32,000 nt of DNA, from NCBI GenBank assembly GCA_964640155.1, contig CAZXEQ010000001.1, positions 1 to 32,000 of the forward strand, given 5' to 3'. The notes under the pieces were generated by a model. The model was not told the DNA's origin. It saw only the letters and a list, made by a program, of their open reading frames with translations, and ran no database searches. The stretch comes from an uncultured bacterium. GTDB lineage: Bacteria > Auribacterota > JACPWU01. Below, one piece after another: positions 1-32,000 of the stretch; positions within the stretch are counted from its first letter, which is position 1, and the number at the start of each line of letters is the position of its first letter. The position numbers were made by a program, and so were the translations under genes.

Positions 1-138
1 ACTCTTGCAGTATCAGAAGGAACATCTGGTCTCACCGGTACATCTGGAGAAATTACTACATCCCCCATAGGAACATCAGGAGTAACTGCATCCACTCTTG
101 CAGTATCAGAAGGAACATCTGGTCTCACCGGTACATCT
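1..138 (-). repeat. 93-bp (31-codon) in-frame tandem repeat inside PD linker c
   Basis: Positions 1-45 and 94-138 are identical (actcttgcagtatcagaaggaacatctggtctcaccggtacatct), encoding PDVPVRPDVPSDTAR twice. The array may continue beyond the left edge. Confidence 0.85.
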
Positions 139-323
139 ACAGATGGCATTCCCCTATCATCTACAGGTAAAATATCCGGAATTTTAGGCGTGTCTAAAGG
201 AACAGGCACATCATCTGATGGCATTCCAGTCTCTGTTATATCGGGAAGAACTACAGCTTTGTCAGCAACTCCCGAGGAATCATCAGCACTTGCATCCGCA
301 TCCTGGTGATAATCACCATAAAA
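1..323 (-). repeat. Asp/Pro-rich low-complexity linker (PD linker c), running off the left edge
   Basis: The sequence is FYGDYHQDADASADDSSGVADKAVVLPDITETGMPSDDVPVPLDTPKIPDILPVDDRGMPSVDVPVRPDVPSDTARVDAVTPDVPMGDVVISPDVPVRPDVPSDTAR. Confidence 0.8.
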
Positions 324-3300
324 ACATCCCACGAAAGTCAAAGTAGCTGCAATCAATAACGCCATAGCTCCTTTAGTCCTTGGAGCTATTGAAGTCATTT
401 CAGAAACAGAAACTCCTGTTATCTGACTTAATGCTCTAAATACTTCTTCCTTTCTTGACTCTACTCCTCTTACTCTTTCTCTCTCTTGGGCATTAATGCT
501 CTGCGATGTCTGTATGAATCTCATCACTGCTTTAAATTGTTCGTCTAACGATCTATCACTGTTCTCTACTAACAACTTTACAAATCCTTCTTCTCCTCCC
601 ATCTCTTCTATAAAGATTCTTCTCTCTTCTTCTGTCTTTCTCCTGAAATCATCTAGACTCCATAATATCGGTAATACTTCCCCATATGTCCCATGATCTA
701 TTGCTTCGTGTCCCATGACACTGGCTAATACGCTATTTGAATAGGGTCGCCCTGTTCTCTTATTATTTCTCAGTAAGTCATCATCTATCCCTATATATCC
801 CGGATTAATGACTCGCGCTATCGTGTCTCCATCCGAATATATTCCTATTCCTGTCTCTACATTCCTCATCCCGGGGTATTTTGCTATTACTGCTTCCCAC
901 GCTTCCCCTAATCTCTCTTCTTGGAAACCTGTGTATTTTCCTTCACTGATTCTACCCATTCCTGTTGGCTCTGATTGATAACCTACTTCTCCTATTTCTT
1001 TCTTCCCTGTACGTATCGGGGTGGGGCCTAAGCCTGTTAAATCTATTTCAAATCTTCCTCCTCCGGCTGGGTTTATATCAGAAGGTCTGACTTGATATTG
1101 TATTACTTGATACATTCTGTCTGAGCCCGCTGCCATTAATGTACTTGTCGCTATGCTTGAATTCCATGTTCCACTTCCAAATGTTCCGGGTCTAAATATA
1201 TACACTCCTCTACTATCTTGGAAAACAACACTAAATCCATTTAAAAGGGTAGGTACAAATTGGAAGTTGATCGCTGATAACCCTGTGGCATCTATCGGAG
1301 TCGCTCTGTATACACTTAAATACGCTACTGCTGTCGAGGTTCCTAAAGGAACATTTCCAGAAAATCTGTAAGCTCGACCCCCTATTGACGTAACACTTGC
1401 CGTTGCTCCGTCTAGTCCTCCAACAGATAAATACGTGCCAGGGAAAAATGTTGGTGAAGGTGCGGGGCCTGATCTCGTACTCCCACTTACACTCCTTGCT
1501 CCTGCAACACTAATAAGTAAGGGGGCAGGAGGCATAACATCTGGAACATCTTCTCCACTTGCATCTACACCTACTTCTGTAGGCGGTACATCTTCAACAT
1601 CTCTCACATCAATACTTGCATCCATTCGTACAACATCGGGACCTGCATCTGGACTAGGCATATCTACCCTAGGAATATCCATAGGAGTTACATCTGCGTC
1701 AGGTCGTGGAACATCCATTGAAACCGGTACGTCTTCAGGCCTTGCGTCCATGGGAACATCTATGCCGACATCCGGCCGTGCATCCGGACCGCGGTCAACA
1801 GGAAACGGCATATCAGGAGAAATTATATCTGGGGTTGCATCAGGACTACCTGCATCTAAAACATCTGTTGGCAAAACTACATCAACAGCTGCATCTGTTA
1901 CATCGGCACCAGCATCTGCTCTGGGCACAGCTGTCGGATGAGAAAGTCCACAGCTTACACCTATGAAAACTGCTAATATAGCAACAACCCCCATCACCCG
2001 GTTTGATACGCCACCTAATGTTCTCCAAAAAAGATTGGGACGTCCTATTTTAAAAATAGTTTTTGTTAATCTATTTTGTAGCTCATTCAACCCCTCTTGT
2101 AACCCCTTAAACGGGCTACCTTTTTTGAATGTAGAAATTTGTTTAAAGAAATTTCCAATTCCTCCGATGAGAAGCGTTAACCACGTCCCTCCAATACTTG
2201 CTTGACTAACCGGCCTCCTCAAATTTTTAGCAACGATATCGATTACTAAATTAGGGGCTGAAACTGCTTGCCCTCCTGTTATCTGACTTAATGCTCTAAA
2301 TACTTCTTCCTTCCTTGACTCTACTCCTCTTACTCTTTCTCTCTCTTGGTCATTAATGCTCTGCGATGCCTCAATAAATCTCATCACTGCTTCAAATTGT
2401 TCGTCCAACGATCTTTCACTGTTCTCTACTAACAACTTTACAAATCCCTCTTCTTCTCCCATCTCTTCCACAAACACTCTTTTCTCTTCAGCAGTCTTAC
2501 GCCTAAAATCATCTAGACTCCATAATATCGGCAATACTTCTCCATATGTCCCATGATCTATTGCTTCATGTCCCATGACACTGGCTATCACACTATTTGA
2601 ATACGGCCGACCTGTTCTTCTATTATCTTTTAATAAGTCATCATCTATTCCTATATATCCCAGATTAATGACTCGGGCAATCGTGTCTCCATCCGAATAT
2701 ATTCCTATTCCTGTATCTACATTCCTCATCCCTGGGTATTTTTCTATTACTTCTGCCCACGCTGCCCCTAATCTCCCTTCCTGGAAACCTGTGTATTTTC
2801 CTTCCCTGATTCTCCCCATTCCTGTTGGCTCTGATTGATAACCTGCTCCTACTTTTATCTTCCCTGTTCGTATCGGAGTTGGACCGCCAGAAACTAATCC
2901 ATTGATATCTAATTCGAATCTGCCTCCTCCAGATGGATTTACATCCGCACCACTGATTTGAATTTGTATCACCTGGAATCTTCCTGACAAACCTGCTGTT
3001 CTCCATCCTGATCCCATCACAGTTGTTGGATTTGTTCCGTACAATAAAAAATTCCAAGCACCACTTCCAAACACACCAGGAATAAATAAACCCACTTGAC
3101 CTCGATTATCTCTTAAAAATGCACGAAAGCTATCGACAAATGTTGCATAAAATCGAACATTCATGACATCACCAGTCAGTCCAGTCGCATCCATTCCAGT
3201 TGGTGACAATGCACTTAAATAAGCTACTGAATTTCCATCGCCTACTACTACCGTTCCTTCAAATCGATACGTATTTGGCCCAATCCAACGAGATGTTCTT

Positions 3301-6300
3301 ACGATTGCCCCGCCTACTCCAGCTGGTGTAAAATAGCTGTTTGAAAAATATGTTGGCATACGAAGACCACTGACTGTTTGTCCTTCAAGTCTTAGAGCTA
3401 CAGTTACAGGAATAAGCTCAGGAGCAGGAGGTGCAACATCTACTCTTGTATCTTGTGGAACATCCACCCTAACTTCTGGACCTCTATCAGTTGCAACATC
3501 TAATGCTGCATCTGGTGGCACTGGAACATCTGGTGATCTTAAAGCATCTATCGGTGTTGCTACATCCGGTGAATATGAATCCATGCTCGTTGTATCAGTG
3601 AAAACTCCTGCATCAGTAGTAGTGGCATCTATAGCTGCTACATCAGAAACTGGCGCATCAACACCTTCATCAACTGTAGGTATGTCACCACTCACGACCT
3701 CTATCGGAGCAGAGGCATCGACAACGGAAATATCTGCTGGGGGCATAGCATCTGGGATTGCTGGCATATCAACTGGCAGGCGTACATCTGATGCCGATTG
3801 ATCTACAAAAGCATCAGAAACTCCTGCGTCCGGAGTTTGCGTACGAACATGACATAAGCTCATTAAATCAAAGGAAAAACGACCTGAATCAAGAACATTT
3901 TGCGCAGGAATTTGAATTTGTATGGTTCTAAACTGCCCACTTCCTCCAGAATCTCTCACCATTCCCATGGAAAGCTCCTGAGTCCACACTCCTTCCGTCA
4001 AAGGTAAAGTCGTAGAATGATAATATCTAGAATCTCCTTTAGAACGTCTCTCAAAATCCTCTAACGCTAAAAATAAATCTCTCAGCCCAGTCTGACGAAA
4101 ACGGATATTCATTTGATCGCCCGGTAGACTTCTAGCATCCATAGGCATATCTCCCATGGAAATCGTTATATAAACTCCCGCTCCGGAAGAAATTCCCGCA
4201 TCTTGCGAAACTGGCATTTGTCCTTCTACGCGATAATGATCACCTTCTGAAATAAGTCTAGCTCTTGCACCTCCTAGCGTGGTAATTCTCACACTTGTAC
4301 CAGGAAAATAAGTAGCCGGAGTCTCTTGCCTTCTAGAAGTTTGTCCAGTTAGAGGTGATGTTCCTCTAATAGGAATAGGAGGTGGTCCATCAGTAACTTC
4401 TTCTAATCCAGAATCGGAAACTGCAGCCTCGGCATCCACACCAGTTTCTGCAGCAACACCTTCCTCACGCAAAGGCCCAAAACATCCCACAAAAGTCAAA
4501 GTAGCTGCAATCAATAACGCCATAGCTCCTTTAGTCCTTGGAGATATTGAAGTCACTGCAGAAACAGAAACTCCTGTAATCTGACTTAATGCTCTAAATA
4601 CTTCTGCCTTCCTTGACTCTACTCCTCTTACTCTTTCTCTCTCTTGCTCATTAATGCTCTGCGAGGTCTGTATGAATCTCATCACTGCTTTAAATTGTTC
4701 GTCCAACGATCTTTCACTGTTCTCTACTAACAACTTTACAAATCCTTCTTCTGATCCCATCTCTTCTATAAAGATTCTTCTCTCTTCTTCTGTCTTTCTA
4801 CTGAAATCATCTAGACTCCATAATATCGGTAATACTTCCCCATATGTCCCATGATCTATTGCTTCGTGTCCCATGACACTGGCTAATACGCTATTTGAAT
4901 AGGGTCGCCCTGTTCTCTTATTATTTCTCAGTAAGTCATCATCTATCCCTATATATCCCGGATTAATGACTCGCGCTATCGTGTCTCCATCCGAATATAT
5001 TCCTATTCCTGTCTCTACATTCCTCATCCCGGGGTATTTTGCTATTACTGCTTCCCACGCTTCCCCTAATCTCTCTTCTTGGAAACCTGTGTATTTTCCT
5101 TCACTGATTCTACCCATTCCTGTTGGCTCTGATTGATAACCTACTTCTCCTATTTCTTTCTTCCCTGTACGTATCGGGGTGGGGCCTAAGCCTGTTAAAT
5201 CTATTTCAAATCTTCCTCCTCCGGCTGGGTTTATATCAGAAGGTCTGACTTGATATTGTATTACTTGATACATTCTGTCTGAGCCCGCTGCCATTAATGT
5301 ACTTGTCGCTATGCTTGAATTCCATGTTCCACTTCCAAATGTTCCAGGTCTAAATACATACACTCCTCTACTGTCTTGGAAAACAACACTAAATCCATTT
5401 AATAGGGTAGGTACAAATTGGAAGTTGATCGCTGATAATCCTGTGGCATCTATGGGAGTTGCTCTATATACACTTAAATATGCTACTGCTGTCGAGGTTC
5501 CTAAAGGAACCATTCCAGAAAATCTGTATGCTCTACCCCCTATTGACGTAACACTTGCTGTTGCTCCGTCTAATCCTCCAGCAACCAAATATGCCCCTGA
5601 AAAAAAAGTCGGTGATGTAGCTGTTCCTGATGTCGTACTCCCACTTATACTCCTTGCTCCTGCAACGCTGATCAATGCCGGTGCTATGGGTGGTATAGCC
5701 AAAGCATCTATCTGTAAAGCAACACTTACAGTTGGACTTGTCCCACTTGTGACTTGATCTCCTCCCACTTGAACTTCAATCTGAGCTATATTTGAGGCGC
5801 TAAATCCAGAGGGTAAACTTGAAACTAATATTTCCCCACGACCAAACATACCAGGGGTTACCGTCACAGGAGCAACTCCCGTAACAATTCGTCCAGAACC
5901 ATCTTGTAATTGATAGGTTACTCTTGCAACATTGGTAACATTACCAATACCAATATGAAGTTGACCAGTCACCGCTGTGCCTGTTGTAAAATTTCTTGCT
6001 GCACCCGCTGGAATCCTATAAACCGTAATCATTTTGGATCCGGCCATTCCTCGAGTCACTGTTCCACTTGCATTCCATACAAGTCTTGATGTAGTAACAC
6101 CCGATACGGATGAAGCTGATCTTGATAAGGGTGCTGTACTCCAAGAACCTATTCCTGAGCCCCCTCCGTATCCAACTGTTTCTACAGTCACACCCGGTCT
6201 AAAATCAATTGGACCATCTACAACATTCGTAACGGGAAAGGTAGGTGAAGCTAAAGGTAAATCTGCGACAGTCAATGCCTTGGGTCCACTCAATGCTACT

Positions 6301-9300
6301 TCTACTAGCCCACTTCCATCTGGGATGTGTCGTCCCTCTATGACTCTGATAAGTCTAAATGTATTGGCATTGATTAGGGCAGGTACTTCAGATGCTGGCC
6401 TTCCCATCGCTGCTGCAAGTCGATTGATTAATTCCATTCGGTCTACTACAGGCACTCCCCACATCGTTGCTCGGCCATTTGTTACTTCTACAGTCGCTTG
6501 ATAGGTCGCTCCTCCAACCACTAACTCTGCCTTTAATGTATATCCATTTAGATTTCCTCGTGTGTCCCTTAATCCCGAGCTCCATGTGCTGTCACTTAAA
6601 AATGCCGTCTTTCCTGCTGCGCTGAGTTCACTTGAGAAGCCTGCAAATGCTCCTCCACTGACTCCCGTGTATCTGAGTCTCCTTGTGTACATCACTGTTC
6701 CATGTGCTTCTCTATCTGTGACAACATTCTCTGCTACGGTTACAACTCCCATTGTTCCAAATGCACTCTCCGTTGTGACTCCATAAAAGTCTTCTGTTCC
6801 ATCTGCACTTGCTGTCACTCGTAATGGATTGCTTGCGTTAAAGTCTGTGATGGTTAATGCCTTGGGTCCACTCAATGCTACTTCTACTGTCCCACTTCCA
6901 TCTGTGATGTGTCTTCCCTCTATAACTCTAATAAGTCTAAATGTATTGGCATTGATTAATGCAGGCACTTCAGCTGGTGTTCTTCCCATCGCGGCTGCGA
7001 GTCGGTTTATTAATTCCATTCGGTCTACTACCGGTACTCCCCACATCGTTGCTCTTCCATTTGTTACTTCTACTGTCGCTTGATACGTCGCTGTCCCTAT
7101 CACTAATTCTGCCTTTAACGTATATCCATTCAGATTTCCACGTGTGTCTCTTAACCCCGATGTCCATGTGCTGTCTGCTAAAAACGCTGTCTTTCCTGCT
7201 GCGTTGAGTTCACTTGAAAAGCCTGCAAATGCTCCTCCCATGACTCCCGTGTATCTTAATCTTCGGGTGTACATCACAGGTCCATGTGCCTCTCGATCTG
7301 TGACTACATTCTCTGCGACTGTTACAACTCCCGTTGTCCCAAATGCACTCTCGGTCGTGACTCCATAAAAGTCTTCTGTTCCATCTGCACTTGCTGTCAC
7401 TCGTAATGGATTGCTTGCATTAAAATCTGTGATGGTTAGTCTCTTCGCTCCTATTAAGGCCACTCTCACTTCTGTTCCACTAGTTAATTGGCTTCCAGCT
7501 ACTTTCCTCTGAAGCCTAAACACTCCAATTCGTATCATCCCTTCTAATGTTGTTCGATCTACTCCCGTTGCCAAAGCCAATCTTTGCAGTAACATATTTC
7601 TATCAACTGGCGCAAAACCTACAGCATTCATTCCTACTCTTCTTGGAATATCTATCTGAGCTTGTCTTGTACGTAATACTCCCATAGCATCGCGATATTC
7701 TAATTCAGCCTGTAACGTATATCCTCTTAAGTTTCCCGTTAAATCATTAATTCCTGAGACCCAAGTTGAGTCTGCCAAAAATGCTGTTTTACCTGCATCA
7801 TCCAACTCTTCACTATAACCAAATGACAATCCACCCGTAACTCCTGTCGCAACAAGCCGTCTTACGTATTGTTCACCACTACTCATCACGCCTTCAGCTC
7901 TCGCATCAATGACTGAATCTGTGACTGTCACTGCACTTGAAGAAAACACACCTGAGGTTCTTACTCCATAATAATCTATTTCTCCACTAGCGCTTTCCAT
8001 ACCTCGAAGTGTATTGCTTGCATAAAAATCTGAAATAGTTAGACGTTTAGGTCCGCTCATTCCAACATCTACAATATCGCTGCCATCTGTAATATGACGT
8101 CCTTCAATCACTCTCATGAGTCTGAAAGGATTATTTCTAATTAAACCCTCTACTTCTGAAACAGATCTTCCCATTCTTGCAGCAAGTTGAGTAATTAATT
8201 CCATCCGATTCACGACGGGCACTCCCCACATCGTCCCTCTCATATTAGAAACTTCAACATCTGCTTGATACTTCATACCGCCAATCTCTAATTCAGCTCT
8301 CAATGTATATCCACTGAGATTCCCTCGTCTATCCTTTAACCCTGATGTCCACTGTGCATCTGATAAAAATGCTGCCTTACCTTCAGCATTTAATTCAGTT
8401 AAAAATGCAGCATATCTATTTCTTGATACTCCTGAATATCGTACTTGCCTTGTATACATTTCTGTTCCATGAGGATCTCGATCTGTAACAATATTTTCCT
8501 CTACTGTTACCAAAGGTCGTCCAGTTGAAACATCCACTGTTCCAAAAGCATTTTCTGACTCTACACCATAAAAATCATCTACACCGTCCGCACTTGCATT
8601 CACTCGGATAGTTGTATCCACCATTAATTTTGACATATAGACCACACCATGAGCGCTGGACCCTCCAGCTGATTCCGCAACAGCACCAATATTTCTCACA
8701 TCTTCCCACCGTACAGGTGATTGTCCTGAAGGAACAGGGAAAACCCGTCTTAAATCTTCTTCACGAATTTCAATTCTATTTGAACTATTGGGAGTTGTGT
8801 TAGCTTGCAGTTCTATTCTGAATTTTCCAATTCTTCCATCTCTTAATGTAATCTGAAAATAAATTATCTGAGCTGTATCTGTTTTAACATACCGACGAAG
8901 AACACCTCCTGAAGCGGTGACGGCCCTTCTAATATTTTGAGCAGTCATTTCTGCAGTTCCCTCAAGAGATTGTCCTACCGCAGCGTATTCTCCACCATTC
9001 AAAGTCCAATCCCACTGAATACTTGCGCCATCTGCTACACGTATCGGTTCTGCGTTTGCATCAATATTGGTAACGACAACATCAGAGCTGGATGTCCGCG
9101 TTGGATTTCCAAGGCCAGCAATCTGGGTTGGTGCAGGACCCGTTCCATTATCTTGTTGAACAGTTAAAGAAACAACATTTGCAGTTTGTGTAGATTTAAT
9201 TCCTACTACTCTCATTCGTCCTCTTCTAGCGCGAAAAGAAGGATGATTACTGGGTTCTTCTAAAGTCAATTCAGAAGCAGCTGTTACAAGGTCTCGTCCA

Positions 9301-12300
9301 CGCTCATCCACTAACTGATTTCTTGGAAGACGCACTCGGTACCACGAGTTAGGACGTAACCCTCGCATTAGAAAATGTTTTGTGGTTGTTTGACCAGAAG
9401 CATCAAAACGCGCATTAAAATTGACTCTCATATTGACAGGTTCGCTGCTTCCAGGGGTCATAACTTCTCCACGTGCATTGAGAACTTCATTAATGCCTTC
9501 CAAAAACACCCAGAACACAACGTCATTACCTGTTACCATAAGATCATTTGAAATATTGCGTCCCGCAGCGTTTACTGCCGTAAAAGGGAAAGCCATAACC
9601 GCATATTCTGGCATGTTTTGAGTATTACCATTACGATCTAAATCCCATGTATACCCAATAGCTCTCTCACCAGATCTACGTCCTTCTACAGGAGTTGGTG
9701 ATACCACACTCAATACAAGGCCACTTCCTCCTGTCGCAGAAGTTGCTGAAAGCGCATTCGTCACAAAAGTTGGCATGCCTTCTGCGGTTTGAGTAACTTC
9801 AGCATCTACGGCTAATAAAGAAGGCGGAACACCACATGCCTCCATCAAGATTGCTCCCGCAAGACCTATAGGGGCTGCAACAGATTTAAGCAACATACCT
9901 AAAGCAAAAATGACTGAAATAAATCGACTTCCAAGAAGACCGGAATAATGACGAATCGTTGCAACTCTTTCTCTTAACCTGCGTTCATAGTTAATTGAGG
10001 CACTTGGTCTTCTTGGTTCAAGACCTTTATCTTGTAGTCTTTGAATTAAACGGAAAAAAGTTTGTTCTGTAACTTCCCCTCGCTGACCTCTCACACGAAC
10101 GTCAGATTTATCTTTAAAAGAAACAATAACTTCATAATCATTTCTGTTCGCAGCAGGAATAAATTGAATTTGGTCAATCGTTCGATAAAACTCAGGATAT
10201 TCGTTCCTTAATACTTGATGAAGTCGAGACAACCTGGCTTCTTCATCCAAAAATAGTGGTGGAGCTTGTCCTACAAAAACACTCAACTCTTGTAATAATT
10301 GAGTCCGTGCGGCGTCTCCTAAGTTTAAACCTTTGTCTTCTAGAGCCTCTAAGATAACTCCCCAAAATTGACTGGTAATTAAACCCCCTTCTCTATCCAC
10401 TCCAAGATTTTTAAACACTGTTGTTCCATCAGAAAGACGAATTTGGACGACCCCAACTTCATTCGAACCTGCTCTTACACCATCAGGAAATAAACCATAG
10501 TTTGTAATACGCAAATAAAAAGCAGGATCATTTGCTCGAATGCTGTCTATCACTCTCTGAAGCGCAACAATAACATCATCCCCTTTTTGACCTTGAGATA
10601 AACCAGCTCCAGCCACAGAAGATGAAGATCTAGAGAAAAAATAATCATCAGCAACTACCCTTTCTAAATTAGATCTTTGACGATGTGCAGCTTCATTTTC
10701 CTGCCTTCTATGTTCTCTAGCAAAGTGAATGAACCCTGCGAATAAACCAATGCTCGCCAAAACTATTACAATAATGGCTGCCCATCGACTTGTTCCAGAA
10801 GGCGGACGTATGGATTGAGCAATTAAAGATTTTAACTCTCTTACTCTTTGAGCGAGTTTTCTTTCATAAAGTTCTTCATTTTTATTTATATCTTCCGGTG
10901 TTTTTGTGGGGCCAAAACGAACGTGTTTTACAAGTTCATCTAACTGACGATCCATACCATCTTGTGTCATGCGTCTAGCTTCAACTTCTATTCTTAATCT
11001 TGCTTTTTCTGCTTCATAATCTTTCACCGACCCCACTGCAATAGCACCTAATTTCAATTGCTTACCTTCGCTATTGGGTGCCGTAGCCTGAATCAAAGCC
11101 CATTCAAACTTGACCACAGGAACATAAATCGTTTTTCCATTTCTGAAATAGGTTTGTACCTTAACGCTGACAATAGGATCAATCTTGCTTTTGGCTTGAG
11201 CAGCCTTTTGAGCTAACTCTTCTTGAACCTCTTTCGTTTTTCCTTCTCTACGCAGCTTAAGAAGTTTTTGAACATCGTCCTCACTTAAACCTACGTATCT
11301 AGCGATGGCAGGAATATCTTGAAAAAAAGTATTCGTATTCATCCAAGGCACAGTTGCAGAGTTCACATCTGATGGAAGTTGTGGATCTTCTACTCCTACT
11401 AATGTCCCATTTTGTGCTAAAAGAGATCCACCTTTTTGACCTTCAGGTCGAGAAGCAACCTCCATGACAGACTCAACACCATGCTCTTTATTCATCTCCA
11501 CAAAAATCCCTAACATCACCCAAAAATCTTCGTCAATATTCGAAACAGCATTATCCACATTCATAACATAAACAAATTTTCTATCCTGTTCAAGAAGGTC
11601 TAGCAAAGTACCACTACGAACAAGATCTGCAATCCAGTCAAAATGATTCTGAACATAAGTAATAGGTTTGCCTTCCGGATCTCTTGCTGTTTCAGCAGGA
11701 TGGGCATTTGCATAAGCTAAAATTTGTTCATATTGATCAATAGTGTCTTGAAGAGTTCGACGCCCATCATCGCTCAAAGATTCTCCACCTTCAAGTCGAG
11801 CACGTGCCTTTTTTGCATCTTTCGCATAAGAACTATTTTCAATATCTGCAACAGTTGGAACACCTGCTTGCGCACCTCCTTGAGTGAATAAGCGAAGTTC
11901 TTCTGGACTCCATCCAAAATTTCCATGACGAGCTAAATAATCTCTCGCAGGTTCATCGGTATTCGGTCCAGTCATTAAAAGAGGAAGAAGACCACTGTCT
12001 CTCTCTCCCATCACTTGCATCAAAAACAGTTCAAGAAAGGTATAGGCTCTTCCATCAATGACAATAGCTGGCACTTGAGCTTTTGCAATAATTTTAGAAA
12101 GGTCTTCACGGTCTGTTTCAGGAAGAGCATCAAAAAGGGGTTTAAAACGCGGATCCGCACGCATGGCCTGTACTTTCATACGTGAAGCATCTCCACCAAC
12201 CATCATGGCTGCTACAGCCTCTTTGGAATGAGCACGACCCAGAGCTTCATAGCGTGCACGATCTTCTGAAGATAATGTGCGAATATCTTTAATAAGAGAA

Positions 12301-14492
12301 TGCTCTTGAACAGGCTGAACTCGCTCAACTTTTTTAGTTTTAAGCTTTCCGCGAAGATAGGCCTCATAGGCTGGATCTCTACCTTCTTGTCCAGTAGCTG
12401 GAGCATTTTTTTGAGCATCAAATTCAGCTGCAGCCACCAAACGACTCGAAAGAGCTTCTAATGTTAATGGTTCACCATCTTTTGCTTGAACGATCAATCC
12501 TCTTCGTTCACCATTAACAATAATTTCAACAAAATATCTTCCCCCTATTAGCTCAGGCTTGTGCACTTCAATTTGAGATTCTGCTTTACTTATCACACTA
12601 GCGATAGTTTTACTTAATTTTTCTTTCCATAGAGCCAAAAGTCTTTGCCAATCCTTATTAGATGTCACAGAAAGAAATTGGAGAACCACAATATCTAAAA
12701 GAGATGCGGCTTCAAGAGACTCTAGTTTTCTAGCAATAAGTTCTGCATCTGCACCAGCATCTCTTACCACTCCTGGATCTTGCCCCATACTTAGAGGAGC
12801 AACAACACTATGCGTCTTGGAAGAAACATCCTTTGTATGTTTTACATCTGTATTCCTAGTAACTGGGGGCTGATAACTAGGGGCTGATGCATGCGTCACT
12901 ATTTCCTTTAAAAGCACATTTTCTAATTCGCTTCTCTCATCTTCCATGATGCTGCGATAAGGAGTTTTAACTTTCAGATCTGTGACTTTGGGAGTGACGA
13001 TGACATAAGAGATGCCTTGTTGTTTAAGCTTTTCAGCCATGCCTTCGGTGTGAAAGCCTCCGGCGAGCAAAACTGTGGTTTGTGATTTATGGTTCAATGT
13101 GTTTTTCACCATCACTTCATCACGTTTTTCAGCCACTTCATAAAATTTCTTTAATTGAGCAATATCTTTAGAAACTTTATCTAATGTTTCTAAGCCATTC
13201 GCATCAATTTTATATTTTTTAGCTAAAGCTTGAATGCTTTCGTGAATCTTTTTCCCATCAACTTGCTTTTTACCTTCCTGATAAAGATTCCAATCGACGC
13301 GTCTCAATTCTAAACGATAGAAAGTCTCAATAAATTCTATTTTTTCTTGCAACTGATGGATTTCTTTTTCTTCCTGAGTCTTTTCTAAACTTTCACGAAC
13401 TCTTGATTCCCATTGTCCAATTTCTTTCAAAAGCTGATCTTTGGCTATCGCATCAAATAATTTAACATACGAGATGTAATTTTTAAAATTCTTCTCTGTG
13501 TTAATGTTTTCTTTCTTCTCTTCTATTTTGCTTGAGAGATAAGCATAAAATTGTGCGGGTTCAATTTTTTCTAAGCGCAAATACAAACTTTGCGTCAAAA
13601 ATTCGGCACGTTCTTCTTTAGACATTTTTGGAAGCAAGCGCTCCATGACTTTGGCTTGCTCTTTTTGGATTTGATTAAAATCTATAACTTTTGAGATCTT
13701 TTCAGCTTGAATGTATTGACCGATATTTTTCAAATCATCTGTATTGATTTTTTTTACTTTGCTTTGCTTTTGCAAATATTCCAAATATTCGGCTAATCCC
13801 TTTCCCCCTTTTTCATAGTCTTCACGGAATTTTGAGTATTCTTTTAACTCTAAGTTAAAAACTTTTTCTCTTAATTCTTTTAAGACTTTTTCAGCTTTCT
13901 CAAACATTCCTTCAGATTGGTCTCTTAAATTTAAAGACTTGTCATACCAGTGCACATTCTGTAAATACAATCCCATCTCTTCTGCACCTTGAATATTTAA
14001 TGGCTGATCTTTCACGATCGATAAGTATTCGGCACCATTGATTTTTCCTTTTCTCATGTAATACAGGGCTAATTCTTTTTTCATCGCTGGATCAGGGAAG
14101 GAAGTCAAAAGAGACGTATCAACATTTCCGCTGGCACCTTCGACATTGACCACTTTAAGACCATGTCCTTCATGTTTCTTGAACAAATCTTCTAAAATTC
14201 TGGCTTCATTGGATTGAGCTTCAAAGTGACAGTGCATATCTTGAAGTTGAATAACAATGGGATTTCCTGCCTTACCTTGAAATTTTGATTGGATTTGACC
14301 AAATTTGGCTGGGATTTTGATGTCTTTAACACTTAGCGGAGTCTGATCTTGTGCGTTTTTAGACACACTTTTAGACTGAATTGGGTCTATTTCTAAGCCT
14401 TGAACAGGTAAACTAGTGATTAAAAAGGTAAATGCTGTAAGAAATGAGATGAATTTTCTCAAAGGTTTATTCTTGAAAGTTGACTGCCCCAT
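1..14492 (-). CDS. Second giant ORF, 3'-partial (4,830 codons inside the window), missing from the ORF track; exported or membrane multi-domain protein with UDPGP-like region, 4 tandem repeats and at least 3 beta-domain + HExxH modules
   Basis: Reverse-complement reading from ATG at 14492 (cat at 14490-14492 on +) gives MGQSTFKNKPLRKFISFLTAFTFLITSLPVQGLEIDPIQSK... There is an in-frame TAA upstream at 14520-14522 and no other start codon between. I translated this frame (minus codons starting at positions with p mod 3 = 2) by hand down to position 3 and met no stop. I made exact codon-by-codon checks at 1-60, 11340-11603, 12180-12218, 14341-14492 and at every motif listed below. The four minus-strand ORFs the track lists here (2665..3057, 6388..6585, 6970..7167, 12212..12421) are all in other frames. 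A stop-closed ORF in this frame would have been listed, so its absence fits an ORF running off the left edge without a stop. Confidence 0.8.
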   Translation of the reverse strand, partial: MGQSTFKNKPLRKFISFLTAFTFLITSLPVQGLEIDPIQSKSVSKNAQDQTPLSVKDIKIPAKFGQIQSKFQGKAGNPIVIQLQDMHCHFEAQSNEARILEDLFKKHEGHGLKVVNVEGASGNVDTSLLTSFPDPAMKKELALYYMRKGKINGAEYLSIVKDQPLNIQGAEEMGLYLQNVHWYDKSLNLRDQSEGMFEKAEKVLKELREKVFNLELKEYSKFREDYEKGGKGLAEYLEYLQKQSKVKKINTDDLKNIGQYIQAEKISKVIDFNQIQKEQAKVMERLLPKMSKEERAEFLTQSLYLRLEKIEPAQFYAYLSSKIEEKKENINTEKNFKNYISYVKLFDAIAKDQLLKEIGQWESRVRESLEKTQEEKEIHQLQEKIEFIETFYRLELRRVDWNLYQEGKKQVDGKKIHESIQALAKKYKIDANGLETLDKVSKDIAQLKKFYEVAEKRDEVMVKNTLNHKSQTTVLLAGGFHTEGMAEKLKQQGISYVIVTPKVTDLKVKTPYRSIMEDERSELENVLLKEIVTHASAPSYQPPVTRNTDVKHTKDVSSKTHSVVAPLSMGQDPGVVRDAGADAELIARKLESLEAASLLDIVVLQFLSVTSNKDWQRLLALWKEKLSKTIASVISKAESQIEVHKPELIGGRYFVEIIVNGERRGLIVQAKDGEPLTLEALSSRLVAAAEFDAQKNAPATGQEGRDPAYEAYLRGKLKTKKVERVQPVQEHSLIKDIRTLSSEDRARYEALGRAHSKEAVAAMMVGGDASRMKVQAMRADPRFKPLFDALPETDREDLSKIIAKAQVPAIVIDGRAYTFLELFLMQVMGERDSGLLPLLMTGPNTDEPARDYLARHGNFGWSPEELRLFTQGGAQAGVPTVADIENSSYAKDAKKARARLEGGESLSDDGRRTLQDTIDQYEQILAYANAHPAETARDPEGKPITYVQNHFDWIADLVRSGTLLDLLEQDRKFVYVMNVDNAVSNIDEDFWVMLGIFVEMNKEHGVESVMEVASRPEGQKGGSLLAQNGTLVGVEDPQLPSDVNSATVPWMNTNTFFQDIPAIARYVGLSEDDVQKLLKLRREGKTKEVQEELAQKAAQAKSKIDPIVSVKVQTYFRNGKTIYVPVVKFEWALIQATAPNSEGKQLKLGAIAVGSVKDYEAEKARLRIEVEARRMTQDGMDRQLDELVKHVRFGPTKTPEDINKNEELYERKLAQRVRELKSLIAQSIRPPSGTSRWAAIIVIVLASIGLFAGFIHFAREHRRQENEAAHRQRSNLERVVADDYFFSRSSSSVAGAGLSQGQKGDDVIVALQRVIDSIRANDPAFYLRITNYGLFPDGVRAGSNEVGVVQIRLSDGTTVFKNLGVDREGGLITSQFWGVILEALEDKGLNLGDAARTQLLQELSVFVGQAPPLFLDEEARLSRLHQVLRNEYPEFYRTIDQIQFIPAANRNDYEVIVSFKDKSDVRVRGQRGEVTEQTFFRLIQRLQDKGLEPRRPSASINYERRLRERVATIRHYSGLLGSRFISVIFALGMLLKSVAAPIGLAGAILMEACGVPPSLLAVDAEVTQTAEGMPTFVTNALSATSATGGSGLVLSVVSPTPVEGRRSGERAIGYTWDLDRNGNTQNMPEYAVMAFPFTAVNAAGRNISNDLMVTGNDVVFWVFLEGINEVLNARGEVMTPGSSEPVNMRVNFNARFDASGQTTTKHFLMRGLRPNSWYRVRLPRNQLVDERGRDLVTAASELTLEEPSNHPSFRARRGRMRVVGIKSTQTANVVSLTVQQDNGTGPAPTQIAGLGNPTRTSSSDVVVTNIDANAEPIRVADGASIQWDWTLNGGEYAAVGQSLEGTAEMTAQNIRRAVTASGGVLRRYVKTDTAQIIYFQITLRDGRIGKFRIELQANTTPNSSNRIEIREEDLRRVFPVPSGQSPVRWEDVRNIGAVAESAGGSSAHGVVYMSKLMVDTTIRVNASADGVDDFYGVESENAFGTVDVSTGRPLVTVEENIVTDRDPHGTEMYTRQVRYSGVSRNRYAAFLTELNAEGKAAFLSDAQWTSGLKDRRGNLSGYTLRAELEIGGMKYQADVEVSNMRGTMWGVPVVNRMELITQLAARMGRSVSEVEGLIRNNPFRLMRVIEGRHITDGSDIVDVGMSGPKRLTISDFYASNTLRGMESASGEIDYYGVRTSGVFSSSAVTVTDSVIDARAEGVMSSGEQYVRRLVATGVTGGLSFGYSEELDDAGKTAFLADSTWVSGINDLTGNLRGYTLQAELEYRDAMGVLRTRQAQIDIPRRVGMNAVGFAPVDRNMLLQRLALATGVDRTTLEGMIRIGVFRLQRKVAGSQLTSGTEVRVALIGAKRLTITDFNASNPLRVTASADGTEDFYGVTTESAFGTTGVVTVAENVVTDREAHGPVMYTRRLRYTGVMGGAFAGFSSELNAAGKTAFLADSTWTSGLRDTRGNLNGYTLKAELVIGTATYQATVEVTNGRATMWGVPVVDRMELINRLAAAMGRTPAEVPALINANTFRLIRVIEGRHITDGSGTVEVALSGPKALTITDFNASNPLRVTASADGTEDFYGVTTESAFGTMGVVTVAENVVTDREAHGTVMYTRRLRYTGVSGGAFAGFSSELSAAGKTAFLSDSTWSSGLRDTRGNLNGYTLKAELVVGGATYQATVEVTNGRATMWGVPVVDRMELINRLAAAMGRPASEVPALINANTFRLIRVIEGRHIPDGSGLVEVALSGPKALTVADLPLASPTFPVTNVVDGPIDFRPGVTVETVGYGGGSGIGSWSTAPLSRSASSVSGVTTSRLVWNASGTVTRGMAGSKMITVYRIPAGAARNFTTGTAVTGQLHIGIGNVTNVARVTYQLQDGSGRIVTGVAPVTVTPGMFGRGEILVSSLPSGFSASNIAQIEVQVGGDQVTSGTSPTVSVALQIDALAIPPIAPALISVAGARSISGSTTSGTATSPTFFSGAYLVAGGLDGATASVTSIGGRAYRFSGMVPLGTSTAVAYLSVYRATPIDATGLSAINFQFVPTLLNGFSVVFQDSRGVYVFRPGTFGSGTWNSSIATSTLMAAGSDRMYQVIQYQVRPSDINPAGGGRFEIDLTGLGPTPIRTGKKEIGEVGYQSEPTGMGRISEGKYTGFQEERLGEAWEAVIAKYPGMRNVETGIGIYSDGDTIARVINPGYIGIDDDLLRNNKRTGRPYSNSVLASVMGHEAIDHGTYGEVLPILWSLDDFSRKTEEERRIFIEEMGSEEGFVKLLVENSERSLDEQFKAVMRFIQTSQSINEQERERVRGVESRKAEVFRALSQITGVSVSAVTSISPRTKGAMALLIAATLTFVGCFGPLREEGVAAETGVDAEAAVSDSGLEEVTDGPPPIPIRGTSPLTGQTSRRQETPATYFPGTSVRITTLGGARARLISEGDHYRVEGQMPVSQDAGISSGAGVYITISMGDMPMDARSLPGDQMNIRFRQTGLRDLFLALEDFERRSKGDSRYYHSTTLPLTEGVWTQELSMGMVRDSGGSGQFRTIQIQIPAQNVLDSGRFSFDLMSLCHVRTQTPDAGVSDAFVDQSASDVRLPVDMPAIPDAMPPADISVVDASAPIEVVSGDIPTVDEGVDAPVSDVAAIDATTTDAGVFTDTTSMDSYSPDVATPIDALRSPDVPVPPDAALDVATDRGPEVRVDVPQDTRVDVAPPAPELIPVTVALRLEGQTVSGLRMPTYFSNSYFTPAGVGGAIVRTSRWIGPNTYRFEGTVVVGDGNSVAYLSALSPTGMDATGLTGDVMNVRFYATFVDSFRAFLRDNRGQVGLFIPGVFGSGAWNFLLYGTNPTTVMGSGWRTAGLSGRFQVIQIQISGADVNPSGGGRFELDINGLVSGGPTPIRTGKIKVGAGYQSEPTGMGRIREGKYTGFQEGRLGAAWAEVIEKYPGMRNVDTGIGIYSDGDTIARVINLGYIGIDDDLLKDNRRTGRPYSNSVIASVMGHEAIDHGTYGEVLPILWSLDDFRRKTAEEKRVFVEEMGEEEGFVKLLVENSERSLDEQFEAVMRFIEASQSINDQERERVRGVESRKEEVFRALSQITGGQAVSAPNLVIDIVAKNLRRPVSQASIGGTWLTLLIGGIGNFFKQISTFKKGSPFKGLQEGLNELQNRLTKTIFKIGRPNLFWRTLGGVSNRVMGVVAILAVFIGVSCGLSHPTAVPRADAGADVTDAAVDVVLPTDVLDAGSPDATPDIISPDMPFPVDRGPDARPDVGIDVPMDARPEDVPVSMDVPRPDADVTPMDIPRVDMPSPDAGPDVVRMDASIDVRDVEDVPPTEVGVDASGEDVPDVMPPAPLLISVAGARSVSGSTRSGPAPSPTFFPGTYLSVGGLDGATASVTSIGGRAYRFSGNVPLGTSTAVAYLSVYRATPIDATGLSAINFQFVPTLLNGFSVVFQDSRGVYIFRPGTFGSGTWNSSIATSTLMAAGSDRMYQVIQYQVRPSDINPAGGGRFEIDLTGLGPTPIRTGKKEIGEVGYQSEPTGMGRISEGKYTGFQEERLGEAWEAVIAKYPGMRNVETGIGIYSDGDTIARVINPGYIGIDDDLLRNNKRTGRPYSNSVLASVMGHEAIDHGTYGEVLPILWSLDDFRRKTEEERRIFIEEMGGEEGFVKLLVENSDRSLDEQFKAVMRFIQTSQSINAQERERVRGVESRKEEVFRALSQITGVSVSEMTSIAPRTKGAMALLIAATLTFVGCFYGDYHQDADASADDSSGVADKAVVLPDITETGMPSDDVPVPLDTPKIPDILPVDDRGMPSVDVPVRPDVPSDTARVDAVTPDVPMGDVVISPDVPVRPDVPSDTAR
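324..365 (-). other. Internal lipoprotein-signal-peptide look-alike L3 (M4710 to C4723)
   Basis: RTKGA-MALLIAATLTFVG-C-FYGDYHQDADASADD has the same peptide as L1. It is again followed by an acidic/Pro-rich linker. Confidence 0.5.
693..710 (-). other. HExxH motif (HEAIDH, ORF A aa 4595-4600) of module M3
   Basis: The codon string is the same as in M1 (cac gaa gca ata gat cat). Confidence 0.55.
1521..1949 (-). repeat. Asp/Pro-rich low-complexity linker (PD linker b, 143 aa)
   Basis: The sequence is GLSHPTAVPRADAGADVTDAAVDVVLPTDVLDAGSPDATPDIISPDMPFPVDRGPDARPDVGIDVPMDARPEDVPVSMDVPRPDADVTPMDIPRVDMPSPDAGPDVVRMDASIDVRDVEDVPPTEVGVDASGEDVPDVMPPAP. Confidence 0.8.
1950..1994 (-). other. Internal lipoprotein-signal-peptide look-alike L2 (M4167 to C4181)
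   Basis: The sequence is GGVSNRV-MGVVAILAVFIGVS-C-GLSHP, with an uncharged core and an I-G-V-S-C tail. A weaker hydrophobic stretch, TWLTLLIGGIGNFF, lies upstream at about 2143-2190. Confidence 0.45.
2265..3424 (-). repeat. Module copy M2 (diverged): J domain about 2886-3424, HEAIDH zincin-like domain about 2265-2885
   Basis: The zincin part is visibly similar to M1 and M3 at nucleotide level (compare 2356..2556 with 496..696 and 4654..4854 in the track). The offsets are 2,298 and 1,860 bp, both multiples of 3. The J part is conserved mainly at protein level. Confidence 0.8.
2553..2570 (-). other. HExxH motif (HEAIDH, ORF A aa 3975-3980) of module M2
   Basis: cat gaa gca ata gat cat, in the context NSVIASVMGHEAIDHGTYGEVLPILWSLDDFRRKTAEEKR. 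Confidence 0.55.
3425..3838 (-). repeat. Asp/Pro/Val/Ala-rich low-complexity linker (PD linker a)
   Basis: The sequence is TQTPDAGVSDAFVDQSASDVRLPVDMPAIPDAMPPADISVVDASAPIEVVSGDIPTVDEGVDAPVSDVAAIDATTTDAGVF...SPDVPVPPDAALDVATDRGPEVRVDVPQDTRVDVAPPAP. Confidence 0.8.
3842..4365 (-). other. Orphan beta jelly-roll-like domain J0 (homologous to the J domains of M1-M3 but with no zincin partner)
   Basis: J0 reads TYFPGTSVRITTLGGARARLISEGDHYRVEGQ...GDQMNIRFRQTGLRDLFLALEDF...GQFRTIQIQIPAQNVLDSGRFSFDLMSL. The M2 J domain reads TYFSNSYFTPAG...YRFEGT...VMNVRFYATFVDSFRAFLRDN...GRFQVIQIQISGADVNPSGGGRFELDINGL. The two align over these pieces. Confidence 0.4.
4482..4523 (-). other. Internal lipoprotein-signal-peptide look-alike L1 (M3324 to C3337)
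   Basis: The sequence is SPRTKGA-MALLIAATLTFVG-C-FGP. It has a basic n-region, an uncharged hydrophobic core and a T-F-V-G-C tail that fits the lipobox pattern. It is followed by an acidic/Pro-rich tether. Confidence 0.5.
4851..4868 (-). other. HExxH motif (HEAIDH, ORF A aa 3209-3214) of module M1
   Basis: cac gaa gca ata gat cat, read from + gtg/ttc/tgc/tat/atc/atg triplets. The context is NSVLASVMGHEAIDHGTYGEVLPILWSLDDFSRKTEEERR, with acidic residues 20-28 aa downstream as a possible third ligand. Confidence 0.55.
5685..6250 (-). other. Gly/Thr/Val-rich beta-type (Ig-like?) spacer domain of ORF A
   Basis: The sequence is VDGPIDFRPGVTVETVGYGGGSGIGSW...KMITVYRIPAGAARNFTTGTAVTGQLHIGIGNVTNVARVTYQLQDGSGRIVTGVAPVTVTPG...IAQIEVQVGGDQVTSGTSPTVSVALQ. 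It alternates hydrophobic and polar residues. I did not recognise a family. Confidence 0.3.
6251..8597 (-). repeat. Four in-frame tandem repeats of an unassigned 194-201-aa domain (R1 8597-7998, R2 7997-7395, R3 7394-6813, R4 6812-about 6251)
   Basis: R3 and R4 are offset by exactly 582 bp. The track's shadow ORFs 6562..6786 and 7144..7368 show the same offset. The shared protein pattern is ASADGTEDFYGV..TDREAHG.VMYTRRLRYTGV..AGKTAFL.DSTW.SGLRDTRGNLNGYTLKAEL..YQATVEVTNGRATMWGVPVVDRMELINRLAAAMGR..FRLIRVIEGRHI.DGSG.VEVALSGPKALTI.DFNASNPLRVT. R1 and R2 are clearly homologous but diverged, with lengths of 200 and 201 aa. Confidence 0.9.
9837..9923 (-). other. Second hydrophobic/TM segment of ORF A (about aa 1524-1552)
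   Basis: The sequence is GSR-FISVIFALGMLLKSVAAPIGLAGAILMEACG-VPP. It is preceded by the basic stretch RRLRERVATIRHYSGLLGSR. Confidence 0.55.
10008..10575 (-). repeat. Weak internal duplication (two units of about 75-85 aa) between the two TM helices of ORF A
   Basis: Unit a (about 10320-10575): DPAFYLRITNYGLFPDG..VGVVQIRLSDGTTVF..REGGLITSQFWGVILEALEDKGLNLG. Unit b (about 10008-10232): YPEFYRTIDQIQFIPAA..YEVIVSFKDKSDVRV..QRGEVTEQTFFRLIQRLQDKGLEP. Shared pattern: FY-R-I, beta-like V-V, Q-F---L--L-DKGL. Confidence 0.35.
10716..10784 (-). other. Transmembrane helix (ORF A aa 1237-1259)
   Basis: The sequence is SGTSR-WAAIIVIVLASIGLFAGFIHF-AREHRRQE. It has 23 uncharged hydrophobic residues flanked by basic residues. 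Confidence 0.6.
11090..12275 (-). other. UDPGP-family (UTP-glucose/GlcNAc-1-phosphate uridylyltransferase-like) domain inside ORF A, about aa 740-1135
   Basis: Four motifs occur in the family order:
- AVAAMMVGGDASRMK (12180-12218), compare the glycine loop GGxGT[SR][ML]G
- AIVIDGRAYTFLELFLMQV
- FVYVMNVDNAVSNIDEDFW (11520-11576), compare NxDNLG
- VMEVASRPEGQKGGSLL (11418-11468), compare EVTxKxxxDxKGGTL
A fifth piece, VPWMNTNTFF (11322-11351), compares with FNTNNxW. The codon-by-codon translation of 11340-11603 was verified. Confidence 0.5.
13044..14249 (-). other. Possible Tiki/TraB/ChaN-like motif pair (very tentative)
   Basis: The N-terminal motif IQLQDMHCHFEAQSNEARILEDL has H87 and H89 at 14226-14234. 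The distal motif TTVLLAGGFHTEGMAEKLKQQGISYVIV has H481 at 13050-13052. This recalls the GxxH...Q and GxGH...G motif pair of that superfamily. The spacing (about 390 aa) is longer than I would expect. Confidence 0.2.
14397..14492 (-). other. N-terminal signal peptide or signal anchor of ORF A
   Basis: MGQSTFKNKPLRKFISFLTAFTFLITSLPVQG/LEIDP has a basic n-region (K,K,R,K) and an uncharged hydrophobic core of about 18 residues. Small residues precede a possible cleavage point. Confidence 0.6.
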
Positions 14493-14500
14493 GTTTATAA

Positions 14501-14506
14501 CCTCTT
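14501..14506 (-). promoter_or_regulatory. Shine-Dalgarno sequence of the 14492 ORF
   Basis: The minus strand reads AAAAGAGGTTATAAAC-ATG. AAGAGG (cctctt on +) lies 8 nt upstream of the ATG. Confidence 0.6.
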
Positions 14507-14560
14507 TTATTTGAATAAGTTATATCATCATCAGCCACTAAAAAAGCTTTTAACATACAT

Positions 14561-14588
14561 AATATACCACATCAAGGCTGAAATGCAA
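14561..14588 (-). promoter_or_regulatory. Candidate sigma70-type promoter in the 113-bp spacer (TTGCAT - 16 nt - TGgTATATT extended -10)
   Basis: The minus strand reads TTGCAT TTCAGCCTTGATGTGG TATATT. The -35-like hexamer is at 14583-14588, the -10-like hexamer at 14561-14566, and a TG lies one base upstream of the -10. This is sequence resemblance only. Confidence 0.3.
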
Positions 14589-14605
14589 GTTTGAGACGCT
14601 TTTTT

Positions 14606-17600
14606 TTAAGCTGCAGTTCCTATCCACGCTTCTCTTCTTATCTCACCATCCATATCGCTTCGATCTGAAACAAGATTTAAGCTACTCTTCCTATATATAC
14701 CCAACCGTAAGACATCCCCCTCTTTTACAACTTTAACCACGCTACCATCTTCAAGTCGAGCAATATCCACTCCCTTTTCCAAATCAGCAATCGACCTTGT
14801 AAGAATCATTTCCAGAGCAACTTCAAAATACTGAACAGAAATATTTCCGGCTCCAACAAAATCAATATAGAAACAATGAGATATTTGACGAAGATCTTTA
14901 ACTATTTCAGCCACATCTGAACTTAATTTCAAAGTTTTACCTGCAACCTGAATCTTCCCATTCTTTTGAAGCAATATAATGCGAGATATTGTCTTTCTCA
15001 CAAGTTGATGAAGCGGTTTTGATATCTTAGCATCTTGATTCATTCCTTCCAAAATAGTCAATCCATCTTGCGTACGCCCAGATTTCAAATTTTTAATAGC
15101 TTCGAAATAGGGATCGATTGATACTAACCCGCTTGTCTGTAATTCTCTTGCCGGATGAACTTCATCAAAATAAGAAATGAGTTCAACCAAAGGCATGTTT
15201 CCCATTAATCCATCAACTGTTTCATCCACTCCAAAAATGATTTGTGCTAAATCTTCAGAGCTAAAAGATTTCCCTCTCATAAAAGAAGCCATTTGAAGCA
15301 GTCCGCCTAAAACACCTTGTTCCATTGCAAGTGTTGCTTCCTCATTGTGGTGATATTCTTCTGAGCGAGCTCTTTTTCGTCTTTTTTCCTCTGCCGCTCT
15401 TACTTCAACAATCTTTCTCACTTTTTCACGTAAATCATTTAATGTCATCTCATCTGATTGAAGAGATTTAATGGTTTTTTGAATCAAATCCGCAAGAGTG
15501 CGATTATCTTCCAATCCCAATTCATCTCTATTTAAAAAATGTGCAATGCTTGTTTGCAAAAGATCCGCAATTTCATTTTCAGTAATTTCCTGTAAAAACT
15601 CTGGGACAGCTTTAACAATGCTGCTCACTAATTTTTGAGTTTGATTCTGTCTCTGTGCTTGAGCCAAACGTAATCCCAAGATATAGCGTCTAAATCTCTT
15701 AAAATTAGCCAATCTGACTCTTTCTTTAGCTACACCTCTAACATTCGAAGGGTAAAGTTCACCAACATATTCAGAGATTGTTGGTCTTCCCTTTGATATT
15801 TCTTCAGAATCAGTAGCTAGAAATTGAATCCAAACAAAATAAGTTCCCGAAGCAAAACGAGGATGTTTGCCAGTGATGTGATCAGAAAAATAAGCGTCAA
15901 TCTTAGTCTTCAAAGCTGCATTTATAAGAACCACTTCTTTCTGATATTCCACATCTCTTTTAATTTGAGTCACTTCTTCTTCCTTCTTATCATCGAAAGA
16001 GTCTGCTTTATTTGTATGGCCCAATTCATGAAAAAGTCGTTCACCCAAAAGATGAATCACCACATCATGATAAGTACTATCATCCTCAAGTAGTTGACGA
16101 ACAAAAGCTTCCTGTAAATAAATGACTGTTTGACCTTTTTCAACAGTACGTAAAGAATTCACAGGAATATTATTTGAAACTTTAATCACCACATTTTGAT
16201 TTTCAGCTCGTGAAATGACGTCATTCCAATAACTTTCTAAAGAAGTCCCCTTCACTCTTTCCTGAACATTCTTTAAAGCTTGTTCAATGAGTAAAGCATA
16301 ATGTGCTCGTCCTCTATTATCGGGAACAGCATTCCATGCAGTTTTTGAACGATTCAAAGTAACTCTATCAAAAACAACTTCTTCTATTCTTTGAGGCCAT
16401 TCGAAATTAGTTTCAGAAAAAGTTAGAAAAAGAGCTGAATACTCTGCCTCATAAATGGATATTATTTCTCCTAGTGGTTTAAGATCATCATTATAAGTGT
16501 CTTTCCCCTTTTCACCGAGACGATTAAGCTCTGCTTCAAGTTTGTCGTACTCAGCACGAAGTGCTGGTAAAATAGCCTCAACACTTTCAGACTCGCTAAG
16601 CTGTTCCACCCGAGCCCTTAAAACTTCAATGTCTCCACTTATTGCATCTAAACTTCTTATAGGAGTTTCTGCAGCAGAAGACATGTCTGCAGGCGTAGCA
16701 GCTTCTGAAGCTGGTTCATCGTCGTCTTCCAGATCAGCTGAAGTTAAGTCTGCTGGTTCAGCTGCTTCAGGTTCTGGAGGAGGAGAATCTCTTCTTTCCG
16801 GTGCGGCGGGTTCTTCAGGCAGTGGTTTATCTGTTATGTTGATAGCAGCATCCCTGACAACAGGTGTAGCAGGAGCTGGTCTTTCTGCAGAGAGAGCTTG
16901 AGGCGTTGGCACTGGTTCAGGGGATTCAGGTTCAGGGCTCAACTCTTTAAGACGTTTTCTAAAAAGTTCTCGACGATTTTGAATCTCTTCTAAACCTTCT
17001 CGAATGGCTCGTTGTAAATCTTGAACTCTCGTTTGACCACTCCAATCAGAAAAAATATCTCTTAAAGCATCCCTTGCTCCTGTAAAAAGCTCTTCAGCTT
17101 TAGCCAATGATCCAAAAGACTCTGTAATGTCATCCTCTGATGCATCTTCAGGCTTTACAAGATATAAAAGAATTTTTTGAGCAGCATCAACCGGTTCAAC
17201 AACATTCTTTTTAAACAAAGCTTCTTGTGCATCTTCTGGGGTTGGAGAAGATCTTGGAGTTGCTTCTGTTTGAGTTTCTGTTTTTGCCCCACCCAAATCC
17301 GCTCCTGTGACAGTTTCTACTGAAGCTCCAACTCCTGATATTGAAACATCTCCTAAAGGAGCTTTAGGTTCCGCGGGTGCCTCAGGTTCTGAAGCAGGTT
17401 TAACTTTTGCAAGACGAGCCTCCCACCTTGATCGAAGGTCCTTGATAACACCAAATCTTGCTTGAATAATAGCCCTTGCACTTTCAGCCCAAGCCCTATC
17501 AACCAATTTCATTTGTTCACCTTCATGCTGAACATCAGCAAAAACAGCTAAAACATCTTTACCTTCTGGAATTGCCTCTAACGCTGTTTCTAAATGAGCT

Positions 17601-20600
17601 TGTGCTACATCCAATCGACTAAGAGCTCTTCCAACCTTCTCTTCATCAGCACTTTTAATAGGGTTATCCGATCTATCAAAAATTCTCCTCTCTGCATTAT
17701 TAATAAGAGTAACCACCCGTTCTTTTAACTTTTCTTCAGCTGTTTTCTCTGCAGGTTTTTCAGCTTTAACGCCTGATTTTGCTTCTGAAGATACACCTCC
17801 ACCCCCAGGAATAGAAGGAGCAACTGGAGGAACAACACCCGGCTGCTTTACAGGAGGAGTAGCTTCAGGAATATCAATACCTAAGTCTTTTAAAAACTGA
17901 ATATCTTTAGCCACAAAACCAAGATCTTTTAAAATTTCTTGCCTTCTTTCATTTTCTAAATTTTCCCAGAATTCATCACTTCTCTTAAAACAAAAATTCC
18001 AGACATGATAAGCAACATAAAGTACTCCCATATACTTAAGAGGTGTAAGAATTGAAGCTCCCGCATAGACTAAAGCTCCTTTTATTCCGAAAGAAGCAGC
18101 CCAACCATACAGGAACATCACTAAAGAAACTATCCATGCACCCTCTTTAACAATTTTCCAATTTGCCCATAAATTTTCTTTATTTTCTCCTAGGATATTT
18201 CTCTCTAAGTACTCTTTGAAAAACATTCTTCTAGGCGATTTTTTATCTTTATCAAAAACTTTATAATACGAAGCTGCTGGATCTCCCAATGATGAGAAAA
18301 ATCTTTTTGCTATTTTGAATCGAAGTTTCCATCGATCCGATAGAGAAAACGTGGTTGCCAAAGGATCTTTCCAAAATCGTGTATGTGTGTCTCGATACAT
18401 TACTCTTTCCGCCAGATCTTCTAATTTTTGGCGTTGTTCTTTACTCTTTTTATATCGTGTTCCATTCCACCACCAAGCAAACTTATATTTCAACTCAGCA
18501 TAATGACGCCAAGTAAAAAATTCAGGGATCAGCTGTTTACGTTGAGTTTCTAATTGCATCCAAGTCCATTCAACCAATCTGTCCTGAAACCAAGGAGAAA
18601 AACCATACATTTTACAGAGGGATCTAACCCATGCACGCAAATGTTCTTCTTCAAATGTTATTCCCTCAAATTGACCCAACAATTTTTTAACATCTTCTTC
18701 TTTAAGTCGAGGAATCTTAGCCCCCGGTGTCGCTTTCTCCCATTTATCTCTTAATGTATTTAAACGCTCAGTCAATTGCGTCAAATGAGAAGGCTGAATT
18801 TCTTCAAAAGCAAGGACTCGTAAAACTTCTTTGATTTCCTGACGAGCTAAAAGATACGGTTTGTCCAAATAAAGACGCAAAGTATCACGCTCATCCAAAT
18901 CAAATTGTTTGGCAACTTTTTTAACGCGTGTCTTAAAACCCTCTATCGTCTTTATTTGCTCAGATACACTCCCGTTAGTCGAGGACGCGTTTACTTTAAC
19001 TTCTTCATCTTCTTCAGAAAGAGTTGCTTCTTTATAATTAAAAATATTTTCGGCTAACCTTTCTTCGGGGAGAATTAAAGGCTTATGAAACTCTCTAGAA
19101 CGACCCTGATAGGTCGTCCACCAAACTGCCAAAGGACCAATCAGCCAGGAAAGAATGACCGGATAAGCCATTGCAAAAAGACTGAAGGGAATAATACCTG
19201 CAACAGTTAATCCAATAATGATCAAAGCCGGAATCACTGTTTTCATAAACATTTTGAAAATATTTATCTTACTCACCACAATTTCTCCAAAGAAATTATT
19301 AACCTCAGGGCCTGGCGTCCAGACCAACACCCCTTTATTAAAATAAAGTTCAGCAACTTGAATAATCATGATCGATAAAACCCAAAGGTTTAGTAAGAGG
19401 GTTAGCGTACTCCAAAAAACCAATCCAATACCTGATTTAATAATTTGTAAAATATCTCGACCCAATTTTGTGAAACTTAAGAATAAAATAATGGGAATAA
19501 TATAGGGAACAGATGCGATTAAAAAAGCCCATGGAGAAACAAGCAAAAATGTTGAACCAGACCCGAAGACAAGACCATTTAAAATAATTAATAAATGAGC
19601 TATCTTAGGACCTAGAATGGGTAGTAATTTTACACTCGCACCGGCAAAAGCAATAGCAGATTTCATGACAATTCCCCATTTACCAATAAATAAACTACCC
19701 ACTGCCAAACCTGCCCCGATAGACCCTAAAAACGTCACTGTATTGCGTATTCCTTTCCACCAAAACTCTTTCCTCGTTCTTGAGGGTTCTTTCCAAATGC
19801 GAATTGCAATAGGACGAATCACATAAGTCACACCTAAAAGCATTAAAAATACCACTGTATAAAGCCAATTGGATAAAACAGCTCTTGAAAGTTCTCGCGT
19901 CCCGGGGGTAACAGCACTGATCGCAGATGCCCCTGTCCAAAGAAGGAAAAGAGGATCATTAACAATTCCCTGAAGGTTAAACCAAGTCACCAAATGTCCA
20001 ATCCTCGGCTCATGCTCTTCTTTAATAATTGCCTCGGCTGCCTTTTTGACACCCCCTGGTTTCCACACCCCTTCCGCAAGATTTTTAGAAACCTTCCAAA
20101 GTGGATTCACAATTTCTTGAATCAGAAAATCTCCAAATCTCCATCTCACAATTCTAGCTAACATGAATAAGAAACTTGCGGGAGCATCTTCTGCATATCT
20201 TCCCAAATATTGCCAACTGTTAATAATTAAAGTCGCCTTACCTCCAACGCCTTCTGTGTGATCATGACTTAACTGATTCGCACGCGTAAAAGTTTTGATG
20301 ATAATATTGTTGATCGCTCTATGAATGCTCCAACTCCCTTTTCCAAAAGAGGTAAATAAAGGTTTCCCATTTCTCTTAAAAATGCGAGCAACAATTTCAA
20401 CGGTGCTAAACAAACGTTCCCCTGCTGTTTGCTGTCCTGTTGCAAAGGTGTTTTCCCCTTTGTTTAAGTTAACAATGGTAGGAACAAAAAGAGTAAAATT
20501 GTTTCCTAATTCTTGCTCTGCAGCCATGACAGAAGAAAGATAAACATGTGTGCCAGGCAAATAAGTATCTCCCCCGTCCATTTGATGAGCAAACTGAACA

Positions 20601-23600
20601 CATCGATCTGGTTCTACTTGTTCATCTAATAAATCTACAATTTTATTTCCATCCGAATCATAGAGATAGAAAAGTCCACTTCCCGGCTGACCTTCTTTCC
20701 CCATCAGAATGTCTTGTGAACGATGTAAAATCTCAAAGAGATCTCGCTTCAGTTTTGAGTCTTTAACGCCATTCAAATCTAATTCTGAAGCCTTGTTTAA
20801 ACCCTTAAATTTTTCTGTCAATTCACCTTTTACATTAATGTATTTTGCATCTATCAAAGCTTGCCATAAAGAATCAAGATTCATCCCTTTTAAATCCAAA
20901 TAAGCTAAATCGGTTTTCTTAACTCTTTTAGCATCCCTTGTAATAAGGCGAGTACTCTCATCCTCTTTACTTTTTAATGCTCCAAAATCATTTTTGGCTG
21001 CTACTCTGATCCACTTTTGAACCCATTGCCCATCTTTTTGAATGACTGTTCTATAGGCTAAACCTCCGACCTCAACATTGTCAAAAATATCTCCCCTTGC
21101 TTGTGCTTCTGCTAACTCTGTTTGAGTAAAAACATGAAAACCATCTTTTTCATTTACCAAAAAACCATGTTGTACTGTATCACCTACTTTTTTCTTCACG
21201 ACGACTCGGCCTGGAAACTCCTTATCTTCCCATGCAGCCATTTCTTCAGGCTTAATATTGATAAAATAATGCGTCTCATCTCCTGTTTTTCCTCGATGCA
21301 AATGATAAGAGGCCCCGTAATCTCCTTGTTGACCAATTCGTTGAATTCTTATTTTGGCAAACATGCTAAGAAAGTGATCTCGTTGATCGTTAGGAGAGAG
21401 ACTAGAAAAATCTTTTATTTCTAAAACAGCGTCTAGGACTTCTTCAAGCTCTTGCGCTGAAATATGATTATATAAATGCTTACTCCAAATATTTCTTAGA
21501 GCCTCTTGAATATTACTGACTTCTTTTATTTCATCTGCAAAAGCTTTTTCTGTTAATAACTTTCCCCATTCTGCTTTAAAATGGGTAGCTGCTTTCTGTA
21601 AAGCATCTTGCTCTACTTTAATCATCTGAATCAAAGGATCTTGCCGTCTAAGATCAGCTCCATCAAATTCACCTCGAACATAGGTATTACCATCTGACAC
21701 TAGTTTCCCTTGAGATGCCCATTGCAAAATTCTAAAAATTTCATCTTTATGCTCTTCAAATTCACGAGTATTAAATTTAGAATCGTTGAATTTTATATCA
21801 GCAGGTTTTTTTAAGACCTTAAAGCTCTTTTGAACGATCCCATTTTCTAAATAACCACTTTTTGTTAAATCAATCAAAAGCTCTTTAATATCCTGATCGT
21901 CCAATCCCATTGATTCAAAATTATCTTTAGTAAGAACAATTTCTTCCACCAAGAAAAATCCCTTGCCACTGCTGACATTCCATTTCCCAGCTGTTTTTTT
22001 GTCTTCTTTAAAGATTAATGTCCCTTTTTCATCAATGAGAACACACTTCCCCTCTCCAGCATCTTTGACAGGTTTAGAAATTTTTTTCAAATCATCTCTC
22101 GTTGCAACTCTAAAAGGTCCGATTTTTCTTCTATTGTTTTTATTCGTTTCATCTTCCTTATCAAGGTAAACAACAAAAAATCCAGGGGGATTTTTGAGAT
22201 TTCCAGCATCATCCTTTTCTATTTCTAAAATAAATTCACGCGGGGCAAGTGTATCAATGATAATTTTTCCACCTTCTTTCCACTCTTCACATTCATATTT
22301 TCCTTTAATAATAGGAACTTCCATGTATTTAACAACATCACCTGAAGGTGATATAAAATCCCCTTCGGCCAAATGTCTTCCATTTTCTGTTTCTTTGTAT
22401 TCATTGACACTGACAACCTTATAACTAAGCTTTCCTTCTTTTTCGTGAGCTTGAAAAGTCTGATCTAAAATCCGAACTTTTTCTTTTACACGTGTTACGT
22501 TTCGTCTTTCTCCTTCACCTTCAATTTTATATAAATCGTAAATAAATCCTAAACTATGCGCACCTTTTCTAGAGAAGATAGCACCCTTCTTACCATTTGT
22601 TAGAAATGCATGATCCTCTAAAAATCTCGTATTCCCTTCGAAATCAATGTAAAGTTTATAGTCATTGCCATTCTCATCCTTAAAGGTTAACCGATCGATC
22701 GTATCTTCTTGTCCCATGACAAAAGACGCATCTTTATCAAGATCCTTTAAAACCTTTAAAGGTTCCCCTGTATTAAAATCGATGAGTTTTCCATTTTTAA
22801 ATTCAAAATCTAAAGTTGAAGCAATTTTATCTCCTCGGGTTACCCGACCATCTTGTAAGTTAACTGGATAAAGCTCCCCTTCTAAAATTTCATAACTGGG
22901 CGTCTTTTCTCCATCTTTATAGAGATACCAATGATTTTCGAAATGAACATCATCATTGATCACTTTGCCATTTACTTTTAAGACTCTTCTTTCTCTCAAA
23001 CCATATCGATTGAGAGGATCAAATTTTAAAAGCTCACATTTGCGACCATGAACATCAAAGGTAACGCCTTCAAGTTTCTCTCTCTTGTCCAAAACATCGG
23101 CGGTATAACAAGTAGGATGTTCATGCTTAAGTTGCATCAATAGGAAATCATCATACATAGATCCCCATTTTTTACCAAAACGAACCTTATCTTCAGGAAC
23201 CTCTGCATTTTTTCGATTCCGATGTTCCCAAATCACACGATCATCACCAACTTTATCCATAAATTCTTCGATCAAAGCCAATTCAGATCCAACTACATTA
23301 TTGTCAGGAGATTGATTGAAGATGACCAATTTTTGATGATCGCGAGGGTCTGGTATTTCAAGATTTTCTCCATCCTGCAAAGCCAGGATTCTTGTTCTTA
23401 ACCTACGATTAATCGAAAAAAGAGATACATCTTCTTTTTTTGTTCCATCAGGGCAAATCATGTCAAATTTCTTTTGATCTCCATCCACGCGACAAACGAT
23501 TTGCACCTTTGAAACATTGTTCCAAAAATCCTCAAATAAAGAGTGAACTGCTTCATTAGATACTTTCACACTGTTGGGCAAATAAGGTAAATACACCATG

Positions 23601-26600
23601 GAATTATACTTCATCGGCACACGGCGATGCTTTTCCAACCAGGGATGAAGAGGAGGACCATCTCGTTTCATGACAATATCTAGCCAGACAAGGGAAACAT
23701 ACGCAATGGACCAAAAAAGAATGGTAGCAGCTCCTGTCATCAAAGCTGTTAGTAAAGGACTTGAAGCAATCAAAAAAGACACCATCACACCATAAAGAAT
23801 GGCAAAGAAAAACATGAATGAGCGATGCACCAAGAAATACAAATCTATTCTTAACTCACTCCACAGAAAATCCTTTTCTCCTTCTTTTTTAATTTCCGCC
23901 TGAAAACTTTTTAAGATTTTATAAACAGTTTCTTTGCCTTGAGCTGTATAACCCGTAAGGTCTAAATCAGCATGAGACTCCACGCTTTGTTGAAATTTTT
24001 TACTTAAATGACCTTTTTTATCTAAGTAACCTGCTTTTTTTAAATCTTCAAAAATATCATTGCCTGATTTTTCCAATCCTGAAAATTTGTCTGGGGTAAG
24101 TTTTGCACTCGATTCTCGGATGCTTCTTTTCACAAAAAAGAAACCATACTTAATCACATCAAAAATAAACCTCTGATATCCTCCAGCAAAATAAAGCACC
24201 ATCGCCATAATAATGGCAAAAGTAACCAAATGAGCCAACGCAACCACACCTAATCCTAGAGTCGCACCCATACTTACCCCTAAAATCTTGGTCAACAAAA
24301 AGAGAACCAGAGGAGGAATCGCAGGAGGAAATACTATTCTCGCAAACAGATCCCGTCGAGCAATAGCTCGAGTAATAACCCAATGCAAGGGAGCCACAAT
24401 AAAAGAAGGAAGAAAAAGATTCAATACTCGAGCAACAGGACCAATCGTATAGGCCTTTCCCTTAAGGCGCTCTTTATCATAGTGAGCAAAACCCCAACGC
24501 ACGCCTACATAAATTAGAATGACAAAAGCAAAAATGCCTATAAGAGGTAAAATCCCTGATCCAATCCCACTCAACAATGTTTTAACTGCATAGAGAACCA
24601 TTTGCAAACCACTTCCAGAAACAGAAGGAGGAAGTATATCAAAGCGAACACTTAAAAATTTAAAAACGCTGACAAAGGTTCCTGGAGCAACCAATAAATC
24701 AAAAAGTTGCAGTCCTCCATAAACCAATAATAACTGTATGGCGACTTTAAAAAGACCGAATACAAACCGTGCAAGTAATTTAACTTTAGAATTTTTCGCA
24801 AAGCTTGACAACCCACTTAAGGCGCCTGTAATTAAAGAAGATAAACCAAGACCCAACCATATTTTCTTTATTGTCGCCTTACTAAAAACATACGCCTTCT
24901 CAAATCTTTCTGATGCCTGCCGCTCATGCATTTTTCTAAAATAGGTTTCTATCGCGTCATTCACCCGTTGAATCAAAAGCCGTCTTTCCATACGAGCCAA
25001 AACATCAAAACCTAAGGATTCCAAACGATTGTCAGAGGCTCTATCATATTGACCATGATGATCAATATCAGCTAAAAGGTCTTGTTCCCATCCTTTAAAT
25101 ACAAAATACATGAGAACTTGATCTGTTAATTCTTCGTTTGTCACATTTTTAAATTCTCTACTAATTCTATCAAAAGCCTCGCGCCCCCCTCCTAATCCAT
25201 TTTTAATAAACAATATTTGATCTATGGCACGATGAAGAGAAGCAAGAGTCACATTTTGACGAACCATATGTCGAGTAATGATATCAATCAACCGATCCAT
25301 TTGTTCTGACGTAATTCCTAAATTTAAACCTGAACGTTCTAATTCCATCTCGACACCCAAACGAACATTCAGACGAGCTGCTTCTCGAGCCATAAAATTA
25401 ACCCAATGATCGATTTTAGAAGCATTCTGTCCCAAATCTAAAAATGAAAATTGTGGATCTGTTGTAATCTTTCCACGAAAAGCTTCTTTGATTTGAGTTA
25501 ATTTTATCCCAGGCCGAAAAGCCTGCCCTTGAATCAAATCTGAAATGAGACGTACTTGATATTCTGTAAGTCTAGTCATGCCTGACAATCTTTCGACTTG
25601 AGCATCACTTTGGACGCTAGATTCTAAACTTCTCTGACGGGCTCGAGTTTGAATGACTTGTGAAGCAAGAAATTGAGCAAGTTCAGTTTCAACATTGGGA
25701 ACTGCTTGTCCATTTCTAGCAAGTCCCAATCTCTGAACTTGGATTCTCATCTGAACGACTAGATTTTCTCTATGACTTGGATTTGCACGTTCTCTTAGAA
25801 ATCTAATAAAAACTTCTTTTTGGCCAGAAGCAAAATTTAAATTTAATTTTTCTAATTCTACATCTACAGCTAATTCAATGAGACGTGGATCACGCAAAGC
25901 TTGATACATCATAAAATCAACCCAATGGTTGATTTTTGCAGAATCGTCTCCTAAATGCATGAACGCAAATGTATTTGGTCTAATACCCTGAGTAAACGCT
26001 TGCCTCATTTGCGCAGGGGTTGTTGCATTCATTGCAGCCTGCTCAACTTGGGCATGAATAAGATCTGTAATTGTTCTAACCTGATCACGGGTAGGTCGTT
26101 CTGCTACCACTTCTTGAGTGATGAGTTCAGATCTTACGGCATCTTCTATTTCTTCCTGTAAATGAGTCCCATCTGACCTTATTTCAATAACACGCAATGC
26201 CAAAGCGCGAGCTAAAGTCTCTTTTCTTTCATCACTCATAGATCCTTGAGTTACTGTTAGAGAAGAACCGAATGATTGTAAAATCTCCCTTTCTTCATTT
26301 CGTTCTTCATCGAACGAAGCTGAAGTTCTAACAGCATTAGCAAGAGCTTCAATTTGTTGAGTTGCAGTTAAAATAGAGTTCCCAGCAAGTGTAATCCCTC
26401 TAAAAGTAGATTCACTCAGCTTGTTACGAATGATATCTGAAATTGTTCCTAATGTTTGAACAATATCTGCATGTTGAGGAGGAGTATAAGGTTCTGCAAT
26501 CATGCCTAAATCAAGCAACCGATCTGCCATAAAAAGATTACGTCTCATATCTACAACAATTCCAAGACGTGTTTCTTCTTGCACCAACAAATCCACCAGA

Positions 26601-29600
26601 CGCATCAAATCTTGAGTGTCTCCAAAAGATAATCCTTCTCGCAAAACAGATCCCGCAATGACATCTGCAGAAGAAAATTCCATTTGTCTTCCCTGATCTG
26701 TCGGCCAATGTCGATCTCTCCACGTGTGATACACCCACATTCTATAAGCGTAGGTACGCATCACATCTACTAAAGGCATTCCTTCATCTGTCATTTTCCC
26801 GACAAAGAAACTTACATCTCCAAATTCCGACCAAAGATATCCTTCTAAGCTTAACTGGCGCACATCAGGGTTATAAATTTGTTCCATACTCAATTCTATT
26901 CCAAAAGCTTCCTGAATTTTTATTTTAAGTCTTTCTCTTAGAGCCGTTCGTGCTGCATTTTCACCTTCGCCAGGCAAAAGACGTTCTACATCAGGATTAA
27001 GAATAGGGCGACCAATAAGCTCGCTCCCAAATGTTACTCCCCTTCCGTACCTAGGAACATATCTTAAAGCTTGGAGCATACGCGTAATTTCATCCAAATG
27101 ATTCGCCATCTGACGATCTGCATTTGACCAATCTTCGGGATGATCCCATCTTATTTGCCCCACCACCGATTCAACACGTTGAATAAGTGTTTGAGCTTGT
27201 GCAGTTCCCAGCACTTGAGAAATGAAATAAAGCGAAGCTACTCTTGAACGATTCTGAAAGAAAGTGTGAATCTCAGATGCACGATCTCCCCGATCAATCA
27301 TGTGCTGAATTTCATCAAGATCTCCTTGATCCAGCATAAAGCCTGTGACAGGATCTTTCCCAAGCCCAGGCCAAAGATGATTTAAAGCAGGGACACGGTC
27401 TTGACGGGGCAAAGAGAAAATCCGAACAAGCTGCGTATCCAGTGTATCTCTGTTCGCATTTTCTCCCATGATACTTGTTCTCATCTCCCGAGCTCTTTCC
27501 CTTTGCTGCCGATCTAAGCGTAATCTATATTCTCTTTTCACTTGAGCTCGATGTTCAAACCAATCTTGCCCATGTCTTCTTGCATACACATCATCCAAAA
27601 AAAGTCGTGTATTTCTAACAACTGAAGACCCCCTAGAAACAGAAGGATCTAAAACATCTCTCAAAGAAATATCTGAATGTCCTTGTTGAGTCACACGTTC
27701 TTGATAGATAGGATCTGCAAAAATCAAAGCTACAAAACTTGACACATCTGTATCTCTTTTAACGACCAGTTTCATTTGATAAAGAATCTCTGCTTCAATT
27801 TCCCAAGCATTCAATCCTTGCTGCCGAAGACCTGTTGTTAATGAATTTCTTAAGTCTTTTTCCATTCTAACAAGTCGGACAATTTCAGCAGGCGTAGGGA
27901 AATGGCCATCAGTGATTTTCACTTGAATAAAGTATCGCCGAAGTTGAACTGAAGTAATGGGAACCCCTTCTATCTGGTTTTGAATTAAATTTCCTTCTGA
28001 ATCTATATAACGTCTCCATTCAGGGCTTTTCACCCAAACTTCACGAAGCTCAGAGAAAAAATAAGCCCTCATAATACCAACAGCATTCCCGGGAGTTCTT
28101 TCTAATTTGTTATAGGCATACATCATTTCGTTAAAATAAGTCAGCGTATAGCCCATATGAGTTTGAAGATTAGTTTGAACGTCTCGTATCCAATCAAAAA
28201 AGCGATCTACATCAGTCTCATCCCAATTTCTATCTTCCACCGCTTTTTCAAATTCAGAAAGCTCTGTAGGAGTGAGGGAAGCCCATTGAGCATTTTCAAG
28301 ACCTTGAATCTCACGGTTAAGTCTTGCGATTGAATCAGCATTCCCCTGAGCAGCCTGTATTTGTTGTCTCAAATCTGAAATTCTGTGATTTCGCCAATCA
28401 TGAAAAGCTTGAATGCTCTCTCTTTGTTTCATTAAAATATAGGCACGCATTCTAAAATTTTCACCCATTTGATAGATAGAATCACTGCCTTGTTCTACCC
28501 ACATACGAGCTACTCCCATCTCACCCTCTGGAGGATCTTCAGAAACCCATAAATGGCGTTCTCGTCTGGGAGAGAGTCTGCCCGAAGATAAATCTGTATC
28601 TTGTATATTTGGATCTATATTCCCACAAGCCCAGTGATAGGCTCGATAACTGGCTCTAATATAAGTATCGCTCTTAAAATGTTCATATATTTCCCACGGT
28701 TCTCTACGATTATCCGTAAAAGTTCTTGCAAAGTATTGAATTTCATCATTGGTTAATTGAACATTATGTGCGGCTAACTCTCGAGAAACTAAAAGCTGCC
28801 TAATAATCACCACCATTGCATAACCTTCTGGCCCTCGACTGCCCATCAGATCAATAATGGCTCGAGCCGCACTTTCATTTCCAACAATCACATTTACAGC
28901 TCTTGCATCTCTTCTTAAAATGGCTTCGAGTAATATTCGAGTTCTTACGTGAGGACCCTCACTTGGATGTACACCCCGAGCAACGTCTGCCCTAGCACGG
29001 ACTACATCTTCTGAATGAGCTGCATCAATCAAGTTTTCAATCCCTTGAAAATCAACTCTATTCATTAAAGTTACCAGCTTTTCAAGGACAGTTGTTGCTG
29101 TCACTTGATTTCCCATACCATCTTGATTAACACGTCTTAAAGTTTGTCCATCCAAAATAGTACCTAGCACTTGATTGAGATGATCTCTATCAGATACAGC
29201 TAATGCATTAGTAGCATCTTGTATTGTTTGACTCATTCCCCTTAAAAGTCTATCTCTTGACTCATGAGAAGAACGCATGACTCTGGAAATATTTGTTAAA
29301 AATCGCTTCATATAAGAATCTCCTTGCGGAGTATCTTCTATAGAACAACCATCCTTATACATTTGTTCCAAAAAGGCTCGCGTAGCCCCTTCTGTTGCCA
29401 TACTCTCCCAAAAGAGCTGTTCCCTAGGATCTTCTGCTTCCGACTGAAGTCTTCGAACAATATCTAAATAAATATTCCAGTGCCTAAAACTTTGAAGTAA
29501 TCCTCTTTCTCCTCTAACACCTGATCCCTCTTTCCAGAAATCTTCTATTCTTGAGAGAAGAGTAAATCGTATATCTTTGATCTCTCTGGCTGTAAGAGTT

Positions 29601-32000
29601 TCTCTAGGCTCATGCTTAAATTCTATAATTTGTTCAATAACAGCTTCAGACCCTGAAATTCGTCGCCCCATTTGACGTATTTCCTCATCTGATTTATCCT
29701 GAAAAACAATATATCGAACCATATTAGCTGCGGTTGCCCTATCGCCTTTACTTATCAAAAATTGAATAAAATTAATAATAACCGTATCATCCGTTAAAGC
29801 ACGTCTAGCCGTTTCCAAAAAATCTGTCATTTCGACATCGGGCATATTGTGAACAATCTGACGATCAGCAAAATAAAAAAGAGTTCCCATTTCCTCTTGA
29901 TTATTGTCATCGATACTGCCAGATACTGAAATACCCATTGCTCTCATAAAGCCACTCATTGCATCATTTCTATGAAGTGCTTGCATTTTTTCAAAAACTG
30001 CTCTGAACTGTTCTGGACGTGCATCAACCGATTCTGCTAGACGAACCCAAGAAGATAAAGCGCCTATATCCCGCGAAGAATCCAAATCTAAATGACCATA
30101 CAGGACTTCCACAGCACTTCGAAAACGTTCAAGTTTATCTAACCAGGCACTTAGCTTTCTGGCTAAATCTTCAGGAGTATCATTGGCATCTTTTAAATAA
30201 TTCAAAGCAAAGTTTGCCCAAGCCACATCCCGAGCCATCGAAACACTTTCTCTTGAGAGCTGCATAACAGCATTTGCCTGAGCAATATTTCCCAATGCTC
30301 TCCAATAAGCAAGACGAGCCGTATCTCTTACTCTTATCTGCCCATGATAAAAACGATTTACGCGTGAATGAATAGCGCTTACCACCTCTCCTAAAGTCTC
30401 GATTGAAACCCCCTGAGGGCGAGATCGTACATACGTATCCCAAACCGTCAAGTACCCCTGAGAAGCATAATTCTCATTAAATTGACGTGATGCTCCTGTC
30501 ACTTGACTATAAAAACCAGCCAAAGGACCTCTCATCGCATTTCGACCTTGACTTCTCTCCCCATCTGAAACCTTTTGAAATTCTGCATTAAAAACTCTTT
30601 GTCTAAAAAGTCTGTCATGATAAGCCAATCTTCTTAAATCTCTTATCGTTGGATCAACGTTTGCAGCTTCCGCAGGTTGTAAAACGGGAGAAAGCATCGC
30701 CCCTTGAGGAAAACCTTCTGTCACAGAACGTCTATGAGCAACATTTGAAATTCCCCTAAAAAGAAGGGAATCATGTTCAATGTGCTCTCGTAAAGCAGCA
30801 TCTGCCATAGGATGCTGCATTAAAAAAAGAGCATAATAACTAGCAAGACCTAAAAACTTTAAATTAACTCCCGCCCCAATATCACGATTAGAAAAAAGAT
30901 CTAGAGTTTCCATAGGAATTAAGGCTTCAAAAGAATTGGCCAAAAAATCTGGAAGAGGACTCCCTGATAACGCCCCACTTCTTAAAAGAGGAATGACCCG
31001 ATGAATATTTGAAAAATAGGTTTGCATATCAGACGCAGACATATTCCTAGACCGAGCATAGCGATCAAAAACAAGAGTCCAATCATTTAAATTCATGACT
31101 CTGCCATCACCCACAGCAGCTCCTAAACTATTCAAAACCCCAGAAACCGCACCTCCTGAAACTAAAGATGGAGAACCTCTCATATGTCGAACATGAGGTC
31201 TTAAGCTAAAATCCCTTAAAAGACTTAACAAAGATCTTACTTCTGTGCGTGTCGCAGCTTGTCGACGTGCATAATCACGCTCTAGTTCTGCCAATCTTCT
31301 TTCTCGAATTCTTGAATCATCTTCTCTTCTTGCTTCTCGTTCATGCCATTCATCTTCAATAGCGCGTTCTCTGGCCGCTTCTCTAGATCTCCATCGTTCA
31401 ACAGACAAAGCACGATCCGAACGTCGTCGCTCAGCATCTTGTCGTGCTAATTCATTATGTTGTTCAACATTCCAAAAGGGAAAAGCATGACCATCCCATC
31501 CCGTACCAGATCTTGCTGTCAAATCGACTCTTTCATAATCCTCCTCAGGAACAACAACCGCTTGAGGAAGCTGAAGACGTGATTGACTGAGAGCCTCTAA
31601 AATTTGTCGTCCTCTTTCTAAAGTAGTTTGTCCCGATCTTAGATGAAGGTGAGGATTTGGACGAGGGGCAGGAATTTCAACATGTTGATCTCGTCGAACT
31701 TGTGCCCTTAAAACAGGATCTAATGCTTGACCCAATTCAGCCATTGTATGAATTGGATTTCTCCGATTTGGAAGATGAGTCTGTACTTGCGCTCTAAAAG
31801 CCGGGTCGGAAAGCGTATGATCTACATAATCTCCAGGATTTGCTCCTAAAGCTTGAGCTAAAGCGAGCAAACCCATCGCATCATTCAATGCAACTGTTCT
31901 TCCAACAACTTCACTTCTTTCTAAATTGACTGCATCTACCCAGCCCAAATTAGTATGATAAGCAGGCAGCTGCGCTTGAGTTGCCCCATGATCCGCTGTG
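14606..32000 (-). CDS. Giant polytopic membrane protein, 5'-partial (5,797 codons inside the window); helical Arg-rich N-terminal part, four hydrophobic helix clusters, Lys-rich middle region, C-terminal HExxH region
   Basis: ORF track lists 14606..31948 (5,780 aa), with the TAA stop at 14606-14608. The TTG at 31948 is only the first start-like codon inside the window. Read codon by codon, the same frame is open from 31949 to 31999 (TADHGATQAQLPAYHTN-L-GWVDAVN...), so the real start lies beyond the right edge. The other ORFs listed in this span are short, in other frames or antisense. Confidence 0.9.
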   Translation of the reverse strand, partial: TADHGATQAQLPAYHTNLGWVDAVNLERSEVVGRTVALNDAMGLLALAQALGANPGDYVDHTLSDPAFRAQVQTHLPNRRNPIHTMAELGQALDPVLRAQVRRDQHVEIPAPRPNPHLHLRSGQTTLERGRQILEALSQSRLQLPQAVVVPEEDYERVDLTARSGTGWDGHAFPFWNVEQHNELARQDAERRRSDRALSVERWRSREAARERAIEDEWHEREARREDDSRIRERRLAELERDYARRQAATRTEVRSLLSLLRDFSLRPHVRHMRGSPSLVSGGAVSGVLNSLGAAVGDGRVMNLNDWTLVFDRYARSRNMSASDMQTYFSNIHRVIPLLRSGALSGSPLPDFLANSFEALIPMETLDLFSNRDIGAGVNLKFLGLASYYALFLMQHPMADAALREHIEHDSLLFRGISNVAHRRSVTEGFPQGAMLSPVLQPAEAANVDPTIRDLRRLAYHDRLFRQRVFNAEFQKVSDGERSQGRNAMRGPLAGFYSQVTGASRQFNENYASQGYLTVWDTYVRSRPQGVSIETLGEVVSAIHSRVNRFYHGQIRVRDTARLAYWRALGNIAQANAVMQLSRESVSMARDVAWANFALNYLKDANDTPEDLARKLSAWLDKLERFRSAVEVLYGHLDLDSSRDIGALSSWVRLAESVDARPEQFRAVFEKMQALHRNDAMSGFMRAMGISVSGSIDDNNQEEMGTLFYFADRQIVHNMPDVEMTDFLETARRALTDDTVIINFIQFLISKGDRATAANMVRYIVFQDKSDEEIRQMGRRISGSEAVIEQIIEFKHEPRETLTAREIKDIRFTLLSRIEDFWKEGSGVRGERGLLQSFRHWNIYLDIVRRLQSEAEDPREQLFWESMATEGATRAFLEQMYKDGCSIEDTPQGDSYMKRFLTNISRVMRSSHESRDRLLRGMSQTIQDATNALAVSDRDHLNQVLGTILDGQTLRRVNQDGMGNQVTATTVLEKLVTLMNRVDFQGIENLIDAAHSEDVVRARADVARGVHPSEGPHVRTRILLEAILRRDARAVNVIVGNESAARAIIDLMGSRGPEGYAMVVIIRQLLVSRELAAHNVQLTNDEIQYFARTFTDNRREPWEIYEHFKSDTYIRASYRAYHWACGNIDPNIQDTDLSSGRLSPRRERHLWVSEDPPEGEMGVARMWVEQGSDSIYQMGENFRMRAYILMKQRESIQAFHDWRNHRISDLRQQIQAAQGNADSIARLNREIQGLENAQWASLTPTELSEFEKAVEDRNWDETDVDRFFDWIRDVQTNLQTHMGYTLTYFNEMMYAYNKLERTPGNAVGIMRAYFFSELREVWVKSPEWRRYIDSEGNLIQNQIEGVPITSVQLRRYFIQVKITDGHFPTPAEIVRLVRMEKDLRNSLTTGLRQQGLNAWEIEAEILYQMKLVVKRDTDVSSFVALIFADPIYQERVTQQGHSDISLRDVLDPSVSRGSSVVRNTRLFLDDVYARRHGQDWFEHRAQVKREYRLRLDRQQRERAREMRTSIMGENANRDTLDTQLVRIFSLPRQDRVPALNHLWPGLGKDPVTGFMLDQGDLDEIQHMIDRGDRASEIHTFFQNRSRVASLYFISQVLGTAQAQTLIQRVESVVGQIRWDHPEDWSNADRQMANHLDEITRMLQALRYVPRYGRGVTFGSELIGRPILNPDVERLLPGEGENAARTALRERLKIKIQEAFGIELSMEQIYNPDVRQLSLEGYLWSEFGDVSFFVGKMTDEGMPLVDVMRTYAYRMWVYHTWRDRHWPTDQGRQMEFSSADVIAGSVLREGLSFGDTQDLMRLVDLLVQEETRLGIVVDMRRNLFMADRLLDLGMIAEPYTPPQHADIVQTLGTISDIIRNKLSESTFRGITLAGNSILTATQQIEALANAVRTSASFDEERNEEREILQSFGSSLTVTQGSMSDERKETLARALALRVIEIRSDGTHLQEEIEDAVRSELITQEVVAERPTRDQVRTITDLIHAQVEQAAMNATTPAQMRQAFTQGIRPNTFAFMHLGDDSAKINHWVDFMMYQALRDPRLIELAVDVELEKLNLNFASGQKEVFIRFLRERANPSHRENLVVQMRIQVQRLGLARNGQAVPNVETELAQFLASQVIQTRARQRSLESSVQSDAQVERLSGMTRLTEYQVRLISDLIQGQAFRPGIKLTQIKEAFRGKITTDPQFSFLDLGQNASKIDHWVNFMAREAARLNVRLGVEMELERSGLNLGITSEQMDRLIDIITRHMVRQNVTLASLHRAIDQILFIKNGLGGGREAFDRISREFKNVTNEELTDQVLMYFVFKGWEQDLLADIDHHGQYDRASDNRLESLGFDVLARMERRLLIQRVNDAIETYFRKMHERQASERFEKAYVFSKATIKKIWLGLGLSSLITGALSGLSSFAKNSKVKLLARFVFGLFKVAIQLLLVYGGLQLFDLLVAPGTFVSVFKFLSVRFDILPPSVSGSGLQMVLYAVKTLLSGIGSGILPLIGIFAFVILIYVGVRWGFAHYDKERLKGKAYTIGPVARVLNLFLPSFIVAPLHWVITRAIARRDLFARIVFPPAIPPLVLFLLTKILGVSMGATLGLGVVALAHLVTFAIIMAMVLYFAGGYQRFIFDVIKYGFFFVKRSIRESSAKLTPDKFSGLEKSGNDIFEDLKKAGYLDKKGHLSKKFQQSVESHADLDLTGYTAQGKETVYKILKSFQAEIKKEGEKDFLWSELRIDLYFLVHRSFMFFFAILYGVMVSFLIASSPLLTALMTGAATILFWSIAYVSLVWLDIVMKRDGPPLHPWLEKHRRVPMKYNSMVYLPYLPNSVKVSNEAVHSLFEDFWNNVSKVQIVCRVDGDQKKFDMICPDGTKKEDVSLFSINRRLRTRILALQDGENLEIPDPRDHQKLVIFNQSPDNNVVGSELALIEEFMDKVGDDRVIWEHRNRKNAEVPEDKVRFGKKWGSMYDDFLLMQLKHEHPTCYTADVLDKREKLEGVTFDVHGRKCELLKFDPLNRYGLRERRVLKVNGKVINDDVHFENHWYLYKDGEKTPSYEILEGELYPVNLQDGRVTRGDKIASTLDFEFKNGKLIDFNTGEPLKVLKDLDKDASFVMGQEDTIDRLTFKDENGNDYKLYIDFEGNTRFLEDHAFLTNGKKGAIFSRKGAHSLGFIYDLYKIEGEGERRNVTRVKEKVRILDQTFQAHEKEGKLSYKVVSVNEYKETENGRHLAEGDFISPSGDVVKYMEVPIIKGKYECEEWKEGGKIIIDTLAPREFILEIEKDDAGNLKNPPGFFVVYLDKEDETNKNNRRKIGPFRVATRDDLKKISKPVKDAGEGKCVLIDEKGTLIFKEDKKTAGKWNVSSGKGFFLVEEIVLTKDNFESMGLDDQDIKELLIDLTKSGYLENGIVQKSFKVLKKPADIKFNDSKFNTREFEEHKDEIFRILQWASQGKLVSDGNTYVRGEFDGADLRRQDPLIQMIKVEQDALQKAATHFKAEWGKLLTEKAFADEIKEVSNIQEALRNIWSKHLYNHISAQELEEVLDAVLEIKDFSSLSPNDQRDHFLSMFAKIRIQRIGQQGDYGASYHLHRGKTGDETHYFINIKPEEMAAWEDKEFPGRVVVKKKVGDTVQHGFLVNEKDGFHVFTQTELAEAQARGDIFDNVEVGGLAYRTVIQKDGQWVQKWIRVAAKNDFGALKSKEDESTRLITRDAKRVKKTDLAYLDLKGMNLDSLWQALIDAKYINVKGELTEKFKGLNKASELDLNGVKDSKLKRDLFEILHRSQDILMGKEGQPGSGLFYLYDSDGNKIVDLLDEQVEPDRCVQFAHQMDGGDTYLPGTHVYLSSVMAAEQELGNNFTLFVPTIVNLNKGENTFATGQQTAGERLFSTVEIVARIFKRNGKPLFTSFGKGSWSIHRAINNIIIKTFTRANQLSHDHTEGVGGKATLIINSWQYLGRYAEDAPASFLFMLARIVRWRFGDFLIQEIVNPLWKVSKNLAEGVWKPGGVKKAAEAIIKEEHEPRIGHLVTWFNLQGIVNDPLFLLWTGASAISAVTPGTRELSRAVLSNWLYTVVFLMLLGVTYVIRPIAIRIWKEPSRTRKEFWWKGIRNTVTFLGSIGAGLAVGSLFIGKWGIVMKSAIAFAGASVKLLPILGPKIAHLLIILNGLVFGSGSTFLLVSPWAFLIASVPYIIPIILFLSFTKLGRDILQIIKSGIGLVFWSTLTLLLNLWVLSIMIIQVAELYFNKGVLVWTPGPEVNNFFGEIVVSKINIFKMFMKTVIPALIIIGLTVAGIIPFSLFAMAYPVILSWLIGPLAVWWTTYQGRSREFHKPLILPEERLAENIFNYKEATLSEEDEEVKVNASSTNGSVSEQIKTIEGFKTRVKKVAKQFDLDERDTLRLYLDKPYLLARQEIKEVLRVLAFEEIQPSHLTQLTERLNTLRDKWEKATPGAKIPRLKEEDVKKLLGQFEGITFEEEHLRAWVRSLCKMYGFSPWFQDRLVEWTWMQLETQRKQLIPEFFTWRHYAELKYKFAWWWNGTRYKKSKEQRQKLEDLAERVMYRDTHTRFWKDPLATTFSLSDRWKLRFKIAKRFFSSLGDPAASYYKVFDKDKKSPRRMFFKEYLERNILGENKENLWANWKIVKEGAWIVSLVMFLYGWAASFGIKGALVYAGASILTPLKYMGVLYVAYHVWNFCFKRSDEFWENLENERRQEILKDLGFVAKDIQFLKDLGIDIPEATPPVKQPGVVPPVAPSIPGGGGVSSEAKSGVKAEKPAEKTAEEKLKERVVTLINNAERRIFDRSDNPIKSADEEKVGRALSRLDVAQAHLETALEAIPEGKDVLAVFADVQHEGEQMKLVDRAWAESARAIIQARFGVIKDLRSRWEARLAKVKPASEPEAPAEPKAPLGDVSISGVGASVETVTGADLGGAKTETQTEATPRSSPTPEDAQEALFKKNVVEPVDAAQKILLYLVKPEDASEDDITESFGSLAKAEELFTGARDALRDIFSDWSGQTRVQDLQRAIREGLEEIQNRRELFRKRLKELSPEPESPEPVPTPQALSAERPAPATPVVRDAAINITDKPLPEEPAAPERRDSPPPEPEAAEPADLTSADLEDDDEPASEAATPADMSSAAETPIRSLDAISGDIEVLRARVEQLSESESVEAILPALRAEYDKLEAELNRLGEKGKDTYNDDLKPLGEIISIYEAEYSALFLTFSETNFEWPQRIEEVVFDRVTLNRSKTAWNAVPDNRGRAHYALLIEQALKNVQERVKGTSLESYWNDVISRAENQNVVIKVSNNIPVNSLRTVEKGQTVIYLQEAFVRQLLEDDSTYHDVVIHLLGERLFHELGHTNKADSFDDKKEEEVTQIKRDVEYQKEVVLINAALKTKIDAYFSDHITGKHPRFASGTYFVWIQFLATDSEEISKGRPTISEYVGELYPSNVRGVAKERVRLANFKRFRRYILGLRLAQAQRQNQTQKLVSSIVKAVPEFLQEITENEIADLLQTSIAHFLNRDELGLEDNRTLADLIQKTIKSLQSDEMTLNDLREKVRKIVEVRAAEEKRRKRARSEEYHHNEEATLAMEQGVLGGLLQMASFMRGKSFSSEDLAQIIFGVDETVDGLMGNMPLVELISYFDEVHPARELQTSGLVSIDPYFEAIKNLKSGRTQDGLTILEGMNQDAKISKPLHQLVRKTISRIILLQKNGKIQVAGKTLKLSSDVAEIVKDLRQISHCFYIDFVGAGNISVQYFEVALEMILTRSIADLEKGVDIARLEDGSVVKVVKEGDVLRLGIYRKSSLNLVSDRSDMDGEIRREAWIGTAA
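16016..16030 (-). other. HExxH motif (HELGH, ORF B track residues 5307-5311)
   Basis: cat gaa ttg ggc cat is the reverse complement of atggcccaattcatg. The context is TVIYLQEAFVRQLLEDDSTYHDVVIHLLGERLFHELGHTNKADSFDDKKEEEVTQIKRDVEY, with an acidic run 8-14 aa downstream. Confidence 0.5.
16660..16940 (-). repeat. Pro/Glu/Ala/Asp-rich low-complexity linker in ORF B
   Basis: SPEPESPEPVPTPQALSAERPAPATPVVRDAAINITDKPLPEEPAAPERRDSPPPEPEAAEPADLTSADLEDDDEPASEAATPADMSSAAETP. Its antisense strand produces the shadow ORF 16497..16901(+). Confidence 0.8.
17228..17410 (-). repeat. Pro/Glu/Ala/Thr-rich low-complexity linker in ORF B
   Basis: KVKPASEPEAPAEPKAPLGDVSISGVGASVETVTGADLGGAKTETQTEATPRSSPTPEDAQ. Confidence 0.8.
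17735..17868 (-). repeat. Pro/Gly/Ala/Lys-rich low-complexity linker in ORF B
   Basis: EATPPVKQPGVVPPVAPSIPGGGGVSSEAKSGVKAEKPAEKTAEEK. Confidence 0.8.
17990..18139 (-). other. ORF B hydrophobic cluster 4 (about aa 4604-4653, 2-3 TM helices)
   Basis: The sequence is AWIVSLVMFLYGWAASFGIKGALVYAGASILTPLKYMGVLYVAYHVWNFCF. Confidence 0.6.
19119..19950 (-). other. ORF B hydrophobic cluster 3 (about aa 4000-4277, roughly 9-10 TM helices)
   Basis: The segments are FLLWTGASAISAV, WLYTVVFLMLLGVTYVI, VTFLGSIGAGLAVGSLFIG, IVMKSAIAFAGASVKLLPILG, IAHLLIILNGLVFGSGSTFLLV, PWAFLIASVPYIIPIILFLSF, GIGLVFWSTLTLLLNLWVLSIMIIQVA and VIPALIIIGLTVAGIIPFSLFAMAYPVILSWLIGPLAVWW. Confidence 0.7.
20714..20881 (-). repeat. 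GY[LI]-KF motif unit 3 (ORF B aa 3690-3745)
   Basis: NLDSLWQALIDAKYINVKGELTEKFKGLNKASELDLNGVKDSKLKRDLFEILHRSQ. Confidence 0.5.
21713..21892 (-). repeat. GY[LI]-KF motif unit 2 (ORF B aa 3353-3412)
   Basis: DIKELLIDLTKSGYLENGIVQKSFKVLKKPADIKFNDSKFNTREFEEHKDEIFRILQWASQ. Confidence 0.5.
23675..23854 (-). other. ORF B hydrophobic cluster 2 (about aa 2699-2758, 2-3 TM helices)
   Basis: The sequence is LRIDLYFLVHRSFMFFFAILYGVMVSFLIASSPLLTALMTGAATILFWSIAYVSLVWLDIVMKRDG. Confidence 0.7.
23894..24058 (-). repeat. GY[LI]-KF motif unit 1 (ORF B aa 2631-2685)
   Basis: DIFEDLKKAGYLDKKGHLSKKFQQSVESHADLDLTGYTAQGKETVYKILKSFQ. It lies in the loop between hydrophobic clusters 1 and 2. Confidence 0.5.
24125..24865 (-). 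other. ORF B hydrophobic cluster 1 (about aa 2362-2608, roughly 7-9 TM helices)
   Basis: The segments are KIWLGLGLSSLITGALSGLSSF, LLARFVFGLFKVAIQLLLVYGGLQLFDLLVA, GLQMVLYAVKTLLSGIGSGILPLIGIFAFVILIYVGV, VARVLNLFLPSFIVAPLHWVI, IVFPPAIPPLVLFLLTKILGV and MGATLGLGVVALAHLVTFAIIMAMVLYFAGG. Confidence 0.7.
25313..26092 (-). repeat. Internal tandem duplication in ORF B (two units of about 173-175 aa, about aa 1953-2039 and 2128-2212 for the conserved cores)
   Basis: Unit 1: TRDQVRTITDLIHAQ..AQMRQAFTQGI..FAFMHLGDDSAKINHWVDFMMYQA..LAVDVELEKLNLNF. Unit 2: TEYQVRLISDLIQGQ..TQIKEAFRGKI..FSFLDLGQNASKIDHWVNFMAREA..LGVEMELERSGLNL. The K-I-[ND]-H-W-V codons lie at 25910-25936 and 25391-25417, an offset of 519 bp. 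Confidence 0.75.

Follow-up and report, generated by a model that had tools for sequence, protein, structure and literature searches.

We found that the 32-kb window (the whole stretch of DNA analyzed here) is filled practically from end to end by two very long open reading frames (ORFs) that lie in tandem on the minus strand. We put at about 0.85 the probability that the second of these, ORF A (3..14492 (-); ATG at 14490-14492), represents the first 14.5 kb, counted from the 5' end, of a genuine, very long gene of a known kind, the second of two tandem giants, whose C terminus falls outside the window on the left. Its upstream neighbor, ORF B (14606..32000 (-)), ends in a TAA codon at 14606-14608 and comprises at least 5,797 codons, its N terminus lying beyond the right edge. 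Together, the two frames account for ~10,600 residues, nearly all of which are without annotation.

Translation of the reverse complement bore out the central claim of the original prediction, namely, that the minus strand reads without interruption from the ATG at 14492 to position 3: this frame holds 4,830 sense codons and no stop, with TAA, TAG, and TGA all being absent between 3 and 14492. The stop-free stretch that contains ORF A is 4,839 codons long, and the predicted in-frame TAA (14520-14522) indeed lies 10 codons before the ATG, with no alternative start (ATG, GTG, or TTG) among the nine in-frame codons upstream of it. The sequence leading up to the start reads AAAAGAGGTTATAAAC-ATG, and the Shine-Dalgarno-like AAGAGG (14501..14506 (-)), which is read directly from it, stands 8 nt 5' of the ATG, as had been proposed. 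Mononucleotide shuffles give ~333 stops expected by chance per frame, against none in ORF A; the other five frames of the same stretch contain 168 to 433 stops each, and in the frames of the window besides ORF A and ORF B the longest open stretch is at most 189 codons. The ORF lister, which is stop bounded, returned just three ORFs of ≥150 aa and missed ORF A. The explanation offered for this omission holds, since the lister is documented to skip ORFs that run off an end. No listed minus-strand ORF shares the frame of ORF A, the sole one of ≥90 aa in this region (2665-3057) being in a different frame; it and three plus-strand ORFs of 148 to 168 aa are the other ORFs of ≥90 aa in positions 1-14600, and none of the four has a Pfam match. 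The plus-strand ORFs are short, without family matches, and wholly contained within the constrained frame of ORF A and are thus its antisense shadows, as originally predicted. Stop-bounded ORF tracks therefore hide or truncate both giant genes, and edge-truncated ORFs must be allowed if the region is not to appear gene poor.

The composition and divergence of ORF A likewise agree with the earlier claim that it is protein-like throughout. Its codon position bias is uniform, with the frequency of G at codon position 1 ranging from 0.31 to 0.42 and GC3 from 0.23 to 0.32 across all nine 500-codon blocks. For an external comparison, we used the orthologous locus (L002) on contig JAYRIK010000164.1, from a metagenome-assembled genome (MAG) labeled Candidatus Auribacterota; over 1,518 aligned codons, dN/dS is 0.15 and dS is 0.52, where the orthologue spans the first 1,558 residues, i.e., the first third, of ORF A. 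Among the internal repeat copies of ORF A, dN/dS ranges from 0.11 to 0.38, with synonymous changes far outnumbering the nonsynonymous ones. Thus, the open frame, the codon periodicity, and dN/dS values well below 1 establish that ORF A is a real coding gene under purifying selection, with the evidence for its repeat-rich C-terminal two-thirds being internal (open frame, periodicity, and inter-copy dN/dS).

The protein begins with a predicted Sec-type signal peptide (aa 1-32; 14397..14492 (-)), which has a K/R-rich n-region, the core FISFLTAFTFLITSLPV, and then VQG|LE; the homologous proteins P0001 and P0003 have an N terminus of the same kind. It is followed by a conserved domain of ~480 aa (aa ~55-530; 12903..14330 (-)), delineated by alignment and profile searches, for which there is no Pfam or NCBIfam model and which is the only part of ORF A with wide homology. 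Alignment reveals the invariant motifs QDxH(C), EG, GxE, RD, and GGFH. BLASTP of this domain against P0001, P0002, and P0003 gave E values of 2e-82, 2e-45, and 2e-39, and tblastn against 80 genome loci gave E values down to 1e-102; ORF A matches the family over the full length of the domain, carries it N-terminally behind a signal peptide, and has the invariant motifs. A HMMER scan of 1.84 billion proteins with a profile of four sequences recovered 9,729 cluster representatives at E ≤ 1e-3 and 6,557 at E ≤ 1e-30; these counts show how large the family is and do not bear on whether ORF A belongs to it, since ORF A was itself among the four. When run against an index of 5.8 billion proteins, the same profile returned no matches, probably because the word-based candidate list was saturated, and aa 1-1240 of ORF A returned three.

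In the top 150 matches, the domain occupies residues ~15-525 of proteins of 421 to 6,707 aa, mostly of 2,000 to 4,000 aa; the clusters headed by the domain are for the most part Omnitrophota proteins of 2,000 to 6,700 aa with sugar-phosphate enzymes. We found it at 254 loci in GTDB species genomes, nearly all of them Omnitrophota MAGs at 27 to 33% identity, with the best two of the 254 being from Auribacterota (83% and 36% identity). The ORFs bearing it range from stand-alone versions (~520 to 560 aa) to proteins of >3,884 aa. Of the long proteins, 10 of 13 contain PGM/PMM, and PGK, PFK, PGI, transaldolase, SIS, and LbH are also found; CofD or several protein kinases occur in still others. An unmodeled domain of this size that heads ~9,700 clusters lends itself well to the definition of a new family and to structural or biochemical study. 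IMG/VR yielded one weak relative of this domain and nothing else, and a phage origin of the locus is thus unlikely.

An AlphaFold2 model of the N-terminal domain (pLDDT, 78.8) displays a split alpha/beta core with a helical insert of ~300 residues. Foldseek searches against the PDB with this model recovered no significant match, the sole compact weak ones being RRSP/PMT-C1 and the erythromycin esterase EreC (probability, 0.04 to 0.18), and searches of PDB sequences with the domain profile recovered nothing. The TIKI/TraB/erythromycin-esterase/ChaN-like hydrolases are likewise built on a split alpha/beta core that accommodates a large helical insert. In the domain of ORF A, a beta-strand is followed by the invariant His of QDxH near the N terminus, and GGFH comes after a late strand; we take these two motifs to resemble the GTxH and GxxH motifs of the TIKI/TraB/ChaN-like superfamily. 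Taken with these motifs, the weak Foldseek matches make a TIKI/TraB/ChaN-like hydrolase fold a lead only.

Farther downstream is a UDP-sugar pyrophosphorylase-like domain (aa 741-1235; 10788..12272 (-)), whose core (aa 932-1075) matches the Pfam UDPGP family (PF01704) with an E value of 2.4e-10 and 40.1 bits in the whole ORF A and 45.8 bits in the isolated segment, against a cutoff of 22; the match covers only positions 149-289 of the 413 in the profile. Comparison with the UGPases in the PDB gave an E value of 4e-5. The domain shares with the eukaryote-type UDP-glucose/UDP-sugar pyrophosphorylases the central catalytic core and the conserved NVDN, KGG, and NTN motifs. The known enzymes of this family are cytosolic proteins of ~500 aa, whereas the domain in ORF A is one piece of a predicted exported protein of at least 4,830 aa. 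The placement of a nucleotide-sugar enzyme domain downstream of a signal peptide is an odd arrangement. We also noted by eye a GG-x-x-S-R-M loop at aa 765-771. UDPGP was the one family that Pfam scans recovered in ORF A and ORF B.

The rest of ORF A consists of beta-rich sequence, repeats, and linkers punctuated by hydrophobic segments, of which a Kyte-Doolittle scan detected six or seven in the protein. The pyrophosphorylase-like domain is followed by a strong transmembrane helix, H1 (aa 1237-1255; 10728..10784 (-); Kyte-Doolittle score, 2.57), two small repeats (aa 1256-1516), and the H2/H3 hydrophobic segment (aa 1517-1555; 9828..9944 (-)), which comes after an R-rich stretch and ends in ...ILMEAC-G. 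The beta-rich sequence that occupies aa 1556-2935 includes four tandem repeats of ~195 aa, R1 to R4 (aa 1962-2772; 6177..8609 (-)); these are 40 to 88% identical to each other in BLASTP, show inter-copy dN/dS values of 0.11 to 0.30, and have no Pfam match that would assign them to a family. Three copies of a larger module follow. M1 (aa 2935-3322; 4527..5690 (-)) combines a beta-rich half with a conserved half of ~205 aa containing the sequence MGHEAIDHG and leads into the lipoprotein-signal-like helix H4 (aa 3323-3341; 4470..4526 (-)), which reads PRTKGA-MALLIAATLTFVG-C and ends in FVG-C. A beta-rich region (aa 3342-3560) and a Pro/Asp/Val-rich linker (aa 3560-3700; 3393-3815 (-)) separate it from M2 (aa 3700-4090; 2223..3395 (-)), which is 66% identical to M1 and M3. 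Beyond M2 are a second lipoprotein-signal-like helix, H6 (aa 4166-4184; 1941..1997 (-); NRVMGVVAILAVFIGVS-C, ending in GVS-C), and a Pro/Asp-rich linker (aa 4190-4320; 1533-1925 (-)). M3 (aa 4321-4705; 378..1532 (-)) is 95% identical to M1 at the protein level, with a dN/dS of 0.24, and is followed by H7 (aa 4706-4724; 321..377 (-)), a lipoprotein-signal-like helix identical to H4, and by a Pro/Asp/Val-rich linker (aa 4725-4830; 3..320 (-)) that the window edge truncates. Going by this repeating pattern, at least one further module would be expected past that edge. Exact-match DNA searches of genome, metagenome, and viral collections with positions 187-257 of the window returned nothing.

The second halves of the three modules (~205 aa) are ~90% identical across M1, M2, and M3; it is the beta-rich first half of M2 that has diverged. 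The module has no Pfam match, and no homologs were recovered from the 5.8-billion-protein index with M1 as the query, from JGI metagenome contigs with a profile, or from 82 loci with tblastn. An AlphaFold2 model of the module had a pLDDT of 32.8 and was unusable. We considered and rejected a zincin-type zinc metallopeptidase for the MGHEAIDHG sequence, as the motif is H-E-x-x-x-H rather than HEXXH and there is no Pfam peptidase match. A scan for tandem repeats turned up none of note.

These features suggest a functional picture that we hold tentatively, at a little under even odds. The product of ORF A would leave the cytoplasm through Sec, stay anchored in the cytoplasmic membrane, and display repeated beta-rich modules at the cell envelope on flexible Pro/Asp-rich tethers, while the N-terminal domain and the nucleotide-sugar enzyme would link it to the sugar metabolism type of the very long Omnitrophota proteins. 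As read from the sequence, its topology appears not to be self-consistent under simple threading. By charge distribution, all of the internal hydrophobic segments, including every one that ends in a Cys, prefer a signal-like N-in/C-out orientation, and there is no clear stop-transfer helix between them; hence, the homologous modules cannot be placed on one side of the membrane. Simple alternate threading would leave M1 and M3, which are 95% identical, outside and the 66% identical M2 inside.

In an alternative reading, the C-terminal half is an in-frame chain of lipoprotein precursors, i.e., a polyprotein cut by signal peptidase II/Lgt-type processing or initiated internally. Each unit would then begin with a signal bearing a lipobox-like Cys and continue through a Pro/Asp linker and a beta module to a conserved domain, and the cell would make several tethered lipoproteins in place of a single chain of 5,000+ aa. 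We regard this as unlikely, though it is the likeliest of the alternatives. ORF A has only six Cys residues in 4,830 aa, and four of them (residues 1553, 3337, 4181, and 4723) are at the C-terminal ends of hydrophobic segments that follow an R/K-rich stretch and precede an acidic or Pro/Asp-rich linker, which is the layout of a lipoprotein signal; with ~28 such positions in 4,830 and three independent hits among five Cys residues, the probability of this arising by chance is ~2e-6 by a post hoc estimate. An AAAGGAG sequence also occurs just 5' of an ATG in both of the FVGC segments, but no more than 2 nt separate it from the start codon, and AAA-GGA simply encodes Lys-Gly. Although the segments have recognizable n- and h-regions, their positions are internal rather than N-terminal, and their lipoboxes (F-V-G-C twice, G-V-S-C, and E-A-C) are noncanonical at -3 or -2 relative to the consensus [LVI][ASTVI][GAS]C. 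To our knowledge, lipoprotein polyproteins are without precedent. Among published proteins, there are giant Omnitrophota proteins with peptidase domains that are proposed to cut them (10.1101/2023.11.21.568195) and one long protein with signal peptidase II content (10.64898/2026.06.07.730766), whereas Pfam scans of ORF A and ORF B detected neither a peptidase nor an Lsp domain. Moreover, the signal-like helices could be relics of lipoprotein genes that were fused and duplicated, acting today as plain anchors. Were the chain of precursors real, one giant frame would give rise to several separately exported, lipid-anchored surface proteins, either by export being initiated repeatedly, with cleavage, along one chain or by internal initiation, and the topologically "impossible" layouts that have been reported for giant Omnitrophota proteins would find a general explanation. 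The chain of lipoprotein-signal-like segments makes the threading or processing of such long exported proteins accessible to testing.

Near-identical repeats are frequent sites of breaks or collapses in metagenome assemblies, and a second alternative is that the C-terminal part of ORF A owes its form to a misjoin or a wrong copy number at the M1 and M3 repeats. At the DNA level, these ~1.2-kb repeats are 92 to 96% identical and lie 4.2 kb apart, and the related contig breaks at residue 1,558. We nevertheless judge such an artifact improbable, more so than the precursor chain. Neither the open frame nor the codon bias changes at any junction, while a misjoin has a 2-in-3 chance of breaking the frame at each one; the copies are separated by unique sequence (M2, the linkers, and H6) that is in the same frame; and the copies differ at 4 to 8% of bases, mostly synonymously, which points to distinct loci rather than to one collapsed copy. 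A chance or noncoding open frame, or an artifact of an unusual genetic code, is the kind of reading that the dearth of database matches over most of ORF A might invite, but it can be dismissed in view of the stop count, the strong three-base periodicity, the low dN/dS in two independent comparisons, a Pfam domain above its curated cutoff, the ~9,700 clusters homologous to the N-terminal domain, and the fact that no in-frame TAA, TAG, or TGA calls for codon reassignment, with ORF B itself ending at an ordinary TAA.

Read as a single coding gene, ORF A resembles a known class of very long proteins in most respects, and a long open frame is in itself ordinary for these lineages, in which such genes are already documented. 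West-Roberts et al. (2023) described large genes (≥10,000 aa) and giant genes (≥30,000 aa) in Omnitrophota and other PVC phyla, whose products have many transmembrane helices and largely unannotated sequence (10.1101/2023.11.21.568195). In the catalogue of proteins of ≥10,000 aa by Nielsen and Lui (2026), 94% of the 916 entries carry a signal peptide or a transmembrane helix, 137 have no match in any InterPro member database, and a sugar metabolism module includes PGM/PMM (10.64898/2026.06.07.730766); the counterparts of ORF A are in its multi-enzyme/sugar metabolism class. The very long Omnitrophota proteins have been proposed to handle surface glycans, to mediate attachment, and to take part in attacks on other cells (10.1101/2023.11.21.568195; 10.64898/2026.06.07.730766). 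ORF A has in common with them the signal peptide, more than one transmembrane helix, a sequence that is largely without annotation, internal repeats with diverged DNA, an embedded sugar-nucleotide/sugar-phosphate enzyme, and a very long neighboring gene, in addition to the ~480-aa N-terminal domain, which is common to hundreds of Omnitrophota loci and whose long members carry the marker PGM/PMM. The hosts also correspond: the known class belongs to Omnitrophota or neighboring PVC phyla, and the closest syntenic locus to ORF A is in the Candidatus Auribacterota MAG.

Certain differences should be set beside these likenesses. The visible part of ORF A is 4,830 aa and open ended in the window, as against the published thresholds of 10,000 and 30,000 aa. 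Most, but not all, giant genes encode a SecA-DEAD-like domain and/or a C39/S8 peptidase near the N terminus; by Pfam, these domains, as well as the dockerin and TSP3 domains found along with them in many giant Omnitrophota proteins, are absent from the visible parts of ORF A and ORF B. Unlike in the known class, the C-terminal modules of ORF A have no detectable relatives in the collections searched and, like the beta-rich repeats, are lineage specific. The nearest relative, moreover, bears the label Auribacterota and not Omnitrophota. Closer to home, Auribacterota-related MAGs (Ca. Menyafoubacter) encode secreted proteins of >5,000 aa (PMC12057145). The Ca. Menyafoubacter protein is like ORF A in its candidate phylum neighborhood, Sec signal peptide, and length of several thousand residues, but it has no transmembrane helix and contains CASH/pectin-lyase-like, RHS, and TSP3 domains, none of which were detected in ORF A. 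With this locus, the very long membrane proteins, so far known chiefly from Omnitrophota, gain an Auribacterota-like example. The host itself is probably a bacterium related to Candidatus Auribacterota, a PVC group neighbor of Omnitrophota, an assignment that goes back to the label of one MAG.

ORF B has no match in Pfam, NCBIfam, or PADLOC; a Kyte-Doolittle scan showed three clusters of hydrophobic or transmembrane helices in it. When ORF A and ORF B were compared with 82 loci by tblastn, relatives were recovered only for the N-terminal domain of ORF A and for aa 5187-5394 of ORF B. The orthologous contig has a homolog of ORF B followed by one of ORF A, in the same order as in the window. The ORF B homolog is 79 to 81% identical, with dN/dS varying from 0.08 to 0.6 by segment, and the ORF A homolog runs without a stop through 1,558 codons until the contig ends, has 85 to 87% amino acid identity, and begins with the same ATGGGGCAG as ORF A. 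Thus, the start, the signal peptide, and the upstream partner gene of ORF A are all retained at this second locus. There, the intergenic gap is ~775 nt and contains a 90-aa GIY-YIG ORF flanked by short repeats. In the window, the corresponding spacer measures 113 nt (14493..14605 (-)), between the TAA of ORF B and the start of ORF A. We rejected the possibility that ORF B and ORF A are one gene because they are in different frames with a TAA between them and are separated in the orthologous locus by the GIY-YIG insertion; the signal peptide of ORF A and the family-wide N-terminal position of its first domain also oppose it. No Rfam families were found in the window, and a simple consensus scan of the spacer detected neither a consensus promoter nor a terminator. 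The final ~110 nt before the ORF A start form a stretch that is 92% identical between the window and the orthologous contig and is better conserved than the synonymous sites of the genes; because its conservation exceeds that of these sites, the spacer probably functions as a leader or promoter of ORF A.

Upstream of ORF A lies a second giant ORF (ORF B) on the minus strand (window positions 14606 to 32000), which comprises at least 5,797 codons and is cut by the right window edge, its N terminus lying beyond that edge. ORF B is conserved, being 79 to 81% identical to its counterpart in L002, a syntenic contig of a Candidatus Auribacterota MAG (accession no. JAYRIK010000164.1). Searches of Pfam, NCBIfam, and PADLOC recovered no match to it. 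Three transmembrane clusters were found in ORF B, at aa 2408 to 2761 (window positions 23717 to 24778), aa 4040 to 4277 (19169 to 19882), and aa 4621 to 4639. Among the Omnitrophota loci, tblastn found relatives for aa 5187 to 5394 of ORF B only (ca. 29% identity to L047, 5431 to 6054, and L015, 3938 to 4375), and this stretch contains an HEXXH motif (HELGH, aa 5324 to 5328; window positions 16016 to 16030, minus strand). It gave no protein family match but may be a metallopeptidase-like domain.

The spacers that separate the two giant genes differ in the two contigs: that of L002 (9227 to 10000) contains a 90-aa GIY-YIG ORF (PF01541; E = 1.4 × 10−15), whereas the 113-nt spacer in the window lacks it. 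Direct repeats of 36 nt and palindromes of 16 nt flank this ORF, a layout expected of a small mobile insertion. The approximately 110 nt 5′ of the ORF A start (window positions 14493 to 14605) are 92% identical to positions ca. 9890 to 10000 of L002, despite a synonymous divergence of about 0.5 in the genes, and the stretch is a candidate conserved leader or promoter. It includes TTGCAT-16 nt-TATATT and was not picked up by a consensus scan.

The N-terminal domain of ORF A (aa 55 to 530; window positions 12903 to 14330, minus strand) belongs to a family that is also found in the fetched loci L002 to L082, comprises some 9,700 clusters (50% identity), and has no model in Pfam or NCBIfam. Across the family, the domain is almost invariably placed at the protein N terminus, following a signal peptide. 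The hosts are mainly Omnitrophota, and a search of IMG/VR recovered a single relative (L082). The distant homolog P0003 is encoded on a 24-kb Logan contig (L001; SRR28093593) containing only very long genes, whose products are >2,553 aa, 1,847 aa (Metallophos), 2,072 aa (ARMT1-like), and >1,363 aa in length.

Cysteine is strongly depleted in both giant proteins (6 of 4,830 residues in ORF A and 12 of 5,797 in ORF B), and the minus (coding) strand shows a consistent G>C skew throughout window positions 3 to 32000.

Follow-up and report, generated by a model that had tools for sequence, protein, structure and literature searches.

Two giant genes fill the window

The window, meaning the whole 32,000-nt stretch of DNA that was analyzed, is filled by two giant open reading frames (ORFs) on the minus strand that together comprise 10,627 codons. 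Gene A (14609 to 31999, minus strand, as are all features described below) is stop-free over 5,797 codons and ends at a TAA at 14608 to 14606, with its N-terminus lying past the window edge. Gene B (3 to 14492; 4,830 codons) begins at an ATG at 14492 that has AAGAGG 8 nt 5' of it, and its C-terminus lies past the window edge. An earlier note on this DNA had described two adjacent, co-oriented giant genes of more than 10,600 codons that fill the window and are incomplete at its edges, which is borne out by these reading frames: the 5' end of A runs off, and B runs off at position 3.

The probability that stop-free runs of this length arise by chance is 10^-186 for A and 10^-155 for B at a stop probability of 0.071 per codon, and a full-length reading frame of the window contains between 439 and 735 stops. 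The GC content drifts from 0.35 to 0.45, and a chimeric assembly was considered as its source and rejected, given that GC3 and codon choice are uniform over the whole window and the drift follows from varying amino acid composition. The only available relative that covers both genes is contig JAYRIK010000164.1 from a Candidatus Auribacterota MAG (hereafter L001), which carries A 2708 to 5783 followed by B 1 to 1520 at approximately 85% identity. Compared to L001, dN/dS was 0.09 to 0.17 over most of the shared stretch and 0.10 to 0.29 over B 1 to 1520. A and B are real giant genes of an uncultured Candidatus Auribacterota-type bacterium and are kept by selection, with a dN/dS of about 0.1. Both proteins are also segmented into Lys-poor and Lys-rich stretches, with the change occurring at the first transmembrane (TM) elements of each, and approximately 6,000 residues of A and B are strongly Lys-depleted.

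Neither protein falls into a usual giant-gene class, as the earlier note had also proposed. Pfam searches of the whole proteins and of tiles, together with NCBIfam, gave no match to NRPS/PKS, RTX, or Ig-array families in A or B, and when 20 tiles of the two proteins were compared to Pfam and NCBIfam, a UDPGP domain was the sole match. Residues 798 to 5797 of A and 1256 to 3340 of B had no match in word-indexed homology searches, and apart from the N-terminal module of B, no homology to A or B was found in a collection of 5.8 billion proteins. For most of A and B, no relatives are detectable.

The membrane core of gene A

The first visible part of A (residues 1 to 2385; 24845 to 31999) is Lys-depleted and Arg/Glu-rich, with a K/(K+R) of 0.15 and no family match. 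It contains an internal duplication (1968 to 2057 resembles 2143 to 2228), and a scan of residues 1 to 700 against metagenomes gave no match. Hydropathy analysis of A placed about 20 hydrophobic segments at residues 2400 to 2780, 4040 to 4280, and 4621 to 4680. A had been described as a polytopic membrane protein with 20 to 25 helices in four clusters; the membrane embedding and approximate helix number hold, but the segments fall into three clusters, or four when the first is counted as two, and the protein is not uniformly polytopic.

The most conserved part of gene A spans residues 2386 to 4320, approximately, and dN/dS was 0.09 to 0.12 over residues 2701 to 4700 compared to L001. Judged by sequence homology, this part is a membrane glycosyltransferase (GT) of the OpgH/Cgs beta-1,2-glucan-synthase type. 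It begins with the first hydrophobic helix cluster (2386 to 2790; 23630 to 24844; from hydropathy), which is followed by the N-terminal half of an OpgH-like GT domain (2795 to 2960; 23120 to 23617) that contains FNQSPDN, VIWEHRNRKN, and GKKWGSMYDDF and was recognized via hhalign and phmmer. In hhalign comparisons with the OpgH/MdoH family alignment, A 2884 to 2928 of this half matched OpgH 273 to 318 (Prob 57%, E 1e-4; reversed control E 0.8). A Lys-rich, beta-rich insertion of approximately 840 residues (2961 to 3800; 20600 to 23119) then splits the GT domain, and an insertion is found at the same place in the relatives P0005 and P0006. The C-terminal half (3801 to 3975; 20075 to 20599) contains QMDGGD at 3806, FATGQQ at 3852, and two motifs that align with both reference families. 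The catalytic-base motif LSHDHTEG (3910 to 3917) aligned with sHDlLEg of Cgs and SHDFVEA of OpgH, and the RW motif RIVRWRFGDF (3949 to 3958) aligned with RqhRWarGD of Cgs and RDRRWCHGNL of OpgH; the extended hhalign alignment of this half reached OpgH 345 to 500. The second helix cluster (3976 to 4320; 19040 to 20074), with VWTP at 4226 and PLILPEE at 4307, corresponds by homology to the membrane portion at the C-terminus of OpgH/Cgs, with A 4189 to 4313 matching OpgH 606 to 721 (Prob 93.6%, E 2e-7; reversed control E 0.36). The OpgH matches were collinear, and reversed-sequence controls gave E values of 0.1 to 0.8. A profile search of the PDB with the core of A returned the cyclic glucan synthase Cgs/NdvB as the sole match (E 7e-6), in two collinear stretches that take in the catalytic-base HD, the RW motif, and the C-terminal membrane part (Cgs 877 to 991).

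A PDB sequence search with A alone gave no match, the Pfam GT2 families, OpgH, and the NCBIfam MdoH models had no match at E<=1 in tiles of A or in A 2780 to 4320, and an exhaustive search with A 3561 to 4760 returned three distant relatives only. The GT domain that escapes these curated models is the one split by the 840-residue insertion. In Cgs, UDP is bound by D527 and D624, the latter forming the DxD with D626; D739 acts as the catalytic base, and the RW motif includes R773 (PMC10901819). Where OpgH has LDADS, A has QMDGGD, in which the first Asp is retained and the second is displaced, leaving a degenerate DxD (DGGD), and the Asp of the OpgH LSD motif, the first UDP-binding Asp, is aligned with the Gln of FNQSPDN in A. 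Given this degenerate DxD and the Gln at the first UDP-binding position, the transferase of A may lack activity or accept a different donor. The DxD is retained in the relatives P0004 and P0005.

The order of parts in A, namely helices, GT-A catalytic domain, and helices, is that of Cgs and OpgH, as is the collinear series of motifs SHDxxE(A/G), E..P....RW..G(D/N), Q(Q/T), and W-(T/N)-(P/S), with PEE in the tail that follows the last helices. Like A, Cgs is a very large multidomain membrane protein, a synthase of approximately 2,800 residues. A differs in its length of more than 5,797 residues, in its split catalytic domain, in the DGGD and unaligned Asp described above, in being missed by the curated GT2 and MdoH models, and in having neither a GH94 phosphorylase/cyclase domain nor an OpgG/OpgD neighbor. 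No OpgG, OpgD, or Cgt-type partner is present within the window, which shows no further genes. The soluble domains of Cgs are all cytoplasmic (PMC10901819), and by homology the large soluble parts of A near the membrane probably lie on the cytoplasmic side, not at the surface.

The flanks of the core, more than approximately 2,400 residues upstream and approximately 1,480 downstream, have no detectable relative. The downstream part (4321 to 5797; 14609 to 19039) consists of a Trp-rich helical portion, a two-helix hairpin (4621 to 4680), a P/E/A-rich low-complexity linker (4691 to 5150), and a C-terminal domain that evolves faster than the rest (dN/dS 0.39 to 0.60 compared to L001). The lone HExxH of A, HELGH at 5324 to 5328 (window positions 16016 to 16030), lies approximately 470 residues from the C-terminus; one such motif was observed against 0.2 expected, and it is statistically unremarkable, inside chance expectation. 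The earlier picture of A as an envelope-embedded platform with an HExxH region at its end needs correcting: the core is of the beta-1,2-glucan-synthase type, and the HExxH is within chance.

Modules, repeats, and internal signals of gene B

The N-terminus of B (1 to 33; 14394 to 14492) reads as a Sec-type signal peptide, MGQSTFKNKPLRKFISFLTAFTFLITSLPVQG followed by LE, and equivalent N-terminal hydrophobic segments occur in other members of the family to which B belongs. This family is defined by a conserved N-terminal module of approximately 480 residues (B 51 to 530; 12903 to 14342), for which an AlphaFold model (pLDDT 83) gave a small alpha/beta core with a helical insert of approximately 290 residues. 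In an alignment of 77 module sequences, D85, H87, Q93, E118, G119, R457, and GGFH 478 to 481 of B are invariant (in the numbering of that alignment, D85/H87 are D36/H38, E118 is E69, R457 is R408, and G478 to H481 are G429 to H432). At least 384 metagenomic ORFs carry the module, with lengths from approximately 520 to over 3,850 residues, and among the 80 loci that were read it lies at the N-terminus of the ORF wherever the 5' end is readable. Enzyme domains for sugar phosphates or nucleotide sugars are frequent in the long members: among 17 of these, PGM/PMM occurs in 7 and GPI/PGI in 3, with UDPGP, GT2, and protein kinase domains in 1 or 2 each; epimerase, ARMT1, and Metallophos domains are further cargo in the family. 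We found no description of this family, and B belongs to a widespread, seemingly undescribed group of proteins with predicted Sec signals that includes both stand-alone and giant forms.

The module possibly belongs to the Tiki/ChaN superfamily. Paired GxxH-type motifs together with a conserved Glu and Arg are the pattern of the Tiki/TraB/ChaN superfamily. The module of B resembles the Tiki, TraB/GumN, ChaN, and erythromycin-esterase proteins in its early xDxH, invariant Glu, RDxxxxxN, late GGFH, and small alpha/beta core. It is unlike them in its 290-residue helical insert and in its position, which is invariably at the N-terminus after a signal peptide, in proteins that may reach giant size, and no comparison with them was significant. 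The ChaN family PF04187 was matched by 19 of the 77 members (best E 0.0011; B itself E 1.2), and hhalign against TraB/GumN gave an E of 0.2 (reversed control 0.51). Foldseek against the PDB with the module model returned nothing significant and was dominated by the helical insert; the sole matches to the alpha/beta core were ChaN (2g5g, E 3.5) and the toxin domain RRSP (5w6l, E 3.8). We considered whether these recurrent weak matches could point to an archaeovorin-like weapon or attachment apparatus at the surface of a predatory or epibiotic cell, in which A would serve as the anchor and B would display hydrolytic modules, Tiki-like and HEAIDH-containing, against the envelope of a host or prey; this reading goes back to the earlier note. 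The signal peptide of B and its several membrane or lipid anchors would also suit such an apparatus, as might the Lys-depleted residues if they belong to an exposed or delivered protein, and the fast-evolving C-terminal part of A. This appears unlikely, given that Tiki membership is not significant in either test (TraB/GumN E 0.2; Foldseek E above 3), that no glycoside hydrolase, peptidase, adhesin, dockerin, or SecA_DEAD family was detected in A or B via Pfam and NCBIfam, and that A has just one clearly assignable part, a biosynthetic one that homology places in the cytoplasm.

Following the module is a UDPGP-like nucleotidyltransferase domain (approximately 740 to 1135; 11088 to 12275), with a Pfam match at 932 to 1075 that scored 46.9 bits compared to a gathering cutoff of 22 (E 2e-12; profile positions 149 to 289 of 413). 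The match covers the center of the UTP-glucose-1-phosphate uridylyltransferase family (PF01704, eukaryote-type UGPase), NTNxF and GG..S.M-like motifs can be recognized by eye, and matches to solved UGPases were weak. Unlike a UGPase, the domain, a putative uridylyltransferase, matches approximately one-third of the profile and is embedded in a putatively exported giant protein. Since no UTP would be expected behind the predicted signal peptide of the Sec type, the domain may not feed A. Cytoplasm-type sugar-nucleotide enzymes behind signal peptides are a published puzzle, and B is a clear new case. The earlier note had called B an exported array of enzyme-like modules; the Sec signal peptide and one enzyme-like domain agree with this, but an enzyme-like character was shown for one module only, and the other modules match nothing known.

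The remainder of B contains a TM helix (1237 to 1255) that leads into an Arg-rich segment and a long hydrophobic segment ending at Cys1553 (1237 to 1553 in all; 9834 to 10784), four tandem repeats of approximately 195 residues that are 36 to 94% identical (1953 to 2750; 6243 to 8636), and three copies of a unit, here called unit X, composed of a beta-sandwich and a HEAIDH domain. Copies 1 (2935 to 3322; 4527 to 5690), 2 (3700 to 4088; 2229 to 3395), and 3 (4321 to 4708; 369 to 1532) each come after a lipoprotein-signal-like segment, and copy 3 shares 94.5% DNA identity with copy 1, including a 545-bp exact run. The motif in all three is HEAIDH, that is, HExxxH and not HExxH, and hhalign found no homology between these units and the HELGH domain of A (E 0.38). 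AlphaFold gave no usable model of the unit (mean pLDDT 55, and 25 to 30 over the HEAIDH part), which, together with the chance-level HExxH of A, also speaks against a hydrolytic weapon.

Three lipoprotein-signal-like segments were found in B, at 3313 to 3337 (4482 to 4556; (V)TSISPRTKGAMALLIAATLTFVG followed by Cys, with an in-frame GTG), at 4150 to 4181 (1950 to 2045; ending in NRVMGVVAILAVFIGVS followed by Cys), and at 4699 to 4723 (324 to 398; MTSIAPRTKGAMALLIAATLTFVG followed by Cys, with an in-frame ATG). They combine a positively charged n-region, a hydrophobic h-region, and a lipobox [GAS]-Cys at C3337, C4181, and C4723; C1553 is less canonical. The Cys positions are nonrandom (P about 1e-6 or lower): apart from its N-terminal module, B has five Cys residues, of which four are lipobox-like and follow hydrophobic stretches. 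Translation from the in-frame ATG and GTG codons, which have GGAG nearby, would yield lipoprotein precursors of canonical form (MTSIAPRTKGAMALLIAATLTFVGC), and the 17 other long module-family members have no internal lipoboxes.

These features could indicate that B is not one functional giant protein but a B-family gene joined to several tandem lipoprotein genes, either by a recent fusion in frame or by an artifact of assembly, with the internal starts in use or part of the ORF decaying. The exact run shared by copies 1 and 3 could mislead a short-read assembler, and no independent contig extends past B residue 1520. We regard this as quite unlikely. The 14.5-kb frame is open across every junction, which implies selection for read-through, and GC3 and codon use are uniform. 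Copies 1 and 3 differ by 30 synonymous and 22 nonsynonymous codons, indicating separate loci instead of a collapsed repeat, and the Shine-Dalgarno spacing at the internal starts is poor (2 to 3 nt or 14 nt). Alternatively, B could be a secretory polyprotein, a chain of secretory or lipoprotein precursors in one polypeptide, with A and B building and decorating a glucan-based surface layer. Lgt and LspA would then lipidate and cut at the internal signals of B, or the signals would act as serial anchors, yielding several envelope-tethered units; the Lys-poor/Lys-rich segmentation would mark segments that end up outside the cytoplasm, and the N-terminal 2,400 Lys-poor residues of A would be exported too. 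We consider this very unlikely; if true, it would perhaps also fit the many giant proteins of Omnitrophota-like bacteria that have TM helices at regular intervals. The internal signals and the Lys/Arg segmentation are, in addition, entry points to the insertion and processing of giant envelope proteins.

Pairing of the two genes and their possible role

The spacer between A and B (14493 to 14605) measures 113 bp and, as previously noted, lacks a convincing terminator, given that a hairpin scan found none. It contains TTGCAT-N17-TATATT with a TG-N extended -10, a promoter read by eye that a sigma-70 promoter scan did not call. In L001, the spacer is conserved directly upstream of B, and a GIY-YIG gene is inserted between A and the spacer. 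Gene B therefore probably has its own promoter, and since the GIY-YIG gene separates the pair in L001, A and B need not be co-expressed; their co-transcription is doubtful. Conservation of the pair, a check that had been proposed earlier, was found in part: the junction is kept in this one related MAG but is absent from 83 more distant B-module loci, which have no A-like or OpgH-like gene within 10 kb, and the three distant relatives of A are not followed by B-like genes. A pairing confined to a close relative, and a spacer with a probable B promoter that persists downstream of the inserted GIY-YIG gene, would be expected if A and B were functionally unrelated neighbors that both happen to be very long. 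This strikes us as highly improbable, however, because the junction is kept in the sole available relative, the unusual Lys segmentation is common to both proteins, and both genes touch UDP-glucose chemistry.

With moderate confidence, we favor an explanation in which two real giant genes, A with an OpgH/Cgs-type core and B a module-family protein, form a system for the synthesis and display of an envelope glucan or other glycan. A would be a fusion consisting of a helix cluster, one GT half, the insert of approximately 840 residues, a second GT half with the HD and RW motifs, and a second helix cluster, and it would act at the inner membrane, polymerizing the glucose of UDP-glucose. B would supply or handle nucleotide sugar and bear membrane- or lipid-anchored units, with its cargo comprising the UDPGP-like domain and then a Lys-poor chain of beta-rich repeats and the three beta-sandwich/HEAIDH units. 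We infer the catalytic activity, the glucan product, the topology, and a functional link between A and B. For over 70% of both proteins no function can be assigned, which counts against this explanation.

The nearest published analogues are the giant signal peptide/TM proteins of Omnitrophota, in line with the comparison in the earlier note to giant genes of predatory or epibiotic bacteria, and A and B belong with these proteins in a new form. As in the proteins of this related candidate phylum (West-Roberts et al. 2023; Nielsen & Lui 2026), the ORFs are several thousand residues long and have a signal peptide, scattered TM helices, or both; most of the sequence defies annotation, the N-terminal regions lack known domains, and metabolic domains of a cytoplasmic type stand behind a signal peptide. 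Auribacterota and Omnitrophota both fall within the PVC superphylum (PMC12057145), and the Omnitrophota proteins have been interpreted as surface weapons (10.1101/2023.11.21.568195; 10.64898/2026.06.07.730766), which is a further point in favor of that reading here. The visible lengths of 5,797 and 4,830 residues, both cut by the window, differ from the Omnitrophota headline cases of 30,000 to 147,000 residues, where the giant class is defined by a length above 30,000 aa (West-Roberts 2023). Most Omnitrophota-type giants carry a SecA_DEAD or SecA preprotein-binding domain (West-Roberts 2023); in the visible 10,627 residues of A and B, Pfam detected no SecA_DEAD, C39/S8 peptidase, GT/MT/GH/NUDIX, or dockerin/TSP3 domain.

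The giant genes found in Omnitrophota-like candidate phyla form a recognized class that is almost wholly unannotated, and A now offers a testable biochemical core, whose split OpgH/Cgs-type domain points toward polysaccharide synthesis and away from attack. The module of approximately 480 residues in B likewise provides a handle to classify hundreds of metagenomic proteins, from stand-alone forms of 520 residues to ORFs of more than 3,850.

Reading frames, conservation and the A-B junction

The long reading frames of the window are all on the minus strand. No stop interrupts gene A between the window edge at 31999 and a TAA at 14608-14606 (5,797 codons), and gene B runs from an ATG at 14492, with AAGAGG 8 nt before it, to position 3 at the other edge (4,830 codons). 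Reading the ORFs bore out the earlier note's description of a co-oriented pair of giant genes, both cut by the window and totalling 10,627 codons, although it had left the reverse strand unmentioned. Read over its full length, every frame of the window meets 439-735 stops. At p(stop)=0.071 per codon, a stop-free run as long as A would arise by chance with a probability of 10^-186, and one as long as B with 10^-155.

When one genome per species was scanned, a sole relative came up, the 16.9-kb contig JAYRIK010000164.1 (L001) of a Candidatus Auribacterota MAG. It encodes an A orthologue, of which the C-terminal 3,074 residues are present, and after it the N-terminal 1,558 residues of a B orthologue. 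L001 independently confirms the A-to-B junction. Amino-acid identity between the window and L001 is 90-99% in A 2701-4700 and 36-79% in A 4701-5797. Purifying selection acts on both ORFs: dN/dS is 0.09-0.12 in A 2701-3400 and 3601-4700, 0.10-0.17 in B 1-1236 and 0.39-0.60 in the last 1,100 residues of A. Values of dS were very uneven, at about 0.2 in A 2701-3400, A 3601-4700 and B 1237-1520 and 0.5-0.8 in A 3401-3600, the A C terminus and B 1-1236, suggesting recombination between lineages within these genes.

Independent support for B ends at residue 1520. Along the window, GC content changes from 0.35 to 0.45, and a chimeric assembly was considered as the cause. This was ruled out by GC3, which stays at 0.20-0.32 throughout (the one exception, 0.13, is the terminal B fragment of 30 codons), and by Arg and Leu codon choices, which are identical in all segments of A and B; the drift is therefore due to amino-acid composition.

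The spacer between the genes is 113 bp in the window, and a hairpin scan found no terminator-like hairpin in it. In L001 the gap is 777 bp (L001:9224-10000) and holds, directly after the A stop, a GIY-YIG-type ORF of about 90 residues (MSQWKWYVYIIECLDGTYYTGC...) that is missing from the window and is flanked by several repeat copies (GTTCTCGAC...CTCGAACAGTA...CTTCGAGCGAGTGCAACGAGTCGAGAAG); this insert resembles a small mobile element. Immediately upstream of the B ATG, ~113 bp are conserved between L001 and the window and include TTGC(A/T)T-N17-TATATT with TG-N in front, which a consensus promoter scan did not call. That this spacer is kept downstream of the inserted gene argues that B probably has its own promoter and does not require co-transcription with A.

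A glucan-synthase-type core in gene A

Pfam, NCBIfam and PDB sequence searches gave no match for whole A or its ten tiles, and A 798-5797 likewise had none among 5.8 billion proteins in a word-indexed search. An exhaustive HMMER search with A 3561-4760 returned just three matches among 1.84 billion cluster representatives: P0004 (776 residues, E 9e-14), P0005 (1,448 residues) and P0006 (1,867 residues). These distant relatives lack a family assignment, except for a faint MdoH match at the P0006 C terminus. The closest, P0004 (L097, CAYOMG010000133.1), is truncated by an N run in its contig; the fragment upstream of it (...QGFVVNQKDGFWF...) resembles A around residue 3620, which means that the full protein exceeds 776 residues. 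On the P0005 and P0006 contigs, another large gene precedes the OpgH-like gene and a signal-peptide protein comes after it; none of these neighbours is like the A flanks or B.

Motifs typical of OpgH/MdoH emerged when the sequences were read. Profile-profile comparison with an OpgH alignment (built from E. coli K-12 OpgH and eight homologues on plasmids, 32-56% identical) gave a match for the C-terminal region of the A family at Prob 93.6% and E 2e-7, where A 4189-4313 equals OpgH 606-721 and VWTP pairs with VWNS and PLILPEE with LFLIPEE. A permissive extension of this alignment makes A 3768-4326 collinear with OpgH 266-738, pairing QMDGGD with LDADS, FATGQQ with YARCQQ, LSHDHTEG with LSHDFVEA, and RIVRWRFGDF with RDRRWCHGNL. 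The N-terminal half of the glycosyltransferase (GT) domain matches separately (A 2884-2928 to OpgH 273-318, Prob 57%, E 1e-4), and reversed-sequence controls gave E 0.1-0.8. In a PDB profile search the core aligned with Cgs in two collinear stretches: one spans the GT half that holds HD and RW, the other the membrane part at the C terminus. In Cgs, D527 and D624 are UDP ligands, D739 is the catalytic base, R773 lies in the RW motif, and all soluble domains are cytoplasmic (PMC10901819). In A, the catalytic-base motif and the RW motif are both preserved. DGGD stands in place of DxD, and a Gln aligns with the first UDP-binding Asp, so that glycosyltransferase activity is plausible but not assured.

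OpgH and Cgs are the closest characterised enzymes to the A core, but in A a large insertion interrupts this core, which is part of a protein of more than 5,800 residues. The Lys-poor, Arg/Glu-rich part without relatives (A 1-2385) is followed by helix cluster 1 (2386-2790), the GT N-half (2795-2960), a beta-rich insertion of ~840 residues (2961-3800; P0005 and P0006 have one too), the GT C-half (3801-3975), helix cluster 2 (3976-4320), a Trp-rich part that includes a two-helix hairpin (4321-4690), a low-complexity linker (4691-5150) and a fast-evolving C-terminal domain with HELGH (5151-5797). The latter is the one HExxH in the 5,797 residues (0.2 expected, so close to chance), and it is conserved in L001. 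The best-supported reading of this arrangement is that A would be a giant OpgH/Cgs-type glucan-synthase fusion.

Two internal repeats were also seen in A. A motif of ~55 residues (..L..AGYLD..G.L..KF.......LDL.G......hF.IL...Q; pairwise z-scores 3.3-5.5 against shuffles) occurs once in helix cluster 1 (A 2636-2705, window 23885-24094) and twice in the insertion (A 3367-3436 and 3701-3770, window 21692-21901 and 20690-20899). The Lys-poor N-terminal part contains a duplication of ~90 residues (A 1968-2057 and 2143-2228, window 25829-26098 and 25316-25573; 38% identity, E 2e-14).

The module and internal signal-like segments of gene B

B begins with a predicted, typical Sec signal peptide (residues 1-33), followed by a module (B ~51-530) that is the only part of B with relatives among 5.8 billion proteins. 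The three matches (23-31% identity) are always N-terminal on large proteins with epimerase, 'VWA' or ARMT1-like domains. A metagenomic scan with a seven-sequence alignment yielded at least 384 relatives; in the 80 loci read, the module is N-terminal in every ORF with a readable 5' end, and ORFs range from stand-alone (~520-560 residues) to still open past 3,850 residues. Among 17 long members, Pfam identified PGM/PMM in 7, GPI/PGI in 3, and UDPGP, GT2, protein kinase and cNMP-binding domains each in one or two. On a 24-kb Logan contig (L002, SRR28093593), three neighbouring large genes each begin with such a module (3936->1 on the minus strand, 4321-9864 and 10001-16219 on the plus strand; >2,553, 1,847 and 2,072 residues) and differ in cargo (Metallophos, ARMT1-like); there the family appears to grow by local duplication and cargo swapping.

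An AlphaFold2 model of the module (pLDDT 83, pTM 0.67) has a small alpha/beta core broken by a ~290-residue helical insert. Residues invariant in 77 sequences (D85-x-H87, Q93, E118-G119, R457 and GGFH 478-481, B numbering) recall the paired GxxH, Glu and Arg of the Tiki/TraB/ChaN superfamily. Pfam ChaN matches 19 of the 77 (best E 0.0011; B itself, E 1.2), Foldseek matches to the alpha/beta core were only ChaN and RRSP (E above 3), and hhalign against a TraB/GumN alignment paired the expected RD...GxxH stretch at E 0.2. Membership is suggestive but not significant.

Downstream lie a UDPGP-like domain (B 932-1075; Pfam E 2e-12, with weak matches to solved UGPases), a TM helix (1237-1255), an Arg-rich segment and then a long hydrophobic segment reaching Cys1553. 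Four ~195-residue repeats stand in beta-rich sequence at 1953-2750, and a homology search found no relatives of B 1256-3340. A unit of beta-sandwich plus HEAIDH occurs three times (2935-3322, 3700-4088 and 4321-4708), and its AlphaFold model was too poor for use. Copies 1 and 3 share 95-99% protein identity and, at window 4479-5700 and 321-1540, 94.5% DNA identity over 1,218 bp, which points to recent duplication or gene conversion; their 545-bp exact run leaves a small possible risk of mis-assembly from short reads.

Only six Cys occur in the 4,830 residues of B, of which one belongs to a motif of the module (QDMHC). Outside the module, four of five directly follow a hydrophobic stretch with Arg or Lys ahead of it: ...AILMEA|C1553 (window 9834-9836), PRTKGAMALLIAATLTFVG|C3337 (4482-4484), NRVMGVVAILAVFIGVS|C4181 (1950-1952) and PRTKGAMALLIAATLTFVG|C4723 (324-326). 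Because this lipobox-like rule is met at only 20 of the 4,830 positions, chance would hardly produce this placement (P about 1e-6 or below, even with two of the sites being paralogous). After each of these Cys comes a linker, P/D-rich at C3337, C4181 and C4723, and then beta-rich domains, with a HEAIDH domain in three of the four units. An in-frame ATG at B 4699 would yield a canonical lipoprotein precursor (MTSIAPRTKGAMALLIAATLTFVGC), and the paralogous site has GTG (residue 3313). By these features, distal B looks like several lipoprotein genes fused in frame. The signal-like segments could reflect polyprotein processing, internal initiation or mere anchors; simple topology models conflict, since a lone hydrophobic segment after an exported domain cannot take the signal-peptide orientation. 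Such segments are absent from the 17 other long module-family members.

The pair as a proposed envelope system and its Lys/Arg segmentation

Omnitrophota and other PVC-group lineages encode giant proteins with signal peptides, scattered TM helices and few identifiable domains, and their metabolic Pfam domains, predicted to be extracytoplasmic, are a documented puzzle. A and B fit this kind but are without the reported hallmark SecA_DEAD, C39/S8, GH, NUDIX and dockerin/TSP3 domains, and only the N-terminal module of B shares sequence with catalogued proteins. The limited set of literature searched described neither the module family nor internal lipoprotein signals in giant proteins. B is best read as an exported giant with several anchors, from a family that carries sugar-nucleotide enzymes, and A and B are plausibly joined in an envelope system for glucan or glycan; the coupling of the two, the enzyme activities and the topology are inferred. 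The earlier note speculated on an envelope-embedded platform plus an enzyme array, a kind proposed for giant genes of predatory or epibiotic bacteria; its interpretation is supported in part. The pair may act as a surface weapon, a role that nothing positive here supports.

The ratio K/(K+R) is 0.15 in A 1-2385 (window 24845-31999), 0.66 in A 2386-3990 (20030-24844), 0.65 in B 34-1236 (10785-14393) and 0.16-0.29 in B 1256-4830 (3-10727), where the final 106 residues have 0.29 and the stretch through residue 4705 has 0.16-0.22. In both proteins the switch coincides with the first membrane elements, GC3 and codon usage are identical across Lys-poor and Lys-rich segments, and domains needing cytoplasmic substrates sit in the Lys-rich ones. 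The segmentation may mark compartment or exposure, which is at odds with the B signal peptide. About 6,000 residues of A and B contain just 1-2% Lys in an AT-rich genome.

Follow-up and report, generated by a model that had tools for sequence, protein, structure and literature searches.

The window analyzed here, a 32,000-nucleotide stretch of a contig from an uncultured bacterium, contains two giant genes (>4.8 and >5.8 kaa), each of which is cut by a window end. The first of these, gene A, is encoded on the minus strand, where the frame is free of stop codons from 3 to 14519. Its likely start is the ATG at 14492, which has AAAAGAGG upstream at a spacing of 8 nt, and the gene continues for >4,830 codons toward a C-terminus that lies past the left window end. 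Residues are numbered with codon 14517–14519 as residue 1, which makes the ATG residue 10. The closest relative of gene A is syntenic and belongs to a Candidatus Auribacterota MAG (SZ_szas25bin.51, JAYRIK010000164.1); it shares 84% amino acid identity over residues 1–1529, and its contig stops inside the same gene, at residue 1529. The N-terminal domain (aa 52–510) is 82% identical to that of the Auribacterota MAG and has homologues at 258 genome loci, mostly in Omnitrophota MAGs, at 28–35% identity. The sole Pfam match for the two giant genes is UDPGP (E 2.4e-10). An NRPS/PKS identity was dropped for the giant ORFs, as domains of those kinds are absent.

By comparison of protein chunks against each other, the C-terminal part of gene A was found to carry three full paralogous cassettes (~405–428 aa) and one partial copy, all on the same strand and in the same frame:

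3..14492, minus strand: gene A, giant ORF, assigned from the stop-free frame 3–14519 and the start context
4479..5693, minus strand: cassette M1, aa 2943–3347, assigned from self-comparison, alignments, and an HMM match over 1–404
3834..4379, minus strand: degenerate copy of the beta-sandwich half only, between M1 and M2, aa 3381–3562
2148..3431, minus strand: cassette M2, the middle copy, aa 3697–4124, a mosaic
321..1532, minus strand: cassette M3, aa 4330–4733, 94.9% identical to M1 in DNA and without indels

In M1, and likewise in the other cassettes, a beta-sandwich half is followed by an HExxxH half and then by a hydrophobic Cys segment; in M1 the two halves correspond to aa 2943–3117 and aa 3118–3330, respectively. 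The partial copy matches positions 6–175 of an HMM prepared from the three cassettes (i-E 7.6e-15). A diverged copy and linkers of unrelated sequence separate M1 from M3, which are spaced by 4,158 bp, and Tandem Repeats Finder detected no array in window positions 1–6000, only two ~40-bp matches that each consist of ~2 copies of a 21–22-bp unit. A foreign origin of the cassettes was considered and set aside, as their GC and GC3 agree with those of the remainder of gene A.

The HExxxH half is marked by the following motif:

4851..4868 (M1), 2553..2570 (M2), and 693..710 (M3), minus strand: HEAIDH (HExxxH) motif

The His, Glu, and His residues and the following G-E..P are invariant among M1–M3 and two distant homologues, P0004 and P0005, and the motif is seen as HEAIDH, HETTDH, or HELTPH; in M1 its two His and the Glu are H3218, H3223, and E3219. 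It sits on a predicted helix, and a conserved Glu follows closely. P0004, which is found on a 1-kb contig, and P0005, for which there is no contig on record, are the only distant relatives that HMMER recovered when 1.84 billion representative proteins were searched exhaustively. A word-indexed protein search with the cassette gave no match, and its profile version gave P0004 only. No match was obtained for a single cassette among genome, metagenome, and viral contigs, or for the profile among metagenomes, and none of these searches yielded another strain or an orthologue that carries the cassettes. Searches with the cassette gave only noise against PDB sequences (E 1.9) and nothing against Pfam at E<=10, and the HExxxH half has no sequence match in Pfam, NCBIfam, or the PDB. 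A model of the C-terminal half (pLDDT 78.8, pTM 0.76) has no structural match with E < 0.1 in the PDB or BFVD. As in the HExxH zincins, His-Glu...His residues are placed on a predicted helix with a conserved Glu nearby, but the spacing here is HExxxH rather than HExxH. Because of this spacing, and because no credible structure match for the HExxxH half was found in the PDB or BFVD, assignment as a zincin metallopeptidase was rejected. As judged from these searches, the HExxxH...GE..P domain is an orphan.

For the other half of the cassette, the predicted beta-sandwich weakly resembles carbohydrate-binding modules. A full-cassette model (pLDDT 70.6) matches the jelly rolls of CBM11, CBM30, and GH11 with E values of 1e-4 to 1e-2; these matches are weak (target TM-score of only ~0.41, rmsd of 6–12 Å), and no sequence-family match was found in Pfam at E<=10. 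The cassettes are further associated with hydrophobic segments that resemble a lipobox, for which the criterion was a basic n-region, a hydrophobic h-region, and then [LVI][ASTVI][GAS]-Cys:

4479..4529, minus strand: lipobox-like segment of M1
1947..1997, minus strand: related segment after M2
321..371, minus strand: lipobox-like segment KGAMALLIAATLTFVGCF at the cassette end in M3

These segments read PRTKGAMALLIAATLTFVGC and NRVMGVVAILAVFIGVSC, with F or V as the −3 residue, and the pattern is ~150-fold enriched relative to other long ORFs from related loci. They are located 3,300–4,700 residues inside the ORF, away from the N-terminal position of a signal peptide. An internal translation start at AAAGGAGCTATG, before the hydrophobic segment, was rejected: the Shine-Dalgarno-like element is only 2 nt from the ATG, compared with 8 nt at the real start, and AAAGGAGCTATG is therefore taken as a coincidence.

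The similarity between M1 and M3 is confined to a gap-free block of 1,212 bp with 62 differences (321–1532 and 4479–5690), beyond which the 4,158-bp offset yields 13–25 matches per 60 bp, equivalent to background. Within this block lies a core of complete identity:

4801..5345, minus strand: identical tract in M1, longest exact run of 545 bp
643..1187, minus strand: identical tract in M3, aa 4445–4626, longest exact run of 545 bp

A first-pass annotation of this DNA had found no mismatch by eye between these two tracts, which is exact, as 545 bp is the longest clean run at this offset. It had also correctly read the flanking mismatches (C/A at 642/4800 and G/A at 1188/5346) and the in-frame relationship of the copies, in which 4,158 bp corresponds to 1,386 codons. 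The repeat that it placed at 320–1515 and 4478–5673 is 95.5% identical (54 mismatches over 1,196 bp) and is better described by the block given above. Its term "4,158-bp segmental duplication" does not hold, as the unit is only ~1.2 kb and the intervening 2.9 kb is outside any duplicated unit. M1 and M3 both maintain the frame, and private substitutions distinguish them at 51 codons, with synonymous changes in 30 and non-synonymous ones in 21; the two copies therefore represent two real loci. The edge of the repeat is abrupt, between positions 320 and 321 and between 4478 and 4479, directly after the lipobox-like segment; the sequences C-terminal to M1 and M3 (below 4478 and 320, respectively) are unrelated to each other. 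The core starts at the end of the beta-sandwich half and takes in the HExxxH domain up to its middle. Since it crosses two predicted domains, its identity is not explicable by constraint at the protein level.

Divergence between M1 and M3 is arranged in tiers. There are no differences in the 545 bp of the core, 15 in the 322 bp of 321–642, 15 in the 233 bp of 1188–1420, and 32 in the 112 bp of 1421–1532, with background beyond. In successive 40-codon bins, dS is 1.0, 0.26, 0.23, 0, 0, 0, 0, 0, 0.095, 0.098, and 0.067, and for the core it is 0 over ~127 synonymous sites. When the observed M1–M3 differences were permuted, none of 50,000 trials produced a run of 545, and the result was again 0 of 50,000 with the diverged first 40 codons removed (analytic bound 3e-8); for third codon positions alone, a 545-bp run was reached once in 50,000. 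Chance is excluded as the source of the M1–M3 identity. In contrast, identity is even, at ~88%, among the ~195-aa repeats found elsewhere in gene A, and no exact run there exceeds 62 bp. M2, which had been described as a much more diverged copy at 2265–3424, is indeed a third copy, with an extent that is rather 2148–3431. The description of its divergence is accurate for the N-terminal half, in which synonymous sites are saturated relative to M1 and M3 (dS ~0.9 to >2), but not for the C-terminal half, which is 88–92% identical to them in DNA (dS 0.13–0.47, nucleotide divergence 8–12%).

For the observed repeat, its frame, and the divergence tiers with their significance, the explanation that we favor is that M1 and M3 are being homogenized by non-reciprocal homologous recombination, that is, by intragenic gene conversion. 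This explanation is probably correct, and the same degree of confidence extends to its combination with an Auribacterota-like host and a giant, membrane-associated gene A product. In the proposed sequence of events, the C-terminal half of M2 would have been homogenized with M1 and M3 at the earliest time. A later event, still old, would have made ~1.1 kb of M1 and M3 alike, a stretch that today is ~5–6% diverged. A much more recent event would then have overwritten a central stretch of no more than 545 bp, such that no differences remain, synonymous ones included. A RecA-type mechanism may be responsible. The shapes of the two edges are consistent with this proposal: homology ends between positions 320 and 321, so conversion would stop there and leave a sharp edge, whereas on the other side homology goes on and tract ends would vary, which gives a graded one.

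The exact identity of the core is read from a single assembly, and it could have arisen there. According to this alternative, which we regard as unlikely, the real cassettes are ~5% diverged throughout and 545 bp were falsely equalized in the consensus, either by bulge collapse in a de Bruijn graph or by short-read polishing of a long-read contig. A 545-bp near-repeat exceeds typical k-mers and reads, giant-gene assemblies in the sister phylum are reportedly fragmented by repeats, and collapsed multi-copy assembly has been discussed for Omnitrophota genomes. Moreover, the contig of the closest relative breaks off within this same gene, and a search for an independent assembly of the locus gave none. 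However, two copies and one unique spacer permit just one linear order, and special circumstances would be needed to collapse exactly the middle 545 bp while similarly diverged flanks were resolved. The tiers outside the core (5–6%, then 29%) and the mosaic structure of M2 also show uneven homogenization independently of the core.

The first-pass annotation had left the choice between a recent duplication and gene conversion, and here the evidence separates the two. A single recent 1.2-kb duplication, placed in frame at a distance of 4,158 bp and followed by point mutation without conversion, would agree with the overall identity of 94.9% and the lack of indels, and the sharp end between 320 and 321 could mark its breakpoint. 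Nevertheless, dS along the M1–M3 pair ranges from 0 to ~1.0, and the decay on the protein N-terminal side is graded and enters homologous but old sequence. The unevenness of dS, together with an identical run that is longer than uniform divergence produces in any of the 50,000 permutations, leads us to reject the single duplication, which we consider very improbable, and supports repeated gene conversion. A false duplication, with a single real cassette and a contig that either fuses two strain variants or contains one segment twice, has nothing specific in its favor beyond the general risk of metagenome assembly and is the least credible reading, given that M1 and M3 stand in different unique contexts with a diverged third copy and a partial fourth copy between them, that their 62 differences fall in 51 codons, 30 with synonymous changes only, and that a single 14.5-kb reading frame is kept in a genome of 40% GC.

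Gene conversion between M1 and M3 would represent a statistically supported intragenic case that involves dispersed repeats of a giant gene in the Auribacterota/Omnitrophota group. Gene conversion itself is a well-known process, and current understanding is not overturned by this case; here it would act in a little-known gene with an obscure cassette. The 545-bp identical pair is a spot at which assemblies of giant genes break or collapse, and in the organism it could serve as a substrate through which 1,386 codons are lost or gained in frame. The remarks of the first-pass annotation on changes in module number and on mis-joined assembly are reasonable. The orphan HExxxH...GE..P domain and the lipobox-like segments associated with the cassettes are amenable to biochemical testing. 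A bolder proposal, which we put forward as a rather improbable one, is that the cassette is an undescribed functional unit composed of a beta-sandwich that binds glycans, an HExxxH domain of a new, metal-dependent kind, and a lipoprotein-type signal in an internal position. Gene A would then be a head-to-tail lipoprotein-like fusion, possibly cleaved and lipidated at internal Cys residues (candidates are Cys3346, Cys4190, and Cys4732) to give several surface lipoproteins, and conversion would keep the catalytic cores identical.

In the Gram-positive surface proteins alpha C/Rib, SasG/Aap, and Esp, recombination keeps long coding repeats identical at synonymous sites, and in-frame changes in copy number are possible. 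Those repeats form head-to-tail arrays, whereas gene A has a dispersed pair in which the identity tract is a mosaic rather than whole units. The head-to-tail array of near-identical units expected of tandem-repeat surface proteins of the Rib/alpha C, SasG, or CagY type is not found in window positions 1–6000. In cagY of Helicobacter pylori, intragenic recombination between direct repeats yields in-frame variants of this large gene for a surface-exposed protein (PMC2194252). Gene A likewise has direct repeats inside a large gene, but the repeats of cagY are short and very numerous, and experiments have demonstrated its rearrangements, whereas gene A contains three dispersed 1.2-kb cassettes, the homogenization of which we infer from one sequence. 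Intragenic homogenization is also described for spidroin repeats (PMC3563967, PMC3933166), which share with gene A concerted evolution, repeats of several hundred bp, and a very long gene; these repeats are, however, eukaryotic, arranged in tandem, and part of structural silk proteins. With the giant genes of Omnitrophota, gene A shares the great length of an ORF that is for the most part unannotated, as well as hydrophobic segments and domains that recur (10.1101/2023.11.21.568195; 10.64898/2026.06.07.730766); the domain sets of those genes include SecA_DEAD, glycosyltransferases, and dockerin/TSP3, among others (10.1101/2023.11.21.568195). The N-terminal domain of gene A is homologous to proteins at the 258 loci noted above, mostly from Omnitrophota, and its predicted beta-sandwich, with a weak resemblance to carbohydrate-binding modules, recalls the one reported for the Dockerin-type giants. 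The closest relative of gene A is nevertheless from Auribacterota, and the partial lengths in this window are shorter than what those papers class as "giant". In tandem scans only, a 2026 preprint found the nucleotide-level repeats of such giant genes to be largely decayed (10.64898/2026.06.07.730766); gene A, in contrast, retains a dispersed pair that is identical over 545 bp.

The only long stop-free frames of the window, 3-14519 and 14609-31999, lie on the minus strand, which corrects the description in the first-pass annotation. The first (gene A) carries three paralogous cassettes, M1, M2 and M3.

3-14519, minus strand: gene A, stop-free frame with an ATG at 14492, continuing past the left end of the window; residues counted from codon 14517-14519
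14609-31999, minus strand: gene B, stop-free frame that exceeds 5,797 codons and continues past the right end of the window
12990-14366, minus strand: N-terminal domain of gene A (~460 aa), aa 52-510, with the motifs QDxHCxxEAQ...GGFHTEG
6177-8609, minus strand: four units of a ~195-aa repeat, gene A aa 1971-2781, no family match
gene A aa 2943-3347, minus strand: cassette M1
gene A aa 3697-4124, minus strand: cassette M2
gene A aa 4330-4733, minus strand: cassette M3
643-1187, minus strand: the identical core in M3, aa 4445-4626

The mismatch-free block that had been read by eye at 643-1187 versus 4801-5345 is exact to the base: the longest run without a mismatch at the 4,158-bp offset is exactly 545 bp, and the edge mismatches quoted with it (C/A at 642/4800 and G/A at 1188/5346) are both correct. 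A BLASTN self-comparison in chunks, which served as a dot-plot, and a repeat finder gave the same repeat picture, plus a third copy (M2) at ~2148-3431. The duplicated unit is not a 4,158-bp segment, as had been claimed, but a ~1.2-kb cassette. Similarity extends over 321-1532 and 4479-5690 (1,212 bp, 0 indels, 62 differences, 94.9% identity) and ends abruptly at 320/321, on the C-terminal side of the protein; beyond the repeat, the same offset yields 13-25 matches per 60 bp, which is background. Because the offset equals 1,386 codons, M1 and M3 are in frame. Between them, 2.9 kb of sequence contain M2, itself diverged, together with a degenerate half-cassette and linkers that are acidic, proline-rich and unrelated.

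To compare the copies, the three cassettes were aligned by codon and Nei-Gojobori distances were calculated per 40-codon bin. From the N- to the C-terminal end, dS between M1 and M3 is 1.0, 0.26, 0.23, 0, 0, 0, 0, 0, 0.095, 0.098 and 0.067, and the nucleotide differences fall into corresponding tiers.

1421-1532: 32 differences in 112 positions
1188-1420: 15 in 233
643-1187 (core): 0 in 545
321-642: 15 in 322

M2 is a mosaic too: relative to M1 and M3, its N-terminal half is saturated at synonymous sites (dS ~0.9 to >2) and its C-terminal half has a dS of 0.13-0.47. Reads, an orthologue with the cassettes and a second assembly of the locus were looked for and none was found, so the identity of the core rests on one assembly, and a collapsed graph bubble or a polishing artefact could have produced it. 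We consider this unlikely. M1 and M3 differ at 51 codons, 30 of them by synonymous changes only, with the frame intact in both, and they occupy different unique contexts, which argues for two genuine loci; two copies and one unique spacer allow a single linear order. Neither the mosaic structure of M2 nor the tiers of divergence seen outside the core depend on where the core identity came from.

When the observed M1/M3 differences were re-placed at random in three sets of 50,000 trials, a 545-bp run arose in none with all sites included, in none after removal of the diverged first 40 codons (analytic bound 3e-8), and in 1 with third codon positions only. The core takes in the last part of the first predicted domain, crosses the linker and extends through the first half of the second, and protein-level constraint therefore cannot account for the silence of its synonymous sites. 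The ~195-aa repeats of gene A serve as an internal control: their youngest pair, at an offset of 582 bp, shows a uniform DNA identity of ~88% and no exact run longer than 62 bp, and, unlike the cassettes, they look like an undisturbed older duplication. Together, the dS tiers, the permutations, the position of the core, the M2 mosaic and this control reject a single recent duplication; of the two origins first suggested, gene conversion is the one supported. Chance is not an issue as a source of the repeat. At least three layers of homogenisation among the cassettes are supported. The latest would be a conversion tract no longer than 545 bp. The sharp edge at 320/321 would mark where tracts were unable to pass the end of homology, and the graded opposite edge is consistent with tract ends that vary within older homology.

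An exhaustive HMMER search of the cassette profile against 1.84 billion representative proteins returned two matches, a 333-aa fragment on a 1-kb JGI contig (P0004) and a 2,553-aa protein that combines a gene A-type N-terminal domain with a single cassette-like domain (P0005). By this search the cassette is close to an orphan. An H-E-x-x-x-H motif followed by G-E-x-x-P is invariant in M1-M3 and both homologues; the HExxxH spacing lies outside the zincin definition, and a zincin identity was rejected for this domain. In AlphaFold2 models, the C-terminal half of the cassette consists of a small beta/alpha unit and, after it, a helical bundle (pLDDT 78.8, pTM 0.76); neither the PDB nor BFVD offers a convincing match to this half. 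The N-terminal half, in the full-cassette model (pLDDT 70.6), is a beta-sandwich. The similarity of this sandwich to the jelly rolls of CBM11, CBM30 and GH11 is weak (target TM-score ~0.41, E 1e-4 to 1e-2). As a working reading, a lead and not a result, the cassette may comprise a glycan-binding-like module and a possible metal-binding domain.

Each cassette ends in basic residues, a hydrophobic run and G/S-Cys, and a proline-rich, acidic linker comes next. Three lipoprotein-signal-like segments of this kind are found in gene A.

4479-4529, minus strand: gene A aa 3331-3347
1947-1997, minus strand: gene A aa 4175-4191
321-371, minus strand: gene A aa 4717-4733

P0005 has two such segments, P0004 one and gene B none; elsewhere, the other long ORFs of 80 related loci, 257,249 residues in all, contain one. 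Being internal, the segments are by definition not signal peptides, and they may be simple membrane anchors. Their pattern in the sequence suggests that gene A grew by the joining of lipoprotein-like units. A Shine-Dalgarno-like AAAGGAGCTATG lies within the cassette at 4521-4532 and 363-374, just ahead of the hydrophobic segment; with only 2 nt to the ATG, it is a probable by-product of Lys-Gly-Ala-Met codons. Window positions 1-143 hold a direct tandem duplication of 93 bp (exact over 45 nt, 96% identical over 50 nt) that encodes an acidic, proline-rich linker, PDVPVRPDVPSDTAR; it abuts the window edge, and these figures describe its visible extent only.

The start of gene A at 14492 is preceded by AAAAGAGG. 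Its sole Pfam match is a partial UTP-glucose-1-phosphate uridylyltransferase-like stretch (UDPGP, PF01704; aa 941-1084, 11268-11699, E 2.4e-10), the only curated domain in the more than 10,600 residues of genes A and B; an NCBIfam search of gene A gave nothing above noise. Gene B has no Pfam match and contains two clusters of transmembrane-like helices (23672-24766 and 19202-19879). The N-terminal domain of gene A has no Pfam or NCBIfam model and matches 258 loci in species-representative genomes. Most of these loci belong to Candidatus Omnitrophota MAGs and share 28-35% identity with it; one NCBI record calls a homologue a 'VWA domain-containing protein'. Its best match (82%) is in the Candidatus Auribacterota MAG SZ_szas25bin.51, on JAYRIK010000164.1. 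This contig is syntenic with the window, with a gene B homologue (78% aa) first and then a gene A homologue (84%), and ends (14546) at about residue 1529 of the latter, so that the repeat region is absent from the assembly. Repeat-caused fragmentation would fit this break. By this similarity and synteny, an Auribacterota bacterium is the most probable source of the window; Auribacterota is a PVC-group phylum described from MAGs (PMC9324843). The neighbouring phylum Omnitrophota is documented to have giant multi-TM proteins that are rich in repeats and poorly annotated, and its assemblies are reportedly fragmented by repeats (10.1101/2023.11.21.568195). In a 2026 preprint based on tandem-repeat scans, nucleotide-level repeats were reported as mostly decayed (10.64898/2026.06.07.730766). 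A dispersed pair like M1/M3 would escape such scans.

The process seen in M1 and M3, concerted evolution of coding repeats, is a familiar one, and its mechanism is ordinary. The case is of value mainly as a well-resolved example of conversion from a lineage about which little is known, and because it draws attention to an orphan HExxxH cassette. Gram-positive surface proteins, with their identical tandem repeats, are an example of such evolution. Others are Helicobacter pylori cagY (PMC2194252) and spidroin repeats (PMC3563967). In contrast to all three, the M1/M3 copies are dispersed and not tandem, their conversion bypasses the more diverged middle copy M2, and both the host gene and the cassette domain are uncharacterised.

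Follow-up and report, generated by a model that had tools for sequence, protein, structure and literature searches.

The giant reading frame and its modules

The window analysed is the whole stretch of 32,000 nucleotides, positions 1 to 32,000 of contig CAZXEQ010000001.1 (assembly GCA_964640155.1), from an uncultured Auribacterota-like bacterium of the PVC group. On its minus strand an open frame runs without a stop from position 14519 to window position 3 (4,839 codons), and the reading frame, here called ORF A, starts at the first ATG at 14492, preceded by AAGAGG plus 8 nt, codes for more than 4,830 amino acids and runs off the left edge of the window (3..14492). An ortholog in a Ca. Auribacterota MAG (L002) is 85% identical over residues 1-1520. 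The protein begins with a Sec-type signal peptide read from the sequence (14397..14492, residues 1-32, MGQSTFKNKPLRKFISFLTAFTFLITSLPVQG|LEIDP), followed by a conserved N-terminal domain (12900..14360, residues 45-531) which is shared with giant ORFs of MAGs labelled Omnitrophota, Elusimicrobia and Chlamydiae, and comparable N-terminal signals are present in most homologues of this domain. A strongly hydrophobic segment with a basic C-flank, TM1 (10713..10784, residues 1237-1260), has a Hessa-scale sum of -2.3 and is read as a stop-transfer helix. It is followed by a start-transfer-like hydrophobic stretch (9834..9944, residues 1517-1553) ending in ...AILMEAC|GVPP, a variant lipobox with an atypical glutamate at -2, in the same position as the canonical internal lipobox IIIGC of L004, another homologue.

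The distal part of ORF A consists of repeated modules. Module M1 contains a beta domain (5181..5699, residues 2932-3104) and an alpha/beta domain with the motif HEAIDH (4563..5180, residues 3105-3310). The exported part of module M2 (2853..4481) comprises an acidic tether (3338-3369), beta domain 2a (3370-3547), an Asp/Pro/Val-rich tether (3548-3690) and beta domain 2b (3691-3880), and is followed by the M2 HExxxH domain (2223..2852, residues 3881-4090). Behind this lie an extra hydrophobic segment (2145..2201, residues 4098-4116, ASIGGTWLTLLIGGIGNFF), which is weak with a Hessa sum of +3.95 and a candidate stop-transfer, and a very basic loop (2001..2144, residues 4117-4164) predicted to be cytoplasmic. 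Module M3 (405..1949) has an Asp/Pro/Val tether (4182-4320), a beta domain (4321-4490) and an HExxxH domain (4491-4696). M1 and M3 are 92-96% identical at the DNA level over about 1.2 kb, and an Asp/Pro/Val-rich tether (3..323) precedes the window edge, beyond which the ORF continues.

The AlphaFold2 model of the M1 beta domain (pLDDT 92.7) is a predicted jelly roll resembling carbohydrate-binding modules, as a Foldseek search of the PDB retrieved CBM11 and GH11 structures with E values of 1e-4 to 4e-4 and TM scores of 0.42-0.49. The other domain had been labelled an HExxH zincin in the sequence-only reading. The motif proved to be H-E-x-x-x-H (HEAIDH at residues 3209, 3975 and 4595) and no HExxH occurs anywhere in the ORF. 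With zincin metallopeptidases the domain shares a His-Glu...His motif on a helix that follows a small beta sheet, with a conserved glutamate a few residues later, but it has no Pfam match and no PDB fold hit better than E = 0.78, so that the zincin label is unsupported. The M49/DPP III family has HExxGH, but no similarity to it was found.

Lipoprotein-signal-like segments at the module junctions

Three in-frame segments of ORF A match the lipoprotein signal pattern, M3324-C3337 (4482-4523, MALLIAATLTFVGC), M4167-C4181 (1950-1994, MGVVAILAVFIGVSC) and M4710-C4723 (324-365, MALLIAATLTFVGC). With their basic N-terminal parts they read RTKGAMALLIAATLTFVG-C3337 (segment 1, 4482..4538), RVMGVVAILAVFIGVS-C4181 (segment 2, 1950..2000) and RTKGAMALLIAATLTFVG-C4723 (segment 3, 324..380, with one synonymous difference from segment 1). 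The observation made in the sequence-only reading, that complete lipoprotein-precursor layouts recur in frame in the interior of a giant ORF, is thus confirmed with exact coordinates and sequences. Its statement that a tether, a beta domain and an HExxH domain directly follow each segment requires correction beyond the motif, as two beta domains and two tethers precede the HExxxH domain after segment 1, and only the tether is visible after segment 3 because the window ends.

All three segments match the PROSITE PS51257-type core {DERK}(6)-[LIVMFWSTAG](2)-[LIVMFYSTAGCQ]-[AGS]-C, and no other match was found in this ORF or in the neighbouring 5,780-amino-acid ORF B, together 10,600 residues. The PROSITE rule, however, requires the cysteine at residues 15-35 of the precursor, whereas here it lies thousands of residues in, and segment 2 is atypical in having glycine at -3 and serine at -1. 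The pattern is more than chance, since ORF A has only 6 cysteines in 4,830 residues and three of them sit at these sites, compared with 0.03 expected at hydrophobic permissive sites (P about 4e-6, or 3e-4 if the M3 duplicate is removed). Each segment has a charge of +2 to +4 in the 20 residues before it and a 15-residue uncharged run, followed by 7-10 acidic residues in the next 40. The segments therefore do not alternate as helices of a polytopic protein should.

Hessa-scale sums are +1 to +3.3 for most segments, which is like the N-terminal signal peptide (+4.0) and unlike TM1, although segment 2 with -0.3 is hydrophobic enough for a transmembrane helix. The M2-to-M3 junction is well formed, with a weak hydrophobic segment, a very basic loop and then the lipobox signal, and this layout of stop-transfer, basic or cytoplasmic stretch and lipobox signal is also seen in residues 1237-1553 of ORF A and in L004, and is the logic of polyproteins with internal signals. 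The M1-to-M2 junction and the junction after M3 lack any stop-transfer partner, the stretch before segment 1 scoring +7 on the Hessa scale. The sequence-only reading had argued that, if the segments were ordinary transmembrane helices, the near-identical modules M1 and M3 could end up on opposite sides of the membrane. This topology argument is correct and is sharpened by these findings.

Conservation of the junctions in homologous proteins

Among 1.84 billion protein representatives the only homologues (about 30-35% identity) were P0001, from a JGI contig, and P0002/P0003, which are the same protein assembled twice, from a 185-kb NCBI contig and from a Logan contig (L018), respectively. They carry the same internal junctions of basic stretch, hydrophobic stretch, [AG]-Cys and acidic tether. 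P0002/P0003 is a complete protein of 2,580 amino acids, identical in the two independent assemblies, with its own N-terminal signal peptide and two internal lipobox segments, each followed by an acidic tether. P0002 has 2 of its 5 cysteines at such sites (P about 9e-5), and the single cysteine of P0001 is at one. In neither P0001 nor P0003 is the signal preceded by a stop-transfer segment. All seven segments examined (three of ORF A, one of P0001, two of P0002 and that of L004) have Gly, Ala or Ser at -1 and a basic N-flank (4-5 Lys/Arg in 20 residues, 2 at segments 1 and 3), and all but that of L004 have a strongly acidic C-flank (7-10 Asp/Glu in the next 40 residues), so that they share one orientation.

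An assembly or sequencing artefact which removed stop codons or frameshifts between separate genes is not supported and very unlikely. The near-identity of M1 and M3 is a risk for short-read assembly and the window itself is absent from the public collections searched. However, 4,839 stop-free codons at 42% GC cannot arise by chance, homologous in-frame junctions occur in three other independent assemblies of distant homologues, the paralogous modules show purifying selection (dN/dS of 0.17-0.39), and a repeat collapse would delete a module rather than remove stops.

A recent in-frame fusion of tandem lipoprotein genes is likewise not supported. The junction from the HExxxH domain to the signal is shared with P0001 at about 33% identity, so the fused state is old, and the signal properties have been kept while the sequence of the h-region changed completely. 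An ancient fusion of such genes remains a plausible origin. That the segments are mere relics of it, i.e., signal peptides which no longer function, could be suggested by the stand-alone lipoprotein layout of each unit and by the SD-like motifs and start codons upstream of several segments, as old gene starts would have. It appears unlikely, as the cysteine is retained in proteins that have otherwise almost eliminated cysteine and the signal features persist despite the sequence turnover. No unfused homologue, and no stand-alone lipoprotein homologue of the module, was found among the representatives searched.

Internal translation starts are neither supported nor excluded, and seem an improbable explanation. 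SD-like motifs as strong as that of the true start precede candidate starts at 3 of 5 independent junctions. The anti-SD duplex energies are -6.3 to -6.9 kcal/mol at segments 1 and 3 of ORF A, P0001 and segment 2 of P0003, against -6.5 for the true start, and only 11% of in-frame start codons reach -6. The enrichment is only borderline (about 0.06 by a rough estimate), the purine-rich codons for Lys-Gly-Glu mimic SD sequences, the spacing is poor at segments 1 and 3 (14 nt, or 2 nt for the nearer ATG), and segment 2 and segment 1 of P0003 have no suitable start. Without stop codons each product would still run through all downstream units, so internal starts cannot by themselves give stand-alone units.

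Possible processing of the precursor

The sequence-only reading had listed four alternatives without choosing one, namely recent fusion, a polyprotein cut at internal lipoboxes or by its own zincin domains, internal starts, and sequencing or assembly errors, and it is partly supported. Of these, processing at internal lipoboxes is the best-supported reading but unproven, and we propose it only tentatively. In this view ORF A encodes a giant, Sec-exported, modular cell-surface protein, in which an N-terminal signal peptide and an anchoring region are followed by repeated modules of an acidic disordered tether, one or two CBM-like beta jelly rolls and an HExxxH domain. The short hydrophobic segments at the junctions would not be ordinary transmembrane helices but internal start-transfer signals of the lipoprotein (signal peptidase II) type, made of a basic n-region, an 11-21-residue h-region and [GAS]-Cys. 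Each would insert N-in/C-out, its cysteine would probably be diacylglyceryl-modified by Lgt, and the chain would possibly be cut before that cysteine by LspA. One translation product would become a series of lipid-anchored surface proteins, or at least a chain pinned to the membrane by lipid at each junction.

This reading is supported by the conserved cysteines in cysteine-poor proteins, the uniform N-in/C-out charge bias, the marginal hydrophobicity of the segments, which is more signal-peptide-like than transmembrane-like, the acidic disordered tethers, and the jelly roll after the tether, an extracytoplasmic type of domain. Long disordered linkers after the +1 cysteine are typical of Gram-negative lipoproteins. 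What the analysis establishes are the segments themselves, their statistical excess, their uniform charge polarity and marginal hydrophobicity, their conservation in the only homologues and the extracytoplasmic type of the beta domain, while membrane insertion in this orientation, lipidation, cleavage, and the way the upstream module crosses the membrane at junctions without a stop-transfer segment are inferences from sequence alone. If the upstream module is already outside, the N-in/C-out insertion that Lgt and LspA need is topologically unexplained at the M1-to-M2 junction, at the junction after M3, and in P0001 and P0003. In addition, the M1/M3 duplication unit ends just after the cysteine, so in that recent duplication the segment travels with the upstream module.

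A somewhat doubtful alternative is that the segments are uncleaved membrane tethers, signal-anchor-like or interfacial elements pinning one continuous giant protein to the cytoplasmic membrane at intervals, with the cysteine lipidated or not and without separate products; a tryptic peptide such as GAMALLIAATLTFVGCFGPLR would then span a junction that remains intact. Giant proteins of related phyla carry roughly one transmembrane call per 1,000 residues and are read as membrane-anchored, the M1/M3 repeat unit ends with the segment as if it were a C-terminal anchor of the upstream module, and the topology problem applies to LspA processing as well. On the other hand, the uniform N-basic/C-acidic polarity is incompatible with consecutive helices of one chain that has homologous CBM-like modules on both sides, h-regions of 11-15 residues and positive Hessa sums are poor for transmembrane helices, and the model gives no reason for the conserved [GAS]-Cys unless the cysteine is lipidated.

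The topology problem would be solved if the precursor were first cut upstream of each segment, by the adjacent HExxxH domain in cis or by another enzyme, releasing independent prolipoproteins, each with its own N-terminal signal peptide, for the normal Lgt/LspA route, analogous to alphavirus capsid self-cleavage exposing the next signal. In ORF A and P0001 an HExxxH domain sits directly upstream of the segment, joined by a roughly 15-residue linker of low predicted confidence (pLDDT below 50), and virtual precursors beginning there are textbook lipoprotein signals, for example (M)TSIAPRTKGAMALLIAATLTFVGC. This is nevertheless unlikely, as the domain is not a recognisable peptidase, neither lipobox segment of P0003 is preceded by it, the domain itself lies downstream of a signal and would be exported, and no conserved cleavage motif is visible upstream of the segments. 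Cleavage by zincin domains of the protein itself thus has no support.

Comparison with related systems

No described precedent for such a polyprotein was found. Bacterial lipoprotein signal peptides (Sec/SPII; Lgt, LspA, Lnt pathway) have the same basic n-region, short uncharged h-region, [GAS]-Cys lipobox and disordered linker after the cysteine, but they are N-terminal with the cysteine at about residues 15-35, whereas the putative signals described here recur 3,300-4,700 residues into the chain. Giant membrane-associated proteins of Omnitrophota and related PVC-group bacteria (West-Roberts et al. 2023, bioRxiv 10.1101/2023.11.21.568195; 2026 preprint 10.64898/2026.06.07.730766) are likewise multi-thousand-residue ORFs with many hydrophobic segments and CBM-like folds, for which many transmembrane calls with implausible topologies are reported and cleavage is suspected, but whether and where it occurs is left open. 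These papers do not mention lipoproteins or lipoboxes, and one of them discards internal signal-peptide calls as artefacts. ORF A, with its N-terminal domain homologous to that of giant ORFs of Omnitrophota MAGs, is smaller (more than 4.8 kaa) and has no SecA-DEAD, C39 or S8 domain by Pfam.

In flavivirus, pestivirus and alphavirus structural polyproteins, one ORF codes for successive exported domains separated by hydrophobic segments that re-initiate translocation, and the M2-to-M3 junction has the corresponding arrangement of stop-transfer, basic loop and signal. Those polyproteins are cut by signal peptidase I-type enzymes in the ER, whereas here the signals are of the lipoprotein type in a bacterium and two of the three junctions lack the stop-transfer partner. 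C-terminal sorting signals (LPXTG/sortase, PEP-CTERM/exosortase, GlyGly-CTERM/rhombosortase, MYXO-CTERM) also combine a short motif, one hydrophobic helix and a charged cluster to mark a processing and anchoring site. An NCBIfam search gave no hit, and the polarity is reversed, since those signals read motif, helix, basic tail (N-out/C-in), while the order in ORF A is basic, helix, Cys, acidic.

Open reading frames and architecture

The minus strand of the window carries two giant open frames. ORF B spans positions 14609-31999 and is open to the right edge, giving at least 5,797 codons, while ORF A is open from 14519 to position 3, which amounts to 4,839 codons, and runs off the left edge. ORF A has a credible start at the ATG at 14492, which is preceded by AAGAGG and an 8-nt spacer and lies 113 nt after the stop of ORF B. 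All residue numbers count from this ATG and agree with those of the sequence-only reading. Searches with Rfam and TRF on the window found nothing.

Self-comparison, alignments and hydrophobicity scans yielded the following order of elements in ORF A. A signal peptide (residues 1-32) is followed by a conserved N-domain (residues 45-531, positions 12900-14360), a UDPGP-like region (residues 932-1075, positions 11268-11699), a transmembrane segment termed TM1 (residues 1237-1260), an Arg-rich stretch, and a start-transfer stretch (residues 1517-1553, positions 9834-9944) ending at Cys1553. Then come a beta-rich region with four tandem repeats of about 200 amino acids (residues 1944-2772, positions 6177-8663), which are 40-83% identical to each other and have no family assignment, and module 1 (M1), consisting of a beta domain and an HExxxH domain. 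Segment 1 leads to module 2 (M2), composed of tether, beta, tether, beta and HExxxH domain, after which a weak hydrophobic segment (residues 4098-4116) and a very basic loop precede segment 2. Module 3 (M3) contains a tether, a beta domain and an HExxxH domain, and is followed by segment 3 and a tether which continues off the window.

The UDPGP-like region (UTP-glucose-1-phosphate uridylyltransferase, PF01704, E = 2e-10) is the only finding of Pfam in ORF A, and it lies between the N-terminal signal peptide and TM1, that is on the predicted exported side, which is an odd location for a nucleotide-dependent enzyme fold. In ORF B Pfam found nothing. ORF B has dense polytopic transmembrane clusters at about residues 2390-2760 and 4020-4275, one HELGH motif at residue 5307, and no lipobox-like sites.

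Lipoprotein-signal-like segments

The three hydrophobic segments described by the sequence-only reading are exactly where it had placed them, and its observation of lipoprotein-precursor layouts in the interior of the frame is confirmed, and strengthened by statistics and comparative evidence. Segment 1 (MALLIAATLTFVG-C3337) lies at 4482-4523, segment 2 (MGVVAILAVFIGVS-C4181) at 1950-1994, and segment 3 (MALLIAATLTFVG-C4723) at 324-365. A regular expression for the PROSITE PS51257-type lipobox core, an uncharged run followed by [LIVMF...]-[AGS]-Cys, matched at these three cysteines and nowhere else in the 10,600 residues of ORFs A and B. ORF A has only 6 Cys in 4,830 residues, three of which are these. 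Counting the sites which are permissive for the pattern and hydrophobic gives 0.03 expected against 3 observed, corresponding to a P of about 4e-6, or 3e-4 after removal of the near-duplicate M3. A fourth cysteine, Cys1553, also terminates a hydrophobic stretch (...AILMEAC|GVPP), where the Glu at -2 makes a non-canonical lipobox, and this is possibly a fourth lipidation or cleavage site.

Each of the three segments is preceded by 2-4 Lys/Arg within 20 residues, has a 15-residue uncharged run, and is followed by 7-10 Asp/Glu in the next 40 residues. In the test for a basic n-region immediately before a 7-22-residue uncharged h-region, 2-5 Lys/Arg were counted in the preceding 20 residues and the h-regions measured 11-21 residues. 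The tethers consist of 17-21% Asp, 13-17% Pro and 16-17% Val. In contrast to bacterial lipoprotein signal peptides, where the Cys is found at about positions 15-35 of the precursor, the Cys residues here are at 3337, 4181 and 4723 of an uninterrupted frame, and the positional rule would be fulfilled only for hypothetical internal starts or after upstream cleavage. On the Hessa scale, applied in a position-independent manner and therefore a crude measure rather than a full predictor, the sums were +1.2 for segment 1, -0.3 for segment 2, +0.95 for segment 3, and +1.2 to +3.3 for the segments of homologues, compared to -2.3 for TM1 and +4.0 for the protein's own N-terminal signal peptide. The criterion for an alpha-helical transmembrane segment was about 19 or more residues hydrophobic enough for insertion.

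Two details of the sequence-only reading need correction. The motif it had given as HExxH is H-E-x-x-x-H, occurring three times as HEAIDH, and no HExxH is present anywhere in ORF A. It had also described a tether, a beta domain and an HExxH domain after each segment, but after segment 3 only a tether is visible before the window ends.

Domains of the repeated modules

The beta domain is predicted to fold with high confidence (pLDDT 92.7). The model resembles the jelly rolls of CBM11 and GH11 in a Foldseek search of the PDB (E 1e-4 to 4e-4, probability 1.0, TM 0.42-0.49), which is an extracytoplasmic, glycan-binding type of domain, although the resemblance is at the level of the fold only and ligand binding would be an inference from it. 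The model of the HExxxH domain is reasonably good (pLDDT 75, core above 90). It has no fold match in the PDB (best E = 0.78) and no sequence match in Pfam, NCBIfam or the PDB, so that neither motif nor similarity to a peptidase family supports the zincin label. The 35 residues from the end of this domain through segment 1 are predicted with a pLDDT below 50, consistent with a flexible linker plus a signal-like element. Pfam and NCBIfam found no sorting-signal family, no peptidase, and nothing for the junctions.

The paralogous modules show dN/dS of 0.17-0.39. The HExxxH domains of M1 (4563-5180) and M3 (405-1022) have a dS of about 0.03, compared to about 0.25 for their adjacent beta domains, which suggests recent gene conversion confined to the HExxxH domain and the signal segment. 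The similarity between M1 and M3 stops right after ...VGCF.

Homologous proteins

A full HMMER search of 1.84 billion protein representatives with the module alignment found only two proteins, termed P0001 and P0002, which makes the module family extremely rare in public data. P0001 is a 333-amino acid fragment from a 1-kb JGI contig, which runs from an HETTDH domain through KPKANFLNAGLFTGLLGVIATFAA-C|GAPNDT into a Gly/Asp-rich tether and a beta-rich region, and its only Cys is the lipobox Cys. P0002 (2,553 amino acids, NCBI, 185-kb contig) is the same protein as P0003 (2,580 amino acids, Logan SRR8893623, locus L018), which is complete with a stop codon and adds an N-terminal signal peptide, MDRFKRFFSCLVVCIFFLNDVVLNFA. 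This protein has the N-domain of the ORF A type (48% identity), an HELTPH domain, and two internal lipobox segments, ...VGAMLMVVAAA-C|GPAV... and ...LLRLLVACMFFAVMG-C|SSQS..., each followed by an acidic tether. Of its 5 Cys in 2,553 residues two are at lipobox +1 (P about 9e-5). Its C-terminal region is homologous to the C-terminal ~310 residues of ORF B, so parts of ORFs A and B occur in one protein elsewhere.

Three word-indexed protein searches, with module M3, with the N-domain and with a 134-amino acid core of the N-domain, returned nothing, probably because low-complexity words saturated the candidate list or the family is not indexed. An alignment of the HExxxH domain found no loci in collections of metagenome and viral contigs, and an exact 60-mer of the window is absent from the genome and metagenome contig collections searched.

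The N-domain, in contrast, found 16 genomic loci. The closest is a Candidatus Auribacterota metagenome-assembled genome (locus L002), which is 85% identical over residues 1-1520 and has an ortholog of ORF B upstream of the ORF A ortholog; its contig ends at residue 1520, before any module, which precludes a comparison of orthologous junctions. The others are giant ORFs in metagenome-assembled genomes labelled Chlamydiae, Elusimicrobia and Omnitrophota, most of them with N-terminal signal peptides. One of these, locus L004, has the layout of signal peptide, N-domain, transmembrane segment, cytoplasmic stretch, and then ...FSAIIIG-C|LGSPT, which also matches the lipobox core. This parallels residues 1-1553 of ORF A, with the canonical IIIGC at the position where ORF A has Cys1553. 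The N-domain contains the invariant motifs IQxQDxHCHFEAQSN and LLAGGFHTEG, has only a faint, non-significant resemblance to ChaN/Tiki in Pfam (E = 1.2), and may be a family marker for these giant surface proteins. Of the features of the Omnitrophota-type giant proteins ('Archaeovorin' or Dockerin types), which are divergent SecA-DEAD, C39 or S8 peptidase, or dockerin domains and a length above 30 kaa, none was seen here, Pfam finding only the UDPGP-like region in ORF A and nothing in ORF B, and only the N-domain is shared with the giant ORFs of Omnitrophota.

Membrane topology and possible processing

Four properties argue that the segments are not ordinary helices of a polytopic protein. The lipobox segments share one charge polarity, basic before and acidic after, whereas consecutive helices of one chain must alternate. 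Homologous CBM-like modules lie on both sides of the segments. The h-regions are short, and their Hessa-scale sums, as far as such a crude scale allows, resemble the N-terminal signal peptide rather than TM1, with segment 2 at -0.3 outside the range of +1 to +3.3. Finally, [GAS]-Cys is retained at the C-terminal edge in proteins almost devoid of Cys, and this holds across about 30-35% identity with complete turnover of the h-region sequence. These are the properties of lipoprotein (SPII) signal peptides. In addition, the M2-to-M3 junction, residues 1237-1553 of ORF A, and L004 show a stop-transfer element paired with a basic or cytoplasmic stretch and then the signal, a pairing which lets polyproteins with internal signals keep successive domains on the same side of the membrane.

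We therefore favour, though only tentatively, internal lipoprotein-type start-transfer signals which would be lipidated by Lgt and probably cut by LspA, resulting in several lipid-anchored surface modules, each hanging on a long acidic tether. While the segments, their statistical excess, their flanking charges and their recurrence in homologues were observed directly in the sequences, diacylglyceryl modification, cleavage before the Cys and the binding of carbohydrate by the modules are inferred. The mechanism, lipidation with or without cleavage at internal lipoboxes, is plausible but unproven, and it carries a genuine topological puzzle. At the M1-to-M2 junction, the junction after M3, the junction of P0001 and both junctions of P0003 nothing upstream can act as a stop-transfer. 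If the upstream module is exported through the N-terminal or preceding signal, the basic n-region should not be able to stay in the cytoplasm. Cleavage upstream of the signal before export, engagement of a second translocon by the internal signal, or interfacial insertion from the periplasmic side might each offer a way out, and this puzzle is the main reason for our reserve towards the full mechanism. A helical hairpin formed with the stretch upstream of segment 1 was considered and rejected, as this stretch has a Hessa sum of +7 and alternates V/S like a strand or linker. C-terminal sorting signals were rejected because the polarity is wrong, 2A-like peptide-bond skipping because there is no NPGP-type motif at the junctions, and an alternative genetic code because reading with table 11 can only add stops, not remove them.

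The alternatives listed by the sequence-only reading were partly supported, the favoured one being its polyprotein cut at internal lipoboxes. Its assembly or sequencing error is very unlikely, since four independent assemblies have open junctions, the modules are under purifying selection, and 4,839 stop-free codons cannot arise by chance. A recent fusion is contradicted by the junction shared with P0001, but an ancient fusion of tandem lipoprotein genes remains a reasonable origin. Internal initiation cannot be excluded. Hypothetical starts at GTG3313 or ATG4699 would give (M)TSI[S/A]PRTKGAMALLIAATLTFVGC, a textbook 24-residue lipoprotein signal, and ATG114 of P0001, which lies 30 codons before the Cys, and TTG1233 of P0003 are similar. 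Their anti-SD duplex energies are -6.3 to -6.9 kcal/mol, like that of the true start (-6.5), and only 11% of in-frame start codons reach -6. Against this, the spacing is 14 nt at segments 1 and 3, two junctions have no candidate, the enrichment is borderline, and without stop codons such products would still contain all downstream units. At 366-410 and 4524-4565 an AAGGAG motif lies 2 nt before the ATG of MALLIAA..., and an AGGAG lies 14 nt before the in-frame ATG (segment 3) or GTG (segment 1), which may be relics of former gene starts or weak internal initiation sites.

Relation to other giant proteins

Lipoprotein signals are textbook N-terminal features. Full-text searches for internal or additional lipoboxes, and for polyproteins or internal signal peptides linked to signal peptidase II, Lgt and LspA, gave no relevant paper, and within the literature searched the feature is undescribed. 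Two papers on giant Omnitrophota and PVC proteins report numerous transmembrane predictions with implausible localisations and an ambiguous membrane topology, suspect cleavage by C39 or S8 domains, and state that the cleavage points are unknown. The word lipoprotein does not occur in either of them, and one pipeline explicitly downgrades internal signal-peptide calls as chunking artefacts, even deleting them.

If the junctions are processed they would give concrete cleavage and lipidation sites, would imply that Lgt and LspA can act on internal signals, and would suggest a way for small-genome bacteria to deliver stoichiometric sets of surface lipoproteins from one gene. The most far-reaching form of this view, which is not excluded but appears doubtful, is that the internal lipoboxes are genuine Lgt/LspA processing sites and the giant ORF is a Sec-pathway polyprotein, lipidated and cut at each module junction into a set of lipoproteins. 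This would be a bacterial counterpart of viral polyproteins with internal signal peptides and a general answer to where giant PVC/Omnitrophota proteins are cleaved. If the segments are not cleaved, they still define an unusual class of same-polarity, Cys-terminated membrane tethers which current topology rules do not explain.

Other giant ORFs with the same N-domain contain isolated internal segments which look like signals of the signal peptidase I type, for example ...RRLFGFGVLVMALSVIAPGIAGAAQ|EGAS. They were seen at residues 742-764 and 1207-1227 of L009, 652-671 of L016, 1704-1723 of L008, and 1802-1821 of L003, and internal signal-like elements may be widespread in these proteins.

Follow-up and report, generated by a model that had tools for sequence, protein, structure and literature searches.

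The M60-like/enhancin-type glycoproteases of the Bacteroidota are surface lipoproteins comprising a beta-sandwich binding domain and a gluzincin domain; they are encoded by separate genes and carry an N-terminal lipobox and a canonical HExxH...E motif. HExxxH, one residue longer, has been proven by experiment to be a catalytic metal motif in DPP III (HELLGH-x52-E), TldD and MATCAP/TMCP. In TldD/PmbA (M103) it lies on a distorted helix and the fold has no relation to that of classical zincins, which makes TldD a precedent for HExxxH arising outside the zincin fold. MATCAP/TMCP are eukaryotic, cytosolic, atypical gluzincins where HExxxH is combined with EEG. Some metallopeptidases of polyvalent proteins, which are phage- or plasmid-borne, are likewise described as having HEXXXH with a bent helix (Iyer et al. 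2017). For related PVC and Omnitrophota bacteria, giant proteins have been reported with numerous transmembrane segments and with hydrolase or peptidase domains; action on prey surfaces has been proposed for them. The corresponding genes are largely unannotated, and it is a question in the field by what route their products are exported, how they sit in the membrane and what they are used for.

The locus described here shares the cassette logic of the M60-like/enhancin-type proteins (lipobox, tether, beta-rich and putatively binding domain, candidate metallohydrolase domain), although no sequence or fold relationship to its module was detected. It occupies the left part of the window, the whole 32,000-nucleotide stretch that was analysed, and lies in a giant open reading frame, ORF A, open from 3 to 14519. 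The start is an ATG at 14490-14492 with an AAAGAGG Shine-Dalgarno sequence upstream, the N-terminus carries a Sec-type signal or anchor, and the C-terminus lies past the left window edge. It is preceded by a second giant ORF (14609-31999), which has at least 5797 aa. The sole match in a Pfam scan of ORF A was UDPGP (aa 932-1075). The modules form its C-terminal third and are thus embedded in a protein of at least 4830 aa rather than being a free-standing array. The product would be a giant membrane-associated protein of an uncultured bacterium related to Candidatus Auribacterota (PVC group), the nearest genome being a Ca. Auribacterota MAG.

Table 1. Position of ORF A and of its modules, signal-like segments and linkers in the window (aa and Cys numbers are those of ORF A)
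Feature	Position	Strand	Remarks
Giant ORF A	3-14492	-	at least 4830 aa; carries all modules
M1, whole module	4572-5696	-	self-BLASTP
M1 beta-rich domain	5187-5696	-	aa 2942-3111; self-BLAST and four-copy HMM
M1 HExxxH domain	4572-5186	-	aa 3112-3316; HEAIDH at 4851-4868
Lipoprotein-signal-like segment 1, internal	4482-4544	-	PRTKGAMALLIAATLTFVGC, Cys3346; PROSITE PS51257 core pattern
Orphan beta-domain	3852-4388	-	aa 3378-3556; without HExxxH partner
Acidic linker 1, Asp/Val/Ala/Pro-rich	3438-3851	-	net charge -22; composition analysis
M2, whole module	2274-3437	-	self-BLASTP
M2 beta-rich domain	2886-3437	-	aa 3695-3878
M2 HExxxH domain	2274-2885	-	aa 3879-4082; motif 2553-2570
Lipoprotein-signal-like segment 2, internal	1950-2012	-	NRVMGVVAILAVFIGVSC, Cys4190
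Acidic linker 2, Asp/Pro/Val-rich	1539-1949	-	net charge -25; composition analysis
M3, whole module	414-1538	-	self-BLASTP
M3 beta-rich domain	1029-1538	-	aa 4328-4497
M3 HExxxH domain	414-1028	-	aa 4498-4702; motif 693-710
Lipoprotein-signal-like segment 3, internal	324-386	-	Cys4732
Acidic linker 3, Asp/Val/Pro-rich	3-323	-	runs off the window

The module comprises a beta-rich domain of about 171-184 aa and a second domain of about 205 aa, here termed the HExxxH domain. At least three homologous copies had been proposed and these are present in one minus-strand frame, together with the peptide strings quoted for them. A fourth copy of the beta-domain (3852-4388), overlooked in the earlier reading, was identified between M1 and M2. 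This orphan matches the M1 beta-domain (BLASTP E 2e-8) and aligns end to end with the three copies in the modules, at about 26-28% identity.

When 1.84 billion representatives were searched exhaustively with HMMER, only two proteins outside the window were identified, P0001 and P0002, with 29-37% identity to the window copies. Queried with four family members, Pfam (E up to 10), NCBIfam, PHROGs, PADLOC and the PDB sequence profile gave no match to the HExxxH domain, which bears out the earlier description of an unrecognised family. The four beta-domain copies matched nothing in Pfam (E up to 10), and none gave a significant PDB profile hit. P0002 presents a beta-type region before its HExxxH domain, ending in the same GPTxxxxGK junction, and a different domain, not a lipobox, after it. 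The locus resembles polyvalent proteins and the Omnitrophota 'archaeovorins' in being very large and multidomain, with divergent domains that are peptidase-like in those proteins and candidates for it here. It differs from the former in that viral contigs, PHROGs and BFVD contained no relative of the module, and from the Omnitrophota giant proteins in that their published domain lists include neither lipobox-punctuated cassettes nor the HExxxH domain.

The three modules have diverged unevenly. M1 and M3 are 94.6% identical (BLASTP E=0) and M1 and M2 64.6% identical (3e-158). Between M2 and M1 the beta-domains retain about 44% identity with a saturated dS (1.6), whereas the HExxxH domains retain 85-89% with a dS of 0.29; among the window copies the HExxxH-domain dS is 5-9 times below the beta-domain dS. 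A variable beta-domain is paired with a constant second domain, the contrast being quantified by these dS values. The high identity among the window HExxxH domains is largely the product of recent gene conversion, and the dN/dS among window copies (0.26-0.39) indicates moderate constraint only. M3 and M1 contain an identical tract of 545 nt (643-1187 and 4801-5345, respectively), longer than typical short-read inserts, and reads mis-joined across the repeats might have created the copy number or order of the array. Such an artefact is very improbable: outside the tract M1 and M3 fall to 73-98% identity per 60-nt window, M2 is clearly distinct, the frame stays open over 14.5 kb, and the cassette layout recurs in the independent sequences P0001 and P0002.

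The motif had been read as HExxH. It is HEAIDH, an HExxxH of six residues and 18 nt, for which the three codon positions given earlier are exact and in one frame (Table 1); ORF A contains no HExxH at all, the motif by which zincins (clan MA-type) are recognized. Both outside homologues keep HExxxH, as HETTDH in P0001 and HELTPH in P0002. Despite only 29-37% identity, the window copies, P0001 and P0002 all retain the H, E and H of the motif and two Glu downstream of it, so that the loss of His/Glu in homologues, named by the first-pass annotation as evidence against its reading, is not seen; the motif His are the sole two His of the window HExxxH domain. The invariant Glu are E117, in GE(V/I)(L/I)P, and E135 in domain numbering (aa 3228 and 3246 of ORF A), 5 and 23 residues past the second His; the GE Glu follows that His at a spacing of 4 to 6 residues, depending on the lineage. 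Invariant columns comprise 7 of 21 around the motif and 12 of 90 elsewhere (Fisher p=0.036), a weak statistic because it draws on only three independent lineages. Cys is absent from the domain in all four family sequences. The domain is charge-rich, with 26 Glu in 205 aa along with Arg and Lys; high charge content is also common in scaffolds and stalks.

The AlphaFold model of the M1 HExxxH domain (ma358b176285e) is confident, with pLDDT 80 and pTM 0.80. It predicts a small beta-sheet and a helical bundle, the latter making up about half of the domain, in the order beta-strands, helix, two strands, a helix ending in H-E, a break, the second H opening the next short helix, and the bundle. What the first-pass annotation called an acidic helical tail is thus predicted to be an integral helical subdomain. 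The modelled layout is what a kinked HExxxH metal site with a helical subdomain behind it would be expected to show. A Foldseek search of this model against PDB and BFVD gave no significant fold match and no zincin. The model of the whole module was too poor (pLDDT 38) to back the proposed CBM- or jelly-roll-like beta fold of the first domain.

Comparison with the HExxxH families gave partial likenesses. With DPP III the domain shares the six-residue motif with a Glu beside the first His, a candidate third-ligand Glu on the following helix, and a predicted helix break between the two His that resembles the distorted helix of DPP III. It differs in size, the two-lobed DPP III exceeding 700 aa where this domain has about 205; in the placement of the conserved Glu, 5 and 23 residues past the second His against 52; and in lacking the other M49 conserved regions. 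Peptidase M49 was rejected as an assignment, HExxxH being the only common element and no match being obtained to Pfam M49 (E up to 10), to PDB sequences or by Foldseek. As in MATCAP/TMCP, acidic helices follow HExxxH, and the window copies have an EEG about 34 residues past the motif. This EEG is missing from P0001 and P0002, no Pfam or Foldseek match to MATCAP/TMCP was found, and the domain belongs to a bacterial giant membrane protein, not a eukaryotic cytosolic one. TldD/PmbA was rejected as well, the third ligand of TldD being a remote conserved Cys (in the family definition Cys or Asp) in contrast to this Cys-free domain, with no PmbA_TldD Pfam or Foldseek match.

The best guess for the HExxxH domain, plausible but unproven and tentative, is a gluzincin-like metallohydrolase. 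The first-pass annotation had suggested a gluzincin-like metallopeptidase: membership of a zincin family is not supported, the motif being HExxxH, and the idea of a Glu-assisted metallohydrolase survives because HExxxH is a catalytic metal motif in DPP III/M49, TldD and MATCAP/TMCP. Each cassette comprises, in order, a lipoprotein-signal-like hydrophobic segment with a lipobox Cys at its end, an acidic Asp/Pro/Val-rich tether, at least one fast-diverging beta-rich domain and the conserved HExxxH domain. The beta-domains may be targeting or binding units of differing specificity. A divalent metal would be held by His 3218, His 3223 and an invariant Glu (3228 in GEVLP, or 3246 on the next helix), the motif Glu 3219 would activate water, and the helix kink would absorb the extra residue between the His, as in DPP III, TldD and MATCAP. 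The likely substrate would be a surface polymer, either protein or peptidoglycan, belonging to another cell or to the producer's own envelope. If the domain binds metal and hydrolyses its substrate, it would represent a new metallohydrolase family, possibly a new fold, and the first activity assigned to such a class of giant proteins. The locus is a compact unit for testing this, with a confidently modelled 205-aa domain, no detectable fold relative and a conserved H-E-x3-H...E signature.

The same domain could instead be a non-catalytic scaffold or stalk, a charged helical bundle by which the variable beta-domains are presented from the membrane; its conserved His and Glu would then have structural roles, in salt bridges or in a purely structural metal site. 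This is rather unlikely, yet the absence of any enzyme family or fold match agrees with it, as do the very high Glu, Arg and Lys content of the bundle, the position of the domain always directly before a membrane-anchor-like segment, and the moderate constraint, with copy identity explained by gene conversion. The invariance of the only two His, the adjoining Glu and two more Glu at about 30% identity, with conservation peaking at the motif, points the other way; H-E-x3-H followed by Glu is the exact composition of known catalytic metal sites, and a simple stalk would have no need of the predicted small beta-sheet subdomain. A stalk would reduce the locus to yet another dark repeat of a giant protein. 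Less probable than a scaffold, and doubtful, is a metal site of another kind, either a 2-His-1-carboxylate iron centre or a metal-dependent amidase, esterase or glycan-modifying hydrolase. A HELLGH-type motif forms the iron site of aromatic amino-acid hydroxylases (H-x4-H...E), TldD functions with Fe or Zn, the UDPGP-like sugar-nucleotide domain of ORF A hints at glycan chemistry, and no peptidase family or fold was matched. Still, no data are specific to such chemistries, the Glu beside the first His is a hallmark of water-activating metallopeptidases, and an O2-dependent oxygenase is unlikely because the Auribacterota are described as anaerobic fermenters (PMC9324843).

Leaving the gluzincin-like metallohydrolase as the preferred reading of the domain, the layout of lipoboxes and tethers is arguably more interesting than the motif itself. 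In the window each HExxxH module is followed by a lipoprotein-signal-like segment and then by an acidic Asp/Pro/Val-rich tether. The PS51257 core pattern has three matches in ORF A (Cys3346, Cys4190 and Cys4732), against 0.08 expected from shuffles, and these account for half of the six Cys in its 4839 residues. The segments keep the order of a K/R n-region, hydrophobic h-region, lipobox and Cys, each Cys having K/R and a hydrophobic stretch of about 14 aa before it and the acidic tether after it. The same layout was identified in P0001, at its only Cys, and twice in P0002. Unlike lipoprotein precursors, with the Cys within about the first 35 residues, ORF A presents these segments 3300-4700 residues into the chain. 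The cassettes thus pose a tractable question, whether such products are polytopic membrane proteins or precursors of several lipoproteins.

A precursor of the latter kind would be cut at or near the internal lipoboxes, with the HExxxH domain as a cis maturation protease or with Lgt and Lsp processing the lipoboxes. In favour are the lipobox excess, its recurrence in P0001 and P0002, and the positive-inside rule, which would orient every segment N-in/C-out; single transmembrane segments in a row can adopt this only if the chain is cleaved. It has also been suggested that Omnitrophota giant proteins are cleaved into smaller polypeptides, and in the window the HExxxH domain invariably comes last ahead of the following signal-like segment. 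Such a precursor is nonetheless improbable, more so than an alternative metal chemistry: no bacterial precedent for internal lipobox processing was found in the literature, no conserved cleavage motif is evident between HExxxH domain and lipobox, the P0002 domain precedes a different domain, and the segments may be nothing but alternating transmembrane anchors. Slightly less probable again is the full scheme of a bacterial polyprotein of in-frame lipoprotein cassettes, each with an internal Sec/SPII-type signal and lipobox, cut into several lipid-anchored surface proteins by the HExxxH domain as a new metalloprotease fold acting in cis. Such a polyprotein would be to bacteria what glycoprotein polyproteins are to viruses, and would provide a mechanism for the export and deployment of giant PVC/Omnitrophota proteins. 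The frame is open to the left window edge, where it ends in the linker after the third lipobox-like segment; further modules, as suggested before, are plausible, and the next cassette probably follows linker 3 outside the window.

The module region forms the C-terminal third of ORF A, a giant minus-strand ORF, and comprises three modules (M1 to M3), each pairing a beta-rich domain with a HExxxH domain of about 205 residues. M1 is 94.6% identical to M3 and 64.6% identical to M2 (E 3e-158). The array of beta-domain and zincin-like modules reported in the first-pass annotation is real, the quoted peptides being found in ORF A and HEAIDH lying at exactly 4851-4868, 2553-2570 and 693-710. The motif had been called HExxH; HEAIDH is HExxxH, and there is not one HExxH in all of ORF A. 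An orphan fourth beta-type domain and the giant-protein context had been overlooked, and the supposed acidic tail would be part of the globular domain according to the AlphaFold domain model.

Features of the two giant ORFs (nucleotide positions in the window; A aa, residues of ORF A)
Feature	Position	Strand	Remarks
ORF B	14609..31999	minus	open frame of 5797 codons; N-terminus past the right window edge
ORF A, open frame	3..14519	minus	C-terminus past the left window edge
Signal-peptide-like N-terminus	ORF A start	minus	
N-terminal domain, ~500 aa	12840-14360	minus	motifs VIQLQDMHCHFEAQSN and LLAGGFHTEG
UTP-glucose-1-phosphate uridylyltransferase-like segment (UDPGP, PF01704)	11268-11699	minus	Pfam E 2.4e-10
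Two weakly similar ~100-aa units	9960-10620 (A aa ~1300-1520)	minus	27.5% identity over 80 aa, E 3e-5
Four tandem ~200-aa repeats	6195-8636 (A aa 1962-2775)	minus	mutual identity 37-62%
M1	4572-5696 (A aa 2942-3316)	minus	
Orphan beta-type domain, partnerless	3852-4388 (A aa 3378-3556)	minus	~26-28% identity to the others
M2	2274-3437 (A aa 3695-4082)	minus	
M3	414-1538 (A aa 4328-4702)	minus	
Internal lipoprotein-signal-like segments	324-386, 1950-2012, 4482-4544	minus	PROSITE lipoprotein core pattern

Outside homologues of the HExxxH domain were identified in two proteins only, P0001 and P0002, by an exhaustive HMMER search of 1.84 billion representatives with a profile of the three module copies. 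Word-indexed searches returned no match for module 1 among 5.8 billion proteins and P0001 alone for a diverse domain alignment (A2), and the module had no relative in GTDB genomes, in JGI metagenomes (scanned twice) or in IMG/VR viral contigs. P0001 is a 333-aa fragment without genomic context, because its JGI contig is only 1 kb long; the 2553-aa P0002 (the same protein as P0003) comes from an NCBI contig of 185 kb. In a Candidatus Auribacterota MAG (JAYRIK010000164), a gene matches the N-terminal domain of ORF A at 81% identity and the next ~970 residues at 86%; the C-terminus of an orthologue of ORF B, the second giant ORF (60% identity), lies directly upstream of this A-like gene, and the contig stops before the module region. 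The N-terminal domain recurs, in more distant copies, at the start of proteins that range from 710 to over 3900 aa in Omnitrophota, Elusimicrobia and a 'Chlamydiae' MAG (loci L002-L017, Auribacterota included), and the module is absent from all these Omnitrophota, Elusimicrobia and 'Chlamydiae' proteins. Auribacterota belong to the PVC group; the related Omnitrophota have giant, largely unannotated proteins with many transmembrane segments, which have been proposed to serve in prey attachment and cell-wall degradation.

The motif is kept outside the window as HETTDH in P0001 and HELTPH in P0002. At 29-37% identity between the sequences, the invariant positions of the domain include H107, E108, H112, G116-E117 in GE(V/I)(L/I)P, P120 and E135, and the share of invariant columns is higher around the motif (7 of 21) than in the remainder (12 of 90; p=0.036). 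The only two His of the window domain are those of the motif, and Cys is absent from the domain in every family member. All members were silent against Pfam (E up to 10), NCBIfam, PHROGs, PADLOC and PDB sequence profiles. The domain alone, modelled by AlphaFold from a 4-sequence alignment, gave a confident prediction (mean pLDDT 80, pTM 0.80) comprising a short beta-meander, a helix (37-50) and strands 59-64 and 78-82, then a helix (98-109) carrying H107-E108 at its end, a break, H112 at the start of a short helix, and six more helices with pLDDT up to 97. The whole module, modelled from three near-identical sequences, was unusable (pLDDT 38). A sub-threshold PDB match, 9urd ('zinc metallohydrolase lipoprotein', E 0.89), was rejected as chance because its HExxH region aligned with the beta-domain and not with the HExxxH domain.

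Published work establishes that HExxxH can be a true metal motif of catalysis. It is found in DPP III of family M49 (HELLGH-x52-E, on a distorted helix), in TldD (two His and a remote Cys ligand, Zn or Fe, in a non-zincin fold), in MATCAP/TMCP (with EEG, a gluzincin) and, on a bent helix, in some polyvalent-protein metallopeptidases; the H-x4-H...E pattern of aromatic amino-acid hydroxylases binds iron. The domain differs from M49 in its spacing and in having no Pfam or fold match, from TldD in having no Cys ligand, from MATCAP in that EEG is restricted to the window copies, and from classical zincins in the lack of both HExxH and a fold match; it was assigned to none of these four. A putative H/H/E metal site on a kinked helix, with an adjacent general-base Glu, would be compatible with every observation. 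Tentatively preferred is the explanation that the domain is metallohydrolase-like, new and extremely rare, that it is paired with variable beta-domains for targeting, and that these pairs recur in cassettes punctuated by lipoboxes within a giant membrane protein of an Auribacterota-like bacterium. The two His and a Glu would hold the metal, the Glu adjacent to the motif His would act as general base, and the beta-domains would serve as variable targeting units beside it. That the domain is instead a non-catalytic scaffold seems somewhat unlikely, and that it holds a metal site for some other chemistry is unlikely. Conservation within ORF A mostly reflects concerted evolution: dS of the adjoining beta-domain exceeds that of the HExxxH domain 5-9-fold (1.63 vs 0.29 for M1 and M2, 0.30 vs 0.034 for M1 and M3), with dN/dS among the HExxxH domains of 0.26-0.39. 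M1 (4801-5345) and M3 (643-1187) have in common a perfectly identical 545-nt tract that crosses the junction of the two domains and is bordered by diverged sequence on both sides, which indicates very recent gene conversion. Given the low dS and this tract, the identity of the second domain among modules is on its own no evidence of strong functional constraint. The tract also calls for caution about short-read assembly, but M1 and M3 differ on both of its flanks and M2 is distinct from both, and a wrongly assembled module array is extremely improbable. The giant-protein context is already known; the HExxxH domain is without a family or fold relative.

The cassettes of the preferred explanation consist of a lipobox segment, an acidic tether, one or more beta-domains and a HExxxH domain, which in ORF A always closes the cassette ahead of the following lipobox. 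Behind every module come a hydrophobic stretch of ~14 residues flanked by K/R, a Cys of lipobox type (…TLTFVGC, …FIGVSC) and an acidic linker (107-138 residues, net charge -16 to -25) in which Asp, Pro, Val and Ala abound. ORF A has 3 matches to the PROSITE lipoprotein core pattern where shuffles predict 0.08, and the lipobox Cys (Cys3346, Cys4190 and Cys4732) are half of the six Cys among its 4839 residues. P0001 continues in the same way, with a lipobox segment holding its sole Cys (Cys144), a Gly/Asp-rich tether and a next domain, and P0002 contains two internal lipobox segments (Cys793 and Cys1221). All lipobox segments would share one orientation under the positive-inside rule, which for consecutive single transmembrane segments is topologically impossible unless the chain is cut. 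Such a cut chain would be provided if ORF A were a self-processing polyprotein of lipoproteins, which is nonetheless very unlikely; for the giant proteins of Omnitrophota, a possible cleavage into smaller polypeptides has been proposed, and the literature on bacterial internal lipoboxes and polyprotein lipoproteins yielded viral polyprotein precedents only. Two lipobox segments have a Met shortly ahead of them that might serve as an internal start of translation, but such starts are not kept in P0001 or P0002.

ORF A starts at the ATG 14490-14492, preceded by an AAAGAGG ribosome-binding site, 116 nt past the TAA of ORF B. Both ORFs are likely co-transcribed, because a scan of the gap between them revealed no terminator-like or promoter-like site. 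P0002 is a three-part mosaic of the N-terminal domain of A (47% identity), one HExxxH domain (31%) and the C-terminal domain of B (26%), in addition to its two lipobox cassettes. This Rosetta-stone-type fusion joins parts of A and B in a single protein and implies that they are functionally linked and act together. Pfam was silent over the whole of ORF B (at least 5797 aa), which carries several transmembrane-helix clusters. A canonical HExxH island is located near its C-terminus (GQTVIYLQEAFVRQLL…DVVIHLLGERLFHELGHTN, window 16016-16030, minus strand). Conservation of the island in the Auribacterota orthologue is nearly perfect, compared with ~60% overall, suggesting a minimal zincin-like site. 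Homology between the HExxxH domain and this island, which occupies the analogous position relative to P0002, was rejected (hhalign probability 0.1%). The domain following both the P0002 HExxxH domain and the ORF B island (alignment A5), used as a query for more divergent HExx(x)H domains of common architecture, gave no match.

The part of ORF A upstream of the cassettes also contains two transmembrane regions. Its N-terminal domain has no Pfam match, and its His motifs may resemble those of the Tiki/TraB/ChaN superfamily. The UDPGP-like segment, the only part of ORF A recognised by Pfam or PDB, comes after the signal-like N-terminus and ahead of the first transmembrane helix, where a nucleotide-sugar enzyme would be unexpected if that stretch is extracytoplasmic. 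The two ~100-aa units sit between the first and second transmembrane regions, and the four ~200-aa repeats matched nothing in Pfam or PDB. By eye, an extra beta-type domain was seen directly upstream of module 1 (A aa ~2790-2935), with an ending strand pattern (IAQIEVQV…ALQIDAL) similar to that of the module beta-domain.

Follow-up and report, generated by a model that had tools for sequence, protein, structure and literature searches.

A UDP-sugar pyrophosphorylase-family domain behind a signal-peptide-like N-terminus in a giant bacterial protein

Two giant genes and the integrity of the ORF A frame

The window analysed here, a stretch of 32,000 nucleotides from an Auribacterota-like genome, carries two giant minus-strand genes, ORF B and, downstream of it, ORF A (Table 1). 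ORF A opens with an ATG at 14492, with AGAGG 8 nt upstream, and its frame is free of stop codons from 14519 down to position 3 (14.5 kb); it continues past the window edge, in agreement with the first-pass annotation, which had given the protein more than 4,830 residues. The encoded protein (protein A) comprises, in order, a signal-peptide-like N-terminus, a putative Tiki/ChaN-like N-module, a linker, an enzyme domain of the UDPGP family, a first transmembrane helix (TM1), a loop of ~265 aa, and a second transmembrane helix (TM2), after which repeated modules fill more than 3,200 aa. Pfam and NCBIfam searches of its visible part recognised nothing besides the UDPGP domain, and a PDB sequence search with the HEAIDH module returned no match. 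Protein B is a polytopic membrane protein whose TM clusters lie at aa 2391-2760 and 4023-4260; it matches no Pfam or NCBIfam family. A scan of the B-A intergenic region for sigma-70 promoters and terminators found none.

The N-module is found again in P0001-P0003 and in 15 UDPGP-bearing representative proteins, with invariant residues that include QDxH...Q, EG, E, E, R and GGFH. A PDB sequence search with this module gave no match, and PF04187 matched it weakly in four of nine members (best E=0.021, below cut-off); it may represent a domain that resembles the Tiki/ChaN superfamily and carries a long helical insertion. No TM helix was found in the linker that follows, whose most hydrophobic stretch reaches 1.5 on the Kyte-Doolittle scale and has an Asp inside.

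Table 1. Features of the two genes and of protein A, with coordinates in the window.
Feature	Residues	Coordinates	Strand	Remarks
ORF B, giant gene upstream of ORF A		14606..31948	(-)	5,780 aa from TTG start; frame open to 31999
ORF A, giant protein carrying the UDPGP domain		3..14492	(-)	at least 4,830 aa; 3' end beyond window
Signal-peptide-like N-terminus	1-32	14397..14492	(-)	sequence and heuristic scan
Conserved N-terminal module	56-528	12909..14327	(-)	recurs in relatives
Linker	529-723	12324..12908	(-)	dN/dS 0.28
UDPGP-family (UDP-sugar pyrophosphorylase) catalytic domain	724-1220	10833..12323	(-)	iterated HMM envelope, PF01704, AF2, Foldseek, profile
Nucleotide-binding loop VGGDASRM	765-772	12177..12200	(-)	G767 and R771 invariant in family
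VQNHFD	947-952	11637..11654	(-)	H950 invariant, aligned to His of PPGHGD
NVDN	978-981	11550..11561	(-)	N978 and D980 invariant, N981 nearly; aligned to NSDN of UGPases
QKGGSLL, KGG sugar-side loop	1019-1025	11418..11438	(-)	G1021 invariant
RFGPTK	1192-1197	10902..10919	(-)	aligned to RFLPVK of AtUGPase
TM1 (WAAIIVIVLASIGLFAGFIHF)	1237-1257	10722..10784	(-)	Kyte-Doolittle 2.6-2.8
TM2	1524-1544	9861..9923	(-)	Arg-rich RRLRERVATIRHYSGLLGSR just before; only acidic residues after

A scan of genome contigs yielded one relative, L001, an orthologue of ORF A in an independent Auribacterota MAG with 85% identity, and a scan of metagenome contigs found none. The segment running from the signal peptide through the N-module, enzyme and TM1 to the loop is collinear and in frame in L001, with dN/dS values of 0.04-0.36 along the first 1,520 aa, and the B-then-A order is likewise present there, protein B being 73% identical. 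An origin of the giant frame in an alternative genetic code or in fused genes was ruled out by the lack of any kind of stop over 14.5 kb and by the collinear orthologue. The frame might also not encode one protein, being instead an assembly chimera or a set of separately translated units in which the enzyme is unattached to the signal peptide and the downstream modules: the C-terminal part of ORF A holds three DNA repeats that are 92-96% identical and could mislead an assembler, and two copies of an internal lipoprotein-signal-like segment (MALLIAATLTFVGC) have AAAGGAG 2 nt ahead of each ATG. We regard this as highly improbable given the collinearity with L001 and dN/dS values well below 1, the distance of over 5 kb that separates the enzyme from the repeats downstream, and the absence of any stop codon in the 14.5-kb frame. 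Internal starts at the lipobox-like segments were not adopted, as a 2-nt Shine-Dalgarno spacing lies below the normal initiation distance.

Identity and catalytic residues of the UDPGP domain

The first-pass annotation had proposed that a giant protein holds a UDPGP-family domain after a signal-like N-terminus. The five motifs that it quoted share a single stop-free minus-strand frame (MMVGGDASRM at aa 763-772, TFLELFLMQ at 818-826, VMNVDNAVSNID at 976-987, MEVASRPEGQKGGSLL at 1010-1025 and WMNTNTFF at 1050-1057), and PF01704, AlphaFold2, Foldseek, a family profile and a heuristic scan of the N-terminus agree on that architecture. The HMM comparison with PF01704 is significant (40.1 bits over aa 932-1075, E=2.4e-10, for a gathering cut-off of 22 bits), and phmmer finds PDB UGPases with E-values down to 5.6e-5. 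The interval originally assigned to the domain, 11090-12275, translates as stated into aa 740-1134, but falls short of the full domain at both ends, as delimited by the iterated HMM envelope. A profile of 50 family sequences, the window domain included, matches 32 PDB UDPGP sequences, the best being the A. thaliana UGPase 1z90 (E=1.9e-58, residues 24-376) in an alignment that spans the nucleotide-binding loop, the PK lysine, FNQ, GHGD, NxDN, KGG, the Glu, FNTNN and RFLPVK. The alignment-based AlphaFold2 model of the domain reached a pLDDT of 94.3 and a pTM of 0.91, and all of the top 50 Foldseek matches in the PDB (50/50) are UDP-sugar pyrophosphorylases, with ~450 aligned columns, E-values of 3.4e-19 to 2e-15 and TM-scores of 0.44-0.53. 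AlphaFold run from the single sequence of the domain gave an uninformative model (pLDDT 38). By sequence, UDP-glucose pyrophosphorylase appears to be its nearest counterpart. The domain falls into a separate bacterial UDPGP clade whose members have no C-terminal beta-helix domain of the eukaryote type. The enzyme identity itself is ordinary, since NCBI already calls related Omnitrophota proteins UGPases.

The active-site motifs can be followed along the alignment with the plant enzyme. The nucleotide-binding loop VGGDASRM pairs with LNGGLGTTMG of AtUGPase, its third Gly being replaced by Ala and the Thr by Ser; K804, within AKAQVP, is invariant and aligned to the PK of LNGGLGTTMGCTGPK in 1z90; the conserved Q871 aligns to FNQS of 1z90; and both Gly residues beside His950 are substituted (QNHFD). 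K1020-G1021-G1022, E1035 and N1052 are present and aligned with the KGG loop, the Glu and the Asn of FNTNN, which in UGPase structures are sugar-side residues. Conservation across the family is at least 90% at R1192, F1193 and K1197. In UDPGP enzymes a conserved Lys replaces a second Mg2+ at the phosphates (PMC12584669). The KGG lysine motif noted in the first-pass annotation is present but does not supply the phosphate-contacting lysine, which corresponds to K1197 of RFGPTK (10902-10904) and lies beyond the interval first assigned.

In the 50-member family alignment all invariant or nearly invariant columns are kept in the window domain, namely G767, R771, K804, Q871, H950, N978, D980, N981 and E1011, as well as G1021/1022, E1035, N1052, K1111, E1130, R1192 and K1197; the catalytic residues and the nucleotide-binding loop are conserved. 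Neither outcome by which the first-pass proposal would have been refuted, a missing PF01704 match or a loss of catalytic residues, is seen. Relative to the L001 orthologue the domain evolves with a dN/dS of 0.15, and a degenerate domain is for this reason unlikely. The pyrophosphorylase module is complete and most likely active, and from residue conservation together with this dN/dS we infer catalysis of the reaction NTP + sugar-1-P <-> NDP-sugar + PPi.

These same data bear on whether the fold has been repurposed, as the first-pass annotation had offered as one way to reconcile such a domain with export. A non-catalytic UDPGP fold could serve an exported giant surface protein as a binding module, with a glycan, a sugar phosphate or a nucleotide sugar as its ligand. 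Both the extracytoplasmic prediction discussed below and some local motifs that depart from the clade consensus (GHGE to NHFD, AGASSRM to GGDASRM and ETNMWQST to KFEWALIQAT) speak for it. We consider this improbable and disfavour it as a solution: the family-invariant or nearly invariant residues are all retained (the Gly and Arg of the nucleotide-binding loop, the His, NxDN, KGG and the RFxPxK lysine), the domain is under purifying selection at the dN/dS given above, and the pathway-partner enzymes found in relatives make sense only if it is catalytic.

Long relatives and the side of the membrane

The closest relatives, among 1.84 billion representative proteins, carry their UDPGP domains within proteins of 1,000-6,100 aa, often in tandem, and the named members are Omnitrophota. 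Their fusion partners include PGM/PMM, GHMP kinase, NDK, receiver (REC), NAD-dependent epimerase and Glu dehydrogenase domains. A simple heuristic scan assigns signal-peptide-like N-termini to 35 of 52 long forms and to 2 of 48 short ones. Between signal peptide and enzyme, TM helices are missing from most long relatives, and single-domain signal-peptide-led forms of 515-527 aa also exist. A protein homology search with aa 1-1300 gave three matches, all to the N-module, one with the family profile gave none, and one with a consensus-like clade member returned mostly short forms. The earlier description of these enzymes as stand-alone and cytosolic therefore holds for the characterised ones but not for the nearest relatives, which are mostly embedded in long signal-peptide-led proteins; in Omnitrophota, as in the Auribacterota-like genome here, members of the clade are habitually part of long proteins led by a Sec-type signal-peptide-like segment, and such proteins also hold further enzymes of sugar activation.

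For protein A the first description holds, both for the signal-like segment (aa 1-32) and for the TM helix that spans aa 1237-1257. The n-region of the N-terminus contains K7, K9, R12 and K13 and precedes a 17-aa h-region (FISFLTAFTFLITSL), and P-V-Q-G fits the -3/-1 rule, with cleavage predicted between VQG and LE by a home-made heuristic only. The segment is identical to that of L001 at 34 of 35 residues (97%), a degree of conservation uncommon among cleaved signal peptides. TM1 begins 16 residues past the end of the UDPGP domain and is flanked by two K/R residues before and four after in ORF A, and by four and four in the orthologue. TM2 has six Arg before it and none after, and the loop at aa 1258-1523 is therefore predicted to be cytoplasmic, with the enzyme across TM1 from it. 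Taken together, the charge patterns of the signal peptide, TM1 and TM2 are predicted to put the UDPGP domain outside the cytoplasm. UTP and sugar-1-phosphates are not expected in the bacterial periplasm, and the sequence signals, which say outside, thus conflict with the chemistry, which argues for inside. Eight proteins were compared at the first TM helix that follows the enzyme, namely the window protein, the L001 orthologue and six relatives; in total, 17 K/R residues lie before this helix and 15 after, with patterns opposed between proteins; in P0010 and P0029 this helix resembles an internal signal peptide and would place the enzyme inside.

We give an about even chance to a model where an active enzyme is translocated and takes part in a sugar-nucleotide pathway outside the cytoplasm or at cell contacts, as the related long proteins would. 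The Sec-type signal would translocate the UDPGP module, which would stay attached to the cytoplasmic membrane on its outer side and would there interconvert sugar-1-phosphates and nucleotide sugars. Export is supported by the signal features and their recurrence in the long relatives (35/52), the TM-free linker, the Arg residues at TM2, the 515-527-aa signal-led forms and a precedent in Chlamydia; it is opposed by the expectation that the periplasm lacks UTP and sugar-1-P, the cytoplasm-type partners, the divided charge patterns of the eight proteins, with P0010 and P0029 pointing inside, the 4/4 charge balance of TM1 in the orthologue and the unusual conservation of the signal segment (34/35).

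Much of this opposing evidence would suit the same active enzyme on the cytoplasmic face, a substantial possibility that in our estimate stays short of probable, with the N-terminal segment acting as an anchor or association helix that does not translocate the next 1,200 residues. TM1 would then export the subsequent part, and UDP-sugar made at the membrane from cytoplasmic UTP would go into glycans or glucans that are synthesised or exported by protein B, the remainder of protein A or further machinery of the envelope. The substrates are cytoplasmic; the catalytic residues are conserved under purifying selection, the fusions in relatives are ATP- or phosphorelay-dependent (GHMP kinase, NDK, REC), the N-terminal segment is conserved beyond expectation for a cleaved signal, and the TM helix after the enzyme in P0010 and P0029 has the signal-peptide-like charge of an N-in/C-out segment. 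TM-only long proteins with sugar modules have also been read in this way (bioRxiv 10.64898/2026.06.07.730766). Such a placement would nonetheless need two violations, a canonical signal-peptide-like N-terminus that does not export and a TM2 with six Arg outside. That N-terminus, with AxA-type sites, is conserved in 35 of 52 long relatives and hence no accident, and a single TM2 would leave the repeat-rich C-terminal region with its P/D/V linkers in the cytoplasm.

UDP-sugar pyrophosphorylases are textbook cytosolic enzymes, and here a fully conserved one stands behind an export-type signal and beside a membrane anchor, in an arrangement shared by dozens of related long proteins. Returning to translocation, we tentatively raise the possibility of sugar-nucleotide chemistry outside the cytoplasm, in which a tethered pyrophosphorylase is exported through Sec and the PGM, sugar kinases and NDK of the relatives are exported likewise. 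Both Auribacterota and Omnitrophota would in that case have a pathway for making or degrading nucleotide sugars outside the cytoplasm or at cell contacts, with NTPs or UDP-sugars coming from a partner cell, a prey cell or a dedicated exporter, for which the adjacent polytopic protein B would be a candidate. Working export signals would imply nucleotide-sugar metabolism outside the cytoplasm of these poorly known PVC-related bacteria, possibly where they meet other cells, and would alter the reading of giant proteins and lifestyles; if the signals do not export, signal-peptide and topology predictors would systematically misread a whole class of giant proteins. The UDPGP domain, compact and well modelled, offers a testable handle on this inside/outside problem.

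Comparison with known systems

The window domain shares its catalytic fold with eukaryote-type UGPases (1Z90/2ICY from A. thaliana, human UGP2 4R7P and L. major UGP 2OEF; Foldseek E~1e-17) at 13-18% identity, and its motifs come in the same order, from the nucleotide-binding loop, the Lys after it, the FNQ Gln, the GHG His and NxDN to KGG, the Glu, the FNTNN Asn and the RFxPVK Lys. TM-scores to UGPases reach only ~0.45-0.53 because the window domain has several helical insertions relative to them. The match to 1z90 stops at residue 376 of 469, leaving the C-terminal beta-helix oligomerisation domain without counterpart; in the model of the window domain, nothing but helices comes between the RFGPTK strand and TM1. 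Whereas a canonical UGPase is a stand-alone cytosolic protein of ~470-510 aa, the window domain forms part of a polypeptide at least 4,830 aa long, with a signal-peptide-like N-terminus ahead of it and a TM helix directly after it. Superfamily and fold are also shared with UAP1/AGX1 (1JV1, 8YP3, 6G9V) and USP (3OGZ, 8TG2), as is the conserved phosphate-side Lys, and 8YP3, of the UAP1/AGX1 group, gives the best Foldseek E-value (3.4e-19). The family profile nonetheless matches UAP (1e-39 to 1e-28) and USP (1e-8) much more weakly than UGPase (1e-58), and the KGG loop is UGPase-like.

In Omnitrophota, long proteins with a 'sugar-metabolism module' combine a signal peptide and/or TM with PGM, receiver and other sugar-enzyme domains, and the same inside/outside paradox has been noted for these modules (bioRxiv 10.64898/2026.06.07.730766). 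PF01704 or UDPGP is absent from the 2023 and 2026 giant-gene papers, including one supplement of the 2026 preprint; the Omnitrophota protein MBF0483451.1 (2,610 aa) bears the NCBI name UTP--glucose-1-phosphate uridylyltransferase, and the UDPGP domains of P0030, P0007 and P0023 fall into the clade of the window domain. The Omnitrophota proteins begin with a leader of the form 'LPxPG...NPL', whereas the leader of protein A is the putatively Tiki/ChaN-like N-module, and the genome nearest to that of the window is from Auribacterota and not Omnitrophota. Against the criterion used for the Omnitrophota type (at least 10 kaa, several sugar-enzyme Pfam domains, and a signal peptide or TM), protein A has a signal-peptide-like N-terminus and TM, a window-limited length of at least 4,830 aa and one recognised enzyme domain.

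Auribacterota have been inferred to be free-living fermenters (PMC9324843), and no host is known for the organism of the window. Chlamydia secretes GlgA, GlgB, GlgX and GlgP together with the phosphoglucomutase MrsA into the inclusion lumen, where host UDP-glucose is used (PMC11046441). These are soluble enzymes of ordinary size that are reported to leave by type III secretion, whereas the window domain is part of a giant protein, and the pathway's own pyrophosphorylase, GlgC, is not among the secreted enzymes. Chlamydia is nevertheless a bacterium of the PVC superphylum that exports cytoplasm-type sugar-phosphate and nucleotide-sugar enzymes, and provides a precedent within the same superphylum.

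Two giant genes and the UDPGP domain

The window carries two giant genes arranged head-to-tail, with a gap of 113 nt between ORF B and the downstream ORF A. PF01704 (UDPGP) is the only significant Pfam family within ORF A (40.1 bits, where the cut-off is 22; E=2.4e-10), an NCBIfam search of the ORF yielded nothing further, and direct sequence matches to UGPases in the PDB reach E values down to 5.6e-5. The five motifs from which the first-pass annotation had proposed a UDPGP-like domain at 11090-12275 are all found in ORF A (aa 763-1057) in the order given there, and its interval, equivalent to aa 740-1134, locates the domain correctly but falls short of the wider HMM boundaries. AlphaFold2, unsuccessful with the single sequence, produced from a 50-sequence alignment a domain model with pLDDT 94.3 and pTM 0.91, for which the 50 best Foldseek matches in the PDB consist entirely of UDP-GlcNAc or UDP-Glc pyrophosphorylases (E 3e-19 to 2e-15; about 450 aligned columns, TM 0.44-0.53). 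By every sequence and fold criterion tested the enzyme is a UDPGP family member. The earlier observation was correct and its interpretation sound.

Features of ORFs A and B (residue numbers are those of protein A)
Feature	Residues	Window position	Strand	Details
ORF A	at least 4,830 aa	3-14492	-	ATG at 14492; leaves window at base 3
ORF B	at least 5,780 aa	14606-31948	-	frame open up to window edge (31999)
Signal-peptide-like segment	1-32		-	K7, K9, R12, K13; 17-residue h-region; P-V-Q-G|L
N-module	56-528		-	invariant QDxH, EG, E, E, R, GGFH
Linker	529-723		-	without TM helix
UDPGP domain (enzyme)	724-1220	10833-12323	-	iterated HMM over relatives
TM1	1237-1257		-	
Loop	1258-1523		-	about 265 aa
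TM2	1524-1544		-	six Arg before, only acidic residues after
Region past TM2	more than 3,200 aa		-	repeats
Four tandem repeats	1960-2750	6243-8615	-	about 195 aa each; DNA copies detected at 6259, 6841, 8026
Three near-identical modules	2930-4830	3-5705	-	DNA repeats 413-712, 2273-2572, 4571-4870
HEAIDH motif		4851-4868, 2553-2570, 693-710	-	
Lipoprotein-signal-like segments		4482-4523, 324-365		MALLIAATLTFVGC
		1950-1997		VMGVVAILAVFIGVSC

A family profile aligned with the A. thaliana UGPase 1z90 (E=1.9e-58, residues 24-376 of 469) pairs the nucleotide-binding loop LNGGLGTTMG...PK with VGGDASRM...K804, FNQS with Q871, PPGHGD with H950, NSDN with N978/D980/N981, KGG with K1020-G1022, a Glu with E1035, FNTNN with N1052 and RFLPVK with RFGPTK (K1197), and the window protein keeps all columns invariant or nearly invariant in the 50-sequence alignment, those of the loop included. 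A lysine at the phosphates has been described for USP, UGP and UAP (PMC12584669); the KGG lysine motif singled out earlier is present, but by alignment the family's phosphate-site lysine would correspond to K1197, outside the interval first proposed. The profile scores UGPases far above UAP or USP, which makes a UDP-glucose-type substrate our best guess. The domain is a genuine pyrophosphorylase module, probably an active one, and we consider it improbable that it binds without catalysing.

One related locus was found (L001, Candidatus Auribacterota MAG JAYRIK010000164), with B followed by A as in the window and identities of 85% (A) and 73% (B). Comparison of the two A genes gives dN/dS ratios of 0.15 over the enzyme, 0.07 over the N-module, 0.28 over the linker and 0.04 over the first 35 codons; values this low mark the region as coding and subject to purifying selection. 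The enzyme region thus does not appear to be an assembly accident, and an artefact is very improbable. The L001 B-A intergenic region (6955-7727, equivalent to window 14493-14605) is about 660 nt longer than that of the window and holds a small GIY-YIG-type ORF (MSQWKWYVYIIECLDGTYYTGCT...) flanked by several repeat copies of the type TTCTCGAC...CTCGAACA...GAGCGAGT.CAACGAGTCGAGAAG; it looks like a mobile insertion absent from the window. ORF B, in which a Pfam search matched no family, has TM helices in two dense clusters (aa ~2391-2760 and ~4023-4260) and could be a partner of A. Plus-strand GC skew is negative over the whole window (1-32000; -0.12 to -0.31), giving both genes a G-rich coding strand, and near their junction GC content drops from about 0.44 to about 0.35.

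Relatives and recurrent architectures

When 1.84 billion representative proteins were searched exhaustively, 110 matches were returned, the best being UDPGP domains within proteins of 1,000-6,100 aa, not stand-alone enzymes. Tandem UDPGP domains occur (three copies in P0004, two each in P0005 and P0006), and partners include phosphoglucomutase I-IV (P0008, P0011, P0030), GHMP kinase (P0012), nucleoside-diphosphate kinase (P0004) and a response-regulator receiver (P0005). The named members are Candidatus Omnitrophota, with the NCBI name already UTP--glucose-1-phosphate uridylyltransferase. Fifteen representatives share the N-module of the window protein, for which four of nine members match PF04187 (ChaN/Tiki) weakly; one homologue, P0001, carries an NAD-dependent epimerase/dehydratase. 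A simple heuristic detects a signal-peptide-like N-terminus in 35 of the 52 members that reach 600 aa or more, and in 26 of these 35 a -3/-1 site accompanies it; among 48 shorter members only 2 show such an N-terminus. Most long members lack a TM helix from this segment to the enzyme; single-domain proteins of signal peptide and enzyme (515-527 aa) are also present. The window domain belongs to a recurrent architecture, so far only partly described, and the topological paradox flagged earlier, a pyrophosphorylase behind an export signal, is real and general.

The contig of one single-domain signal peptide-UDPGP protein (P0141, 515 aa; locus L003, 8001-9548 and 1-1061) bears genes for a TLC-type ATP/ADP translocase (PF03219) and for a protein of 858 aa with a lipase domain as well, a combination that hints at a host-associated organism living as an energy parasite. 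A second carrier architecture is seen in L002 (Omnitrophota GCA_015233195.1; genes 152-2485, 10001-17833, 17913-23600, 23593-27273) and in P0005, P0008, P0012, P0023, P0057, P0063 and P0111. It starts with a signal peptide and conserved leader (..LP.PG.MV..S..F.P..I.GI...P.NPL.FDF), ends in a conserved C-terminal module (GGIDL...PLP...NI.GF.PVIINITP...LP.LLG) and encloses very different cytoplasm-type enzymes (PGM + UDPGP, UDPGP + REC, UDPGP + GHMP kinase, or a Glu/Leu/Phe/Val dehydrogenase), while ordinary enzymes of the L002 locus have neither end; such an arrangement resembles a system for sorting enzyme cargo or displaying it.

Side of the membrane

Three signals in protein A (its positive n-region, TM1 and the N-terminal flank of TM2, rich in Arg) agree on a predicted model in which the N-terminus is inside, aa 33-1236 with the enzyme outside, and the loop between TM1 and TM2 inside, TM2 leading out again. 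We give about an even chance to the enzyme being exported and tethered outside. Somewhat less probable is its placement on the cytoplasmic face, which would suit a chemistry requiring NTP and sugar-1-phosphate and the ATP- or phosphorelay-dependent partner domains of the relatives; the TM1 flanks are almost balanced (2 to 4 in the window protein, 4 to 4 in the orthologue), and P0010 and P0029 have a TM resembling an internal signal peptide just behind the enzyme, an arrangement that would leave the enzyme inside. Such a placement would, however, require a conserved yet non-functional signal segment and a TM2 breaking the positive-inside rule. When the K/R residues flanking the TM after the enzyme were counted in eight proteins (the window protein, one orthologue and six relatives), the balance came out even, with 17 before it and 15 after. 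The post-UDPGP TMs of P0010 (aa 1934-1961) and P0029 (aa 1968-1992), with several K/R, a hydrophobic core and then AxA, contradict the topology implied by these proteins' own N-terminal signal peptides.

Farther along protein A, each of the four tandem repeats contains ...DFYGV...GKTAFL...GNL.GYTL.AEL... (DNA copies 69-88% identical to the reference copy; one sub-threshold RHH_1 match and nothing else in Pfam). The three modules, 92-96% identical over 300 nt, each combine a beta-rich region with a domain bearing the HExxH-like HEAIDH motif, matched nothing in Pfam or PDB searches, and close with a lipoprotein-signal-like segment followed by a Pro/Asp/Val-rich linker. All signal-like segments of the ORF A modules share an N-in/C-out charge pattern, which cannot be satisfied for every one in a single polypeptide; AAAGGAG lies 2 nt upstream of an internal ATG at these segments.

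Comparison with known systems

Chlamydia, of the same superphylum, secretes glycogen enzymes and a phosphoglucomutase that, once outside the cell, act on the host's UDP-glucose (PMC11046441), so extracytoplasmic sugar-nucleotide metabolism is possible where a host supplies substrates, whereas a free-living, fermentative way of life is inferred for Auribacterota (PMC9324843). Giant genes are documented in Omnitrophota (PMC10066038; bioRxiv 2023.11.21.568195), and a June 2026 preprint describes in their long proteins a 'sugar-metabolism module' of starch synthase, GT1, PGM, receiver and ROK kinase, with signal peptide and TM in 39% of these proteins and the metabolic content predicted on the periplasmic face (bioRxiv 2026.06.07.730766); neither preprint mentions UDPGP. 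In organisation the window enzyme departs from canonical UGPases: it forms part of a larger protein, after a predicted signal peptide and adjoining a TM helix, and has no counterpart of the canonical C-terminal beta-helix domain, its model ending instead in helices that run into TM1.

Follow-up and report, generated by a model that had tools for sequence, protein, structure and literature searches.

A giant membrane protein of a Candidatus Auribacterota bacterium with a probable, highly derived OpgH/MdoH-like core

ORF B, read from the minus strand of the window (the whole 32,000-nucleotide stretch analysed here), probably encodes a giant, selectively constrained inner-membrane protein of a Candidatus Auribacterota bacterium. 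Profile alignments and motif register suggest that its core of ~1,600 residues (aa ~2716–4312; window ~19064–23854) is likely a highly derived and very distant relative of OpgH/MdoH. OpgH/MdoH is a membrane-embedded family-2 glycosyltransferase (GT) that, working on the cytoplasmic side of the inner membrane, makes periplasmic β-glucan from UDP-glucose and releases the product across that membrane.

The stop-free frame covers 14609–31999 (5,797 codons), is followed by a stop codon at 14606–14608 and has its first TTG at 31948, giving a protein of at least 5,780 aa. As ORF B (14606–31999) is open at the window edge, its true N-terminus may lie outside the window. Residues are numbered on the 5,797-codon frame, which adds 17 to the numbering of the earlier note, and all features described below are on the minus strand. 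An orthologue with 81% amino acid identity is present on a 16.9-kb Candidatus Auribacterota MAG contig (JAYRIK010000164.1), and conservation was judged from this one sequence, which makes it shallow. dN/dS between the two is 0.03–0.26 across the transmembrane (TM) clusters (0.075 in cluster 3) and 0.17 in the Lys-rich region and insertion. Given 17.4 kb without a stop, the orthologue and the low dN/dS, ORF B is a real gene under purifying selection. It had no match in curated HMMs (Pfam, NCBIfam, PHROGs), in a PDB sequence search or in a k-mer-indexed homology search, and a search for full-length homology to any characterised family, which the earlier note had named as grounds for abandoning its description, found none.

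Kyte–Doolittle hydropathy places ~20–21 hydrophobic helices in four clusters, in agreement with the positions and the 20–25 helices proposed from the letters of the sequence; this count is from hydropathy only. Cluster 1 (aa 2380–2607; 24179–24862) has ~8 helices, cluster 2 (aa 2716–2777; 23669–23854) two, cluster 3 (aa 4014–4297; 19109–19960) ~8–9, and cluster 4 (aa 4621–4671; 17987–18139) is a two-helix hairpin. Relatives of clusters 1 and 4 were not detected. The clusters are separated by large soluble regions of 108, 1,236 and 323 aa, as had been described, and the second of these is indeed Lys-rich (Lys content 9–11%; 1.9% for the first 2,379 aa). That N-terminal soluble region (aa 1–2379; 24863–31999) is Arg-rich and Lys-poor, has a higher GC content than the core and contains one internal duplication of ~130 aa (aa 1929–2065 and 2107–2238); neither family matches nor relatives were detected for it. 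The 323-aa region after cluster 3 (aa 4298–4620; 18140–19108) is Lys/Arg-rich, 92–95% conserved in the orthologue and without a family match. Beyond cluster 4, the three expected linker-plus-helical units are present as linkers rich in Pro, Glu and Ala with helical sequence after each (aa 4672–5180; 16460–17986), and evolve fast, with indels and a dN/dS of 0.59. A C-terminal tail (aa 5401–5797; 14609–15799), 47–67% identical in the orthologue and with no family matches, closes the protein.

Relatives of the core were found with HMMER, by searching 1.84 billion representatives exhaustively for matches to aa 3501–4700. Three uncharacterised proteins matched, P0001 (E 1.2e-13, spanning ORF B 3764–4302), P0002 (3.6e-6) and P0003 (3.9e-6). 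P0002 is collinear with ORF B 2858–4309, pairing 2858–3353 with its residues 691–1159 and 3536–4063 with 1194–1675. P0003 belongs to an Omnitrophota protein family of ~1,450 aa (1,416–1,456 aa; P0003 and P0006–P0012), which includes P9M06_01475, a hypothetical protein of Candidatus Saelkia tenebricola, and HDL09812.1.

An alignment of ORF B with P0001, P0002 and P0003 matched a 10-sequence OpgH profile in hhalign with a score of 79, P 4.9e-9 and probability 96% in local mode, and with P 7.5e-14 and probability 98% in global mode; an 11-sequence alignment gave P 1.5e-4 (local) and 9.5e-9 (global). The de-inserted family including ORF B aligned over 518 columns, nearly all of the OpgH core (P 5.6e-7 local, 1.9e-11 global), and the N-terminal half of the GT domain, aligned separately, matched in collinear register (P 2e-4 and 6e-4). 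TM-rich sequence can raise profile scores, and the controls argue against this here: reversed and column-shuffled OpgH scored 12–22 (P 0.15–0.98) and BcsA 18.7 (P 0.27), versus 30–47 for individual OpgH sequences (10 of 10). ORF B alone reached a P of only 0.03, so that the link to OpgH is transitive, running through P0001, P0002 and P0003; taken by themselves, the eight Omnitrophota sequences that are closely related gave a P of only 0.04. Curated GT2, Glyco_trans_2_3 and MdoH models stayed below threshold for ORF B and its relatives, also with the insertion removed. P0002 without its insertion weakly matched two MdoH equivalog HMMs (E 0.003 and 0.007), the only glycosyltransferase models flagged by any curated library for a family member.

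On this alignment, cluster 2 would be the counterpart of the TM pair preceding the OpgH GT domain, lying directly N-terminal to it and spanned by the de-inserted alignment. The predicted GT-A domain that follows would be split into an N-half (aa 2790–2985; 23045–23632), a Lys-rich insertion (aa 2986–3799; 20603–23044; ~815–855 aa), homologous to that in P0002, and a C-half (aa 3800–3965; 20105–20602), which would carry the catalytic-base HD and the RxxRW glucan-binding motif. Cluster 3 aligns to the C-terminal membrane domain of OpgH and would be its multi-helix equivalent. The earlier note had treated the ~1,240-aa Lys-rich region as one extramembrane domain between membrane domains stitched together. 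For clusters 2 and 3 this description does not hold: with the Lys-rich ends they would form one OpgH-type unit, so that the region between them is not a single extramembrane domain and would comprise both GT halves and the insertion. Flippase, O-antigen ligase and MMPL-like families, named in the note as ones to compare with the TM clusters, were not recovered, and the family that emerges is an OpgH-type synthase-translocase. The insertion lies between the KxGN..DDF and DxD motifs; E. coli OpgH has 15 aa between these two. There are three Lys-rich modules of ~65 aa, M1 (aa 2636–2700; 23900–24094) in the loop that joins cluster 1 to cluster 2, and M2 (21710–21919) and M3 (20705–20902) within the insertion (M1–M2 z=5.7, M1–M3 z=5.5; the observed score was reached by 0 of 1000 shuffles).

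The motifs fall in register across both halves. In the N-half, 'VIFNQSPD' aligns to OpgH 'ILSDSYNPD' and 'KKWGSMYDDF' to 'KSGNIDDF'. In the C-half, 'QMDGGD' occupies the DxD site, with D346 kept as D3808; 'SHDHTE' supplies S3911-H3912-D3913 and E3916 (OpgH S447-H448-D449 and E452), followed by E3937 and P3940 (E474 and P477); and R3949-I-V-R3952-W3953, followed by G3956 in a G-D pair, matches the RxxRW motif (R486, R489, W490 and G493). The register continues through W4227 (W640) and P4280 (P686) to the 'LPEE' after cluster 3 (P4311-E4312, OpgH P719-E720), and every register-matched position is identical in the orthologue. Four canonical residues are lost in ORF B and its orthologue alike, D285→Q2896, D348→G3810, Q373→V3839 and R387→T3854. 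The ~1,450-aa Omnitrophota relatives retain D285 (8/8), D348 (9/10) and Q373 (10/10), so the losses are confined to the branch of ORF B and P0002. Since two canonical acidic residues are replaced, catalysis is in doubt: the core could be a synthase with weak activity or an altered specificity, or else a pseudo-glycosyltransferase still able to bind glycan or UDP-sugar. We infer that it binds or extrudes a glucan-like polymer, and if it is oriented as in OpgH, most of the soluble parts are probably cytoplasmic.

The likeness to OpgH could in principle be an artefact of composition or alignment, in which case ORF B would be an orphan membrane scaffold of several domains that lacks an enzymatic core and whose four clusters are unrelated. 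The missing curated-HMM matches and the P of 0.03 for ORF B alone speak for this, as does a low-confidence structure prediction (AlphaFold2 of aa 3780–4340 from 10 sequences reached a pLDDT of only 44, and a Foldseek search of the PDB returned noise). We nevertheless consider it improbable: the shuffled, reversed and BcsA controls are at noise level with all OpgH sequences above them, and two independent collinear alignments, one of the N-half and one of the C-half with the TM domain, place every hallmark GT2/OpgH motif in register. A second, tentative reading accepts descent from OpgH and takes the core to be catalytically dead: it would keep only its membrane domain and surfaces that bind sugar, UDP or glucan, and would anchor the huge cytoplasmic extensions to the membrane or sense metabolites for them. 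Two of four canonical acidic positions are replaced, identically in the orthologue, together with Q373 and R387, and the branch-specific nature of these losses fits such a role. However, strong purifying selection has kept SHD..E, the catalytic-base motif, along with RxxRW and the first Asp of DxD, the Asp directly after the lost one ('DGGD') might substitute, and GT-A enzymes with variant metal-binding motifs exist. A parallel for a non-enzymatic function is provided by E. coli OpgH itself, which has a second role that does not depend on its enzymatic activity: it inhibits FtsZ in a manner coupled to the nutrient supply (PMC11389396).

The C-terminal part of ORF B contains a conserved block (aa 5181–5400; 15800–16459), a candidate minimal gluzincin-like domain, around HELGH (aa 5324–5328; 16016–16030), which is present as reported and is the sole HExxH. 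An active metallopeptidase of this type, cleaving the giant precursor or a partner on the cytoplasmic side as part of a self-processing polyprotein, is possible but doubtful. The HELGH motif with its flanks (VVIHLLGERLFHELGHTN) is unchanged in the orthologue and lies in the best-conserved block (77% identity; dN/dS 0.29 versus 0.41–0.59 in the flanks) of an otherwise fast-evolving C-terminus. Conserved Glu residues follow 11–27 residues C-terminal of the motif, and a low-confidence AlphaFold2 model orders two strands, the HExxH helix and a long helix. For the giant genes of Omnitrophota, peptidase domains that might cleave giant proteins have been suggested (10.1101/2023.11.21.568195). Against this, ~0.2 HExxH motifs are expected by chance in a protein of 5,797 residues with this composition, making the motif by itself weak evidence; conservation is from a single orthologue and the model has a pLDDT of 35. 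As the earlier note had found, the motif context could not be assigned: Pfam (E≤10), NCBIfam, PHROGs, PDB sequence and profile searches and tblastn against plasmids and phages recovered no peptidase family and no relatives.

Among known systems, the giant genes of Omnitrophota ('archaeovorins', dockerin-type; West-Roberts et al. 2023) resemble ORF B, in the passages available, in being very long ORFs of a related PVC-group candidate phylum, mostly unannotatable, with numerous TM helices and carbohydrate-related domains (10.1101/2023.11.21.568195). They reach 30–85 kaa, versus at least 5.8 kaa for ORF B, and those passages do not mention an OpgH-like core (10.1101/2023.11.21.568195); ORF B, in turn, lacks SecA-DEAD, C39/S8 peptidase, dockerin or other Pfam domains. 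In the ~1,450-aa Omnitrophota proteins, P0001 and P0002, as in ORF B, a large insertion divides the OpgH-like GT domain at one and the same site (in P0002 it is homologous to that of ORF B), and the C-terminal membrane domain is homologous as well. They are shorter (1,416–1,867 aa versus at least 5,780 aa), 18–24% identical to ORF B, and lack its clusters 1 and 4, N-terminal region and HELGH region. The split architecture with smaller insertions (~545–665 aa) defines an uncharacterised clade, so far found in Omnitrophota, of which ORF B is the most elaborated member. ORF B would have acquired at least 2,380 N-terminal residues and the extra 8-helix cluster at the front, and at the back the 323-aa domain with its TM hairpin, followed by ~1,100 C-terminal residues that include the conserved HExxH block.

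A giant ORF adjoins the gene in the relatives too; theirs is upstream, has a signal peptide and is not related to ORF A, the giant neighbour of ORF B. ORF A contains a UDPGP (UTP-glucose-1-phosphate uridylyltransferase family) fragment (E 5e-12), and mdoH adjoins galU on a Burkholderia plasmid; the two were counted as context for the OpgH reading. The UDPGP fragment is preceded by a signal peptide, so it may be extracellular and irrelevant as a supplier of UDP-sugar.

BcsA-type processive GT2 synthase-translocases (cellulose synthase), in which a cytoplasmic GT-A domain (D, DxD, catalytic Asp, QxxRW) is fused to a polymer-conducting TM domain, share the general logic of the OpgH-like core. A relationship between OpgH itself and BcsA is detectable (P 7e-11), whereas the ORF B family showed no direct score; as a further difference, a PilZ or c-di-GMP module was not detected. 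From OpgH, ORF B differs in falling below all curated HMM thresholds, in an insertion of ~855 aa where OpgH has 15 residues, in the replacements at D285, D348, Q373 and R387, and in embedding the core in a protein ~7 times longer, which has 10 additional TM helices and extends beyond the core by at least 2,380 aa at the N-terminus and by 1,500 aa at the C-terminus; an opgG/opgD-like gene was not found in the window. Both share the OpgH positions D346, S-H-D449, E452, E474, P477, R486, R489, W490, G493, W640 and P686 and the same order of a TM pair, a cytoplasmic GT-A domain, a multi-helix membrane domain and a cytoplasmic 'PEE' segment.

The window is occupied by two giant minus-strand open reading frames, ORF A and ORF B. 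ORF B runs free of stop codons from 14609 to 31999 (5,797 codons; stop at 14606-14608) and reaches the window edge without closing, which makes its 5,780 aa, counted from the first TTG, a minimum length. Residues are numbered here in the 5,797-codon frame, 17 above the numbering of the earlier note. That note had described about 20-25 hydrophobic helices in four clusters; Kyte-Doolittle scans recovered all four where it had placed them, with ~20-21 helices counted by hydropathy: cluster 1 (aa 2380-2607, ~8 helices), cluster 2 (aa 2716-2777, 2), cluster 3 (aa 4014-4297, ~8-9) and cluster 4 (aa 4621-4671, 2), separated by 108, 1,236 and 323 aa. As described, the long spacer is rich in Lys (9-11%, compared with 1.9% over the N-terminal 2,379 aa), cluster 4 is followed by the expected three Pro/Glu/Ala-rich linkers with helical sequence behind each, and HELGH is present at 16016-16030 as the sole HExxH of the protein.

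The composition of ORF B changes sharply along its length. The N-terminal 2,379 aa (window 24863-31999) contain 1.9% K and 10.7% R at a GC content of about 0.40-0.44, and the core (aa 2608-4620, window 18140-24100) reaches 16% K at a GC content of 0.34-0.38. This break suggests a fusion of parts with unlike histories. Just upstream of cluster 1, a helical unit of ~130 aa is duplicated (aa 1929-2065 and 2107-2238, window 25300-26215; 35% identity, E 1e-14). Three Lys-rich modules of ~65 aa were also found, M1 in the loop between clusters 1 and 2, and M2 and M3 within the Lys-rich stretch between clusters 2 and 3 (M1-M2 z=5.7, M1-M3 z=5.5; observed score reached by 0/1000 shuffles).

A scan of genome collections identified JAYRIK010000164.1, a contig from a Candidatus Auribacterota MAG (PVC group), which holds an orthologue of ORF B aa 1968-5797 together with the start of ORF A. 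ORF B is a real gene. Identity between the two exceeds 90% from aa 2060 to 4700 and falls to 20-77% over the last 1,100 aa, with the local maximum (77%) at the HELGH block (aa 5181-5400). The TM clusters have dN/dS values of 0.03-0.26 and the Lys-rich region one of 0.17; for the linkers and the HELGH block the ratio is 0.59 and 0.29, respectively. Synonymous divergence rises from 0.2-0.27 (aa 1968-4685) to 0.55-0.8 past cluster 4, where aa 4686-5797 (window ~14609-17950) were compared with positions 8950-11444 of the orthologous contig, with indels in the linkers. The jump resembles a boundary of recombination, and the C-terminal module beyond it would have been swapped or be evolving faster.

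Within the HELGH block, VVIHLLGERLFHELGHTN is identical between ORF B and the orthologue. The motif has a chance expectation of about 0.2 per ORF B, and conserved Glu residues lie 11-27 residues downstream of it in the one orthologue compared. Zincin metallopeptidases place HExxH in a helix and add a third zinc ligand. No family match was recovered for the block, and a single-sequence AlphaFold2 model of aa 5151-5797 (pLDDT 35) has the order strand-strand-helix(HExxH)-helix. The block could be a minimal gluzincin, its conservation being seen in one orthologue.

Searches of whole ORF B against Pfam, NCBIfam and PHROGs gave no useful match. PDB sequence searches with ORF B, a family profile, E. 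coli OpgH and a HELGH profile returned nothing, with no OpgH relative found by sequence among solved structures. Blastn against phages, scans of viral contigs and a first metagenome scan were blank; a second metagenome scan yielded no B-like giant, only two further Omnitrophota-type genes of ~1,450-1,520 aa. A k-mer-indexed search of 5.8 billion proteins found no match for the last 4,990 aa of ORF B. Relatives surfaced only when 1.84 billion representatives were searched exhaustively by HMMER with ORF B aa 3501-4700; this search returned three proteins: P0001 (776 aa, E 1.2e-13, covering ORF B 3764-4302), P0002 (1,867 aa, E 3.6e-6, collinear with aa 2858 to 4309) and P0003 (1,448 aa, E 3.9e-6), which clusters with a Candidatus Omnitrophica protein. 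Seven full-length relatives of P0003 measure 1,416-1,456 aa; one comes from Ca. Saelkia tenebricola, and none of the seven has a Pfam domain. A word-indexed search with a 4-sequence alignment containing P0001-P0003 found no match although those proteins sit in its collection; evidently, the word index missed existing relatives of ORF B.

Motifs seen by eye in these relatives gave rise to the idea that the core resembles the glucan synthase OpgH (MdoH), which was then put to the test. We built an OpgH profile from 10 sequences (E. coli OpgH and nine diverse plasmid-borne mdoH genes) and aligned it by hhalign with ORF B combined with P0001, P0002 and P0003, obtaining a local score of 79 (P 4.9e-9, probability 96%) and a global P of 7.5e-14 (probability 98%). 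An 11-sequence family alignment gave P 1.5e-4 (local) and 9.5e-9 (global), and reversed or column-shuffled OpgH control alignments scored 12-22 (P 0.15-0.98). Each of the ten OpgH sequences singly scored 30-47 against the ORF B family. A BcsA-like rather than OpgH-like core was considered and dropped, as E. coli BcsA scored at noise level (18.7, P 0.27). The region directly behind cluster 2 matched the N-terminal half of the OpgH glycosyltransferase (GT) domain independently and in collinear register (P 2e-4 and 6e-4). When the stretch that splits the GT domain (the insertion) was removed, the family including ORF B aligned with OpgH over 518 columns, nearly the whole core (P 5.6e-7 local, 1.9e-11 global). 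For the combined family, homology to OpgH was thus detectable by hhalign across both the GT domain and the C-terminal membrane domain. ORF B by itself reached only P 0.03, and eight close Omnitrophota sequences by themselves only P 0.04, so the link depends on how diverse the sequences of that family are. Intact or de-inserted, ORF B gave no hit with the curated MdoH equivalog (NCBIfam) or Pfam GT2 models; the best curated-HMM result of any relative was that of de-inserted P0002 with two MdoH models (E 0.003-0.007, 14-16 bits, against equivalog cut-offs of 328-864 bits). An AlphaFold2 model of aa 3780-4340 from 10 sequences had a pLDDT of 44, and its Foldseek comparison with the PDB gave noise (top matches dynein and GPCRs, E>0.6).

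The alignment suggests the following anatomy. Cluster 2 would form a TM pair ahead of the GT domain, whose N-terminal half (aa 2790-2985) carries 'VIFNQSPD' and 'KKWGSMYDDF', corresponding to OpgH 'ILSDSYNPD' and 'KSGNIDDF'. The insertion (aa 2986-3799) then splits the domain: F2952 and D3808 are about 855 aa apart, compared with 15 in E. coli OpgH, and the same site holds about 545 aa in the P0003 family and about 665 in P0002. An assignment of the insertion to choline/glucan-binding-like beta-hairpin repeats was rejected, as the motif count does not exceed that of shuffles (2 observed, 0.36 expected, shuffle maximum 4). The C-terminal half (aa 3800-3965) contains 'QMDGGD' (DxD), 'SHDHTE' (catalytic-base motif), 'E..P' and 'RIVRW..GD' (Q/RxxRW). 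Cluster 3 aligns with the OpgH C-terminal membrane domain (W640→W4227, P686→P4280) and is followed by 'LPEE', like OpgH 'IPEE'. The observation made in the earlier note stands; its interpretation, several membrane domains stitched together with big extramembrane domains, is supported in part, and clusters 2 and 3 would belong with the split GT domain to a single core.

Several residues invariant in OpgH are kept in ORF B (E. coli D346, S447-H448-D449, E452, E474, P477, R486, R489, W490 and G493) and others are lost (D285→Q2896, D348→G3810, Q373→V3839, R387→T3854), with the same states in the orthologue. The first nucleotide-binding Asp ('LSD', D285) is Q2896 in both; this position is D in 8/8 members of the Omnitrophota family and G in P0002. 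Of the DxD pair (D346, D348), ORF B retains the first Asp, replaces the second by Gly and has an Asp one position further on (D3808-G-G3810-D3811). The catalytic-base S-H-D..E (447-452) is present as S3911-H3912-D3913..E3916, invariant in 11/11 family sequences, and ORF B also has the (Q/R)xxRW + G(N/D) acceptor/glucan-binding motif (R3949-I-V-R3952-W3953-R-F-G3956-D3957, matching R486-D-R-R489-W490..G493-N494). The 1,450-aa Omnitrophota proteins retain D285, D346, D348, Q373 and D449 and look catalytically competent from their residues. Since they keep D285, D348 and Q373, degeneration is particular to the branch of ORF B and P0002. ORF B is not filed as OpgH because the curated models do not recognise it and two of the catalytic-residue checks fail. 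It probably works like, and descends from, an enzyme of the OpgH kind, with ~1,600 of about 5,800 residues forming a putative OpgH-like synthase-translocase.

ORF A (window 3-14492, minus strand) starts at an ATG at 14492, 113 nt downstream of ORF B and preceded by AAAGAGG, and exits the other window end after about 4,830 aa, a minimum length. Its N-terminus is a Sec-type signal peptide (MGQSTFKNKPLRKFISFLTAFTFLITSLPVQG), and aa 941-1084 (window 11268-11699) match a fragment of UDPGP (PF01704, E 5e-12). A nucleotide-sugar enzyme domain behind a signal peptide is an oddity; its position beside a putative UDP-sugar-using enzyme is suggestive, though the signal peptide precedes the fragment. BLAST found no similarity between ORF A and ORF B, and we dropped the idea that they are paralogues. 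ORF A carries tandem repeats of ~195 aa (aa 1953-2781, window 6177-8663; 40-83% identity) and a duplicated block of ~410 aa (aa 2938-3347 and 4324-4733, window 4479-5708 and 321-1550; 94-99% identity) with a third copy at aa ~3755-4082 (59-89% identity); every block copy closes with a lipobox-like hydrophobic segment (TKGAMALLIAATLTFVGC). The long near-identical repeats could reflect assembly collapse or expansion.

In OpgH, TM helices flank the GT domain, which is cytoplasmic, as is the C-terminus. Hydropathy of ORF B gives two helices before the corresponding domain and 8-9 after it, with strongly positive short loops. The substrate of OpgH is UDP-glucose, consumed on the cytoplasmic side, and its product, beta-1,2-glucan, is passed to the periplasm (PMC11842490; PMC11389396). 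By homology, both GT halves and the insertion of ORF B would be cytoplasmic, and cluster 3 would provide the polymer path. An even helix count is required of cluster 2 if M1, M2 and M3 share one side of the membrane, and its two helices agree with this. No signal peptide is visible in ORF B, whose frame is open at the window edge, and helix counts look even for clusters 1 and 2 together and for cluster 4; we infer from this that the last 1,100 aa, like the N-terminal region and the 323-aa domain, would be cytoplasmic too.

Two acidic ligands of the core are gone, while the catalytic base and RxxRW are kept under strong constraint. We regard a pseudo-enzyme serving as sensor or anchor as a possible but minority reading; an active enzyme with altered chemistry takes the rest within the scenario of OpgH homology. 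The genetic partners of OpgH are opgG and opgD; no OpgG- or OpgD-like gene was seen in the window, which holds ORF A and ORF B only. Taken as a whole, ORF B may be a 'mega-synthase' in one polypeptide: a glucan synthase-translocase derived from OpgH, whose catalytic domain is interrupted by an 855-aa insertion with a regulatory or binding role and which has been fused to about 3,900 new cytoplasmic and membrane residues that include a possible self-processing zincin. With the smaller Omnitrophota proteins it would then define a clade, overlooked until now, of envelope machines with a split GT2 domain in candidate phyla related to the PVC group, its core perhaps repurposed as a UDP-sugar/glycan sensor anchoring a giant cytoplasmic scaffold. 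This full picture is speculative, and we consider it rather unlikely in its entirety.

Giant genes from uncultured PVC-related bacteria largely resist annotation, and the core of ORF B now has a putative, testable identity. All members of the uncharacterised split GT2 clade of Omnitrophota and Auribacterota carry a 545-855-aa insertion at one catalytic-domain site, and the databases searched give them neither a Pfam match nor a name that indicates function. With an active core, these phyla would have a novel pathway for envelope glucans; an inactive core would be a clear example of how a processive glycosyltransferase became a scaffold or sensor. For method, the OpgH relationship was missed by curated HMMs and k-mer-indexed searches and seen only by exhaustive search followed by profile-profile comparison.

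In Omnitrophota-type contigs, the split OpgH-like gene encodes ~1,450-1,520 aa and always has an ORF of 2,050-2,534 aa directly upstream (L012 2409-14371; L013 2412-14350; L014 790-12728; L016 134-12214; L017 1-10499). The two genes overlap where gene calls exist (L012-L014) and constitute a conserved two-gene module. Both upstream ORFs translated (L012, L013) start with a signal peptide; a Pfam scan of that of L012 gave no significant match, and none is recorded for those of L013 and L014. The proposal that ORF B is a fusion of this module was dropped, the 2,534-aa upstream ORF resembling neither ORF A nor the N-terminal part of ORF B. Close to the Ca. Saelkia tenebricola homologue, L012 17064-23851 encodes a GT2 protein, a PF10091 'Glycoamylase'+CBM9 protein, a CBM11 protein, a ROK kinase and a sugar-binding SBP. 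PF10091 includes the GH144 beta-1,2-glucanases, and the stretch might be a local glucan-metabolism neighbourhood.

Published accounts describe archaeovorin-type Omnitrophota giants as having numerous TM regions and divergent SecA DEAD/preprotein-binding domains within tens of thousands of aa. ORF B resembles the giants of those accounts in its many TM helices, yet it lacks a SecA_DEAD or other Pfam match and, at no fewer than 5,780 aa, is far shorter, so that it departs from the archaeovorin type as set out there. Its closest characterised family is OpgH/MdoH, and its closest uncharacterised relatives are the split-GT2 proteins of Omnitrophota.
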